Of a stretch of 64,000 nt of DNA, positions 1 through 64,000 are shown piece by piece. Below the pieces are notes generated by a model, which was not told the origin of the DNA, did not search any database, and worked only from the letters and a program-made list of their open reading frames with translations. Each line of letters begins with the position of its first letter. Position 1 is the first letter of the stretch. A program made the position numbers and the translations under genes. Origin of the DNA: Macrostomum lignano (Eukaryota); NCBI GenBank assembly GCA_002269645.1, contig NIVC01000939.1, forward strand, positions 62,001-126,000. The letters run 5' to 3'.

Positions 1-21
1 TGGCCTCGCACCTTACCGTAG

Positions 22-2484
22 GAATTCAGTGTCGTCCAAATCTGAGCGAAATTTTCGATGCAACACTTCTTGATGTCATGAATTCAACGGGAACATTGTA
101 CTTGGACAGTGCTGTCCTGCGCTGTGCCAACTCATCCCTTCGCGAGTTGAGCGCCAGTCGGGATCACAATGAGCTGCCTACTCAGTGCTTGGCCAACGGT
201 TCCTGGTCCAATGAGTGGCTGTGGAGCTCTGGGTGTTCCTGTAAGTGTCGTTTTCGGTTATGTACTAAATTTGTACTTAACCTGCCAGCCAGTTGACTTA
301 CATTTTTGTTTATAGGCCCATGCATTGCACAGTTGCATTAAAAGTGCATGTTGTAAAGTTAGATAGCTAACCCAAAAGCTCGCCCTATTTCCCTTAAGTC
401 TGGCCCATTCACTGACCTAAAATATAGCAATTTTGTGTACGACGCGTAAAACCATTAAAAAAGCCAGCTAACCCGCATAAAATGCTCAACTTGCTCTCGG
501 CAGTGAAAACCTGCCCAGGCTTCATTGCAAACCAGGAGGAAGTGTACACGGTTCATCGTCATAACGGCAGCTTGGACTCCATCTACAACCAGACCGTGAG
601 CGTCAGAGTCACCCCGTTCACCAACTCGAACGTATCGACAGCTCCTGTACTCACGGAAGTGCAGCTGGGGTGCCCAGGCACCCATTTTCTTCCGCCCAGC
701 GCGCCCAATAGAACCTGGTGCCAAGAGACCAAGAACTGGTCTAGTTATCAGACCTGCGTCAGTAAGTTTATCTGTTTTGAAATTCAATGCCTAAACTATT
801 CAAGTACTGTTGTATTGATTTGCTGGTTGACTGATTCGCCCTAGTTAATTGAAATGATGTCTTTTGACTCTGATTCAGTTGGTTTATCTCGCATTATAAT
901 CTCACTAAACATAACTTTTAGGACTGGCCTGCCCGTCACCGCCGGCCCCGTCCGGTGCCAGCGTCAGCAGCCACTTCCTCAACCAGCCGGCAGACCCGCA
1001 GCTGCGGCTTTTCGACAGCGTCTTCTACGAGGCACTCAGCGGCTCCTACTTTACCGTCATCAACTCTACCTGGTGGCTGAGCACCTGTCTTCTGAATGAG
1101 TCCAGCGGCCTACCCTACTGGACCGAGCTGTTCCCACTGGAGAGTGAGTGAATGACGCACCAAGTGACGTCATTTGTATTCAACGTGTTTTGATACATAC
1201 ATACAAAAATTAAGTTATTAGGTTCAATACTGAAATTGTCCTAAACAGTAACAGTATAGGAACCATTGCTATCGGTCATTGTGTTTGATTTTTAGCGGGC
1301 CAATGCGTTCCCGGAATCGCGGAGCTGTCCGCTCTGCCCGGCATTTCTCTGATCGGAAACTCGAGTGAGCTCAACCGCACAATCGAGATCCGCTGCCTCG
1401 ACGCAGTATCGCAGGAGTTTCTGGACGCGCCATCCGTGACCAAGTTTCACTCCGTGTGCCAGCCTGGAGGACAGTGGAGCAACTTCAGTCGGTGGGAACG
1501 TGGCTGCGGCGGTGAGTCTCGATGTCGGGAGCTTGCAGGGATTGGCCTGGCTGTAGACTTGAAAAATTATGTATTACATATTGCAAAGCAACGCTGCTGC
1601 TTTCTTGTACCGTTGGTTTTAGAAATTAAAAAAATGAAATAAGCCGTTACTTCAAGTATCCAGTAATAAAATCTTACTGGATGCTTAATATTATCCTGTG
1701 CGCAATATTTCAAGAGCTGAAGACCTAGAGCTGGGTACTCATTCTCATTCTTAAACTTTCTAGGACGAACCTGTGACGCCATTTCCGTCCTTGAGCGGGT
1801 CTTTACCATCGCGGAGATCAATGAGAACGCCCAGCTTGCTGGATACCGCAACATCAGCTTGTCCTCGCTTAACTTGACGCTGCCTGCCGCTGCCCAGAAC
1901 GGCAGCAAGCTGCCAGTTGGGACTCGCCTGAGCATCGGCTGCCCTCCCGGACTTCGGTGGCAGAGTGGCGCTCCGGACTCCACCGTGTGCCGACAGGATA
2001 GGACTTGGAGCTCTTACCAGCTATGCCAGCGTTAGTTGCTACAGAATCTGACAGTCCCGATGTTCTTAGTGCTTAAAAAGTATCACATGTGCTTTGGGTA
2101 ACATCAATTGCTACCGGAAGAATTTATTTAGCATGAGAGCATTTCTTTTTACCGTGCTACTATTTTACCATAGAAGCAATCGATAATAACGGCACCCTAC
2201 TAATACAATGAAAATGGAAACTTCAGGACATTTCCGGTTTTGTATACTTCAAACTTCAGGCCAGTATTGCCGGATCGCTTCTCCCGTATTCGGAGCTGAG
2301 CTAAGCGACTTCCATCTGCTCGAGCAGGCGGAGAAGTACCGCGTGCACGACCTGATCCGATACAAGGCGGAGTACGGCCGCCTGTTCTCGGGCAGCAACA
2401 GCCGCTACGCTTACTCAAAATGCGCCTACAATGAGGAAGAAGAATACGGCTACTGGACTCCGGTGCCTGCGACCTTCTTAGCCT
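22..2484 (+). CDS. 3' exons of a Sushi/CCP-like repeat gene (5' part upstream of window); paralog of the 13040-43229 gene
   Basis: Phase 1-1 exons with AG/GT: 22-240, 504-761, 922-1143, 1296-1511, 1764-2030, 2260-2484. They align one-to-one with exons at 40865-42971 (e.g. ACPSPP...WWLSTCLLNESSGLPYWTELFPL), four of six with identical lengths (258, 222, 267, 225 nt). The terminal exon is uncertain (perhaps from 2528). Confidence 0.85.
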
Positions 2485-4150
2485 GTAAGTGACGTGCGTG
2501 TGTCTGTCTTTGTGCATTGGTTTGCAGATTTCTATAAACTGAAACTGCACGGCTGACGAACGGCAACTGAGTCAGAAAAGCAGCGACCAGATCTACAGCA
2601 AATTTCCAACGGCAAACACGGTGAGAAATATACTGACAGTAGCTTTAATAAACTTTTTAATAATTGATGTACGGGATAAAGCTTCATTCCAAGGTAACGT
2701 GACAGGTGAGTGGTAAAATGAAACAGCATTTTAAACGGCGATGTTAACTTCTTCTTGTTCGTACCTGAAATACGAGCATTGACAAATAGCTTTCAACTTC
2801 CGCAATGCTATTTTCATACGTACGTTCAAAATTGCATTTAGCTATGTATATATGACGTTTTTATTAATAATCCTCATTCTTTGTCTCTGTTTATGCTTCA
2901 TGCTTCGTTCCTACGCGCAGACGCAATGCACTGGCGTAAAGTGTGCAACACTGAGTCAGATTTCTGGATTGAAGCCAGCTGTTCTCTCAAGCGACTGTTT
3001 CAAACGCTGTGGCAAGAATTCATGTTGGCTTTTTTCGTCGTAACTTGAAAAAATTGTCATCTAAGTTGAATTTTATTGCTGTAGAATTGTCAGATGCAGC
3101 TGCGTGTGCGGTCTGTATTTTCACTACCGCAGCGTATCGTTACTACTTTCTCACTTCATAACGAATCAGATTTTACATATCCACAGTTCCTCATTTCAAT
3201 AACACGCAACTCGCAACTTGAAACGGCTGTACTCTTTACGCGCGAGAAAATTAAATTATCAAGTGGTGCATCAAAGCTGTTATTATTGTAAATATAATGT
3301 AAATATAATAGTCTTTAAACTGCACGGCAAAGCGAAGGCTAAGAAAAAACTCTTGTTTTACTGTTTGAAATGTGTATAACAAACATCCCTTGGCTTAATC
3401 TAGGCCAACCTGAAATCTGGCTCTTGTTGTGCCCGCGTGCACTTGCACTGTTGAGCGATCTATTGAGCCCTCAGTGCGGGTGCACCCGCCGTTGCACCTT
3501 TCCTCACGTGTCTACCACCCCCGCTTTGTCTGACGGTTAAGAAATTTTACGCGCGCCGCCCACCCCCCTTTCTCTGTGATTGGCTGAGCTGCCAGCCTAG
3601 CGACCCACATTACTCATTTGTGATTTGTTAATTGTGTACGCGCTCGTGCCGGCCAATCGGCGGCCAAGAATTTGGGGTGGGGGTTGTGAGTGGGCTTGAC
3701 AAGTCAACTCTTCATGTACACAATACTAACTCTAGCAAACTCTCGGTCGCTCTGCCTCGCTCATCCGAAAAGTAAATTGCCAGTCTGCGAAAGAATTACA
3801 GTGAGTTGCCTCCGCTTAAATTTCTTGGGCAAAAACTGCCTACGGGAGCTTTCGAGTTGTGGGTTCTAGGGACGGACCGGCTCAGTGTTCGATGCGATCT
3901 CACGCTCAGATATTGCGCTCAGTCCAGCCAGCGGGCTGAAGCAATCCTTAGCTCGTCCGCTGAAGGGGCCCTGAAGTGTCACACTAGATCAGGCCCTAGT
4001 CACAACATTCTTTATCGTAACCCAACAAGCTGGCTTCATCCAACAGTCCAACGATCAATGTATGAGAATATAAGATCTATGACCTAGCCTAGCCTTAGTT
4101 GAAGCCTAGTCAGGAAGTCCTTGAGTTAAAGATATTCATAATTGAAAACG

Positions 4151-4430
4151 TGTGGCGGCCAGACTATGCGACCGGCAGCACCAGTGCAGCCGCACTGGAA
4201 ACCCCCCCCGCCAACCTCTGTTCTAGCTGAGGTGGGGTGGTGGCGCACCGCGCTAGCCGGCTCGCTAAGCCAGGGGGTTGGCGTAGCCAATCACGCCACG
4301 CCACATGTGCGCACCTCCCTCGGCCCCTCGATAATCTCGCGCTGTTTTCACTTGTATAAATATACGCGCAATGCAGTGCAAAATCTTCGCTGCCATTCCA
4401 TCTATTGAAACTAAAAGGCCTTCCGCCTCA
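4151..4430 (+). mobile_element. solo LTR, copy 1 (280 bp)
   Basis: TGTGG...CCTCA termini, internal TATAAATA, closely similar to 7454-7732; flanks AACG/GACG (4-bp TSD with one mismatch). Confidence 0.7.
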
Positions 4431-4499
4431 GACGTTATTTTAGCATTCGTGGTCTGGCCAAAAGATCTTATATACTCTAGATAGACATTCATTTGAAGA

Positions 4500-5335
4500 G
4501 TTTATCGGGTGGAGATCAGTCGCTCGAAAACTCCCACTTCCAGACCTTAAGCCTGGGAACAAAATTCAGTGATCACTTACTGGTGCGGGCTCCTCTTCTT
4601 TGTCGGGCAGGTCAGTAGAGCTCGTAGTCTTCCTCCGGAGTAGTCTTCTTGAATTCAAAAAATCGGCTGAATATGAGAGCGCAACAATTTAATCCGTCGA
4701 CGTCGAAGTATTCCTCGAGTGCAGAAATCCGAGATGCGCCCTAATAACAAAGTCAACTCTAGAACAATGACGAGGTCCTCCAGAAAGGGCGTCTTCTTCT
4801 AGAAATAACAAAATCGGAGTCGTGTGCCCCTATCGGTTACTCCAAGGTAACAAAATCAATCAATCAATAATCCCTCTAAGGGTATCGGAATCGCTCCGCA
4901 GATCCTATCTAATCCCTTAGGAAAGGGAGTCTAAACTCAATAGACTCAGTAATCTCAACTGATCAGCAACGGCTCACAATAGCACCCCTCTCGATAATCA
5001 AATAATCAGACTTGAACAAAGGCTTACCAATTGGTTTACTTCTCCCTCGTAGATATAGCCTCGTTTGGCTGCTCTTGAAAAGCCCAAGATTTCTTGAGGC
5101 TGCTCAGAGTCTGAGATTTCAGCTCAGATTTCAAATAGGTATAACTCTCCCTCGGAGATGTAGTCCTGTCGGACTCGTCAGGTCGCTCTGAGTCTCGAGA
5201 AACTGTTTTAAGTCTCTTTGGACTGTTCCGAGTCTGAGATTTCAACTCGGATTTTTGGCTTGTATTTATAGGCAAATTTTGCGAAAACAAGGTCATTTTG
5301 ATGGGGTGATGGGTTCATTTCTTAGGAATTTGACC
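4500..5335 (-). mobile_element. probable LTR-like/TE fragment
   Basis: Non-coding; internal short repeats (GAGTCTGAGATTTCA at ~5107 and ~5230); TATA-like CCTATAAATAC on the minus strand near 5265. Ends not defined. Confidence 0.3.
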
Positions 5336-5614
5336 CTTTGAAAATTGAATAGAATTTTTGCGAATACAATAGCTTTCGGGAATCATTTACCATATTTGGA
5401 GTTTTAAATTTTAATATTACGAAATGGTCATTTACTGTTTTCGTGATATTACAAAAATGGAGTGTGACCGCATGGAATTTAAATTTTTAACTTTTTCGCA
5501 TTTTTATCTTACTACTTCTAGTAGTCTGCTTTGTACTGTATTCTGGAGGTCTCTACACATTGAATGCTTAATTAAGAGTGTAAGATGCCATTGAATGTAA
5601 TGTGATGACTATTT

Positions 5615-5972
5615 TTTATTAGAGGCAGGGGGGTTGTGTGCACCCTGGCGCACTTTAAGCGACATAGGCACACAACCGGCGAGAGGCATTACTGCCCATT
5701 CCGCCGACTCCCCTGAGCAGGCATACAAGCGCGCGGATACGTACGCAGGCACACACTCACACAGGAGTGTACAGCGGCCCTAACTTTATAATATCGTTAG
5801 GCATGTACACTTCACTGCGCCTTGGGGGGTTGGCTCTCAAGGCCGTTAATTGCACGAGCAGAGCCAAGCCGAGATTCCAATTCAGCCCCAAATTAATGTG
5901 ACTGCACTTGGAATCGAGCCTGGGTCGCTGGCACACCAGAGCAGCTGCGCTACCGCTGGGCTACGGCCCCCT
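5615..5972 (-). mobile_element. tRNA-derived SINE
   Basis: Minus strand starts GGGGCCGTAGCCCAGCGG (A box) ... GGCTCGATTCC (B box), followed by a non-tRNA body and an A-rich end. The body motif recurs at ~21785 and ~24390. Confidence 0.7.
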
Positions 5973-7453
5973 CTGAATGTAATATGAACTTGGCAAGTGA
6001 ACGGTGGTTAAGTTACTGAACTTGAGTAGCCCTGTTGTGCATCTTAATGCATAATTCCGACGCTCGTGCAGTTCAAAAAATTCCAAGAGTTCAGCTTTTC
6101 ACTGCTCATGCCGCTGGGCCTCCGTTCTTCAGCTTGACAGCCATGCTTATGGATGAAGAGAAGAATCTATTCTCCTGGGCCAATGCTTCTTTTCAGTTGA
6201 ATAGCAATATACTTTCATGTCCAAAAAGCTACTGAATTCAAAGTATCAAATGGGTCGAATTTGTCCCATTTGCTGGCATACAAAGCGGTATCTACAGCAT
6301 GTGGCTGGTCTGCCCCAACAGCAGGTCAATTGAATAAGCCAAATCCAATATCAATCGAATACAACGGATGCCTAAGTGGGATTTAACCTCAATCCTATGA
6401 ATTTAGTCACATTTTATAACATTTTCTAAAAGCATCTAATCTTTCTCTGTACTAGCGGGATTCTGTAATGTGGCATTGCAGTGCGAGAGTTGCCAGAAAG
6501 CTTTTATGTATACGAGCCATGTCGCCTTGCATTGCCATTTAGCAGCTAAAAATCACTGCATGCAACTTGATGCGAGAAAAGCAAAATCTGCACGAGATTT
6601 TCGGAACTACTAGGAGTTGAATGCAAGTTCTCCTTGTCCTTTTGGTTCACTGCAGACCCAGCACAGGTTCGAGTTGGTTTCATTAAATTTGACCAAATTC
6701 AAACATGTCAGATCAATTTCATATTTTGCTTTCACTCATTTTAGCTATATATTGCCAGATAGTATGAATAGAAGAAAGCAAGAAAGACCTGCACCTGTCA
6801 TAATCTGCTCAGCTCAACAAAATTCTAATGCTCCGCTTCTCACATTCTCCATCTGCGCCACGGAAATGTGCCCGGATGTCGAGGCCAGGCTGCCTTCGCT
6901 GTGAGCTACCGGGAAGTAAAACATCCGGGTCGATAAGAATGATTGCGGACCGCCTGTTGCTGTTTCCTGGCACGTGCGGCTGCATTGTGGAGCTCACCGG
7001 AGCGGTGGGACGCCAAGCCATTGTCAAGAAAACTTTTCCGTTCTCCCATTTTAGTGACAAACAGAAGGATGCGTGTGGAAGGATTGTATCGATGGCAACA
7101 CAAGGATGACAATGCCCAGCAAGCGATGGCAGAGTGGCTCTGGAATTTAGCGACTGCCTGTCTTGTGTGAGAGCAAAATGAGTAAGTTGACTGTGTAGAA
7201 AGCATGTCGCAGGCCCCTGCAAAATAACTAATACCAAACGGGTCCGAGACAACGGAGTCGAATAGCTGATATAAATTCTAAGCTAAAAGTGCGACAAAGT
7301 TTAAACAGAGCTTCCAGCCTTGCTATTTTCAGTGGTTGGTCAAAGACTCAAAAAATTCCGACTTGATCAAAGCTTGTATAAAGCAAGACCTGATTTTTCG
7401 GATCAGTCAAAGGTGAACAGTGCTCCACTGACTGTGAAAAACAGCCCACTGAT

Positions 7454-7732
7454 TGTGGCGGCCAGACTGTACGCGACCGGCAGCACCAGTGCAGCCGCAC
7501 TGGAAACCCCCCAACCTCTGTCTAGCTGAGGTGGGGTGGTTGCGCACCGCGCTAGCCGGCTCGCTAAGCCAGGGGGTTGGCGTAGCCAATCACGCCACGC
7601 CACCTGTTTCGCATCTCCCTTGGCTTGGCCCCTCAATCTGGCGTTGTTTGTAAATATATAAATACACGCGCAAAGCAGCACAAACTCTTCGCTGCCATTC
7701 CATCTATTGAAACTAAAAGGCCTTCCGCCTCA
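7454..7732 (+). mobile_element. solo LTR, copy 2 (279 bp)
   Basis: TG...CA termini; perfect 4-bp TSD TGAT (7450-7453 / 7733-7736). Confidence 0.8.
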
Positions 7733-7775
7733 TGATTTCATATTCGTGCATTCAAAGAGACAGAGTCCTCTATCT

Positions 7776-10357
7776 ATAATTTTTACCTCTTCCCTGTCTA
7801 TTTCAACAGAACCGATATTTAACTTGCACATCTCAACTTGCAATGTCGTGACTCCATTTTAGGACACCATTTACGAGTTAAGGTTCGTATTTAGACAAGC
7901 CAATGTCGAATTTAGCCATCGGCAGTGCAGCTTCATTCTCGATTGCCTCTGGCTAAAAGTAAGGAATTGCGGCAAAGCTCAAATTCAAATCAGCCATCAT
8001 TCTATTTAGAAAAGTTTTATTCAGTCATTTGGGCAACATTTTTGAACTGTACTGCCAATGCACAGCATAAGAAACAGCTTTACCGTGTGAAGATCTCAAG
8101 AAGTCCCTAATACTCAGCTTGGTACACAAGTTGCTTGATGCCACTGTTTTCAGCTCGGCTGAAACCTTCCCGCTACTGGTTGCAGCTGTCATTCGCATGT
8201 AGTGAAGCGAGTCCCATAATGCGCCGTCTATTTGTAGAGCCGAGAATAAGAAGTCCGAACCACGACTTCCAGCTTTTTAGTCTTCTTTGTATCGTTGCAC
8301 AATTTTCTGCTGGCCACCCTGCAGCGCCTCGGCTTTGAGATCAACTGGGCCAAGACGCAGAGCCCAGCCACTTCGGTCACTTTCCTGGGTGTGCAGATCG
8401 ACACATTGACTGGCCTGCTGTCACTGCCCACCGAGAAGATGGACGGCCTTCGAGAACTTCTCCAGGACTGCGCCAACTCGAAGAGCCTGCAAAAACGTCG
8501 CCTTCAGCGCTAGTCAGCAAACTGAACTGGTTCTGCAAAGTGGCCTAACCTGCAAAGGCCCTGCTTCGCGCGCTCCTGGAGATAACCATCGCTATTCCTG
8601 AGCAGCATCATCGAGTACCGGTGCGCGGCGAGCTACTGGCCCAGTTGCAGTTCTGGCAGCATGCAATCCCAGTGTTCCCGACCGACAAGCTGTGGCGGCG
8701 TGCCCGAGTGCTGGCATCGGTCGAGACGGACGCCTGCGTCAGTGCCGGTGGCATGATCCTGAGCACCTCTGATGGCCAGCGCGAGTTCCGCCTCGTCGAC
8801 TTCTGCAGTGACGCCGGTGGCATCTTCCTGGGCGAGCACATCAACGTCAAGGAGACGGTACTGCCGCTGTTCGCCATCATTCTGTTCCAGGAGCAGCTGG
8901 CCGGCGGCAAGGTGGCCTGCTACGTCGACAGCAGCGCGGCGGTCGGCACCATCAACCGCGGTGCCTCCAGCAACCCGATCGTCATGACCCTGCTCAAAAC
9001 GGCCACTCTGGCAGCGCTGAGGCACGACTTTCAGTTTCGAGCTCACCATATGCCGGGGTCCTGGCAGCTGCTGAGCGACCCGCTGTCGCGCTGCCTGACG
9101 CATCCCCGCCACATGCTGCTGTTTCTGCTGCGCTACTTCGGCCGGGCCAAGGCGCAGCCGGAAGATCTGCGCAGGGCCTGCCTCAATGAGTCAACGGCGG
9201 CCCGGTTGCTTGAGCACGCGTCGCTCGCGCTGAGCCCCGGTCTCTGGTGCGGTTCTCGAGCGGAGCGAGTTGCGACGGCTGAAGCAGATCCCGAGCTCAG
9301 GTGCGAGTCTTAGAGCTAGTGCTTTGACCTGGCTTTTTTGGCTTGGTTTTAATTTATTCTGCGGCTCGTTGATCTGATTTTACACGCTTGTCTCCTTCCC
9401 CCCTCTTTCTGTTGGTGTTGGGGTTCGTTTTCCCTTTCTGGGCCGCGTCTGCCGGTATTTTGTGCCACTTGCTTTTACTCTGCGTTAGTCTTTTGGGGTT
9501 TAATACGTCAGTTTGAGGCAGGTATCTGACTCTAACTGGTTTTAAACCCCCCCCCCGCGCCGGCCTGGCCTCGCTTTGGTGGGTTGGTGGGGTGCTGGCG
9601 CTCTGCGTGCGTGCAGGGCTTAGGGCAGCCTCCCCCTCCGCTCTGTGCTATTTAGTCACGCGTCGCGGCCGCTGAGTCGGCGTAATTTTGGCAAAATATT
9701 TTTTTTCTCTTTTAAATTACAAAATCAATATATTTCGTCGCTTAAGGGGTTCGTTTTCCCTTTCTGGGCCGCGTCTGCCGGTATTTTGTGCCACTTGCTT
9801 TTACTCTGCGTTAGTCTTTTGGGGTTTAACGATAATTATTACCTCTTCCCAGTCTATTTCAACAGAACCGATATTTAACTTGCACATCTCAACTTGCAAT
9901 GTCGTGACTCCATTTCAGGACACCATTTACGAGTTAAGGTTCGTATTTAGACAAGCCAATGTCGAATTTAGCCATCGGCAGTGCAGCTTCATTCTCGATT
10001 GCCTCTGGCTAAAAGTAAGGAATTGCGGCAAAGCTCAAATTCAAATCAGCCATCATTCTATTTAGAAAAGTTTTATTCAGTCATTTGGGCAACATTTTTG
10101 AACTGTACTGCCAATGCACAGCATAAGAAACAGCTTTACCGTGTGAAGATCTCAAGAAGTCCCTAATACTCAGCTTGGTACACAAGTTGCTTGATGCCAC
10201 TGTTTTCAGCTCGGCTGAAACCTTCCCGCTACTGGTTGCAGCTGTCATTCGCATGTAGTGAAGCGAGTCCCATAATGCTCCGTCTATTTGCAGAGCCGAG
10301 AATAAGAAGTCCGAACCACGACTTCCAGCTTTTTAGTCTTCTTTGTATCGTTGCACA
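7776..10357. repeat. 526-bp direct duplication (7776-8301 = 9832-10357) flanking a retroelement fragment
   Basis: The two copies read identically apart from a few substitutions; the same 61-aa spurious ORF appears at 7925 and 9981. Confidence 0.95.
8302..9829 (+). mobile_element. 5'-truncated DIRS-group (Ngaro-like) retrotransposon: RT C-terminus plus RNase H pseudogene
   Basis: LQRLGFEINWAK..VTFLGVQIDT..LSLPTEK (RT thumb); VETDAC..HINVKE..YVDSSAAV..INRG..AHHMPG..SDPLSR (DIRS-type RNase H). Frameshift near 8510 and stop near 8547. Split 84-bp direct repeats at 9420-9503 and 9746-9829, as in Ngaro termini. Confidence 0.8.
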
Positions 10358-10829
10358 TGCATGCTTTTCAAAGCAGAAGTCTGCTTCTGTGGAGTGAGCG
10401 GGGTATTTGGAGGCGAGGTTGTCCAATGCTAACACACAGCCGACAGCTGCTGTGCCTGATGCAAACTGAAACCTCCTGGGAAAGACACTGAAATGCGGGC
10501 TGCATCAGCGCCGCCATCCTGCAAAAGAAATCTCCGGAACTTTGCAGAGCTAAAAGCCGTGTAGTTGCTTTCATCGATTAGCCGCTTAAACTCAGTTCCC
10601 TGGCATGATGCAGGTGAGATCAACTGAAGCTTTTTATGAGCAACTAGAAATTTAAGTCGGTAGCTTCTTTTCTCGGTGGTAGCAAACAAAAATTGCTATA
10701 AGCCATCAGCTTGATAGTGCAAGTGAATTCTAGCAGAGATATTGGGCAGCTGTTGCAGCCGACATAATGCCTAATGGGTAGCAACCGACAGCTCAGCCGC
10801 TGCTATTGCGAGGCGCTTCTAAATTCTGC

Positions 10830-11044
10830 GTACGGCTGTACAGTCAAGGACTGGGGGGGTCGCCACACACCCCTCAATTACCCCAGCTAATGCTGGCACC
10901 CATTTTACAGCTGGGTGAACTGAAGCACTGCAGAATTAAGTAGTGTCCTGCTCAAGGACACAAACTATTCCGAGTGAGTCGAGAATCGAACCCCCGACCT
11001 TTCAGCTGTGAATCCCACGCTCCAATCACTAGGCTACAACCCCT
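10830..11044 (-). mobile_element. tRNA-derived SINE with V/Meta-SINE-like core
   Basis: Minus strand GGGGTTGTAGCCTAGTGATTGG (A box), GGTTCGATTCTC (B box), then GTGTCCTTGAGCAGGACACT...CCCAGCTGTAAAATGGGT, resembling conserved metazoan SINE cores. Confidence 0.75.
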
Positions 11045-11304
11045 GTCTATAACCCCCGTACAGGCAGATAGGTAGTTGTTAAAATTGTTAATTAGAACAA
11101 CTGCTGCAGGTTACGGCCAGGTATTTTTGTGCAGTATCTCAGCTAGAATACGGACTCAAACGCAATAAACTGCACAAGCGAACGATTTTTCGTCATCAAA
11201 TAACTTTTGGCACTGAAAATTTATGAAAAAAAAATAGCTACTTCTGAGAAATTTGCTATTGCAGTCATTTGCAGTGTGTCTCTGGCGCAGGTGAACCGGG
11301 TCTA

Positions 11305-12160
11305 TGAAATTTGCTTGCGAGAAGTTTGCTTGCGGGACTTTTGCTTGTGGAATTTTGCTTGCCGAACTTTGCTTGCCGAACTTTGCTTGCCGAGGTTTGC
11401 TTGCCAAACTTTGCTTGCGGAATTTTGCTTGCCGAAGTTTGCTTGCAGGAACTTTGCTTGCCGAACTTTGCTTGTCGAACTTTGCTTGCCGAAGTTTGCT
11501 TGCAGGAACTTTGCTTGTCGAACTTTGCTTGCCGAAGTTTGCTTGCAGGAACTTTGCTTGCCGAAGTTTGCTTGCAGGAACTTTGCTTGCCGAACTTTGC
11601 TTGCCGAAGTTTGCTTGCAGGAACTTTGCTTGCCGAACTTTGCTTGCCGAAGTTTGCTTGCAGGAACTTTGCTTGCCGAACTTTGCTTGCCGAAGTTTGC
11701 TTGCAGGAACTTTGCTTGCCGAACTTTGCTTGCCGAGCTTTGCTTGCCGAACTTTGCTTGCCGAACTTTGCTTGCAGGAACTTTGCTTGCCGAACTTTGC
11801 TTGCCGAAGTTTGCTTGCAGGAACTTTGCTTGCCGAAGTTTGCTTGCCGAAGTTTGCTTGCAGGAACTTTGCTTGCCGAACTTTGCTTGCCGAAGTTTGC
11901 TTGCAGGAACTTTGCTTGCCGAACTTTGCTTGCCGAAGTTTGCTTGCAGGAACTTTGCTTGCCGAACTTTGCTTGCCGAAGTTTGCTTGCAGGAACTTTG
12001 CTTGCCGAGCTTTGCTTGCCGAACTTTGCTTGCCGAAGTTTGCTTGCAGGAACTTTGCTTGCCGAACTTTGCTTGCCGAACTTTGCTTGCCGAACTTTGC
12101 TTGCCGAAGTTTGCTTGCAGGAACTTTGCTTGCCGAAGTTTGCTTGCAGGAATTTGCTTG
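11305..12160. repeat. 14/15-bp minisatellite (TTTGCTTGCCGAAC / TTTGCTTGCCGAAG / TTTGCTTGCAGGAAC)
   Basis: About 60 units; accounts for the overlapping repetitive ORFs at 11207-12269. Confidence 0.97.
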
Positions 12161-12448
12161 CTGATCGAGGTTCGCTATCCAAAGTTTTTTTAGCGGAACC
12201 GTAAAGAACCAATTTTTGAGCTCTTTTATTTCTAATTATCATTTTGTATGAGAATATGGCGGATTTCAAAAGCCGTAATGCAGAAATGGAATAATTCAGG
12301 TTTTTTACTGGGAATATATTTCAACAAAAATTGGACAACAATACATGTCGAATGATTTAGGCAGCAAAATGTACAGAATAGATTTTCCATATATAGCATG
12401 TACCACCGATCTGTGAATTGTTGACTCGTTAGGATACCCAACGCTCTG

Positions 12449-12488
12449 CAGTAGCGGATTTAGAGGGGGCGCACAGGGCCCCCCACAA
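12449..12488 (+). mobile_element. MITE/DNA-transposon-like terminus
   Basis: CAGTAGCGGATTTAGAGGGGGCGCACAGGGCCCCCCCA resembles common CAGTGGCGGATTTAG-type MITE ends; the partner end was not found. Confidence 0.3.
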
Positions 12489-13039
12489 TTTTTATACAAT
12501 TAATATTAGTATATGCATTCATTAGCATCACTACAATTATCATCCTGCTCAGTGCTGAAATCAGGAACTAAAAATATTTATACTATTACTGATCCCTAAC
12601 TACCTATATTGAATCTCTAATCATTATACGAGTCTTATATACTAATTCTTAGAATGAAACTCTATACACCTAGTTTGAAAGCTCAGTGTCAAGTCAGTTT
12701 ATGTCGACGCTGAAAAGAATCCACTTGCAAAGCAACTGTAGTATGTAATAATTGACTTACCAACTTCACAAGCCATCAAACAAGCAAGCAAACAAGAAAA
12801 TAATTCGGCAAGTTAAAACCTTGCAATTGTGATTGCGAATTTTTAGGAAGCAGACATCAAACTGAGTAGTCCCGTGTTCACTGATTGGCTGGTCCAGTGG
12901 TTTGCGAAAGCTAGAAATTGACTTGCAGAAAAACGATGTCTTATTGAGCCCTTGGTGCCTCATAGCGGCCTACTTTGATACCCTGGCGCAAAACACTTCT
13001 TGACTGCGATTCGGTGCAAAAATACTCTTGACTCGGATC

Positions 13040-16000
13040 ATGACGGGGTCTGGTGAGATTTCACTCCGGCTTGGCTCCGTCCCTACAATCCTGCTTCTAG
13101 TGCTGGTGACGGCTACCGGAGCTCTGGCCGACGAAGGTAGAATCAGAGATTCTTTTTAAAGTTTTCTGTTTGAGGCCAAATTTCTTTTGCGGAACTTTTG
13201 CAAATATTTTATGCTTTCACGCTTCCTACAGCAATAGCTTTAACTCACTTTATGTTAGCTTTGAGACCGTTTTTGAAAGTCTGAAAATTAAACTCGAATA
13301 GCCAGAGGCTTCTTGCTTTGCAGATCCGATTCTCCCGCCTTGTAACCTTGGGAGATTCTGTCAAGGATGGAGTCTCTTCGTCACGCATGCTTGCAATCCG
13401 TGCAATGTCGACTGACTTCTGCCGTCCATTAGGCTTTGCTGTGTATTTGAATCAATAGATTTTAACCAAAAACCATCAACTGTGAAAACACTAAAATCGT
13501 CACATGTCATTCTAACTTTAACTTTAAGGCGCCTCGTGTGCGAACTTCAGCACAGACCCGTCACAGCACTCTGTCTTCATGAACAGCTCTGACGGGACGC
13601 TAAATGGTCCAGACAGCCAGGTAAACGTCACCTGCAGTGCCGGCGTTGGCGCCTATTTTGCGGATAGCAACGAGTCCAACTGGATGCAGCTGGTCTGCGC
13701 AAACGGCAGCTGGACGCAGACTTTCTTCATCTCCAACGACTCACGGCCGGAAAAGTGGCAGACAGCGGAAGTCCTTGGCGATGCTGAGCCCGTCCTTCCT
13801 AACTGCATCGGTGAGATATACTACATAAAGGTTCAAAGTGAATGCTTTGCAATCAAATTGGTCGCTAAACACTGCAGCATTCTACCCAGCATATATGTAG
13901 TACGTGGTTGCAAAAACGGAACTGTATTTTTTTTTTAATTTCGCAGCCCACGTTTGCCAAGAACCGATCATATCTGCAAACCTGACTCAAGTATCGACTT
14001 CAAAGGGTCTCTTCGAGCAGGACTTTTCCTACGGGGCCCAGCTGGTGTACCAGTGCCCAACTCGGCGCGGCTTCAGATTTCAAGGCACTGGCAACGGAAG
14101 CTCGATGAACTCGGCCAACATGACGTGCGGCTTCGGCGGTTGGTCAGTGGTCATGTCGGGTCCTTCTGGGTCAGACACCATCGACAACACCACTGTGCCA
14201 CGGTTGCTTGATTGCGAAGGTAGACAATTTTTAGAGAGATTATTTCTCTTTCCCTTTAATAATAATGTTATGAATGACTTTCACCTCAAAACAGGATCTA
14301 CACCTCAAGATAATTATTCAGTTTTCGTTTCTGGAACCGCCATCGTCAAAATATTTTTCAAGCTAAGCTTTCCACACATTTAAGAGGCGTATAGCAGTGA
14401 TTGCGAATGATGATGATTTTAAAGCTTGAATTGCATGCGCAAGACATTTATCGTCTCTTCTCTAACTGCACTCTGTCTGAAACTTCCAGGTGTCCGGTGC
14501 GTAAACTTCAGCTTTGATCCGACGCAACACCTGATTTTCGTGAGCAGCTCCGATGGGACGCTGAATGCACCTGGAAGCCAGGTGAATGTCACCTGTAGTA
14601 CTGGCGTGGGCACCTACTTTGCTGACAGCAACGAGTCCAACTGGATGCAGCTGGACTGCGACAGCGGCTGGAGGCTGACGTACTTTGTCGCCAACGACAC
14701 CCGACCGGAAAGGCGGCTGCCAACGGAGTTCCTGAATTCTGCAGCGCCCGTCCTGCCTGATTGCATGGGTACGGGATGCAAGAGCTTATTGACTTATTGG
14801 CATGTCACATAGCCGACATAGGAGGCTCAAATTACGATTTAAAATTGTGAGAATGTTTTTTGGAGAATATCCTCAGCAGCAACTGTCTCGCTAATGTGGT
14901 AGTGGTCACTCTAGCTGATCTAAATGTCGTCGCGGACCGGTGCAAAGTTTAAAATGTTGCACTTAATCGAGAAAAATGCGATAATAGCTGAAGGAATAAT
15001 CAATTATAGACTGCCACTGAGCAAAACAGAACTGATTCATTTTTCAGTGCATGTTTGCCCAGAGCCAATCGTAGCTGGGAGCCTGACTCAGGTATCCGCT
15101 GCCAACGGTCTCTTCAATGGGAGTTTCTCGTTCGGAGCCCAGCTGGTGTACCAGTGCCCCACTCTGCACGGCTTCCGGCTGTCTGGAACCGGCAGCGGCA
15201 GCTTCTTGAACACGGCCAACATGACATGCGGCCTGAGTGGCTGGTCAGTGCTCATGTCTGGTCCGACGGGTTCAAAGACTTACCAAACCTCCACAGCTCC
15301 ACGGCTGCTGGATTGCGAAGGTCAGTCGCATTCAATCGGACAAACTAGGCTTTAACCAGGCTTCATCTAAAAATTGGCCACTTGATCTCGTAGATCGAGT
15401 CCAATGGGACGTCGAGATGAAAAAGCAGCGAATTCCTACAAGTTACAGTTGAATTGCATTGCCAACAACGTACACAATTTTCAGGCGCTCCCTGTGCAAA
15501 CTTCAGCCTCAGTCTGACCCGCCGCTTAGTCATCAAACACAGCTCAGACGGGACGCTCAATGGCCCCGGCAGCCAGGTGAACGTCACCTGCAGTGCCGGC
15601 GTGGGCACCTACTTCGCGGATAGCAACGAGTCCAACTGGATGCAGCTGGACTGCGCAAACGGCAGCTGGACGCAGACCTTCTTCATCGCCAACGACTCAC
15701 GACCGGAAATGAGACTGCCAGCAAAGACGCTTGCCGTAGACTCTGCGCCCGTTCTTCCGGACTGCATGGGTAGGCCTCAGACCTGCTGCTTTGATAATGA
15801 AACTAATTTCATTAGTTTCACTACTGACTTTTGCTTTCACATAGTTCTTGCTTTTCTCTCTTCACATCTTCACACTCATTTCTGTTAACACACTGATGGC
15901 TACTTTCTTTCGAAAGAAAACCATAGCTCGCAAGTAGTCATGAAATCTGAATAGAATTTCGTAAATGGCAAAAATTGCAGCCCACGTCTGTGAGGAGCCG

Positions 16001-17893
16001 GTGGTGGATCCCAGCCTGGCTCTGCCGTCCGCCGTCAAGGGTCACTTCAACCAGCCCTTGGCTTTCGGGGCCAAGTTGGTGTACCAGTGCCCCACCATGC
16101 GCGGATTCAGGTTCAGAGGGACTGGAAATGAAACTTCAATGAACTCCGCCACCATGACGTGCGGCTTCAGTGGCTGGTCAGTGACCATGTCGGGTCCGTC
16201 AGGCTTGGAGACCTCCGAGACGTACGAAGTGCCAGAACTTCCGGAATGCGAAGGTAAGCTGAACTTATTATACTGCATTCTATCCGAATTAAAGTACCAT
16301 AATGAGCTCTTTTGAAACATTTCTAGCGCCTGAATTAAATGCCTGGCCTGTTTAGATGTAAAGTGCGCGAACTTCAGCTTTGATCCGACGCAACACCTGA
16401 TTTTCGTGAGCAGCTCCGATGGGACGCTGAATGCACCTGGAAGCCAGGTGAATGTCACCTGCAGCGCCGGTGTGGGCGCCTACTTTGCCAACAGCAGTAA
16501 GTCCAACTGGCTGCAGTTGGACTGCGACAGCGGCTGGAGACAGACGTTCTTTATTGCCAACGACACTCGACCGAAATGGCGGTCGGTGAGCCAGTTCCTG
16601 GATGACGCAGCACCAGTCTTGCCTGATTGTCTCGGTACCTAATTACCGATAAATTTTATGAGTTAGTAACAAAGATAACTTTAGTAATCTAAGTCACGAG
16701 CCACTGCCAACTTTTTTCAGCTCACCTCTGCCAGGAGCCCGCAATAGACGCGAGCCTGACTCAAGTATCTGAGATCAAAGGTGTCTTCAACCGCAACCTA
16801 TCGTTTGGAGCCAAGCTGGTGTACCAGTGCCCCGTCATGCGCGGATTCAGCTTCAAAGACACTGGTAACCTCAGTACGTTGAACACGGCCACGATGACCT
16901 GCGGCTTCACCGGTTGGTCGGTAGTCATGTCGGGTCCTTCAGGCCCGAAGCCGGAAACGAACATCACTGCGCCGCAGCTGCTGAACTGCGAAGGTCAGTA
17001 ACTCGAGCTTCAATCGAAGTAGAACGTGCTAAGTTTGTCACGCTGCATTGTGGAAAAACGCGAACTGGCCCATTCGATCCCTTAGTAACTTTCTGACAAA
17101 AAGATGCGCTAGATACAGTAAATAGTAGTTGTTTCAGAGTATCGTGAAAGTAATTCTGATTAATATGGTGCCTGGAAATCAAACAGTCACAGCTGTCTTC
17201 GCCGGACAGAATATGACGACATACACGGTCCACTTATAAGTGTCAGCGCGATTTACTCGTACTTTTTCTACATTGAGTCACGCACAGATGAATGCATAGG
17301 CGTATGAATGTAATTGAATTCTAGCAAATGGGACTGAAATAGAGGAGTTTTGAGTCATGCTTAAACTACAATATGATAAAAGTAATAATATGATGTAAAA
17401 CGCTACACTTCCAAATCTTTCAAATGTCATTGGAGGTCGCTGCCTAGTGGTTCCCATGATCAAAGTCTTTGTAAGTTTTTTTCAATATTGTTGAATCATT
17501 AATAAAAAAATTGTCATTTACCTGATGTCGCCTTCAGTGGTCACGTGCGCTCCGATCCTGCCAACTTCCGGGCAAGAGTTCACTTTGATGACGAGTGGCC
17601 TTGACCCGGACATGAACAATTCGGTCGACACCATGTTTTCCGTTCGCTGTACAAACCCGTTGCTCGCATTTTACCGGCCCAGAAAGAGGCTCTCTAATGA
17701 AGCCACTCTGGTCTGCACTGATTTTGCCACCTGGCGGGCTACCTTTGCCTCGAATCAGAATCTCAACGACGGGTTAGAAGCAAAGATCAAATGGTTAGAA
17801 GTCGCCGTCATAACTGGAGACAGTGCCGCTACCATGCCAGCATGTACCGGTAAGTGACTTTCGGTAGTTAGTTAGTTACTTAGTTAATTTGTC

Positions 17894-17968
<75 letters not shown>

Positions 17969-17969
17969 C

Positions 17970-18020
<51 letters not shown>

Positions 18021-18046
18021 CAGTTAGTTAGTTAGTTAGTTACATG

Positions 18047-18096
<50 letters not shown>

Positions 18097-18103
18097 ATTT
18101 GTC

Positions 18104-18196
<93 letters not shown>

Positions 18197-18203
18197 ATTT
18201 GTC

Positions 18204-18284
<81 letters not shown>

Positions 18285-21200
18285 AGTGTGGTTATTAATT
18301 TTCCGCGCAATAATTTATCATTCATCCCCTAAATCCTCAGAGCGCATCTGCTGGGGGACATTCGCGGCTCCGGGCCCTCAGTCCATTTTGATATCCCCTC
18401 CACCCAGTGCGGGCAGGTACGAAGTGGTTGATGGCTACACTGTCCGACATCGCTGCCTCAGCGGCTACAAGGGTCGCAGGTTCAATCTGGATATCGAAAA
18501 TACCTGCAGTATAAGGGTCCTTTCGTACAATAAGTAAGACTCTGCCCTTCTGCTGAGTTTCAGATTCAAAAATATATCCTCATGGTTAAATCCTCACGAA
18601 ATCCTAAATACGCGTACGCTCGAAACTCTTCGATCTTGGCAGACACTTAGAGGTGCGTTGGTCAAAGAACCAGGAGTTCACAGAAGATACTGAATTAAAC
18701 ATATGCATACGTGAGTTTTCTATTTCTGCCCTGCATAGACAAAAATGACTTGACATGTCGTTTTGCTTTTTATTGCCTTCAAGCGTCTAAGCTGTGGACT
18801 CAAGTTATGCGACGTAGAAAGCTTTCTAATTTGCAATTGTTTTTCAGTTTCATAAATTGTCACCAACTTCCAGACCAGTCCTACTATCGCGGCTGCTTCA
18901 CCTGGCCGGAGATCGAGGCTAGACTCAACGGCGGTGCCCTGCAGCTGGTGAACGTCACCCAGCAACGCGTGGCAAACTGCAGGTACACCTGCAGCAGGCT
19001 GAAACACATGCTGGCAGTTACGAATGCCAGCACCTGCCACTGTCTCACGTTCAACAGCACGGGATTAGAGGCGGACTTCAGCGCAAACGCCACCGAGAGA
19101 CTGCCGTTTGTGCTCCGACGGGACATCCTGGAGGCCAGGAACTGGAACTGCTTGACCCAGTGTGCCGACTCGGAGTACTGCGGGGGAGCGGCCACCGCTG
19201 ACAGCGGACCGCTGGGCTTCTTCTCTGTGTACGACTCTTTTGGTGAGGCTGAATGGATGACGATGAGATACTGAGTTAGTGTTTACTGTAGCAGTTAATC
19301 TATGAACATTTATCAGCTGCAAGCGGTAAACAAACAGTTGTAAGTGGGGTTGGTCAAGACCACAAATATATTTCCCAAGCCAAACTGGATTAAGACCGGC
19401 TGGGAATTAACAGTAGAACTACCAAGAGGGGGGAAATTCCCCCCTGACAATTTTTTTGCTGCGCCGGAACGGAGCAACACAGGCACACGAAATTCAAGAA
19501 CACGGGCTGACTTTTTGTTGCGCACCTTCTCAAACAAGAATCAAGTCGTCAGCCCTCCGGACCGTCGAGATATTCGACGATTCTGCCAGAAGGTCGGATT
19601 TTTCCCATAAGCGCCAGTGTATTCAGTACACCCCTGTGCGCCAATCAGCACTGCGCCTCAGTGCAGCCTTGCCAAGCCTCCAAATTTCAACAGCACGTCG
19701 ATCACATGTGTCTGCATCAGATCTGACTTCGTTGGTCACTGGCCTTCACCCAGGCGGAACTTCTGGACCCTCAACAGGTGGCACCAGGTGACTATGGACA
19801 CCCTGATGCGAATTTCTCAAGTTTTGCTGATCAAGCCTCGACAGTGGGCAAGCCTCAACTGCTGGACATTCTCAGCTAGTCTCCAAGCATTCTGTCATCA
19901 CCCCGACGCCGTCGGCTCCTTCAAAAAGTGGCACCGGGTGACTATGAACACCTTGATGCGATTTCTCTAGTTTCTTGCCTTGGTATCCCTACTGTTAAGC
20001 AATAAATAGCTTAAAAAGTGAATCCATCTTAGCACGACTTGTCATTCTTTAAAAAAGGCTCTGCATATTAATTGCATTGCTCGTCAATAAAAGTACATTA
20101 AAAAATAGAACTATATGCTGGATTGAATGTATTTATCATAGCAAAGTGTGAATATCCTCTAAAATTTAGTACAATCGTTGGCTTGAACTTTCCTGTTTGC
20201 TATGCGGGCCATTGTCGCTAGCTCGAGAACGGTCTCAATTCACAAAAAAACTGGAAATGCACGACCCTTATTACCTTGTAGCAGATTTATTTACTTAATG
20301 ACCAAGTAAAATGCGGAATTCCTTTTCTACCATCAGCAGTTCAAGTGAGCGTTTTTATCGACTCGCATCTTCAGATGGCTGTTACAAGATCGACGACTTT
20401 CCAACTGAACTGATTTTGAAGGAGGTCTCCATGGAGCTCTTGAGCTCAGCCGCATGCATAGCCTACTGCAGAGGCTTGCCGGGCAGTCAGTACGCAGCAG
20501 TGCGCAATGTCACGTGCACCTGCTTGAGCGACCTCATCATTGAGGCGTTGGCAGAGCCCGACTCGGCGTGCAACCTCCGGTGCCGGGCTTCGAACGACTC
20601 CTGTGGTGGCAACGGCAGCCGCTACAACATCTACTCTCTAGCCACGCAAGTGCAGAGGTACAACTCCTGCACAGAGTACTACTCCAAAGCCGACATCTAC
20701 GAGAGCAGCTTCTACCTGCTTTCTGGGACGCTCAACACAACAGTTGCTCCTGACGATGGGACCGTGGCCTTCTGTGGCATGATAGGTGTGTTGAAGTAGA
20801 GGAATCTGAAAAATCACTCGCACACATTTTGAATGATGAAATTTCTAATAACAAACACCCATACTGAAAAGCAATTGTCTACTATTAAAATGGCGGAATA
20901 GCGACGCCATTATATTGAATAAAGTTCATCCAACACTCTCGTCTCCCAGACGGCACCCCCTGCAGTCCGGGCTGGTTCGGCTACCGCGGCTCCTGCTACG
21001 CGCCCTACCTGCGCGACAGCGACAGGCTGACCTGGCCGGAGTCCGTCGAGTTCTGCGCCCGCCAGAATTCCGTCCTTTGGTCGCTGATAGACAGCGGAGA
21101 TTCGACGGTGATGGATGCCAATTTTTTCAAATGTAAGAGTTTTTCTGAGGTCTTCTTAGTGTCTAAAATTCAAAGTCGCGCCTTTTCGTTACACTTAAGT

Positions 21201-24200
21201 TCAAGCAAGCTACATGATTTTATTATCAGACATCAGTTACTACCTGGGGAATCCAGCCGTCCTTAACATCGGAGTGCACAGCTGGCAGGACGCGGTGCCG
21301 CAGCTGCTGGACGGCAGCGTCATGTCTTTCAATTTCAACTTTGAAAGCTTTGTTGCCAACATGACTGCGGAGAAGTTTGTGAGAAACAAGTGCTTCTACT
21401 TAGAGGTGCGAACGCGGATTCTGAGAATGGCCTACAATTATAATGTCAGAGTGCCCTACATCGCCTTTCGCACCAACTGCTCTGCACCCGACCTAAGAAA
21501 GTTTTTCTGCGTTAAGCGTAAGTCATTTTATGGCTGCATTATCATGCTTCAGCTTCATCTGGAATCATCACCGTTATCGTTTCTCAGCTCAAAATTGCGT
21601 CTTTGACTTTTCGAGTCTGTTGAACTGCGGATTTCTTTTGCTGTATTTCAAAGATAACCCTGGCGAGAATAGGCGCGGTTTTGAAGAGAATGGCGTGCTA
21701 CAAAGCGTAACTATATAGCTAAAATATTTTCGTTGGTTACACGCGTTCCACTGATCCCCGAGCATACAGTGTACACGGATGAGTACGGAGGCACACACTC
21801 ACGCAGGTTGTAACCGTGGCTTTGATTTTTTAAACACCAGGAACCGCCTTCGTGCTCTGGGGGGGGGGGTCGGCCCCTTTGTCTTTTGTTCGGAGGTCGG
21901 CCCTCGAGCTTAAATTTGCCTTTGCAAAACCAAAAACAGCTATTTAGTGCTTTTTGGTGCTACTCTGCTCCGAGCAGATACAGCATGGGGGTTATCTTTG
22001 CTTAAGCACGAATAAAGGACGCGAAAGAGATTATATATTATTATTAGAGATTATTATATATATGCTCTAATGCGTGAAGCACCCAGTCTCTAGGAACTTT
22101 TGCTATGACTGTCTTCTCAGCTTCTCTATTTTCATCTGTGAATTGGTCTGCAGGGAGCCACCACCGGGGCTGCCACAAGTACAGCAGCAGCCTGGCCAAC
22201 CAGCTCAAGCAGCCCGACAACACATTCAGCTTGCGCACCGGGACTCTGCAGGAGTGCCTCAGAACCTGCACCCACCGTCTGGTTGACTCGGCGATTGTCG
22301 AGGGCGCCTCCTGCACCTGCCTGAGAGACGACGAAATGCTGGAGAGTTTCCTGCCGATCACAGACCCAGCCGAGATCCAGGCCAACTGCATGAGGCCGTG
22401 CGGCACGGGCTCATATCAGTACTGCGCTGGGGCCAGCAGTGGCGGCTACACCTATGTGTACATCATGATGAGTGAGAATGAATAGAGCTTTCCTGTCTAG
22501 TTTAGCTCAGACAAGTGAATAACATTTTATTTAGGCTTTTTAGTTTACATAGCTCGTATTTGCGAAATAAACGAACCAGATCCCGGAGTCGTCTGCAGTA
22601 GCTTCTAAATACAAAATCTGTTTCAGTAAAAGCCTGGCATTTGGCTGCTCGAATAGAAAACCGAATGCCCGTCTTTCCCGGAGAGAATGCTGTCAAGACA
22701 GTTGACAAGTTTCTGTACTCTGACCACACCAGCGATGGCAAAGTGAATGTCCATTTTAGTGCAGCTAACGATGCTGGCGACAATCGCCTCTACGGAGCGC
22801 AGAGTCCGCATGTTCTGCTGCCATGGCAACCACTAGACCTTCTGAACCGGCCGAGCCTCAGCAGTCGAGAGGACGTCAATTCGAACTACGTGAACAAGAT
22901 TTGGCTCTGGCTAAACGCTCGTTCCGTCACCGAACTCATTAACCTGACTTTCTTCAAGTCCGATGGCCAGGTCGACTGGCTGCTTTTTAACGCCACGGGG
23001 AGAAATAGGAAGCTAATGCGGTTCCAGCACAACCTGATCCTTAATACGTCAATTGGATATTTCAACACTTCTGCACTTGAGCTGGCTCGGCTTGATTCGT
23101 GGGTGCTTGATTTATTCTTCTAAATTTAAATTCATAATGTCTCTGATTATCTAAATGTAGACATTAATCTAAAGCTCAATTCTATTTTTAGAACCCGCGA
23201 GCATTCCGTGCTGATGATGTATCAAGAAATAGTTGGATCATCAAGTTGCGGAAGCATGACAGTCACAGACAAGTTGGCTTACTTTACGATTCTCGACACC
23301 TCATGGACATGCGTTCCAAACACTCCCGTGATTCACTCGACATTCACCGATCCCAAGTCTCTGTACAAATTTACTGGTGACACAGGAGTCTCGAGCATGG
23401 CTGTGTGGACAAAGACCTACTTGAACAGCGGTCCCAAGCTGGGGCTTTCGAAATCAAGTTGCGCAGAAGCCAACATACTGAAGTTCAACACCACGAAAGT
23501 GGCCGTTCACGTGCCGACAATTGACAGCTACCGAATCAGCACAGAAGATTGTCCTGGTTCTGTAAACCATCAACCCGAGCCGTTCTGGCTGTCCGAAAAC
23601 GCCAGCTGCGATCAGGGCTGGCTGCAGGTGAACGGCTCCTGCTACCTGCTGACTGCCATGGCCACCACCTACGACGAGGCCAGGCTGTTCTGCAACTACT
23701 TCAACGCCACTCTGGCGGTGCCGCACAGCTCTGAGACAGTCGAGGCGGTTCACGCAGCGTCCAGAAGTTTCTACGCATTCACCAGGCTAGGACTCGCCCA
23801 GCCGAACGAAGGCTGGGGATTCTGGGTCGGGCTGGCCGACCGGACGGCCACCAACCAGCTGGACACTCCGGACGGTTCGTCCGCTTCGTTCGCGCCGATC
23901 CTGTGCGGCCTGCGGGCGGAGCAGCTGAAGTTCCGCAACTTCGGCAGCACCGTGAACTGCTTCGAGGTGTTCACATCGACATCAAGAAGCTCTGAGGCTC
24001 CCTTAGCCACCGATGGCGAATGCTCCAGCTACATGGCGAAAACTTCGTTAGCTAAGAGCGCGCCTATCGAATTTCCTACTTACAACACATACCGACTGCA
24101 AGAGTGTGATCAGAGACTGGCTGGCGTATTTTGCGAGAAGCCACCTAATCCAGGTAGACATGAGCTTCAAAGTCCAGTGCTTTGCTAAAAGTCATCGTAA

Positions 24201-27200
24201 TTTGATTGTCTTCTAAATTTGTAAATTCGAGATTACTTAGTTTCAAGCAGAGAATATTCTCTGGTTACAAGCGTAGTTTACAGGGTGCTGTGGGCGCTGC
24301 CGCAAATCAGGGTGACACGCAACCCACAGACAGCAGCTGGGAGGCAACTAGCCATGCCAATTTCGCTAGCCTCTGAACAGGTACGCGCAGACAGACACAC
24401 GCTCACACAGGATGTACAGCGGTTCGACTTTCTTATCGTTTAGCAGTTGCTAACATTATGCTTTGGGGTCTGCCATTTGGGGTCTGCCATTTGGGGTCTG
24501 CCATTTGGGGTCTGCCATTTGGGGTCTTCATAGACTAGGATTGCACAAGCCCAAAGCCAAGTTTCACGAATTTTCCCCATTCTTTATTAAACTATGAGAA
24601 TGACTACACTTTTCCGAATCGTAACACAGTGAAAGAACTCCCAATTCGTACTCAATTTGCAGTGCTGATCGGCTGCTTTCTGCTGAACTGGTCCATCATA
24701 CCCGACATGTCCCAGCCGCCCTTTGATTCTTTGCTGCATCTGCGTCAGTGCCTGGCAACCTGTCATAGCCGAGGTCGCGAGCTCGCGGCCCTGAGTCCCA
24801 GCCGGTGCTACTGCCTTAGCGCGCCTGAGCTCGCCAACTCGACATGGTCGGCGCCTCGGCCCAGCAGTGACTGCCCGCTGACTTGCAGCGGCAATCAGTA
24901 CCAAACCTGCGGTGGCAGTCACCAGCAGCTCGGCAGTGACACCGTGTCCGTTTATCGAGTTGGTAAGTTCAGCAGCTTTTCCGCAAGGAGGTTGCTCAAG
25001 ATTTATTGCCTTAATTTCAGGTATCTTTTTTACTCTGTTGTTTCTGAAGAATCTGTATCTAGTAGTAAAATAGTTCGATGTATCTTATTATTCTGAGTTT
25101 ATGCCACTAGAGGTACCTAGGAAAGACTTGAAAATAACCTGATTCCATATTGAAAGCCCAGATTCGATGGTCTATTTCTGACGCTGTTTATGAGTTCAGA
25201 ATGCCTCTGGCCCACAATGCCACGCATAATGCTTTCGGCACAACTAACCCTTCCGTGTTGATTGTTTTAGATCCACAGCTTCAAGACATATACGGAGAAT
25301 CTTGTCGGGACATCTTCAACAAAGGATTCTACAGCTCAGGCTATTATTTAGTAAACGGTCAGTGGACGTACTGCACTCTTAAGACCGGTGAGATTGGCTG
25401 AACTTGAGCTGAGATGAATTTTAAAAGTCCATGTTACAGATACCCTGTATAAAAGTGAGTTCATCGCTTTCCAGTCAACTCCTCCCCCATCCCGTGCAAC
25501 GCAAGCAACGAGTTCGCATTTGCCGGCACCTGCTACGCCTTCCACAATCGAGCGGTTCCGTTCGAGACGGCCGTCAGCAGCTGCATCAAGACAGGCCGGC
25601 AGCTGGCCAGCTTCTCCACCGCTGAGCGCTGGAAGTTTTTTACTCAAATTCTTTCCTGTAAGCGAAATTGAAGTTTTTATGCAGAATGTAGAGCTAATAA
25701 TCTTACCAACTGTCGAACTTCCAAAGCGCAAACAAAGTACGCGTATACAATCAAGTCAATGTGCACACCGAATTACAGTCGCATTGGGTTTTAATCTTGC
25801 CTCGATCTTCTCAGCCTCACTTTCCAACCTTTTGAATTTTTAATCTTAATCTTTCTGTTCAGCTCTGCTTCCGTTGACGAACTCATCCTACTGGTGGCTC
25901 GGCTTCACCGACTCAAAGCAGCTCAAAATCCCCACGTGGCTCAACGGACACATCTACTCGGACAGCCAGCTCGATCCCATTGGACGAAATTTCCTGCTAA
26001 ATCGCGGCGCGAATTTCTCAGTAAAAAATTCGCCCAGCTCGGTCAACCTGACTTCAAGAGAGCTGACAGTGAGGTGGAACTACGCCATCCATGACGGCTT
26101 CTACTTCGACCTGACCGGCGACCCCATGAACGCTGCACCCGTTGCCAGCTACGTCTGCGAGATCACTGAGAATGACCCCGGCTGCCTGAAGATGGTCAGC
26201 CTTGCAAACTTCACGCGCCAGTCCAGCTTCATGAGCCTCTCAATGTGCCGCTACCTCTGCTTCTCGGCTGGCTTTGCCTACTCAGCCGTGAGGCAGCAGA
26301 ACTGCTCCTGCATCAGCAGCCTCTCCACTGCTGAGTATGGCATTGAGGACACCAGGCCGCTGGCCTACTGCAATGCGTCATGCCCCGGAAATCCCGACCA
26401 GCTCTGCGGCCGGTCAGCTGAACCATACTTCTCCGTGCACAGCACAGGTCTGTCACCTTTTTATAGCTTGTTAGTAAGCTCGTTTCGATTGATTTCGTTT
26501 GACTCTACCTACTCGTAGCTCGCTCAGCGTTTGCAGTTGTTTCCTACTTGTTCCTTCTGAGTGGGCGAAACGCGTCATTTTAATTGTTTGATTTCTCTTC
26601 CTAGAAATCACCAAAAGAGCAGATTTAACTGAAATAGCAGGATGTTTGTATACTGTTCCCGATAAGTGTTGATAACAAAGTATGATATTTTTTTAATTTT
26701 GGCTATAATCGAATAATAGAAGTCCTGTAAGTAAATTTATGAAATTCTCTGTGCCGTAGACTGCAGATTACTATATTATACCATTTCAATTTCGAATTCG
26801 TCAAAAGTGAGTTCAAATTCGTCAGCCATAGCAAATTCAATGCAGTGGCTCAGCAGCCGCGGCCCAGTAGTCTATGGCCGGCTGGCTCAGAAAGTGAGAC
26901 AGAGTGAGCGAAATTCGTCAGTTCAAATACAGCCTGATCAAAAAATATTTTTGCTTTGTCTATGGCAAAAAAATATGGTGGCTATGGTAAATTTAAGTAA
27001 ACAGTGAGTGAATTTCATCTGTGGAAAACTAGCCCAGATTCTTGGAATTTTTTTTCCTTTAATTGTCATTAGAAATGCCCTATACGAGAATTTTGTCTGT
27101 GGATCGCTCTAGACTCTCGTTGATGATGAATTCACAGCAGTTGCTGACAACGCCAGAGCACACGGTGTTGTGAATTTCGGGCGACTTGACCAGAGGCTTA

Positions 27201-30200
27201 CTCGCCTTTCTTGAACGCCACTGAAATGGCGATTTCTTGCATGAAGGCGGCCCGGAAGCAGCGCTTGACTGATCCTCAAGTCGTCTTTGAAGTTAATAAT
27301 CGTCAGGCGGCAGTAGCGGAAGGTGAGAGCCTGCAGAACCAGCGTCTTCGCATTTTGGGTCGAGAAGTGGAAGCTGCAATGGCTGCGATCACGGAGGAGA
27401 AGTGCAGACAATGGCACGAATTCACAATTTGTTACGGACCGCGGTGTCTGGCCCACGCAGACATTTTTGATTGATTGGATTGACTGTCAGATAATTTGGT
27501 CCTATTAAAGTCTTGTCGCGTTTTTGCTCGTCTGTTTTCCTGTTCTGTTATTTCTGTTACTGTTGCGCTTTCCCTGTTATCAATATACGCATGTTGAACT
27601 GACGAATTTCGCTCACTCTGTCAAATTCGCACTCACTTTCTGAGCCAGCCGGCCATAGACTACTGGGCCGCGGCTTCTGAGCCACTGTATTGAATTTGCT
27701 ATGGCTGACGAATTATATTATTGCTAAACCTGGTTGACAGATCGATTCTGTAGCTGCTTTTTAGCTGGCTGGCTTGTTTCACAACTGAAAACTGGAAACC
27801 CAAAACATCGCACTATTTCTAGAGAAGCTGCCTCCTGCAGAGAACTGCTCGGTACTCTATGCCAACGACATTCACTTTAAGTTCACGTACAAACTGTACA
27901 ACTCCAGCAACAGCAGCTTCTACTTTTTAAATTGTGGATTTACTGGTAAGCTTTTATATGCCACTATTCTTCAGCAAAATTCTATTTCAAATAAATCTCT
28001 TAAATTTCCAGACCAGACTGCCTGCTCTGACGGCTGGTACGGCTTCAAGGGCAGCTGCTACCGGACGTTCAACGAGTCCCTGACTGAGGCGGCGGCCAGC
28101 CAGGCCTGTGCGCGGAACAACAGCTTCCTGGTGACTTTCCCGAGCAGCGAGTACTACGAGTTCGTGAAGAGCCTGACCACGCTGCTGCCGTACCACGCCA
28201 AGTTTCCCAACTGGCTGCTGGGCTACGCAAAGCTGGACGGCTCTCAGGCGCAGTCGCCCGGCATCAGCGCGGTTGGCGACTTCGCAATGTACACCGGCCG
28301 GCCGGGCAGTGCCGGACAGAGCGCCTACTGGAACGGGAGCTACTCGAGATACTTCATGAGCAACGGCTCCGTCATTGCCGGTTCAGCGACCGCTGGTTAC
28401 GCGCCCGTCTGCGTCAGCAGTTCAGGTCCGGTCAGATGTTTAGAATTTATCACCTGCATTACCCATGGAAAAGTCATTGAGCTTCGTCATTGATCATAGA
28501 GATAGTCAATTTTCGTCTAAAACACCCCTCAGCCTTTGCTGCCTGCGGCCCGGCCTCGAACAGTTCGATGTCGATGTCTCTGCCCAGCGAGCTGTACCAG
28601 ATCCCGCAGCAGTGCCTGCAGCTGTGCCGCTCGGCTGGCCACTTGTATGCCGGCCTGCTGCCGGGAAGATGCAGCTGCACCAGTGCGCTGGCGAGTGGCG
28701 TCACGGCTGGAGATTTGGCAGACTGCTATGTGCAGCAGTGCAGCCAGGTGAAGTTCTCCAATTGCGGATTCAATGATACCAACTGGGCCTGGTACCGCAC
28801 TGGTAAGTTTTGACATTGGGAATTTTTATGGAAAAGTGTGTCATAAATTGAGATTGCTAATGAGATCTTTGATTGTTCAATACGAGCATACTCGTACAAT
28901 GGAATGCAACGCAGTGCAATAAAATATGCTTCACGTGTCATAATCTCGATTTTAATTTTCGACTTTCGATTTTTCAGACGACTCGCAGTTTCGAATTGCA
29001 TCGTCTTGCCAGGATCTGCAGAGCATGTTTTTCATGGTCCCCGCATCGCACAGGCTGGAAATGAGAGACACTGGCAGACAGTTCACAGCTACGTGCTTCT
29101 CCGAGAGGTAACCCCAGCCCAATAAGTTTTACTCTTTATGTTCTTTTGCGCTTATGGGGACTTCTTAATGACCGCTTTGGAACCATTTCAGCTCAGATTT
29201 CACTGTCACGAGCGCTTCCGCAAACCAAGCCAGCATTGAGTTCTTGCAGCCATTTATTGTCTCAGGTTACATCTTGCAAGGTAGACAGAGAGAATTTCTA
29301 ATGATCAAGAGCTTCTTTTGCATTCTCAACTGGCGTAGCTGTTTGCATTGCAGATGACGACGCCTTTAAGACGTTTCGCTACCAGTACAAAAGCATGGAG
29401 CTGAACTCCACCACTGCGGCCACAAACTTCGGGAACGATGTGAGCTTGGCGTGGATAATGTGGCATTGATTGAAAAACATTTAAAAATCTGGTGACCTGA
29501 CTTTGATTTCAGCAATACCCCGGCTTCGGTGCGTTTTTCACACCGAAGACGGTGCTGTTTGAGAAGCCCGTGCTGACCAGCCACTTCAAGCTGCAGACGG
29601 CAAATTCAGGGAAACAGTTCAGCTCGAAACTCAAGCTCAGGCCGATTGCTCAGCCCTACAAATCGTTTAATAGTGAGTAGAGCCCAGGGGAAATTCTGCA
29701 GATTTAGACTTGCCTGCAATTCGACCCTTTTCCACGCAATCTGCAACTGCAGGCAGTGACTCCTACTTGGGCTGCTACTACTTGCGTAGAGACTTCACAG
29801 CTGCTGACACCATCATGCCGCACTTCTCTGAAGCGGCCTCAGAGAATGAGTCCACCTGCACTGACGCTTGCAGATCGTGGGGCCTGCCCTACGCCATGTA
29901 CCGGGCTGGGGCTGATTCAGGTGAGCAGCATCATCGCTTAATGTTTTGCCTGTGGTAACTTTTCTATTCATTTGTTTAGGACGGCTTTAGGACGCAGCTA
30001 GACGCGAAATTGCATGCGTGCGCACTGACGCAAACGCAATTTTATGCAAGCGCGCAAGAACGTAGGTATGAGTCGATTATACGAGCACTTTTGGGCCACT
30101 TCTTAGAAACAGTTCGCGCCAGTGCAAGGTCCTGTCATCTAATAGAGTGAGCAAGCAACTTAGATTCACTAGACTAGAGTGAAATTTGCACAAGCACAAC

Positions 30201-33200
30201 CTGATTTCTGGAATCGCAGACAGTGAAAAGGCGAGCGCGGCCCGATGCGGCAGGCGCTGGCATTATAGTCAGAAACTGGACAGCTGTCTGGCAATCCACA
30301 AGAACATCCGGTTCAGAAATGCCAGCGCCCTGCTCGCTTCCTTCGATCCGGCCAAGCTCTCGGCAGAGGCGGCGTCTCTTTGCCAAGAACTCGGAGGCTC
30401 CGTCTATCAGCACAACGACTCCGACCTGCCTGTTTGGCTCGGTGAGTCCCGGCTCGGGATGTTACAGTGATGTTACAGCGATTTTACAGTGATGTTACAG
30501 CGATTTTACAGGGATGTTACAGAGATGTTACAGTGATGTTACAGAGATGTTACAGGGATGTTACAGCGATTTTACAGGGATTTTACAGGAATGTTACAGA
30601 GATGTTACAGTGATGTTACAGTGATGTTACAGCGATTTTACAGGGATGTTACAGAGATGTTACAGTGATGTTACAGAGATGTTACAGGGATGTTACAGCG
30701 ATTTTACAGGGATTTTACAGGAATGTTACAGAGATGTTACAGTGATGTTACAGTGATGTTACAGGGATGTTACAGGGATGTTACAGGGATGTTACAGCGA
30801 TTTTACAGGAATGTTACAGAGATGTTACAGTGATGTTACAGTGATGTTACAGGGATGTTACAGGGATGTTACAGAGATGTTACAGTGATGTTACAGTGAT
30901 GTTACAGGGATGTTACAGAGATGTTACAGCGATGTTACAGTGATGTTACAGAGATGTTACAGGGATGTTACAGTGATGTTACAGCCCTTAGGCTATCTGG
31001 ATAGGAACCCTTGATTTTCGAACCCGTGGGCGGCCAGGTTAATTTGGAGCTTTTGTAACGAAAATTGGCTAGTGAGGGGGGGTTATCGTTCGGTTCTCAT
31101 TCATGACGGCCAACAGATTGAAACTTTGTATCAGAACTTAAATATTGCAGCGCAGAGTAAATTTTATCTTGAGCTAATGATAATTTTATGTTCAATTTAA
31201 TCTTCGTCCTGCAAAAATCAATCGATGAGTTATAATCGTCAGAGCTCTGTTGCTGCTCCAAATTCTCAGTCAAGTATTATGATTACTCAAATGAGTCAGT
31301 GGGCTCTGAAACTTCAATTCGCGCTGTGAGTTTGAGCAAATAAAAATTCACTCGTTTCTCCACTACCTTCTATTTGAATTCATTCTAGACATTCTTCACA
31401 AACAGCAGCGAGGCCCCTGGGTGTACCTGCTGAACTCAAGTGAGTTTGTTATAAACTATACTAATTTCTTTATAAAATGTGATTTGCCAGAGTAAATGCA
31501 CGCTGCCTTCTCTTTGCAGCGAGCGGCTCTCTGGCGGCTTACTTCAGTGGCTACGACGGTGTCGTGGAAAAATTCTACAGAGGCGGCATGGATGAGAACC
31601 TTAACTTTAACAAGGGCCAGCTCACTCTGTCCGAACAAGTGGCCTATCCTCTGATCTGTTCTAAAGGTAACCATGCAGTCCCGAGCCTTACTTACCTGAC
31701 ATAAGATTGCGCGTGTGGTCAATATAATACAAGCCTTGTTAAAAAAACCCAACCCAGCTTCCAGCCCATTCATAAGTAACGAAAGTGCGACCTTCGGTGA
31801 AACAGCTAAAAATGGTACGTTGAATGTTCAATCGAAACTCGTAGAAAGCGTCTATTCTGAAATGAGCTCCAACATTTTTCTTGTTCAGGCAGCTGCTTCT
31901 GCGCTGTGGACTACACCACCTATGGAAAAGCTCTCTACGACGACCTGTGCGCCACCCCCTGCTCGGACTCTAACAATCCGCAGTGTCAGGACAATCTGGC
32001 CAGAGTTCATCGCACCTGGAGTGAGTTCCGAAGTTCTCATTATAATAAATTATTAGTAAAATATCTGTCTGGAATTGAAAAAAATGGCAGCAGCAAAGCA
32101 GCATGTCAGAATGTTTGTTTGACTCTCCCTTGCCAGACTTGGCCTGCTTTGAGACTCCATCCGTGCTGAATTCCGATATCGAAACGCAGCCGCAGCTGCG
32201 CTACCGTGTTGGCGGGACGCTGCTGGTCAGATGCATTCATGGTTTCGAGTTTGAGCCGGAGGTCAGGGACAACAGAACCTACGTGTGCGACCAGAGCGGC
32301 AGCTTTGCCTACCTGCTGAGCTCGGGGCACCGGTTCTACAACACTAGCGATGCGTGTGTCAGTGAGTGCACCATCTCCAGCCTGATGGCCTGGGAATTCA
32401 GATAACCAGTGCATGCACAATATTATAGAGTTTTTCTGGCCGCAGGAACATTTTTACACAGGAAATACACATTGCAAGAACGTTTTCAAAGCGGTGGCTG
32501 ATTCAGGAAATCGCCGCTGACAAATTTCAGTCAAGCGTTGCCCGATGCTCAACAACCAGACAGCTCCTGTTGCACTTCACACGACCTATCTGAGCGAAAA
32601 TACCACCTGGGCTAACTCGACAGTATTCGAATCATCGACTCAGTTTCTGTTCGATCTCACCGATCCCGATAACCGCGTGTTCAACTCCACGGCTGTGAAG
32701 CGCTGCAACCAGGGCTACCTGCCCAGCACTGACGTGGAAATTGTTTGCCAAGTGAACAAATCCTGGTCGAATTCCCACATTCAGTGTACTCGTAAGTAAA
32801 TTAAATTATATAGAATCCAAAAATTAATGTCTAGGACTCCACAAGAGTCTTTTCGTTGAATGAATTGCCATCGAAAATCTTAAACTCAGTTGTGAGAATC
32901 ACTCTGAGTCGGCCAATCGGGTTTGTTTATTCTAGGAATCATCTGCCCAAAGCCTGCAGAAGCGGAGCACACTCTGATCGAGCGACTCCATAGAAACCTC
33001 GGAGCATCCGGCAACCAGAGCAACATATCCTCGCTGGCCTTCAGAGACTATGTATTGTACAGACCGGCTGAAGGCTACGAGTTCCCACCAGCTGACGGTG
33101 TCGAGGACAACGGCTACAGAGGCATGTCCGAGTGGCGCACCGTCTGCCAGGCTAAAGGGAAGTGGAGCTCCCTGCCCCAACCTCGAAGTGAGTCTCGATT

Positions 33201-36200
33201 TGGTGCCAGGGACTGAACTCTGATTCTCACCCAAAATGGCATTTATGGTTGCCACCAGTGCACTGATGGCTAAAATAATTTCTCAAACACTTATTTTGCT
33301 GCAGAGATCTACTGCCACCTGAGGATCTCCAACCTGACCGCCCTGCCGAACGTCAGCCTGTCGCACTACAACAGCTCCGCTGCTCACAGGTACCTGGACA
33401 CAGCCGTGATTTCGTGCTCCAACTCAAGCACGCACGAGTTCGCGCAGGCGCCCAGCGTCCTGCAGTTCGACATTCAGTGCAATGCCGATCGGGTGTGGAC
33501 GAATGAGTCGGTGTGGAGCCAGGGCTGCAGATGTACGTTTTGTTTCTGGGCAGCTCACTCCATATCTAAGTTAAAATCAGTGACCTATTTTAATCAGTTC
33601 TTTGAACTTTGAACTCTAAAAGTTTTTTCCGTTGATTTCAGTGAGGGCCTGCCCTCCGCCGGCAATCCAGTCAGTGCCCTATCAGCTGGTCACTCCCAGC
33701 AACAACCAAACAATCAACATAAAGCAGCTGTACACAACGCCAGCTCTAAACGGCAGTGTTTTTGTGTTTAGTGAGCTGCAGCTGAGCTGCCCAGAAGGGT
33801 TTTACTTCCCCGAGAAAGCGCCTCGGTCAACAGTCTGTCTGTCGAACAAGACCTGGACATCTTTTACCGCCTGTGCAAGTGAGATTCAATTATTATCCTA
33901 TTTCCCTTACTCAATTCGCCTTGACTACCATCACTGTTGCTACACATAAAGGAAGCGGCTGCGGTGAGCCACCTGCTGTTCACAACACTAGCATCATCAG
34001 AAATGCTTCAAACATTGTCGGGGAGAAATTCCTGCTCTACGACTCGGTCTACTATGCAGCAGATGCTGGCTTCCAGTTCTCTGTGGTCAGGCGGTCCTGG
34101 CACTTCATCAGCTGTTTGTGGAATTCCAGCAACAATCGCAGCTACTGGACCGAGCTGCCGCCTCTGGAGTGTGAGTTCTGTCTCAGCTGTCATCTGAGTC
34201 ATTTCGGATTGCAATCTGTTATTGACACGAGTGTTTAAAAATATATATTCCACTCGTTACAGTGACAAACTGCTCCGCACCTGAGATTCCGCATGCAGTC
34301 TATCAAGTTCCTACCTGGAGTTCGGAGAAAAGTCTTACAAAATATTCGACAGTCAACATGAGCCTCCTCAGTCTCTCAGCCAATGCTTCAATGAAGGCGT
34401 TCTCAAAGGTCATCACCGAGTGCGCACCAGGACACAGGCATGTGGACAGCGTGAACTACATCGAGTGCAAAGCGAGTGGGGACTGGAGTCCAATGCCAAA
34501 CTGCTCTCGTGAGTAGCCTTTATCTCTAATTTTTTAGATACGAAGAATTTTCATACTTTAGCTTAAGTGCATGTTGTACCAGCATGTTACTGTCCCATTA
34601 TGCAGGCTTGAGCTGCTCGGAGCCGCCACAGATCGGCAACGCATCGGTGCTGAGCAGCGTGCTGCAGTCTCCGAACTCCAGCTGGTTTCTGTACGACTCC
34701 GTCATCTACAGAGCGAGTCCCGGCTTTCAGTTCAGTGCGGTGAACAGCACAGAGTGGTTCAGCACCTGCCTGTTACGGAGCGACAATGTCACTACCTACT
34801 GGACCGAGCCGCCACCTCTGGAGTGTAAGTTTTGTCTAAATATCAAATTACACTTCAAGCACCGTCAATATCCACGGCAAAAAGTAGCCACTATAATTCA
34901 TGTATATTCCCAAATCGTTATACATGTAGTAAGAGACTGCTCCGCACCTGAGATTCCGCATGCAGTCTATCAAGTTCCTACCTGGAGTTCGGAGAAAAGT
35001 CTTACAAAATATTCGACAGTCAACGTGAGCCTCCTCAGTCTCTCAGCCAATGCTTCAATGAAGGCGTTCTCAAAGGTCATCACCGAGTGCGCACCAGGAC
35101 ACAGGCATGTGGACAGCGTGAACTACATCGAGTGTAAAGCGAGTCTGAACTGGAGTCCGATGTCAAACTGCTCACGTGAGTAGCTTTTAACTCTAAATTA
35201 GTTAAGAAGACTTTATCATACTGTGCATTGTATACCAGCATGTTACTGTCCCATTATGCAGGCTTGAGCTGCTCGGAGCCGCCACAGATCGGCAACGCAT
35301 CGGTGCTGAGCAGCGTGCTGCAGTCTCCGAACTCCAGCTGGTTTCTGTACGACTCCGTCATCTACAGAGCGAGTCCCGGCTTTCAGTTCAGTGCGGTGAA
35401 CAGCACAGAGTGGTTCAGCACCTGCCTGTTACGGAGCGACAATGTCACTACCTACTGGACAGAGGTTTTACCTTCGACAAGTGAGCATAAATTTTGTCTA
35501 ATCTCTCTCAAACGCGGTGCTTTAAATGAAGAGAGAATAATGCATTGAATGCATTTTTCAATTTTTAACTGTACGGAATGTGATGAAGGTTTGTTCGCTG
35601 CTAATATGAATTTGCTCTAGCTATGTATTGAGACTTTTTACGAGCTTCTTTGTTTTCGGCGACTTACGGCACTTATCCAAGTGCTAGACTTGAAGTTCTC
35701 CGTTCGTTTTAGCTGAAAACCAATGTCCAAGTTTTTTATTATAGTTGTGGCGTATTAAAATAGGAACGCCTTTGACGTCATTTTCTTTTATTATCAATCA
35801 GGGATTCTCTGCACAAAGCCAGAAAACGCAACGAAGCTTGCATCAATTGAACGCTTGGAATGCATGTCTGGGACGTCGGAGCCCTGTGGTTTCAACAAAT
35901 CAAACCTAGCCTACGGCGACAGCTTAGTCTACCGCGCAGCTGAAGGCTACGAATTCCCGCCAGCCGGTGGCGTAGAGGACAATGGCGACAAAGGGCAATC
36001 GGAGTGGCACTCTGTCTGCCTGGCAACCGGGAACTGGAGCTTCGTACCGCAGCTGCGGAGTGAGATTCGTCTAATAATATTTATTTGTGTTAGCTGGTAA
36101 TATCGCATAGATTTTTGGATCACTTGAAAAGAGCAGAAGAATTTCCGCTTCCAAGTTACGTGTCGAAATGCATCGAAGGACTTCTTAAGTAAATAGCCCG

Positions 36201-39200
36201 TCGAACGTTTCACCCGGAATTTTTTCCGGAATTTTGTGATCCGGGCCCGATTTTTAATTGATTTCCGGGTGAAGGCCCGGATCAGCTTTTTTGGCCCGGA
36301 ACAGCCCCCTGTTCCGGAAAAAGATCCGGAAATATGATCCGGAAAATTTTCGGGAAAAGGAAAGCTGTTCCGGTCTGATTTTCCAGAATTTTTCACCCGG
36401 AACACTATGGAATTCTGGGTGTAGACCCGAATTTCAGTAGTGTTCCGGGTGAAAATGTTCCGGGTGAGATTTCGGGACTTGAGTCGGAATTCTCCAGTGA
36501 TCCGGACCAAATGATCCGGAAAATTCACCCGGATCAGCTCCCTTGACCCGAATTTCAGCCAAATTCTGGGCGAAGCTGATCCGGGAAAATTTCGGGACTT
36601 GAGTCGGAATTCCCCAGTGATCCGGACCAAATGATCCGGAAAATTCACCCGGATCAGCTCCCTTGACCCGAATTTCAGCCAAATTCTGGGCGAAGCTGAT
36701 CCGGGAAAATTTCGGGACTTGAGTCGGAATTCCCCAGTGATCCAGACCAAATGATCCGGAAAATTCACCCGGATCAGCTCCTTTGACCCGAATTTCAGCC
36801 AAATTCCGGGCAAAGCTGATCCGGGAAAATTTCGGGACTTGAGTCGGAATTCCCCAGTGATCCGGACCAAATGATCCGGAAAATTCACCCGGATCAGCTC
36901 CTTTGACCCGAATTTCAGCCAAATTCCGGGCAAAGCTGATCCGGGAAAATTTCGGGACTTGAGTTGGAATCAATCCGGCATCCATTATATAAGTTCCATG
37001 GGGATTTTGAGAGGAAGCCTCCGATGGAAAACCGCTGAATACAGACCCAGCAAATGGCTATCCCATCAGGCAATCCCTGGCATCCATTTGGTCAACGGCG
37101 CTAATTCCTCTTGGAAAGCGAGGGGTAATAAAGCCTCGAAATTGCAATGTGAATTGATCTGCTTTTCGGCGGCACTGTAGCGTCCGTAATGTGAGGCTGA
37201 GCCCATCCTCCGTACAGGTGACAATTGAAAAATTGTTGCGCCCTGTTTGTGTGCGAGAGGTTTGACTTCCACTGGCATGTAGTCTATCACAGCTGCTTAG
37301 TGTGTCAACGGTCTGAATGATTCTATCGTCATATTTGACGCTTAGAAGCATAAAATCAGCCAACCATATTGTTTGGCACAGCTGGGTGTCTAGACGGAGA
37401 CTGTGGCATGGTTCCAAATAGCTCTAACTGGCCCAGTATGCAAAGCAGCTTTCCTATTAAGATAGACGCTAATCCGATTTTTGTCGGTACATGCTTCCAG
37501 TGGTTTGTCTAAGGCGTTTGCAGTTGCACCAGCCGTGAGCAGATCACGTCTAGAGTAGTCTATACGGACTACTATGGTCGGTAACCATATCGTGTGGCTC
37601 AAGGCAGCTGATAAGCTGACCTGCGATGGATAATCAATCCTCGCTTCTGTTGTGGCTCAAGGCAGCTGATAAGCTGACCTGCGATGGATAATCAATCCTC
37701 GCTTCTGTTGTGGCTCAAGGCAGCTGATAAGCTGACCTGCGATGGATAATCAATCCTCGCTTCTGTTGTGGCTCAAGGCAGCTGATAAGCTGACCTGCGA
37801 TGGATAATCAATCCTTGCTTCTGTTGTGGCTCAAGGCAGCTGATAAGCTGACCTGCGATGGATAATCAATCCTCGCTTCTGTTGTGGCTCAAGGCAGCTG
37901 ATAAGCTGACCTGCGATGGATAATCAATCCTTGCTTCTGTTGTGGCTCAAGGCAGCTGATAAGCTGACCTGCGATGGATAATCAATCCTCGCTTCTGTTG
38001 TGGCTCAAGGCAGCTGATAAGCTGACCTGCGATGGATAATCAATCCTTGCTTCTGTTGTGGCTCAAGGCAGCTGATAAGCTGACCTGCGATGGATAATCA
38101 ATCCTCGCTTCTGTTGTGGCTCAAGGCAGCTGATAAGCTGACCTGCGAGGGGTAATAAAGCCTCGCTTTGATGAGACAACTTATCTGCTTTACGGCGGCA
38201 CTGTAGCGTCCGTAATGTGAGGCTGAGCCCATCCTCCGTACAGGTGACAATTGAAAAATTGTTGCGCCCTGTTTGTGTGCGAGAGGTTTGACTTCCACTG
38301 GCATGTAGTCTATCACAGCTGCTTAGTGTGTCAACGGGCTGAATGATTCTATCGTCATATTTGACGCTTAGAAGCATAAAATCAGCCAACCATATTGTTT
38401 GGCACAGCTGGGTGTCTAGACGGAGACTGTGGCATGGTTCCAAATAGCTCTAACTGGCCCAGTATGCAAAGCAGCTTTCCTATTAAGATAGACGCTAATC
38501 CGATTTTTGTCGGTGCATGCTCCATTGGTTTGTCTAAGGCGTTTGCAGTTGCACCAGCCGTGAGCAGATCACGTTGTCACGGCTGCTAACAAGAGTACCG
38601 GATCCCGGTATTCCGCCACTCTCTGGAAGGGGCCTTTGGATAGAAAGGCCCAAGCGATTGAAGCGACTGCTTTGGCGCGTGTGCCATCGCAGCAACCGCA
38701 GCCGTCACGATGCCCGTCATGCACCACAATGATGGATCAGATTCGGGCCCAAGGCGAAGCCGAGGACGAACTGTGTAAGTTTTTTATGCATATACTAGAA
38801 GACGTTAGCAGCATCGTATATATATATAAGTGTTGTCGATTCTTAAGTTTGAATCTGCTTCGCCACTCTCCTCATTTTTATGTACTTAATAGGACATCAA
38901 TTGAGCGGAGTTCGTGAAAAGCTGTCGGAGGCTCAAGCCGAAAATCGTCAGATGAAAGCTGAAGTTCTTCGATTGGAAGCTATCTCCGCCACGAGCTCGT
39001 CGGAATCCGACACGACCGTGGCGAGAAGCCAGGCAGTGCTCTTTCAATCTCGGCCAGCCGCAGAGCGGCAAAAGAAGGCGGACCAGGTGAAGGCGCGACG
39101 AATCGCCAGTGCTGCCGAAAATGAGGGGCCGACTTCTGGAAACATATATTTCCAGACGGCGAGCTACTCGAGGAGTGAAATGCGGGCGATGTCCAAGATC

Positions 39201-42200
39201 GAGTGCATAACACCCACCGCATTTATTTGCAATTAATTTCTAGCTTTTTGTTAAGGCCAAATTTGCTGGATTCGATTTCATTAGAAACGCTCTTCGAGAC
39301 ATTGGCTGTCTACATTTATGAGCCCTGAAAGGTCCTGGAAAATGAGACAAAAGTCGTTCCTTAATTTTTGCGGAGATCTTTACAATTCTTAAGCAAGTGA
39401 ATAGACAAGTCAGCTGACTTGAGTTGACTAGCTAATTAGCTGTATAGCGAGTGACCCACCTGACAGATGCAATCAGAGGTAGGCGATGGGGATCCCTGAA
39501 GAGTAGCCAATGTCGCGATAAGGTATATAAAACCGTATACGGCTTCAAAAAAAGTTGATGGTAGCATCGAAGTCCAGCTGCCCATCCGAGTGACATTCAG
39601 AAGGTCAGCATTTTTTGTTTCTGAAAGTACGTAGAAGTGCATAGAAATATACGATTTGCAGTTGTGCACAACTGAATTCAGTATTTCTGTTCGTGGACGG
39701 CTAAATCGAATTCGATTCAATTCGTAGTCGTGGAAAATGTATGGAACAATGACCCGTTCTTTATTTAATTTTCTGCTACTGTGATAAGCCCAAGATTTGG
39801 CTGCAAATCCAGTTCAATCATCCAGAATTCACCTGGACTCGTGTGCTAATCCGGTTCACTCTCCCGGAATTCGCCCGGATTTGTGTGCTGATCCGGTTCA
39901 CTCGCCCGGAATTAGCCCGGATTTGTGTGCTGATCCGGTTCACTCGCCCGGAATTCGCCCGGATTTATGTGCTGATCCGGTTTACTCGCCCGGAATTAGC
40001 CCGGATTTATGTGCTGATCCGGTTTACTCGCCCGGAATTAGCCCGGATTTGTGTGCTGATCCGGTTCACTCGCCCGGATTTGTGTGCTGATCCGGTTCAC
40101 TCGCCCGGAATTAGCCCGGATTTGTGTGCTGATCCGGTTCACTCGCCCGGAATTTAGCCCGGATTTGTGTGCTGATCCGGTTCACTCGCCCGGAATTTAG
40201 CCCGGATTTGTGTGCTGATCCGGTTCACTCGCCCGGAATTTAGCCCGGATTTGTGTGCTGATCCGGTTCACTCGCCCGGAATTTAGCCCGGATTTGTGTG
40301 CTGATCCGTTCCACTCGCCCGGATCGCACCCGGAACAGTCACCGGATTTTTTTTAGCGATCCGGGTCTATTTTCCGGAATTTTTCTTTTTGATCCGGAAA
40401 TTTCGCCCGGATTCTGTAAACTTTCGTTACAGATCCGGAATTTCCACCCGGATCAGATTGCATTACTGGAATAGGAAAAAATTCCGGGTGAACGCAAAAA
40501 ATTCCGGGCGAAATTCCGGGTGAAAAGTTCGACGGGAGCATTGGTAGTTAAATATGAAAACTGTCTGTCTCACTAAACTTGTGTACTTTACTTAAGTGTA
40601 CTTAAATGTTCTGCTACTAGAGTCGTGTAAAGATCTTTTAGGGCTGGGTGCAAAATCTAATGGGTCAATTCGATTCACAACCCGTCCACGTTCCTGTCGG
40701 TCCGGTTGTTTAACTTGCTTCGGTTTTCACTAGGACCCATTGCTAGATGTAAACAGGATGATTAACGCTTCATCCGGTTCCATTTAAGTTTTTTTTCAGA
40801 AAATGAACCGTCTCTTCCATATCTCCAGAAATGTACAGTCATGAACTTTCTCTCTCAACTGCAGGGATCTCCTGCCACCTGGGGATCTCCAACCTGACCG
40901 CCCTGCCGAACGTCAGCCTGTCGAACTACAACAGCTCCGCTGCTCACAGGTATCTGGACACAGCCGTGATTTCGTGCTCCAACTCAAGCACTCACGAGTT
41001 CGCACTGGCGCCCAGCGTCCTGCAGTTCGACATTCAGTGCAATGCCGACCGGGTGTGGACGAATGAGTCGGTGTGGAGCCAGGGCTGCAGATGTAAGTTT
41101 TGTTTCTGAGCAGCTCTCTCCAGATCTAGGTTTCAGGTTTGCTTTCCTTTCTAATTATCTATCGCGTGCATATTGATCACTCCAGTGAAGTTCTGTTCCG
41201 GCTTCAATGATAGACTGGTCGAGGTCTACACGGCTTTTCGACACAACGGTAGCGTCGCCTCCCTCCACAACCAGACAGTGAGGAGCAGCGTGGCGCCTCT
41301 CGCCAATTCCAGCGTGGCCTCATCGCCTGTATGGACCGAAGTGCAGCTAAGTTGTCCAAGCACGCACGTTCTGCCGCGCGACTCCCCGGAAGTAATTCGG
41401 TGCCAGGACAACAAGAACTGGTCCAGCTATAGTTATTGCATCCGTAAGTAACAATGGAAACGATACGAACTTCCAACTGTTTGCATGCATTCAGACGCCG
41501 CATCTCATGAACCCTTTCCAGGGCTTGCCTGTCCTTCGCCACCGAACCCTCTGGAGGCTCGCATCAGCCGTAGCTTCCTCAACGAGCCGGCGGATCCTCA
41601 ACTGCGACTGTTTGACAGCATCTTCTACAAAGCTATCGGTAGGTCCTTCTTCACCATCATCAACTCTACCTGGTGGCTGAGCACCTGCCTGCTGAATGAG
41701 TCAAGCGGTCTGCCCTACTGGACTGAGCTATTCCCCTTGGACCGTGAGTCTTGCTGATTATTCATATAAAGAAGATTAGAAGAGTAGTATAGAGCGATTT
41801 CTGGGAACACAAGACAGTATTTCGAGAATCCAGTTTGAGAAACTGAGCACTTAAAGCTTTCGACCTCGGTGTTCAAATGCGTGCTGGCTTTCTTGTACTA
41901 CTTGCTTTATGTAGAATCTTGAGAAGGAGACTTGCAAAAATAAATTGTTGCTACACGTTTCGACCTTTTAGCGGGCGAGTGCAGACCGAGCGTCCAGGAT
42001 TTATTATCCAGCATGTCGAACATTTCCCTGACCGGAAACTCGAGCCAGCTAAACCAGACCATCTCCGTGCGCTGTCCGGACGCAGCATCACAGGAGTTCC
42101 TGGACGCACCGTCCGTGACCGAGTTTCTCTCCGTGTGCCAGCCGGATGGGCAGTGGAGCAACTTCAGCCAGTGGCAACGTGGCTGCGGCGGTGAGTTCCA

Positions 42201-43229
42201 AAGATGCGACTTCAGGTTTTTGTTTGCATCGATTCCCTGACACCATCCAAGGACTTGTAGATTTCTAGTGGACACAAGCAGTATAACTCTAGTAAAGAAT
42301 TATTTAAGTAGGCTTTTTCTTTAAATTATGATTCAAGTAAATGGGATTTGGGACGAAGAACAAAACCGCAACTTTTCCGAACCAGATCGAACCTGCAATG
42401 TCATTTCCGCGTTTGAGCGGCTTTTCACCATCGCGGAGATCGATGAGAACGCCCAGATTGCTGGGTACCGCAACATCAGCCTGCCGCCGCTCATCCTGAC
42501 GCTGCCTGCCTCTGCCCCTCTGAATGGGAAGCTGCCGGTGGGGACTCACCTGGTTCTCGGCTGCCCGCCAGGGCTTCGGCTTCCGAGCAGCGCTCCGAGC
42601 TTTGCCGAGTGCAGGCAAGACAGGACCTGGAGTTCCTACCACCTGTGCCAGCGTGAGTTAAAGCCCACTTAAAGAGTGTACGAGCTATATGATGGTTTGA
42701 GTAGCAGCAGCTTAAAAGTACATGTGTGTGTTCTGAATTTTATCAGGCAAGCAATGTCCGCTGCCCCCTTTTGTGTTCGGAGCCGAGGCCGTCGACTTAC
42801 ATCTGCTGGAGCCAGCAGAGAAATATCGCCTGCACGATGTAGTCCAGTACAGAGCTGAGTACGGCCGCCTGTTCTCAGGCGTCAACAGCACGAACTCCTA
42901 CTCAAAGTGTACTGCCGGGGAGAGCGAAGAAAATGGATTCTGGACCCCTGTGCCTCCAACTTTCATCGCCTGTGAGTCTTATATTTTTCTATTTTATGCC
43001 CGCCTTTCTGTACATCAAACTGTATGTACCATTTGAAAACTGGAGCGAGTTGTCAAACAAGTTTAAAGCTTAGTTGCAGGTTTCAGAAACAGCAGCCTTT
43101 CGGCGATACTTGTGACGGACGGCTTGTGCAGAAATGGTGAGTAATTGAAACTGTAATAATTGTAATTATTGATATTCCTCTGTAGGCTTGTGTACATTTT
43201 TGCGAAAAGGAAAAATGTATTTAAAATAA
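13040..43229 (+). CDS. giant secreted mosaic protein (~4,340 aa): CCP/Sushi, WSC, C-type lectin, F5/8C-like
   Basis: At least 51 exons linked with consistent phases; the summed CDS through exon 51 (ends 42971) is 13,024 nt with no stop. Exon 1 (13040-13136) encodes signal peptide MTGSGEISLRLGSVPTILLLVLVTATGALA. Terminal exons 43080-43136 and 43186-43229 (followed by AATAAA) are tentative. Confidence 0.85.
13529..18533 (+). CDS. N-terminal block of the giant gene: alternating A/B divergent CCP-like modules
   Basis: Exons 13529-13810, 13947-14219, 14490-14768, 15048-15320, 15485-15769, 15981-16253, 16356-16634, 16721-16993, 17538-17849, 18341-18533. The first nine show a C..C..C-W..C pattern and are phase 1-1. 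Confidence 0.85.
17866..18285. repeat. (TTAG)n microsatellite filling an intron
   Basis: About 100 units, starting ~16 nt after the donor at 17850. Confidence 0.98.
18848..32020 (+). CDS. central block of the giant gene: 7 WSC, 5 CTLD, F5/8C-like and unassigned segments
   Basis: Exons 18848-19242, 20375-20785, 20950-21132, 21230-21517, 22154-22471, 22657-23098, 23192-24153, 24663-24962, 25271-25387, 25475-25657, 25863-26447, 27823-27945, 28012-28425, 28533-28802, 28978-29107, 29192-29280, 29354-29439, 29513-29672, 29753-29920, 30220-30441, 31389-31439, 31520-31666, 31889-32020. WSC motifs (YxGCF..C..C..CxC..C..CGG); CTLD motifs (CxxGW..GSCY..A..C..L..FWVGL); discoidin-like VSGYILQG..FRYQY..FGND..FEKPVLTSHFKL. 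Confidence 0.8.
24463..24527. repeat. 14-bp tandem repeat TTGGGGTCTGCCAT (about 4.5 copies) beside a SINE fragment
   Basis: Seen directly in the sequence. Confidence 0.9.
26816..27714 (+). mobile_element. defective Tc1/IS630-like DNA transposon with long inverted repeats
   Basis: 26816-26925 is the inverted copy of ~27595-27714. The internal remnant reads VADNARAH ... YSPFLNATEMAISCMKA ... AITEEKCRQW, matching the DNAxxH and PYSPxLNPIE motifs of the DDE_3 family. Confidence 0.7.
30458..30985. repeat. 11-bp minisatellite GATGTTACAG(A/G/T) in an intron
   Basis: About 48 units, starting ~16 nt after the donor at 30442. Confidence 0.97.
32137..42971 (+). CDS. C-terminal block of the giant gene: 17 CCP-like modules
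   Basis: Phase 1-1 exons 32137-32361, 32531-32791, 32936-33187, 33305-33532, 33642-33878, 33952-34170, 34263-34508, 34606-34824, 34930-35175, 35262-35480, 35802-36059, 40865-41092, 41186-41443, 41522-41743, 41972-42190, 42386-42652, 42747-42971. Confidence 0.85.
36430..36970. repeat. 120-bp subterminal tandem array (~4.5 copies)
   Basis: TTCGGGACTTGAGT recurs at 36471, 36591, 36711, 36831 and 36951. Confidence 0.95.
37592..38148. repeat. 58-bp tandem array (~9.5 copies) inside the transposon
   Basis: GGCTCAAGGCAGCTGATAAGCTGACC recurs at 37596, 37654, 37712 and onward. Confidence 0.97.
39841..40322. repeat. 42/43-bp subterminal tandem array (~11 copies)
   Basis: Unit GTGTGCTGATCCGGTTCACTCGCCCGGAATTAGCCCGGATTT at 39841, 39883, 39925 and onward. 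Confidence 0.95.
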
Positions 43230-44867
43230 AATGTACATGTACTTGTCAATCAGTTTCAACATTCATGCATCATGGCTGCATGGACCATCAGAAATCATAC
43301 ATGGTAGGTATGTTACCAGGTAAGGGGCATGGTATCAATTGAACTACGCTCGTACTTGCCGGTGCTTCATGATCTGTGTATTTTTGCTTTCAATTTAAAA
43401 TTGCGCAGGTTAAAACGTGTCTGGTGCTATTTTAACAAATGCTCAATGGCTGTACATATCTCTATGCATTCTTTGTCTCCATCGATAACCGTTTTTGTTT
43501 ACGCCTATAATTTACGATTGATATTGCACTAGAATTCAATCGGAATCACAATTAAGTTTTTATTTATGTTACCCGGTAATATCTGTCATATTACATGCGT
43601 CTGTCACATGACGACTTCGTCCTTTATTTTGAAGTGCGGTAAAAACAGGCTTTGAAATGAATTGATGAATTGAATGAATGAAATGTTTCATTGAAATTCG
43701 AGTTTTTATTGATCCTTGAAGTTTTTATCATCTTTACACTTCTGGTCTATACAAGTAATGCTTCTACCGCGTTTTATCCATATTTCGTTCGTACAGGTTT
43801 TGAGAAGTCTAGACTTGTAAATGCTAGCCGTGTTCAATTGCTCTGAATCTCTTAATTTTCCCGCGTGAGGCTTCTTTAATTTGGGGAGTGTACGCTGCAT
43901 GTTCCTACATAATGTTTTTCCAGTTGTTGTATTTGTCCCTAGCCCAATTTTTTCATGGTAAAGTCCAATTAAAAAATAAAAATATACATTTTTCGTTTTA
44001 GTTAACACAACACTGTACACACATGCATGTACATGTGTATGTATATTGCACTTTGCTAGCCTCCAATTTCTAAATTCCTTTTTAAATCATAATTTGACTA
44101 AACTTTGTGAATAAACCTTGGGCAGAACGCGAATGTTCCATTGTCAACCCTGAAGCTTAGGATGTAGATATAACTTAGTGCAAGCGACCTAAAAGTTAAA
44201 TATTCATTCCTATCTCGAAAATCTTCCTTTGCGGCGAAAATCCTCGCATCTAATAGACAAATTAGAGAGAAGTGAGACTAGCTGAGGCGAACAACCGTGC
44301 TGAATCTCAAAGCGCAGGTTCCCTGCCAAGCAGCAGGTTGACGACAACAAACACGAACAGGTGTACGTCCTCTTTGAGTGAAATCTGCATTGCATCGTAG
44401 CATGCTAGCTGTGTATATTTCTATACTGATGCGCGAATATCCTAAGCAAATGCCTAATATTAAAGAGTTAGAAATAGTCATGTAGAAGCAGTTTTGAAGC
44501 TGTCCTTGCTTCCTAATGAACGTATGTGGGTACAACATGTACAGCAGTACACATCTAATTAATAAATATTAAATGCCAATGAAGTTTTATCTTTCTTTCT
44601 TTCTAAATGTTAAAAACACAAGAAATTGTTTGCATGTACATTATTTGTACAATTCATGTACAATGTCCGTCCCGTCACATTTTACCGCATTTGTTTATAT
44701 GAACAACAGGTTAAAAACAATTTAAATCAACTAACTTTGCTCATGAAGTTCACGCATACGCGAACTTGCGGATCTCGGAGCCATAGCTGCTGAGTTGTCT
44801 TGCTGGTGTTGCAGTGGCCTAGTAAAAAATCAATATCTGTGAACCGTTCTTCACCCGCTGAATCAAT

Positions 44868-47800
44868 ATGAGGACTACAAGATGTAAGTACCATTTCAGT
44901 TATATTAATAATATATCAGAATAAATGGAGGTGTAAAATTAAAAAAGTTATTAAGAAAAAGTTAACCTGCCTAGGTTCTATTCTATTGACTTTTCTCCAA
45001 AATACTTATTTAGTGGGATTCCTTGTGAATTCTTGGAATTAAGAGTCAAACAAACTATATTCTAAGGCTTTCAATTTTGCTTTCACAAACCTGTTTCTAG
45101 GTTATTAAAATTTTGGGTCAAGATAATTTTATAATGTAGAAAGTAGGCCTAAGCAATTTTACCTAGGCCTATCCTCTGCAATAATTGTTTTTTATGATAA
45201 TGAAACACCTATATCTAGTTAGCTTTTTGCTAGGCCTATATAGCTTTGCTCTGTGTGGGATTTGAATCTTTTCTCTCTGTAGAGTCCTAATGTCAAATAA
45301 GCCTAGATTTTTAGCTAAGCTTATTGAGTCAAGTATGAGGGGTATTTCAAAAGTAACAAGAATGTTGTTATAAATTTTGATTGGATGAACGTATGAACCT
45401 CAAAACCTGAAATTTTTACCTACCATTTTTACTAGTGATGGATCCAAATATCCAAATGGAATAGAATAGAATCCAAATCCAAAGTCTTATTTTTTAGAAA
45501 TATGATTATGAATGTTTTGGATTAGGAAATTTTGTTTTCTGATATTTCCAAATGGGCTTCTGACTGACTATGAAAAAATCAAGAAACCTAAATGGATCCA
45601 GGACTATTCATCTGCCAGACTATTTGTCTGCCCTAGACAAATGGTAAGTGGATTATTTGTCTATTGGTGCTAAATAGTAGATATGGCAACCAACATAGTT
45701 TCTGGATACTTTGGTGACAAAAACTATGTAACAAACAATGCTTAGTGTGGCAAAAATAAAATTACCGTAAAAATAAAAAAAAACATATATCATTTTAAAA
45801 AATGAGAATAATTAATAAAACAAAATAGTTACGTCTATTACAAATTAAGGCACATTTCCTTATACTATAGAAAATTTAGAATGTTGTTTGAAAATTAATT
45901 TTATTGTCATAATTTTGCAAATTAAGTTTCTTGCAGCAAAGAATTGTTTAGCATAATTTACACAGTGATTTCATATATTTCAATGCTTTTATATGCTGTA
46001 CCAAAAGCTTGAACAAGTATAGCTAAGAATTGTAAGCAAATGATTGTGCATGGTGGTTGTATTTCTTCCACCCATTATATACCAGCTAAAGCTTTGGTAC
46101 GCCAGATGTATGCCAGCTGAAGCATTTGTATGCCGGAATTTTCTGGCATATACTATACCTTCTGCAATATGGGTAGTAGTGCTGTCTTATCTACTTTTCT
46201 AAACTATGCCACAGTAAAAAAGAAAGCCAGTGTATTGTAATCTACACAAATGAAAGTACCCTGCTATCAAAAATGACTTTTAGATATTGTGCCAATGCAA
46301 CATTGCAATAAATCATAGAATGCTGGTAGCGCGTGCCACCACTGTCAACAATTTCAAAGCCAACTTTTTCTTCATTTTTTAATTCTAAAATATAATTGTT
46401 TGAAAAATAAAGGTGAATTTTTTTTACTCTTCTTGCTTATTAGTGCAGCATCTCTTGAATTTTTTTAAAACTTTTCAATTTGGACTGTTTGTCTGCTTGC
46501 AAGTTGTCTGCCTCCTACCTAAATGGGCTACTTCTTATAAAGGCCCACCCTTTCTGTTTTCTATGGGCAAATTTGCTTAGGAATAATCTTGCAAGTTGAG
46601 TTGCATAGCACTGCTAATTGAAGTTGCAATTTCTGATTAATGTGGCCATAGAATATTTTATGAAAGTGGCTCATTTTTTTCCAACTGAGACTAGGCCTAT
46701 GGAACATCCAAAAAAGTTCAGGATTCTAGGAGAATCAACAAACTGGTACATCACTAGGGCCTACAAGAAGTGTATTTAGATGAATAGCAGCTTTGTAGAG
46801 CTTGCTGAAATCACTGGAAAAAATAGACAATAGTACAGATTTTTTACTTTATGAACATGTTTAAACTTGGCTATTTTTGCCATAGACTAAAAGCGTAACT
46901 TTTAAGGTATAGACTTACCTTTACAGTTATATAATTGTGTGTAACTATATAAAGCTTAAAATAAAGCTATTAGTTGTCCATATATTTTTTTGGGTAAAAA
47001 TTTTAGGTTGATACATTTATCCAATCAAGTTCTAACAAATTTTTTATTACTTTTGAAACACCCCTTGTAGTAAAAAATTTTGGGTCTAGTCAAAATCATT
47101 ATTCTAAATTGTTTCATGATGATGATGACTTAGCCAATCTGTAAGACTTTAACATTTAAATATAATGAAATTTTCAACTTTCATAGAGATGAAACTCAAT
47201 TAAACAAAATAACATAGGACCCTAGAATAAACTGAAACATTTTTATAATAGCTAAGGAATAATCTTGACTAAGTTTAAAATATATCTGCTTGTAATTATA
47301 GTTATCAAACCATTACAACATAATATTCTACTTATTTCTAGTTAACCTTGAGTATTCAATTAAACTATTAATTTTAATATAGGAGTTAGTCCAAGGCATT
47401 ATATCTTTTAAGCAGCTAGTATACAAGTAAATGTAATTTAAAGTTGAAAATCATTTTTGGCAAACTAGAACATGTTGCCACTATGAGAGCTAAGATCCTT
47501 GTGCAGCCAATGAAACATACATGTAATTATGGCAATTTAGTGAGTGCAGCATTGTCCAATGTTAAGACAAAGACAATTTATATATTTAGTTGTTTTTTGT
47601 TAACCCACATGATAATCTCAAATATGACAACTTCAGCTGGAGCCCAAATTTTGAGTACTTTAGTCAAGCTTAAATAGTTTTTATTTGGCTATTCTTAGAC
47701 TATATTGGTATGTTAAATTATATGTTACTATAACAGCTATATAATCTATAAGTTAAGCCTGTCATAGTCAAGGGTCATAACATGCATCATAACTGACCAA

Positions 47801-50800
47801 TCAGTTTTTACCAACATTAAAACCAATTTTAATGAGTTACAGTTACTTTGGTAATAGTCAGTTTGGTGACATCCATTTCAGTGACAAGTTACTTTGGTGC
47901 CAAATATGTGAACATGTATGCATTGAGCATTCACATAGATGCGGGATGCTGTGGACATGTCCCCTTGTCCCCTTGAAGGGGGATTTTATTTTATTGCCTT
48001 TGTATTTTGCTAACATTAGAAATGGATTGATATCTTTGTCCCCCCATGACATGAATCCATCAATTTATGGAATTTTTAGAAGGCATCATTTATGTCAGAA
48101 TTTTCTGGTATGCATTTGATTTGGCTCGAACAATTTTTTTTCTAATATGAATTCTAACATGTATCAAACTGGTACAGAGTAGGGATAAGGACTTCAACTA
48201 TTTAATGCTTCTCTTTGAATTTCGTCGGTTTTTCCCCTTGTACTTTTTGGTGCTTTGTTAATTGGCTTTGTAATATATCAACGATATATCCTACACTACT
48301 ACCTGCATTTGTGATCAAGTCTGGTTGGCTGGGTATACTCAGATGGAGACCCTACCTTAGAGATAATTAAAGGGGTATATATGCTATTTAAAAATTGCTT
48401 AAAGTTTATAAGCATGTGTGCACTCAGATGAATCTTACTGACCTAACACTAGCTTGAATATCAGGGAAGAAACATAGGCGTATCCGAAAACTCAGGATCT
48501 GAAGATTTAGTGTTATCAGCACACTATACTCATTAGTAATATTTTGCATGTCATTTGCAGTTGTCAACTTGCAAATCAGAAATTAGTTAATCCAGACAGA
48601 TTCATAATCAGCTTTAAGATTTGCAATTACTCGTAATTGAGCTTCCTATCACTAGTTTCCTTTGTGCATGTAAATTTACTACTTTCAGTAGTTTTGAATC
48701 CCCACCCAATGCATTGCAGTCGGAGTGCGCAACGAGAATGCCAGCCAGCTGGTGCCGCAGCAGAAGCAGCACGGGGCCATCGCTGGCCGGCCCGCTGCTG
48801 CCAAGCGCAATCCTCTGGCTGAAATCCGACCGCGCCCTCTGCAGCAGCAGAAAAGCAAAGAAGAGCCGGGGCGCGATGCCTGCGAGCTGCAGGGCATGGA
48901 GATTGACGAGGAGCAGCCGCAGCAGCTGAGCATGGCCATTGAGCAGCCTGAGACCGATCGTCACGCGCCCCTGCTGGCCCAGCTGCCCAAGGTTTTTGTC
49001 TTTACCGATGCTCTCCTTAATAGATGCATTACAGATTGACTAGATGCTGTTTAGAGTGACTAGATGCATTACAGATTGACTAGATGCAGTTTAGAGTGAC
49101 TGGATGCATTACAGAGTGACTAGATGCACTCCAGAGTGACTAGATGCATTCCAGAGTGACTAGATGCATTCCAGAGTGACTAGATGCATTCCAGAGTGAC
49201 TAGATGCATTCCAAAGTGACTAGATGCATTCCAGAGTGACTAGATGCGTTCCAAAGTGACTAGATGCATTCCAGAGTGACTAGATGCGTTCCAGAGTGAC
49301 TAGATGCATTTCAGAGTGACTAGATGCATTCCAGAGTGACTAGATGCATTCCAGAGTGACTAGATGCATTTCAAAGTGACTAGATGCATTCCAGAGTGAC
49401 TAGATGCATTCCAGAGTTATTAGATGCATTCCAGAGTGACTAGATGCATTTCAAAGTGACTAGATGCATTCCAGAGTGACTAGATGCATTCCAGAGTGAC
49501 TAGATACATTCCAGAGTGACTAGATGCATTCCAGAGTGACTAGATGCATTCCAGAGTGACTAGATGCATTCCAGAGTGATTAGATGCATTCCAGCGTGAC
49601 TAGATGCATTCCAGAGTGACTAGATGCATTCCAGAGTGACTAGATGCACTCCAGAGTGACTAGATGCACTCCAGAGTGACTAGATACATTGCAGTGACCA
49701 GACACATTGCAGAGCCGTAGTGACCAGAGCACGCAGGTTCCGCAGCTCATTCTTGGTACCCAACTCCCCGCCGCTCAGATCGTGGACGTGGACACGGCGG
49801 ACGAGAGCAGCCGGGACGCTCAGCTGGTGTCGTGCTATGTCAAGGAGATTTTCTCCTACCTGCAGTCGCTGGAGGGCACGCAGCGGGTGAGGCGGGACTA
49901 CCTGTGCCAGCCCGTGAAGCTGGAGATCACGCCCAGGATGCACCGGATTCTGTTCGACTGGCTTGTGCAGGCAAGTGGATTTTTAAACTTGACAATGCGA
50001 ACCCGGAAATCAGACAACGTTTTAGCAAATTTTATCCTTGTTTTAAACAAAATAATAATTAAGGAGATCCGATCTTGATCGAAATCAGTTGTCCAGTTGC
50101 CATGGATCCCCGAATCTGTCTACAGCGCAGCTCCAATCCAACCGCATTGCCAGGTGCACCACCGGTTCGGCCTGCTGCCGGAGACCCTGTACCTGGCGCT
50201 GCACATCATCGACTACTACATGACCCAGGAGGGCCAGTCGGTCGGCAAGGACAACTACCAGCTGCTGGGCGTCTCCGCCCTGTTCCTGGCCGCCAAGGTG
50301 GAGGAGATCTACCCGCCCTACATCCAGGATCTGGTTAACCTGACTGAGAACACCTGCCAGGGTGAGGCTGCGACCGTCGTGCCGGGGGAGAGGGTTGTCT
50401 GAGTTCAATGAGCTCAGTGCCATTGGTCACAGCTGTCAGTGGGGGCTCTTTGTGAAGGATCATGAGGGCCACAGCTGTCAGTGGGGGCTCATTGTGAAGG
50501 ATCATGTGGGCCACAGCTGTCAGTGGGGGCTCATTGTGAAGGATCATGAGGGCCACAGCTGTCAGTGAGGGCTCATTGTGAAGGATCATGAGGGCCACAG
50601 CTGTCAGTGGGGGCTCATTGTGAAGGATCATGAGGGCCACAGCTGTCAGTGAGGGCTCATTGTGAAGGATCATGAGGGCCACAGCTGTCAGTGAGGGCTC
50701 ATTGTGAAGAATCATGAGGGCCACAGCTGTCAGTGGGGGCTCATTGTGAAGGATCATGAGGGCCACAGCTGTCAGTGAGGGCTCATTGTGAAGGATCATG

Positions 50801-52970
50801 TGGGCCACAGCTGTCAGTGGGGGCTCATTGTGAAGGATCATGAGGGCCACAGCTGTCAGTGAGGGCTCATTGTGAAGGATCATGAGGGCCACAGCTGTCA
50901 GTGAGGGCTCATTGTGAAGGATCATGAGGGCCACAGCTGTCAGTGGGGGCTCATTGTGAAGGATCATGAGGGCAATTTCTCCCATTGTTTGTCACACTGC
51001 CGAACTCCCGCAGACTCGCAAATCCGCAAGATGGAGCGCCGGCTGCTGGCCGGCTTGGAATTCTTCTTCGGCTACCCGCAGCCGATTCTGTTCCTGCGCC
51101 GCTACAGCCGCGTCTCCGGCGCCACCGCCGAGGTGCACGACTGCGCCAAGTTTATCGCCGAGCTGGCCCGCTGCACCTACGACTCCGCCCACCTGCCTCC
51201 GTCGCTGCTGGCCGCTGCCGCTTTCTGCCTGGCCGTTGAGCTGCTGGCCGGCTACGGCCGCATTTGCGCTCAGCCGCAGTCCTGGCTGCCCGAGCTGGAG
51301 GTGTTCAGCGGCTACCTGAAGGCCGACCTGCTGCCAGCACTGCGGCTCCTGGCCAAGGCTGTGCTGGGGGCCTACTCGGATAAGAACAGGTGAGTGCTGG
51401 CTGTAGGGCCTTTGGGATTGTTAAGGACATCTAGGTTCATTGTGTCAGGGCTTCATGCATGGTGTCAGGGCTTTAGACATTGTGTCACGGATCCATGCAT
51501 GGTGTCAGCGCTTCAGGCATTGTGTCAGGGCTTCATGCATGGTGTCAGGGCTTTAGACATTGTGTCACGGATCCATACATGGTGTCAGGGCTTCATGCAT
51601 GGTGTCAGGGCTTTAGACATTGTGTCACGGATCCATGCATGGTGTCAGCGCTTCAGGCATTGTGTCAGGGCTTCATGCATGGTGTCAGGGCTTTAGACAT
51701 TGTGTCACGGATCCATACATGGTGTCAGGGCTTCAGGAATTGTGTCAGGGCTTCAGGCATGGTGTCAGGGCTTCAGACATGGTGTCACGGCTTCAGGCAT
51801 TGTGTCAGGGCTTCAGGCATTGTGTCAGAGCTTCATGCATGGTGTCAGGGCTTTAGACATTGTGTCACGGATCCATACATGGTGTCAGGGCTTCAGGAAT
51901 TGTGTCAGGGCTTCAGGCATGGTGTCAGGGCTTCAGACATGGTGTCACGGCTTCAGGCATTGTGTCAGGGCTTCAGGCATTGTGTCAGAGCTTCATGCAT
52001 GGTGTCAGGGATTTAGACATTGTGTCACGGATCCATACATGGTGTCAGGGCTTCAGGAATTGTGTCAGGGATTGATGCATTGTGTCAGGGCTTCAGGCAT
52101 GGTGTCAGGGCTTCAGGCATGGTGTCAGGGCTTCAGACATGGTGTCATGGCTTCAGGCATTGTGTCAGGGCTTCAGGCATGGTGTCAGGGCTTCAGGCAT
52201 GGTGTCAGGGCTTCAGACATGGTGTCATGGCTTCAGGCATTGTGTCAGGGCTTCAGGCATTGTGTCGGCTTCAGGCATGGTGTCAGGGCTTCAGACATGG
52301 TGTCATGGCTTCAGGCATTGTGTCAGGGCTTCAGGCATTGTGTCAGGGCTTCAGGCATGGTGTCAGGGCTTCAGGCATGGTGTCAGGGCTTCAGACATGG
52401 TGTCATGGCTTCAGGCATTGTGTCAGGGCTTCAGGCATGGTGTCATGGCTTCAGGCATTGTGTCAGGGCTTCAGGCATGGTGTCAGGGCTTCAGGCATGG
52501 TGTCAGGGCTTCAGACATGGTGTCATGGCTTCAGGCATTGTGTCAGGGCTTCAGGCATTGTGTCGGCTTCAGGCATGGTGTCAGGGCTTCAGACATGGTG
52601 TCAGGGCTTAATGCATTGTGTCAGGGCTTCAGGCATGGTGTCAGGGCTTCAGGCATGGTGTCAGGGCTTCAGGCATTGTGTCAGGGCTTCAGGCATGGTG
52701 TCAGGGCTTAATGCATTGTGTCAGGGCTTCACGAATTGTGTCAGGGCTTAATGCATTGTGTCAGGGTTTAATGCATTGTGTCAGGGCTCAATATACAGAT
52801 CTTGGCCAAGCCCTCAAAGCCAGCAATCAGGCGGCAGTCGCCACCCTCCTCGGCCCCGCAGGTTCACAGCGGTGCGCAAGAAATACGAGAGCCGCTCCTT
52901 CCAGTCGGTGAGCCTGTACCCGGAGTTCGACCCGGCCAGCCCGGTGCTGCAGTCCTACTCCAGCTGCTGA
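44868..52970 (+). CDS. CCNB: G2/M B-type cyclin (390 aa)
   Basis: join(44868-44883 [tentative], 48720-48991, 49779-49970, 50154-50361, 51014-51389, 52862-52970) = 1,173 nt. D-box RNPLAEI; cyclin box ILFDWLVQVHHRFGLLPETLYL; QLLGVSALFLAAKVEEIYPP; FLRRYSR; C-terminal AVRKKY. WLVQVH points to B1/B2 rather than A or B3. Confidence 0.9.
49020..49690. repeat. 20-bp minisatellite GAGTGACTAGATGCATTCCA (cyclin intron 2)
   Basis: About 33 units seen directly. Confidence 0.97.
50420..50972. repeat. 42-bp minisatellite (cyclin intron 4)
   Basis: Unit CAGTG(A/G)GGGCTCATTGTGAAGGATCATGAGGGCCACAGCTGT, about 13 copies. Confidence 0.97.
51435..52790. repeat. 20-bp minisatellite (T/G)GTGTCAGGGCTTCAGGCAT with variants (cyclin intron 5)
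   Basis: About 67 units; explains the ORFs at 51394-52911. Confidence 0.97.
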
Positions 52971-53929
52971 ACTTTAATTTTTTATCAAATTCTAAAATAA
53001 TTGTTGTACTCGCTTATCCGCAGCTTTTATTCAATTTATTTATTCATTTCTCAGCGTCTCAATTACCGGCAATGCAGTGCAGTTTTATACTTTATTACTC
53101 TATACTCTATTTAAAGTCTTATATTCTTAGCATTGATAATTATTATGATTGCAGGTGCTCCACCGGCAGTGCAGGTGTACTCAGTGCATATTTCAGCAGG
53201 CAGTCAGTGTTGTGCCGCTCACTTAGCCCAAGCATGCTATATTACTGTCAGTAGGCACACTTATACATGGCATTATTTTTATGCATTTTTACAATCTCCG
53301 TCTATTATTAGTTAATTTTTAATTTACGCTTAAACTAATTATTATTGCTCAGCCCGGACCGCTTTCCCTGGGGTAGCATTTCTTGTCTGCTGCAATTTTT
53401 ATTTTTCTCTGTAATTTCTCGCTGCTCAACAATCCCCGTGTGCTCTCTGCTGATTTTTTATCTCTCTAGCGACTTTCGAAATGGCTGTCTTAACTTTCAG
53501 TAAAAATGTAATACTGTGCTCAAATAACCAAATAAATATGCAAATTATTATTCGCTAAATTTTCGTCCGACATGGCGTGGCAACAAAATTTTAGCCAAAT
53601 CTTAAGAAGTGCCGGCGTTCGCTAGTTGGTTTTTTCGGGGCTGTGGGCGCTGGCGGCATAACGCTGGCACAGACGCACTCAGTGGCCGCTGCATGACGTG
53701 AATTCTTTCCAACTGACGCAGATAATTCAAATATCCTAAAGCAGGGAGCGGCAAACTCTCACCTCAAGGGCCAGGTAGAGAAGCTGGCAAGAGTAAAAGG
53801 AAGAGAGCTTAAGCAGGCAGGATTGCTATTGTGAAGTTTTAAAGTTTGCCGAGGGAGACAGTAAAAAGTAAGGATTCGGATAAAATTTCTATAAAAATCC
53901 TAAAGTCACTACCGAACAGAGAGTAGTTT

Positions 53930-56091
53930 CCCGTTGAACTTTTCACCTGGAATTTTCTGATCCGGGCCCGATTTTTAATTTATTTCCTGGTGAAGGCCCG
54001 GAACAGCCCCAGCTTTTTCCGGAAAGATGATCCGGGAAAAGAAAAGCTGTTCCGGTTGGATTTTCCAGATTTTTTTCACCCGGAACACTACTGAATTCTG
54101 GGTGTAGATCCGAATTTCAGTAGGATTCCGGGTGAGATTTCGGGACTTCAGTCGGAATTCCTCAGTGATCCGGACAATTCTCCCGGATCAGCTCCCCTTG
54201 ACCCGAATTTCAGCAAAGTTCCAGGCGGAGCTGATCCGGGAAAATTTCGGGACTGCAGCCAGAATTCCTCAGTAATCCGGACAATTCTCCCGGATCAGCT
54301 CCCCTTGACCCGAATTTCAGCAAAGTTCCAGGCGGAGCGGATCCGGGAAAATTTCGGGACTGCAGCCAGAATTCCTCAGTAATCCGGACAATTCTCCCGG
54401 ATCAGCTCCCCTTGACCCGAATTTCAGCAAAGTTCCAGGCGGAGCTGATCCGGGAAAATTTCGGGACTTCAATCGGAATCAATCAGGCATCCATTACAAG
54501 TACCATGGGGATTTTGAGAGGAAGCATCCAATGGAAAACCGCTGAATACAGACCCCAGCAAATGGTTATCCCATCAGGCAATCCCTGGCATCCATTTGGT
54601 CAGCGGCGCTAATTCCTTTAAAAGCGAGGGGTAATAAAATCTCGCTTTGATGAGACAACTGATCTACTGTAGCGTCCGTAATGTGAGGCTGAGCCCATCC
54701 TCCGTACAGGTGACAATTGAAAAATTGTTGCGCCCTGATTGTGTGCGAGAGGTTTGACTTCCACTGGCATGTAGTCTGTCACAGCTGCTTAGTGTGTCAA
54801 CGGGCTGAATGATTCTATCGTCACATTTGACGCTTAGAAGCATAAATCAGCCAACCATTTTGTTTGGCACAGCTGGGTGTCTAGACTGAGACTGTGGCAT
54901 GGTTCCAAATAGCTCTAACTGGCCCAGTATTCAAAGCAGCTTCACTATTAAGATAGACACTAATCTGAATTATTTCGGTACATGTTCCAGTGGTTTGTCT
55001 AAGGTGTTTGCAGTTGCACCAGCCGTGAGCAGATCATGTTGTCATGGCTGCTAACAAGAGTACCGGATCCCGGTATTCCGCCACTCTCAGGAAGGGGCCT
55101 TTTTTCGAAAGGCCCAAGCGATTGAAGCGACTGCTTTGGCGCGTGTTGCCGTCGCAGCAACCGCAGCCGTCACGATGCCCGTCATGCACTAAAATGATGG
55201 ATCAGATTCGGGCCCAAGGCGAAGCCGAGGACGAACTGTGTAAGTTTTTTATGCATATACTAGAAGACGTTAGCAGCCTCGTATATGTATAAGTGTTGTC
55301 GATTCTTAAGTTTGCATCTGCCTCGCCACTCTATTAAGTACATTTTTATGTACTTAATAGGCCATCAATTGAGCGGAGTTCGTGAAAAGCTGTCGGAGGT
55401 TCAAGCCGAAAATCGTCAGCTGAAAGCTGAAGTTCTTCGGTTGGAAGTATCTCCACTACGAGCTCGTCGGAATCCGACACGACCGTGGCGAGAAGCCAGG
55501 CAGTGCTCTTTCAATCTCGGCCAGCCACAGAGCGGCAAAAGAAGGCGGACCAGGTGAAGGCGCGACGAATCGCCAGTGCTGCCGAAAATGAGGGGCAGAC
55601 TTCCGGAAACTGGAACTCCCGCAAAAGACACCGTTAGCAGGATGCAGCTCATCTTGATGAGTATGCGCATGACCCGGTGCCCGGTATCCGGAGAAGTCCG
55701 GGTCGGGCGCATATATCTCCAGACGGCGAGCTACTTGAGGAGTGAAATGCGGGCGATGTCCAAGATCGAGTGCATAACACCACCACCGCTTTTATTTGCA
55801 ATTAATTTCTAGCTTTTTGTTAAGGGCACTTTCGCTTGATTTGATTTCATTAGAAACGCTCTTCGAGACATTGGCTGTCTACATTTATGAGCCCTGATGG
55901 GTCCTGGAAAAGGAGAAAAAAGTCGTTTCTTAATTGTTGCGGGGATCTTTACAATTCTTAAGCAAGTGAATAGACAAGTCAGCTGACTTGAGTTAACTAG
56001 CTAATTAGCTGTATAGCGGTGACCCACCTGACAGATGCAATCAGAGGTAGGCGATGGGGATCCCTGAAGAGTAGCCAATGTTGCGATAAGG
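53930..56091 (+). mobile_element. second, right-truncated copy of the EnSpm/CMC-like element
   Basis: Begins CCCGTTGAACTTTTCACCTGGAATTT, has a ~108-bp subterminal array, and is colinear with copy 1 up to GCGATAAGGT (39519-39528 / 56082-56091). No right TIR. Confidence 0.8.
55044..55633 (+). pseudogene. spliced coiled-coil accessory gene carried by the transposon (also ~38580-39135)
   Basis: MAANKSTGSRY..RCPSC..EDEL|gtaagt..ag|CHQLSGVREKLSEVQAENRQLKAEVLRLE. Each copy carries different disabling lesions. Confidence 0.5.
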
Positions 56092-56469
56092 TGCCCTTGG
56101 CACTTGGCATTCTAATTTAAAAACGACCTCCGTTCGCACACTTTGCCTGGATCCAGTGTACAGGTTCAGCGCCCAGTCCCTACAGCGGTCCGAGCCTCTG
56201 TCTTGCCCGCTTTTGTTTCTGCAGCCGCAGCTTCAGGAGACTGGGCGCAGCGATAGCAGCTCAATGATAATGCAATAAACAGTGACAGTGAAGGACAATA
56301 GCATGGATGCGGCGGTAGTGGCAATAGGAGTTGGCTGTCTCAACTTGCTTATATAGTGCAACACCGCGGCAGCAGAGAATGGCTACTTAACATACATATC
56401 TTCTCAGCTGCAGCGGCAGTCCCTCCATTCCGAAACTCTCACCAGCTGTGTCTACTTGCTCTGTACAGC

Positions 56470-58228
56470 ATGGGTTCGGTGGCTGCGCCCTTTTTGCTCT
56501 CCAGCACCGTGTGGCTGCTGGCATCGGCCATCGCGCTTTGGCCTCTCGCCAGCGCCACCTGCAGCATCAGCAGCGGCCCAGCCAACAGCGTAAAATGCCT
56601 CAGCATCCCCAGGTACGGCGGCATGCAGTACGCCACCTGCCTGACAAATACCTATATTCAGGTCAAGTCTGGCGGCACGCACAGGTAATGCCATGCAAAT
56701 AGCACTAATTTTATTGAGATTGTGTTCATAAACAGTAAAAAATAGATGGCCGCTACGACACTCGCCAATCGTTATAATTTCGCCGGTTTTTTCGTTGCAA
56801 AAAAGGAGAGATAGAAAACTTCTCAGCCTGTAGCACGAAACTCTCAATATCTGAATTTCTGGACGTCCGAATGAAGCCAGTATGAGTGCAGTTCCGGGGT
56901 CTCGCTAAGCACATTGCTACAAAAACCGGGCCTTCAGCGAAGTTTTCATGATTGATTTACAAGTGAAAAAGTTGCGTCTGTCTTATTTTTGGCAGAAGTC
57001 AATAATTGTGTTCTATTCGATTCTTCCCCGTATCACGGAATTATTGCCTGCTTGGTTGATTTTTCAGGTGCGAGAACGCTTACGCTACCTACTGCTACTA
57101 CCAGTGCATGCTGGAGCTGCATAACTCCAACTCGGGGGCCGTGACACCCGACTGCTCCTGCGATGCCTCCGCTGCTCCGACTACAACCCCGGTCTCCGCC
57201 GGCACCACCCTGCCGCCGAGCTGCTACAGCCCGACCGGCGAGGACTGCAACTGGTACACCGACTGCCTCGAGCGCAAGGTGCGGTGCGGCCCGCGGAACG
57301 GCTACGCGATCGCTTTCGGCAAGAAGTACTGCCAGTTCTACACTGATAACTACTCATGGTTCAGCAGTGGGACACGGAAATGGGTCGATGCAGTTCGCAA
57401 GTGTCTGCAGGTGGCTCTGGTGCCTCTGTTGCGCCCATTTAAAAATCCTGATTGCCAAGAGTTGAAGGAAACTGCCATCGCTTCCCACACGGGCTGCTAC
57501 CTGAGGCCGGCTGCTGGTCAACCATCGATTTGCGAGATAGTAGATAACAACTGCATCGACATCTTCAAGATTATGTACACAATCAAAGGCGCATTTGTGG
57601 AATCCGACTGGACCGTGTTTACCGGAACGTTGAAATCGTCTGTCGACGTTCTTCAGGAATGCGCATCGTGGGGAAGAGCCATCAGCTGCGTTCAGGATGT
57701 CATCGAAGGGTCCTGGAATGCTCTTAAATCGGTCGTCTTCGACATCACGCAGAGCGTGTTCTCCCTGGGCAGGAGGCGCAGGTCTGTGGAGTCAGAGCCC
57801 GGGCAGGCCGCCCTGCAGTTCACCGCCGCCCTCGCGACCCGGCTGTCCTGGAAGGAGCGGGCATCGAGTGGCTTCCTCTGAGCGTGAAAGGCGGCAGCTC
57901 TGGAAGCATCAAGTTCCAACTACTGCTTGGAGACCAGCGAGTGTTTAACCTGGACAGGAACTATTCGCAGCCAGTGGACCTGCAGCAGGAGGTGCGGGAG
58001 CTGCAGAGCAAAGTTCAAAGCGGCGACCTGCTGATCGAACTGAGCGACGGGCGGAAGTTCTACGCCAGGCAGCTGTCGGACTGCGGCAACGTGAACTGCA
58101 CCGAAGTCAAGTCCTCAGCCGTCGCTCCGGCTGAGACGCGGGGAGCTCCGGCCGTGCAGCCTCTGCCGCGGGTGCTGACGGGGATTCTGGCTGTGCTGGC
58201 CTGCGCCACCTGGGCCTGGGAAGACTGA
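56470..58228 (+). CDS. stanniocalcin-like domain secreted protein, probably GPI-anchored (~458 aa; one-base frameshift near 57860)
   Basis: join(56470-56684, 57068-58228). Hydrophobic signal peptide; CNWYTDCLERKVRCG..GYAIAFGKKYC..WVDAVRKCLQ..CQELKE.A..SHTGCY matches my recollection of the invertebrate/protist STC-like pattern; RRRR|S furin-type site; hydrophobic C-terminal tail. The length is divisible by 3 only after adding 1 nt. Confidence 0.7.
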
Positions 58229-58652
58229 CACGAATCTGACAGTTGCTGTTGATTGGGAATGCTCTGACAAAAGTAATTTTATATAGATAAACATTTGTCT
58301 GACTAAAAACGATTGTTGTAGAATCGAAATCAAATGACTCAAAATGTATTCCTGTAGCTATCGCTCCCGCTTGTGCATCAGAAACCAGCTGCTGGTTACA
58401 AAAGAAGGTTTTATTCAAATTTTTATATTAAACTCAGAGCTCATATTTATCTGCTTGCATGCGCACACGAAAACACGAGAAAAATGAACAACAATATATC
58501 GAACTCGGTCCTTTTTAGAATTTTTTTAAAAGCATTGCTTGTCAATCAGTTTCTATATAAATGATCAGTGCATCTGAAAGACTCGGTCTGCCTGCTTCAG
58601 TGACATGAGCACAAGATATCCATGCGGCAGGCACAATGCCTCCATGTCGGGA

Positions 58653-61600
58653 TCACAACAGATCTTCGATGGAGCGGCCGGGCCGCACACTGCCCATGAC
58701 GAGCCGCACAAACTCGCGGAAGTCGATCTGACCGTCGCCGTCGACGTCCGTCTCTTTGATCATGTCGCGGGCCTCCGCCATGGTAACGGGCTCACCGAGA
58801 GCCGTCATGAATGCCACCAGCTCCTCGGGGTCGATGGTCCCGGAGCCGTCGGTGTCGAACAGGGCGAACGCGCGCCGCAGGTCGCTGCGCGAGTCATCGG
58901 CGGTCAGGCCGCGGCAGAGCACGGTGACGAACTCGGTAAAGTCGATCTGCCCGTCTCCGTCGTCGTCCACAAAGTCCAGCATGGCCTGAGGGCGAGGCCG
59001 GGACGGCGAAGACTGGCGTGATGTCAGTGTGTGGTGTGTCTGATGTCAGTGTCTGATGTCAGTGTCCGATGTCAGTGTCTGATGTCAGTGTCTGATGTCC
59101 TCAGTGTCTGACGTCAGTGTCTGATGTCAGTGTCTGATTTCAGTGTCCGATGTCAGTGTCTGATGTCAGTGTCCGATGTCAGTGTCTGATGTCAGTGTCC
59201 GATGTCAGTGTCTGATGTCAGTGTCTGATGTCAGTGTCCGATGTCAGTGTCTGATGTCAGTGTCTGATGTCCTCAGTGTCTGACGTCAGTGTCTGATGTC
59301 AGTGTCTGATTTCAGTGTCCGATGTCAGTGTCTGATGTCAGTGTCCGATGTCAGTGTCCGATGTCAGTGTCCGATGTCAGTGTCTGATATCCTCAGTGTC
59401 TGACGTCAGTGTCTGATGTCAGTGTCTGATTTCAGTGTCCGATGTCAGTGTCTGATGTCAGTGTCCGATGTCAGTGTCCGATGTCAGTGTCCGATGTCAG
59501 TGTCCGATGTCAGTGTCTGATATCCTCAGTGTCTGACGTCAGTGTCTGATGTCAGTGTTTGATTTCAGTGTCTGATGTCAGTGTCTGATGTCAGTGTCTG
59601 ATGTCAGTGTCTGATGTCAGTGTCTGATGTCAGTGTCTGATGTCAGTGTCTGATGTCAGTGTCCGATGTCAGTGTCTGACGTCAGTTTCCGATGTCAGTG
59701 TCCGATGTCAGTGTCTGGTGTCAGTGTCTGGTGTCAGTGTCTGATGTCAGTGTCTGATGTCAGTGTCTGATGTCAGTGTCCGATGTCAGTGTCCGATGTC
59801 AGTGTCTGATGTCAGTGTCTGACGTCAGTTTCCGATGTCAGTGTCCGATGTCAGTGTCCGATGTCTGTGTCCGATGTCAGTGTCCGATGTCAGTGTCCGA
59901 TGTCAGTGTCTGACGTCAGTGTCCGATGTCAGTGTCTGATGTCAGTGTCTGATGTCAGTGTCCGATGTCAGTGTCTGACTTCAGTTTCCGATGTCAGTGT
60001 CCGATGTCAGTGTCTGGTGTCAGTGTCCGATGTCAGTGTCCGATGTCAGTGTCTGGTGTCAGTGTCTGATGTCAGTGTCTGATGTCAGTGTCCGATGTCA
60101 GTGTCTGATGTCAGTGTCTGATGTCAGTGTCTGATGTCAGTGTCTGATGTCAGTGTCTGACTTCAGTTTCCGATGTCAGTGTCCGATGTCAGTGTCTGGT
60201 GTCAGTGTCCGATGTCAGTGTCCGATGTCAGTGTCTGGTGTCAGTGTCTGATGTCAGTGTCTGATGTCAGTGTCCGATGTCAGTGTCTGATGTCAGTGTC
60301 TGATGTCAGTGTCTGATGTCAGTGTCTGATGTCAGTGTCTGATGTCAGTGTCTGATGTCAGTGTCTGATGTCAGTGTCTGACTTCAGTTTCCGATGTCAG
60401 TGTCCGATGTCAGTGTCTGGTGTCAGTGTCCGATGTCAGTGTCCGATGTCAGTGTCTGGTGTCAGTGTCTGATGTCAGTGTCTGATGTCAGTGTCCGATG
60501 TCAGTGTCTGATGTCAGTGTCTGATGTCAGTGTCTGATGTCAGTGTCTGATGTCAGTGTCTGATGTCAGTGTCTGATGTCAGTGTCTGATGTCAGTGTCT
60601 GACTTCAGTTTCCGATGTCAGTGTCCGATGTCAGTGTCTGGTGTCAGTGTCCGATGTCAGTGTCCGATGTCAGTGTCTGGTGTCAGTGTCTGATGTCAGT
60701 GTCTGATGTCAGTGTCCGATGTCAGTGTCTGATGTCAGTGTCTGATGTCAGTGTCTGATGTCAGTGTCTGATGTCAGTGTCTGACTTCAGTTTCCGATGT
60801 CAGTGTCCGATGTCAGTGTCTGGTGTCAGTGTCCGATGTCAGTGTCCGATGTCAGTGTCTGGTGTCAGTGTCTGATGTCAGTGTCTGATTTCAGTGTCCG
60901 ATGTCAGTGTCTGATGTCAGTGTCTGATGTCAGTGTCTGATGTCAGTGTCTGATGTCAGTGTCTGATGTCAGTGTCTGATGTCAGTGTCTGATGTCAGTG
61001 TCTGACTTCAGTTTCCGATGTCAGTGTCCGATGTCAGTGTCTGGTGTCAGTGTCCGATGTCAGTGTCCGATGTCAGTGTCTGGTGTCAGTGTCTGATGTC
61101 AGTGTCTGATGTCAGTGTCCGATGTCAGTGTCTGATGTCAGTGTCTGATGTCAGTGTCTGATGTCAGTGTCTGATGTCAGTGTCTGATGTCAGTGTCTGA
61201 TGTCAGTGTCTGATGTCAGTGTCTGATGTCAGTGTCTGATGTCAGTGTCTGATGTCAGTGTCCGATGTCAGTGTCTGATGTCAGTGTCCTCAGTGTCCTA
61301 TAGTTCTGCGCCGTAAGCTAAGCAATTTAAGTAACCAAGACAACGCGTGAACGCCCAAACGGCTCAACTTAACATCTTGCGTGCAATGCTTTGTTCTGGC
61401 TCGAGAGTTTTACGCAAGGACCACTAGAAGTCTATGTCTAGACGTCTACATATCTGGCAAAGTCTGGCAAGTGGCGGTTGATATCTTAGCCAGCTAAGCC
61501 TGCAGTCTCACCTGAACCTGCTCGTCCTTCGCTTTGTAGCCAAAGGTGCGCATGATGTAGGCCAGCTCCGAGTGTGAGATGAAGCCGTCGCCGTCTTTGT

Positions 61601-61709
61601 CGAAGTAGGCGAACGCGTCGCGGAACTCGGCAATCTGGGCGCTGTCCAAGTTGCTCACAACGCCCGTATCCCTCCGCTGCTGCGGCTGCTCAGGCTGCTG
61701 GGCAGACAT
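58653..61709 (-). CDS. calmodulin-like 4-EF-hand protein (176 aa)
   Basis: complement(join(58653-58985, 61512-61709)), phase 0 intron. EF loops DKDGDGFISHSE, DDDGDGQIDFTE, DTDGSGTIDPEE, DVDGDGQIDFRE. Too divergent to be canonical calmodulin. Confidence 0.9.
59020..61295. repeat. 13-bp minisatellite GATGTCAGTGTC(T/C) filling the calmodulin-like intron
   Basis: About 175 units with recurring variant units. Confidence 0.98.
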
Positions 61710-62303
61710 GCTTCTCACCTTTAGCCTGCTCAGAAATTTGCAAACACTTGCAGGCTCAAGCAGCTCTTTTTGCTACTCTTTAATTCCACTGCAAGAGGTG
61801 GGGCGAAATGAAATCTCTGAGTGTCACGGCCAGGCTGTACATTTGCCTGCACTGTACGTTACAGACCTATTAACTGTGAGCTTGAGAGCAGAATTTCTAC
61901 TTGTAACTTTTTTATCTGCTTGTCAAGCAGAGCGCCCCCCCCTTAGTGCACACAGTTTCATTGTTGCAGATCTTCATGCTGTGCAAGACCGACCGCGCGC
62001 TTTGCAGGAAAATGTCTTGCCAAACTTGCCTGAAGCTGGGGGGATAAGTTTTATACTCTCTTTAAATAAGTCAAAGCAGACACGATTAAACTGTACTCAG
62101 ATGCGTAATAAAGTTTTGATGACGCTTCGTAGCTCCTTACCGTCTATTTGTGAACTCTTGCTTACTTGTACTAAACAGCAATACTGCTGGCTTACTAATC
62201 GCAGTAAATAACTTTTATACTATATAATCATTAGAGCTGTCTGTTACCTACATGCGCAAAGTGTACAGTACAGTGCATATTGGTCCTGGAGCAATGCCGG
62301 TGT

Positions 62304-64000
62304 TAGGGTTTCTCTTCTCCGGAGTTACGGATCTCCGGCCCGGAGATCCGACACGAAAAATTATACGATTTTATGATCGCCCGCACGGATATCAGAAACC
62401 ATGACATAAGATAAGGTGAGAGATCGCCGCCATGCTAGACTCTCCGAAGTATCTTAGAAAATAAGAGCTTTAGTGACCAGCCCGATACAAAGAGACACAG
62501 AGACAATTGGCGAGCAAGGCGAGCAACGCGCGGGAGGCGCACAGCGAAAAAGCGACCTCCAAGCTATGTATTTTACGAGTATAACGAGTTACAAGCAAAA
62601 AAATTGAGATAAAAGCAGAAATTGAATTTAAAAAACTCAAGCGGAGAGCTGCGCGCAAATTGAGTCAGAAAACGCGGTGAGAGGCTCACCTAAAAAGGCT
62701 AGCAGGCGGAGGGGGGGTGGGGGCTGGCCCCCACCCCACACAGATGCACAGAGACAGCAAAGGGGGCGGGCTGATCACTAAAGCCGGTTTGCACAGGCGC
62801 AAGCACCCATGCAAACCAAAGCAATTTCTCCGAATTTCTCCGATTTGAGAAAAGCCCAGCACGTGAGCAGCCAACCTAGCTTGCGCAACGCAACTTTTTA
62901 TCGATAAGTTTCTAGTACATAAGGCCGTTCACACAGCCATCAATCAATTGGGACTAAATTTAGGGTTGGTTAGACTTGTGCATCACTTTTCATCTTTTTG
63001 AATATACATGTACACGTAAGTCGAATGATTTGATTGGATCATTTGACGGTGGAAGGAATGAGCCTTTGAGCGCGACACGTGACACAATAGCGAATTGTAT
63101 ATAAGCAGTGAAGGCATATGATGAGTATGTGTCAGTTTGCGATTTTCTTACTTGCTAACAAGGACAACTGAAGTAGTATATAACGTAACTTCATTTGTCC
63201 TTGCTTGCTAATAGTTGAATGGCTACCTTGAATCGAAAATTCTTCTATGTACTGAACAATGACTACGCACAAATCCCTTTAAATCCCTTTCGACTTAAAA
63301 GCCAAAAAAAGCAATTTGAAGAGAAGTATTAGGGAAAAAGAGCAGAAATTTTGGCATCCACGATGGAGCATTATATTACATGGTGAGAAAAAAGGATGAC
63401 AGTAAGCGCATGCGGCCCGAAGACAAGCGCAAGGTGCTGTTTACCGGCTTCGAAATCTACGGAGGGATGATCGAAACGGTGGTAAGATGCGATACACCTG
63501 AAGTCAGCAGGTCTACATCGTGACCAGGTGCCTCGGTCGCAACGCATATCGATTAGGACTCATTAGAAGTGTCAATGGCAATTGCATCTAAAGAAGTGCT
63601 TTCTACAAGTACTATCGATGAGCGAATCTCTAGTTTTTTAATAGAATTGCATGCGGAATTCCAGACTGACAACACATCATATTCGGATTTATCAAAGCTT
63701 GCTATTTTTGCCCTGATATGGTGCATGACGACTGCAAATATACGAGCCACAGTGAATACTTTACTTTCTTGCATGGAAAATGTCTTGAAATGTAGAAAAA
63801 TGACTGACGCTGTATAGCGATTTTTACTAACATTTATGCTTTTATAAAAATTTTAAAGGGTAAGAAAAAGTAACTATACACAATACTCGTAACAAGTTTA
63901 AAATTTCCGACTCAATAAAATGCGGAGATCGGTAATCGGAGATCCTAAATCAAACCTTAGTTTTTGCACTCGTGACGGAGATCGGCAAACGGTGCAGAAT
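62304..64000 (+). mobile_element. internally deleted hAT-like DNA transposon (runs off the window)
   Basis: Starts TAGGGTTTCTC with a CGGATCTCCG/CGGAGATCCG hairpin; CGGAGATC motifs recur at 63925-63990. The remnant YSDLSKLAIFAL..TTAN..LLSCM (63569-63817) resembles the hAT C-terminal dimerisation domain. Confidence 0.5.

Follow-up and report, generated by a model that had tools for sequence, protein, structure and literature searches.

A predicted secreted mosaic of CCP, WSC and C-type lectin-like modules in Macrostomum lignano

A 50-exon gene and its surroundings

The 64,000-nucleotide stretch of Macrostomum lignano DNA analysed here (the window; contig NIVC01000939.1, positions 62,001 to 126,000 of the forward strand) most likely holds, at 13040–43036 on its + strand, one animal gene of 50 exons, whose product is predicted from the sequence to comprise about 4,300 residues. 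A splice-aware model reads the region as a single open chain of 50 exons encoding 4,311 amino acids, slightly fewer than the ~4,340 of the original prediction. GT-AG borders are present at all 49 introns, 42 of the 48 internal exons are of phase 1-1, and the 12.9 kb of coding sequence contains neither an in-frame stop nor a frameshift. The earlier view that the gene escapes a list of open reading frames because its exons are short agrees with this structure of short GT-AG, mostly phase-1 exons in eukaryotic DNA. The model is doubtful at exon 11, at the junction of exons 17 and 18, in exons 26-29 and 31-32, and at the terminal exon.

Exon 1 (13040..13136, +), located by hydrophobicity and a donor scan, carries the start codon and a signal-peptide-like leader (MTGSGEISLRLGSVPTILLLVLVTATGALADE) and ends in a phase-1 donor; the ATG that opens the chain is the start originally placed at 13040. 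Between 12000 and 44000 on the + strand, no other hydrophobic leader that begins with an ATG and has a usable donor was found, which favours one gene over several. At the other end, a pattern search places an AATAAA polyadenylation-type signal at 43225..43230 (+), after the last CCP exon and close to the originally proposed end at 43229. The coding sequence may finish in two ways, by read-through to a stop at 43034-43036 or by splicing from a donor at 42971 to a mini-exon at 43080-43144.

The window also contains the 3' end of an upstream tandem paralogue (1..2650, +; tblastn and blastn), in which six CCP exons are collinear with exons 45-50; its ending is of the same kind, with an AATAAA at 2647. 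Amino-acid identity between the two is 35-71 %, and their DNA can be aligned in exons only (68-83 %), with dN 0.27, dS 0.97 and dN/dS 0.28. The confinement of similarity to exons, together with this ratio, argues that the exons are real coding sequence, and the strong conservation of CTLD2 in the M. lignano fragment P0001 points the same way. Precisely where the last CCP exon ends, the DNA similarity breaks off, which argues against a conserved exon further downstream.

Intron 44 owes its length of 4.8 kb to the insertion of a repetitive, probably mobile element (36228..39524, blastn), of which a second copy, 76-95 % identical, is found at 53949-56092. Part of the intronic copy is duplicated within it, and it also contains a 58-bp minisatellite. 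A neighbouring cyclin gene has its closest database match at only 44 % identity.

Domain composition of the predicted protein

Two arms of CCP modules flank the core of the protein. About 27 such modules had been predicted, and 26 are supported, nine N-terminal and 17 C-terminal. Individually, nine of the 27 match Pfam Sushi, while the profile built from all of them matches complement receptor 1 (CR1; E 8e-79), factor H (1e-35) and CR2. With its own subtype left out of the profile, each module scores above shuffles except the half-module of exon 11, those of exons 8 and 39 being marginal (exon 8 reaches 8.1 bits against 8.4 for its best shuffle) and that of exon 10 lying only narrowly above all 100 shuffles. 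The N-terminal arm (exons 2-10, 13529..17849, +), its splice sites read directly, consists of four A-B pairs of four-cysteine modules of 91-95 aa plus one divergent CCP; identity is 64-78 % among A modules and 57-67 % among B modules, and the latter match Pfam Sushi. The C-terminal arm (exons 34-50, 32137..43036, +; Pfam Sushi E 1e-10 to 1e-12) is made of super-repeats of four subtypes, two-cysteine variants among them, and includes recent internal duplicates of 93-97 % identity. Between internal duplicates of the gene dN/dS is 0.3-0.5. The proposed 27th module, exon 11 (18341..18508, +), is a doubtful three-cysteine half-CCP with a weak donor; the CCP profile gives it 0.2 bits, within the shuffle range, and, being a phase 1-1 exon, it could be skipped without breaking the frame.

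The seven WSC domains that had been announced are all present, each with the eight invariant cysteines, and six match Pfam. The WSC profile retrieves the KREMEN1 WSC domain from the PDB (E 2e-5). WSC1 (exon 12) and WSC2, which shares exon 13 with the two-cysteine linker that comes after it, lie at 18874..20785 (+), with an acceptor located at 20375. WSC2 scores 34.5 bits in Pfam; WSC1 has no Pfam match but keeps its eight cysteines and, with the internal WSC profile, reaches 15.5 bits, more than any of 200 shuffles. WSC3 (exon 16, 22154..22471, +) reaches 21.3 bits in Pfam (E 3e-4) and 24.1 bits with the internal profile, and WSC4 (exon 19) reaches 32.6 bits in Pfam and is followed by another two-cysteine linker (exon 20) whose splice sites were found (24663..25387, +). 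WSC5 forms the second half of exon 22, after CTLD3, within 25475..26447 (+), and WSC6 is exon 25, within 27823..28802 (+; Pfam 22.2 bits, internal profile 35.8 bits); the piece containing both scores 43.7 bits against Pfam WSC. WSC7 (29753..32020, +) has its N half in exon 30 and its C half in exon 33; once joined, the two exons give a full-length Pfam WSC of 29.3 bits, over the gathering score. Between the halves lie the doubtful exons 31 (30220-30441) and 32 (31520-31666) and an 11-bp minisatellite.

Of five C-type lectin-like domains (CTLDs) originally counted, four are supported, at 21-38 bits against canonical CTLDs. CTLD1 (exons 14-15, 20950..21517, +) scores 22.9 bits against these, with shuffles at 5.5 or less, and has a weak UL45/CTLD match in Pfam. 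CTLD2 (the rest of exon 18, 23600..24153, +) gives 31.7 bits with Pfam Lectin_C and 37.9 bits against canonical CTLDs; its N-terminal half is nearly identical in an M. lignano fragment, P0001. CTLD3 (exon 21 continuing into the first half of exon 22, within 25475..26447, +) gives 27.1 bits with Lectin_C, and CTLD4 (exon 24, after a linker in exon 23, within 27823..28802, +) gives 23.0 and 18 bits with Lectin_C and 27.5 bits against canonical CTLDs. The fifth, read in exons 31-32, has no Pfam match and reaches 6.6 bits when compared with canonical CTLDs and 0.1 bits with the internal profile. A motif check found the EPN/QPD and WND calcium/sugar motifs in none of the CTLDs.

No fold can be assigned to about 425 residues, which lie in two regions termed U1 and U2. 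U1 (~270 aa, 22657..23600, +) takes up exon 17 and the beginning of exon 18, with an uncertain junction between the two. It matches no Pfam family and shows homology to P0002 and P0001, two M. lignano fragments; its AlphaFold model, at pLDDT 30, is too poor to be of use. U2 (~155 aa), placed with a linker in exons 26-29 by the splice model (28978..29672, +), has exons of mixed phases and finds nothing at E<=10 in Pfam or in PDB sequence searches. This is probably where an F5/8C domain had been read, an assignment that finds no support: our own discoidin profile scores at most 5.3 bits on single frames and -1.2 bits on the spliced model.

The sequence supports a product that is secreted, heavily glycosylated and without a membrane anchor, as first proposed. 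The exon 1 leader, with a Kyte-Doolittle value of 2.0, is the most hydrophobic stretch of the protein, and nothing beyond it approaches transmembrane hydrophobicity. N-x-S/T sequons number 129; shuffles give 45.8±5.7 (z 14.7), and reading the same exons in the two wrong frames gives 10 and 6.

Relatives and related architectures

The protein appears from its sequence to be a new arrangement of common extracellular modules. When the longest exon was searched exhaustively with phmmer against 1.84 billion representatives, the specific relatives returned were two short M. lignano fragments only; the other hits were generic multi-CTLD proteins of 25-38 % identity, a domain-level similarity. The fragments, A0A1I8JHT8 (P0001; 44 % identity over 185 aa) and A0A1I8I2V5 (P0002; 51 % over 68 aa), are uncharacterised, 197 and 127 aa long, and between them span U1 and the N-terminal half of CTLD2, the motif FCNYFNATLA being part of what they cover. 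The 1,186-aa core gave no match in word-indexed searches, and of the 80 closest CTLD proteins not one combines CCP arrays with several WSC domains. The architecture thus deserves to be called unfamiliar, since neither the search of 1.8 billion proteins nor these 80 yielded the same layout.

Several families share parts of it. Complement receptor 1, factor H, SVEP1/polydom and CSMD likewise carry tandem CCP/Sushi modules, one per phase-1 exon, in extended arms. The modules here are longer (73-104 aa against the usual ~60), seven of them lack the second and fourth cysteines, and no Pfam match to vWA, EGF, pentraxin or CUB domains was obtained, unlike in the long CCP-array proteins. The likeness to CR1 and factor H does not imply a complement-regulatory function. 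The eight-cysteine WSC fold is common to KREMEN1/2, polycystin-1, WSCD1/2 and the fungal WSC lectins and sensors, but KREMEN1/2, polycystin-1 and WSCD1/2 have one WSC domain each, against seven here, and the Kringle, CUB, PKD, REJ and sulfotransferase domains or transmembrane segment of animal WSC proteins were not found by Pfam or hydrophobicity.

Lecticans (the G3 region of aggrecan and versican) and selectins combine CTLD and CCP in extracellular proteins. Lecticans are secreted matrix cross-linkers and offer the closest functional analogy, although their single CTLD and single CCP stand beside EGF domains, link modules and GAG regions that are absent here, as are the membrane anchorage and the sugar-binding EPN CTLD of selectins. 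Mannose-receptor-type proteins share tandem CTLDs, and the predicted CTLD+WSC proteins P0020, P0022, P0049 and P0054 have one WSC each; none of those compared shows multiple WSC domains or WSC/CTLD alternation, and a single faint CCP match was seen among them (P0069).

Within M. lignano, prostate or seminal-fluid candidates with WSC domains have been reported (PMC4490696, PMC6953679). Two of these, RNA815_80.4 and Mlig-pro46, are secreted proteins from the genus of the only detectable relatives but, compared by description only, are small, carrying about two WSC domains or resembling WSCD2 (PMC4490696, PMC6953679). Large gland proteins including Mlig-ap1, which has one CTLD, are likewise very large, secreted, cysteine-rich and glycosylated; the vWD-C8-TIL, EGF, TSP-1, LDL and lysine/arginine-rich repeats of the Mlig-ap1 group are absent here (PMC6410801).

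Alternative readings and a possible role

Nearly all exons being of phase 1-1, any combination of them stays in frame and an open chain would be expected even if they came from more than one transcript, so that the chain is weak evidence against two or more wrongly joined genes or alternative units, for instance N-terminal CCP, WSC/CTLD and C-terminal CCP genes. Long, repeat-bearing introns do separate the blocks (17850-18873, 26448-27822, 30442-31519 and 36060-40864). Such a fusion is nevertheless unlikely: the span holds one signal-peptide exon, no internal exon of the model ends in a stop codon, the 4.8-kb intron is a repeat insertion within a four-module CCP super-repeat, and the paralogue has the same six end modules, each copy showing a polyA signal only after them. 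Decay of an unexpressed duplicate, the least probable of the alternatives, might be suspected from membership in a tandem family and from degenerate-looking modules (the half-CCP of exon 11, the two-cysteine CCPs, the split WSC7), but the intact coding sequence and introns, the dN/dS values against the paralogue and between internal duplicates, and the preserved sequon and cysteine patterns all speak against it. Type I membrane proteins are common among long proteins with CCP or CTLD modules, and the last CCP exon retains a strong donor (GTGAGT at 42972; GTAAGT in the paralogue) that may serve a further exon. A selectin-, polycystin/REJ- or CSMD-like receptor with a missed transmembrane exon is still very improbable, given a model devoid of hydrophobic segments past the leader, the end of paralogue similarity with the last CCP exon, stops and AATAAA within ~200 nt in both copies, and a Pfam search that found no PKD, REJ, GPS, EGF or CUB domain.

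A soluble innate-immune recognition protein or complement-type regulator, with opsonin-like or thioester proteins as ligands of its CCPs and a core that would recognise microbial polysaccharides such as beta-glucan or chitin, appears about as doubtful as the fusion of several genes. Complement regulators are the best matches of the CCP profile, WSC and CTLD together make a plausible polysaccharide-recognition set, and tandem duplication with fast divergence is compatible with immune genes. Bivalve combinations of CTLD with WSC/Sushi have been proposed as immune molecules, from prediction only (PMC10140915). However, the CCP likeness is at fold-family level and silent on complement function, sugar-binding motifs are missing from the CTLDs, the Pfam search found no protease, thioester or other effector domain, and nothing links the gene to infection.

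The reading we prefer, with a probability of roughly 0.55, is that the gene belongs to a tandemly duplicated, lineage-specific family and that its product would be a multivalent secreted scaffold or cross-linker. By comparison with the CCP arrays of complement regulators and SVEP1, the protein may form an extended string of beads, a 9-CCP and a 17-CCP arm on either side of a ~2,000-residue core in which seven WSC domains would alternate with four CTLDs, short two-cysteine linkers, U1 and U2. The original idea of a multivalent glycan binder is weakened by the missing EPN/QPD and WND motifs, which leave the WSC domains as the one argument for carbohydrate binding. We know of no established ligands for animal WSC domains. 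These domains might contact polysaccharides or glycoproteins, the non-canonical CTLDs proteins or other non-sugar partners, and the CCP arms could act as spacers and protein-binding surfaces. Such a molecule may cross-link a secreted matrix or secretion of the animal, candidate sites being the prostate or seminal fluid, the shell or cement glands, mucus and the adhesive glands.

Structure and limits of the gene

The window is of eukaryotic origin; its + strand contains, at 13-43 kb, stop-free segments that encode repeated cysteine-rich modules, and canonical phase 1 splice sites can be read directly at the module borders (e.g., ...TGCATCG/gtgaga and tttcgcag/CCCACG). A mechanical ORF list gives just short ORFs across this region, as anticipated by the original prediction, which had described the gene as invisible in the ORF track on account of its short exons. 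The gene was modelled by dynamic programming with phase tracking; the codon log-odds came from training on the obvious modules, and the weights for donors and acceptors were generic. The splice model was then curated with the help of homology of the modules, inspection of splice sites and a single external homologue. A micro-intron of the first automatic model (13053-13100) was removed, and the exon at 19618-19787 was taken out as spurious because its coding score is negative and an acceptor at 20375 completes the second WSC domain. Since the Macrostomum lignano fragment A0A1I8I2V5 matches the window upstream of exon 17 as first modelled (22837-23047), the start of this exon was moved upstream to 22657. 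The final model comprises 50 exons from 13040 to 43036, with 12,936 coding nt for a protein of 4,311 aa; GT-AG borders delimit every one of its 49 introns (median length 164 nt), and phase 1-1 applies to 42 of its 48 internal exons. Its start is the one originally predicted (13040), and the predicted end at 43229 agrees with an AATAAA at 43225. The C-terminus is uncertain between two endings, a 20-aa read-through tail that ends at 43036 and a further exon of 65 nt (43080-43144) joined to the donor at 42971.

Phase 1-1 exons leave the frame open however they are combined, so that frame continuity alone is weak evidence for one gene, and the span might actually consist of more than one gene wrongly joined. 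This is improbable, since the + strand has, from 12000 to 44000, a single first exon that resembles a signal peptide and possesses a usable donor, no stop interrupts the modelled chain ahead of the last exon, and the 3' end structure is common to a neighbouring paralogue. Moreover, the longest intron (intron 44, 4.8 kb) lies within a four-module CCP super-repeat and owes its length to a repeat element that occurs again at 53.9-56.1 kb. From these points we infer a single gene across all 50 exons. The element itself is ~2-3 kb long. Its two copies, at 36228-39524 and 53949-56092, share 76-95 % identity and their open frames have no Pfam match; the intronic copy also contains an internal duplication and a 58-bp minisatellite (37593-38168).

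The paralogue occupies the beginning of the window (1-2650, +), where only its 3' end is seen. Its last six CCP exons, in the first 2.5 kb, are collinear with exons 45-50 of the gene, with amino-acid identities of 35-71 %, and end with a stop after '...FLACK'; an AATAAA is located at 2647. At the DNA level the two can be aligned in exons only (68-83 %), the introns being unalignable. The comparison gives a dN of 0.27 and a dS of 0.97 (dN/dS 0.28, Nei-Gojobori), and the pN/pS of internal duplicates is 0.3-0.5. These patterns point to real coding sequence under purifying selection and to a gene that is part of a tandem family. The gene is real and correctly delimited, and it represents an uncommon arrangement of common modules.

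The GC content of the window is ~47 %, intronic minisatellites are many, and minisatellites in general are strikingly frequent throughout; the tandem arrays include a (TAGT)104 array in intron 10 (17865-18283). Between the two paralogues, a 14/43-bp unit occurs ~60 times at 11306-12161, and a common repeated sequence is present at 4167-4427 (-) and 7406-7729 (-), both translations starting with GGRPFSFNRWNGSE; these intergenic stretches probably belong to another dispersed repeat family. A reverse-transcriptase fragment at 8250-8510 (RVT_1, E 0.0075) is followed by a 254-aa open frame (8549-9310) that has no Pfam match. Both are bracketed by direct repeats of ~250 bp (8028-8276 and 10084-10332) with identical 83-aa translations, and the whole segment (8028-10332) resembles the remnant of a retroelement. 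The gene is followed immediately by an AT-rich block (44000-48000; GC 32-33 % versus ~47 % elsewhere) with no convincing open frames. A cyclin-like gene follows at 49698-51390 (+), comprising Cyclin_N and Cyclin_C, whose best database matches (cyclin-B1, cyclin-P-like) show 44 % identity. It is preceded by 34 copies of a 20-bp unit (49021-49694), carries a 42-bp minisatellite in an intron (50428-50973) and is trailed by a 68-copy array of a 20-bp unit (51438-52788). An ATG-initiated, cysteine-rich frame of 257 aa at 57108-57881 (+) is without a Pfam family and matches no entry of the gene-call collection exactly. Finally, an EF-hand gene of the calmodulin/centrin type (58656-61772, -; EF-hand_1, E 2e-25) has its exons parted by a 2.25-kb array of 172 copies of a 13-bp unit (59036-61288). 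Rfam detected no RNA family within the 64,000-nt window.

The CCP arms and the WSC/CTLD core

The CCP module (also Sushi or SCR; Pfam PF00084) spans ~60 aa and contains four cysteines, bonded C1-C3 and C2-C4, with an invariant Trp between C3 and C4. In the N-terminal arm, exons 2-9 encode four pairs of long modules, A (93-95 aa) and B (91 aa), with identities of 64-78 % among A modules and 57-67 % among B modules, while exon 10 encodes a divergent CCP module. The C-terminal arm (exons 34-50) is made of 17 modules that fall into four recurring subtypes; some of the modules are recent internal duplicates with 93-97 % identity. An alignment of all 27 candidates yields the consensus C..P...C..G..F...C.....W...C, in which C1 is invariant and the Trp is present in at least 90 %. 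Pfam Sushi is matched individually by 9 of the 27 (E<=0.01), and a profile of all 27 retrieves, among solved structures, complement receptor 1 (CR1, 8e-79), CR2 (3e-44) and factor H (1e-35). When each subtype was left out in turn, all modules except that of exon 11, a half-module candidate at 18341..18508, scored higher than the best of 100 shuffles or close to it, those of exons 8 and 39 marginally. On the basis of the consensus, the Pfam and profile matches and the leave-one-subtype-out test, 26 CCP modules are counted as supported; of the ~27 first proposed, the half-module of exon 11 is lost. Both the cysteine/Trp pattern and the profile similarity assign the predicted modules to the CCP fold family. 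Seven of them (exons 36, 39, 41, 43, 44, 47 and 50) have no C2 and/or C4 and would be devoid of the C2-C4 disulfide.

WSC domains (Pfam PF01822) are characterized by eight conserved cysteines within ~80-100 aa. All eight are invariant in the alignment of the seven copies of the core, the number originally predicted. Against a Pfam gathering threshold of 27.8 bits, WSC2 and WSC4 reach 34.5 and 32.6 bits, WSC5 reaches 43.7 bits for a piece that also contains WSC6, and WSC7 reaches 29.3 bits when its two halves are joined. The weak copies are rescued by an internal profile with scores of 15.5-35.8 bits that exceed those of shuffles: WSC1, which has no Pfam match, scores 15.5 bits (above all 200 shuffles), WSC3 24.1 bits (Pfam 21.3) and WSC6 35.8 bits (Pfam 22.2). 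The best match of the WSC profile among solved structures is the WSC domain of KREMEN1 (2e-5). By analogy with fungal WSC lectins, these domains would be the likeliest carbohydrate-binding elements of the protein.

WSC7 (29753-32020, +) is split between exon 30 (N half) and exon 33 (C half), 2 kb apart, and a full-length Pfam WSC is obtained only if the two exons are joined directly. A 48-copy repeat of 11 bp (30456-30984) lies between the halves, as do exons 31-32, which contain a CTLD-like C-x3-W...C motif. These two exons could be spurious, could be cassette exons or could encode a very divergent domain inserted into WSC7.

The signature of C-type lectin-like domains (CTLDs, Pfam PF00059) combines an N-terminal C-x-x-G-W...C-Y motif with paired cysteines. 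Four of the five CTLDs initially proposed are supported by Lectin_C matches in Pfam (31.7, 27.1 and 23.0 bits) and by best-domain scores of 21-38 bits against canonical CTLDs, compared to at most 10 for shuffles. The fifth candidate, exons 31-32, has no Pfam match, scores 6.6 bits against canonical CTLDs and 0.1 bits against the internal CTLD profile, and is left without statistical support. Calcium-dependent sugar binding by C-type lectins involves, in the long-loop region, an EPN or QPD tripeptide together with a WND motif. The entire 4,311-aa protein contains no EPN and no WND, and the two QPD tripeptides reside in WSC3 and in a CCP module, none in a CTLD. This motif test argues against the CTLDs as calcium-dependent sugar-binding lectins; they more probably bind non-sugar ligands. 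The carbohydrate-binding type of core that had been suggested would consequently be represented by its WSC domains and not by its four CTLDs.

Unassigned regions and relatives

The original prediction had also included an F5/8 type C (discoidin) domain, which none of three tests supported. It has no Pfam match at E<=10, neither in the spliced exons 26-29 nor in a 453-aa piece containing them, phmmer detected no PDB sequence match, and a discoidin profile applied with all filters off to the model and to every open frame of the window nowhere exceeded 5.3 bits. This profile was composed of four sequences, two discoidin domains from search matches and the factor VIII C1 and C2 domains. Its two top-ranked frames, with scores at chance level, fall in U2, a region of ~155 aa encoded by exons 26-29 (within 28978..29672); U2, with motifs such as FTVTSAS and IVSGYILQ, is most likely the place where the domain was read. 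The gene should be described without the F5/8C domain, the fifth CTLD and the 27th CCP.

Another region, U1, covers ~270 aa (exon 17 and the start of exon 18; 22657..23600). Neither U1 nor U2 has a Pfam or a PDB sequence match, and internal comparison revealed no similarity between them or of either to the rest of the protein. An AlphaFold model of exon 18, based on an alignment of three rows, had a pLDDT of 30 and was unusable. Four short two-cysteine linkers ('SC...C') follow WSC2, 4, 5 and 6; a fibrinogen-related A subdomain was considered for them and dropped, with no Fibrinogen_C in Pfam at E<=10.

Word-indexed searches of 5.8 billion protein clusters with the CTLD2 exon and with a 1,186-aa core gave no match, nor did exact-product look-ups with two ORFs of the window and A0A1I8JHT8. 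An exhaustive phmmer search with exon 18 against 1.84 billion representatives produced 82 matches, of which 80 are generic multi-CTLD proteins (23-38 % identity). The only specific relatives are A0A1I8JHT8 (197 aa, 44 % identity, E 8e-32) and A0A1I8I2V5 (127 aa, 51 % identity, E 7e-15), both UniRef entries of M. lignano, a flatworm of the Macrostomorpha. The two fragments suggest a flatworm related to Macrostomum as the source, and the GC content and abundant intronic minisatellites of the window fit genomes of this genus; with a cyclin gene no closer than 44 % to its best matches, however, the locus at least would be missing from public protein sets. Among the 80 CTLD matches, four also have a WSC domain, one each; neither CCP arrays nor multiple WSC domains occur in any of the 80. 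CTLDs combined with WSC or Sushi have been described as predicted bivalve-specific architectures (PMC10140915). No characterized protein with the CCP-WSC-CTLD layout was found in the literature, and the architecture is as unfamiliar as first stated.

The gene product lacks the defining features of several known families that combine some of these modules or act in flatworm adhesion. Selectins are organized as CTLD(EPN)-EGF-CCPn-transmembrane-tail, whereas EGF, EPN and a transmembrane segment are all missing here. Polycystin-1 and the sea-urchin REJ family add PKD repeats, a REJ module, a GPS site and 11 transmembrane segments to WSC and CTLD; in contrast, Pfam identifies only Sushi, WSC and Lectin_C in the gene product and its sole hydrophobic segment is the leader. 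With KREMEN (Kringle-WSC-CUB-transmembrane) it shares the WSC fold but no Kringle, CUB or transmembrane segment. Lecticans have G1 Ig-link modules, a GAG attachment region and a G3 EGF-CTLD-CCP unit, whereas no Ig, Xlink or EGF is detected by Pfam in the product. The flatworm adhesive proteins Mlig-ap1/ap2 possess a vWD-C8-TIL core, EGF or TSP-1 arrays and Lys/Arg-rich repeats (PMC6410801); none of vWD-C8-TIL, EGF and TSP-1 is found by Pfam in the gene product, which has a K+R content of 7.3 % and no basic repeat region.

Secretion and possible roles

Exon 1 encodes MTGSGEISLRLGSVPTILLLVLVTATGALADE, and this leader is the sole strongly hydrophobic stretch of the protein (Kyte-Doolittle 2.0; next best 1.2). 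The signal peptide and the lack of a transmembrane segment are both borne out by the hydrophobicity scan of the modelled protein. Since DNA similarity to the paralogue extends precisely to the 3' border of the last CCP exon and no further, no conserved exon is indicated downstream. The density of N-x-S/T sequons also holds: there are 129, compared to 45.8±5.7 in composition-preserving shuffles (z 14.7), and 10 and 6 when these exons are read in the two wrong frames. The predicted product, ~4,300 aa long, is a heavily glycosylated, secreted modular protein whose WSC/CTLD core is flanked by two CCP arms.

Within a secretion or an extracellular matrix, such a protein would probably act as a scaffold or cross-linker of extended, multivalent form. 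Candidate settings are humoral immunity and the secretions of prostate, shell gland, mucus and adhesive glands. In a more specific proposal, the gene and its tandem paralogue would be the first members of a family of giant secreted proteins restricted to flatworms. Seven WSC domains, an unusually large array for an animal, would alternate with non-canonical CTLDs in a new kind of core, carried on long CCP arms, that cross-links a polysaccharide or glycoprotein in a specialised secretion (seminal fluid, eggshell/cement, mucus or temporary adhesive), and U1 and U2 (~425 aa) would be new domains. We hold this proposal tentatively, with a probability of roughly one in four.

In invertebrate genomes, CCP, CTLD and similar modules are commonly shuffled into new giant proteins in a lineage-specific way, and the finding mainly adds an uncharacterized family, not a new principle. 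To our knowledge, the seven WSC domains would make this the animal protein richest in them, if it is expressed as modelled. In that case it would offer a handle on the ligands of animal WSC domains, which for KREMEN, polycystin-1 and WSCD1/2 are not yet clear. Reversible adhesion in macrostomid flatworms is mediated by giant gland proteins, and their prostate secretions have been linked to WSC proteins. Prostate and seminal-fluid candidates with WSC domains have been reported in M. lignano (PMC4490696, PMC6953679). These ties would make a giant WSC/CTLD/CCP protein a concrete candidate in both systems.
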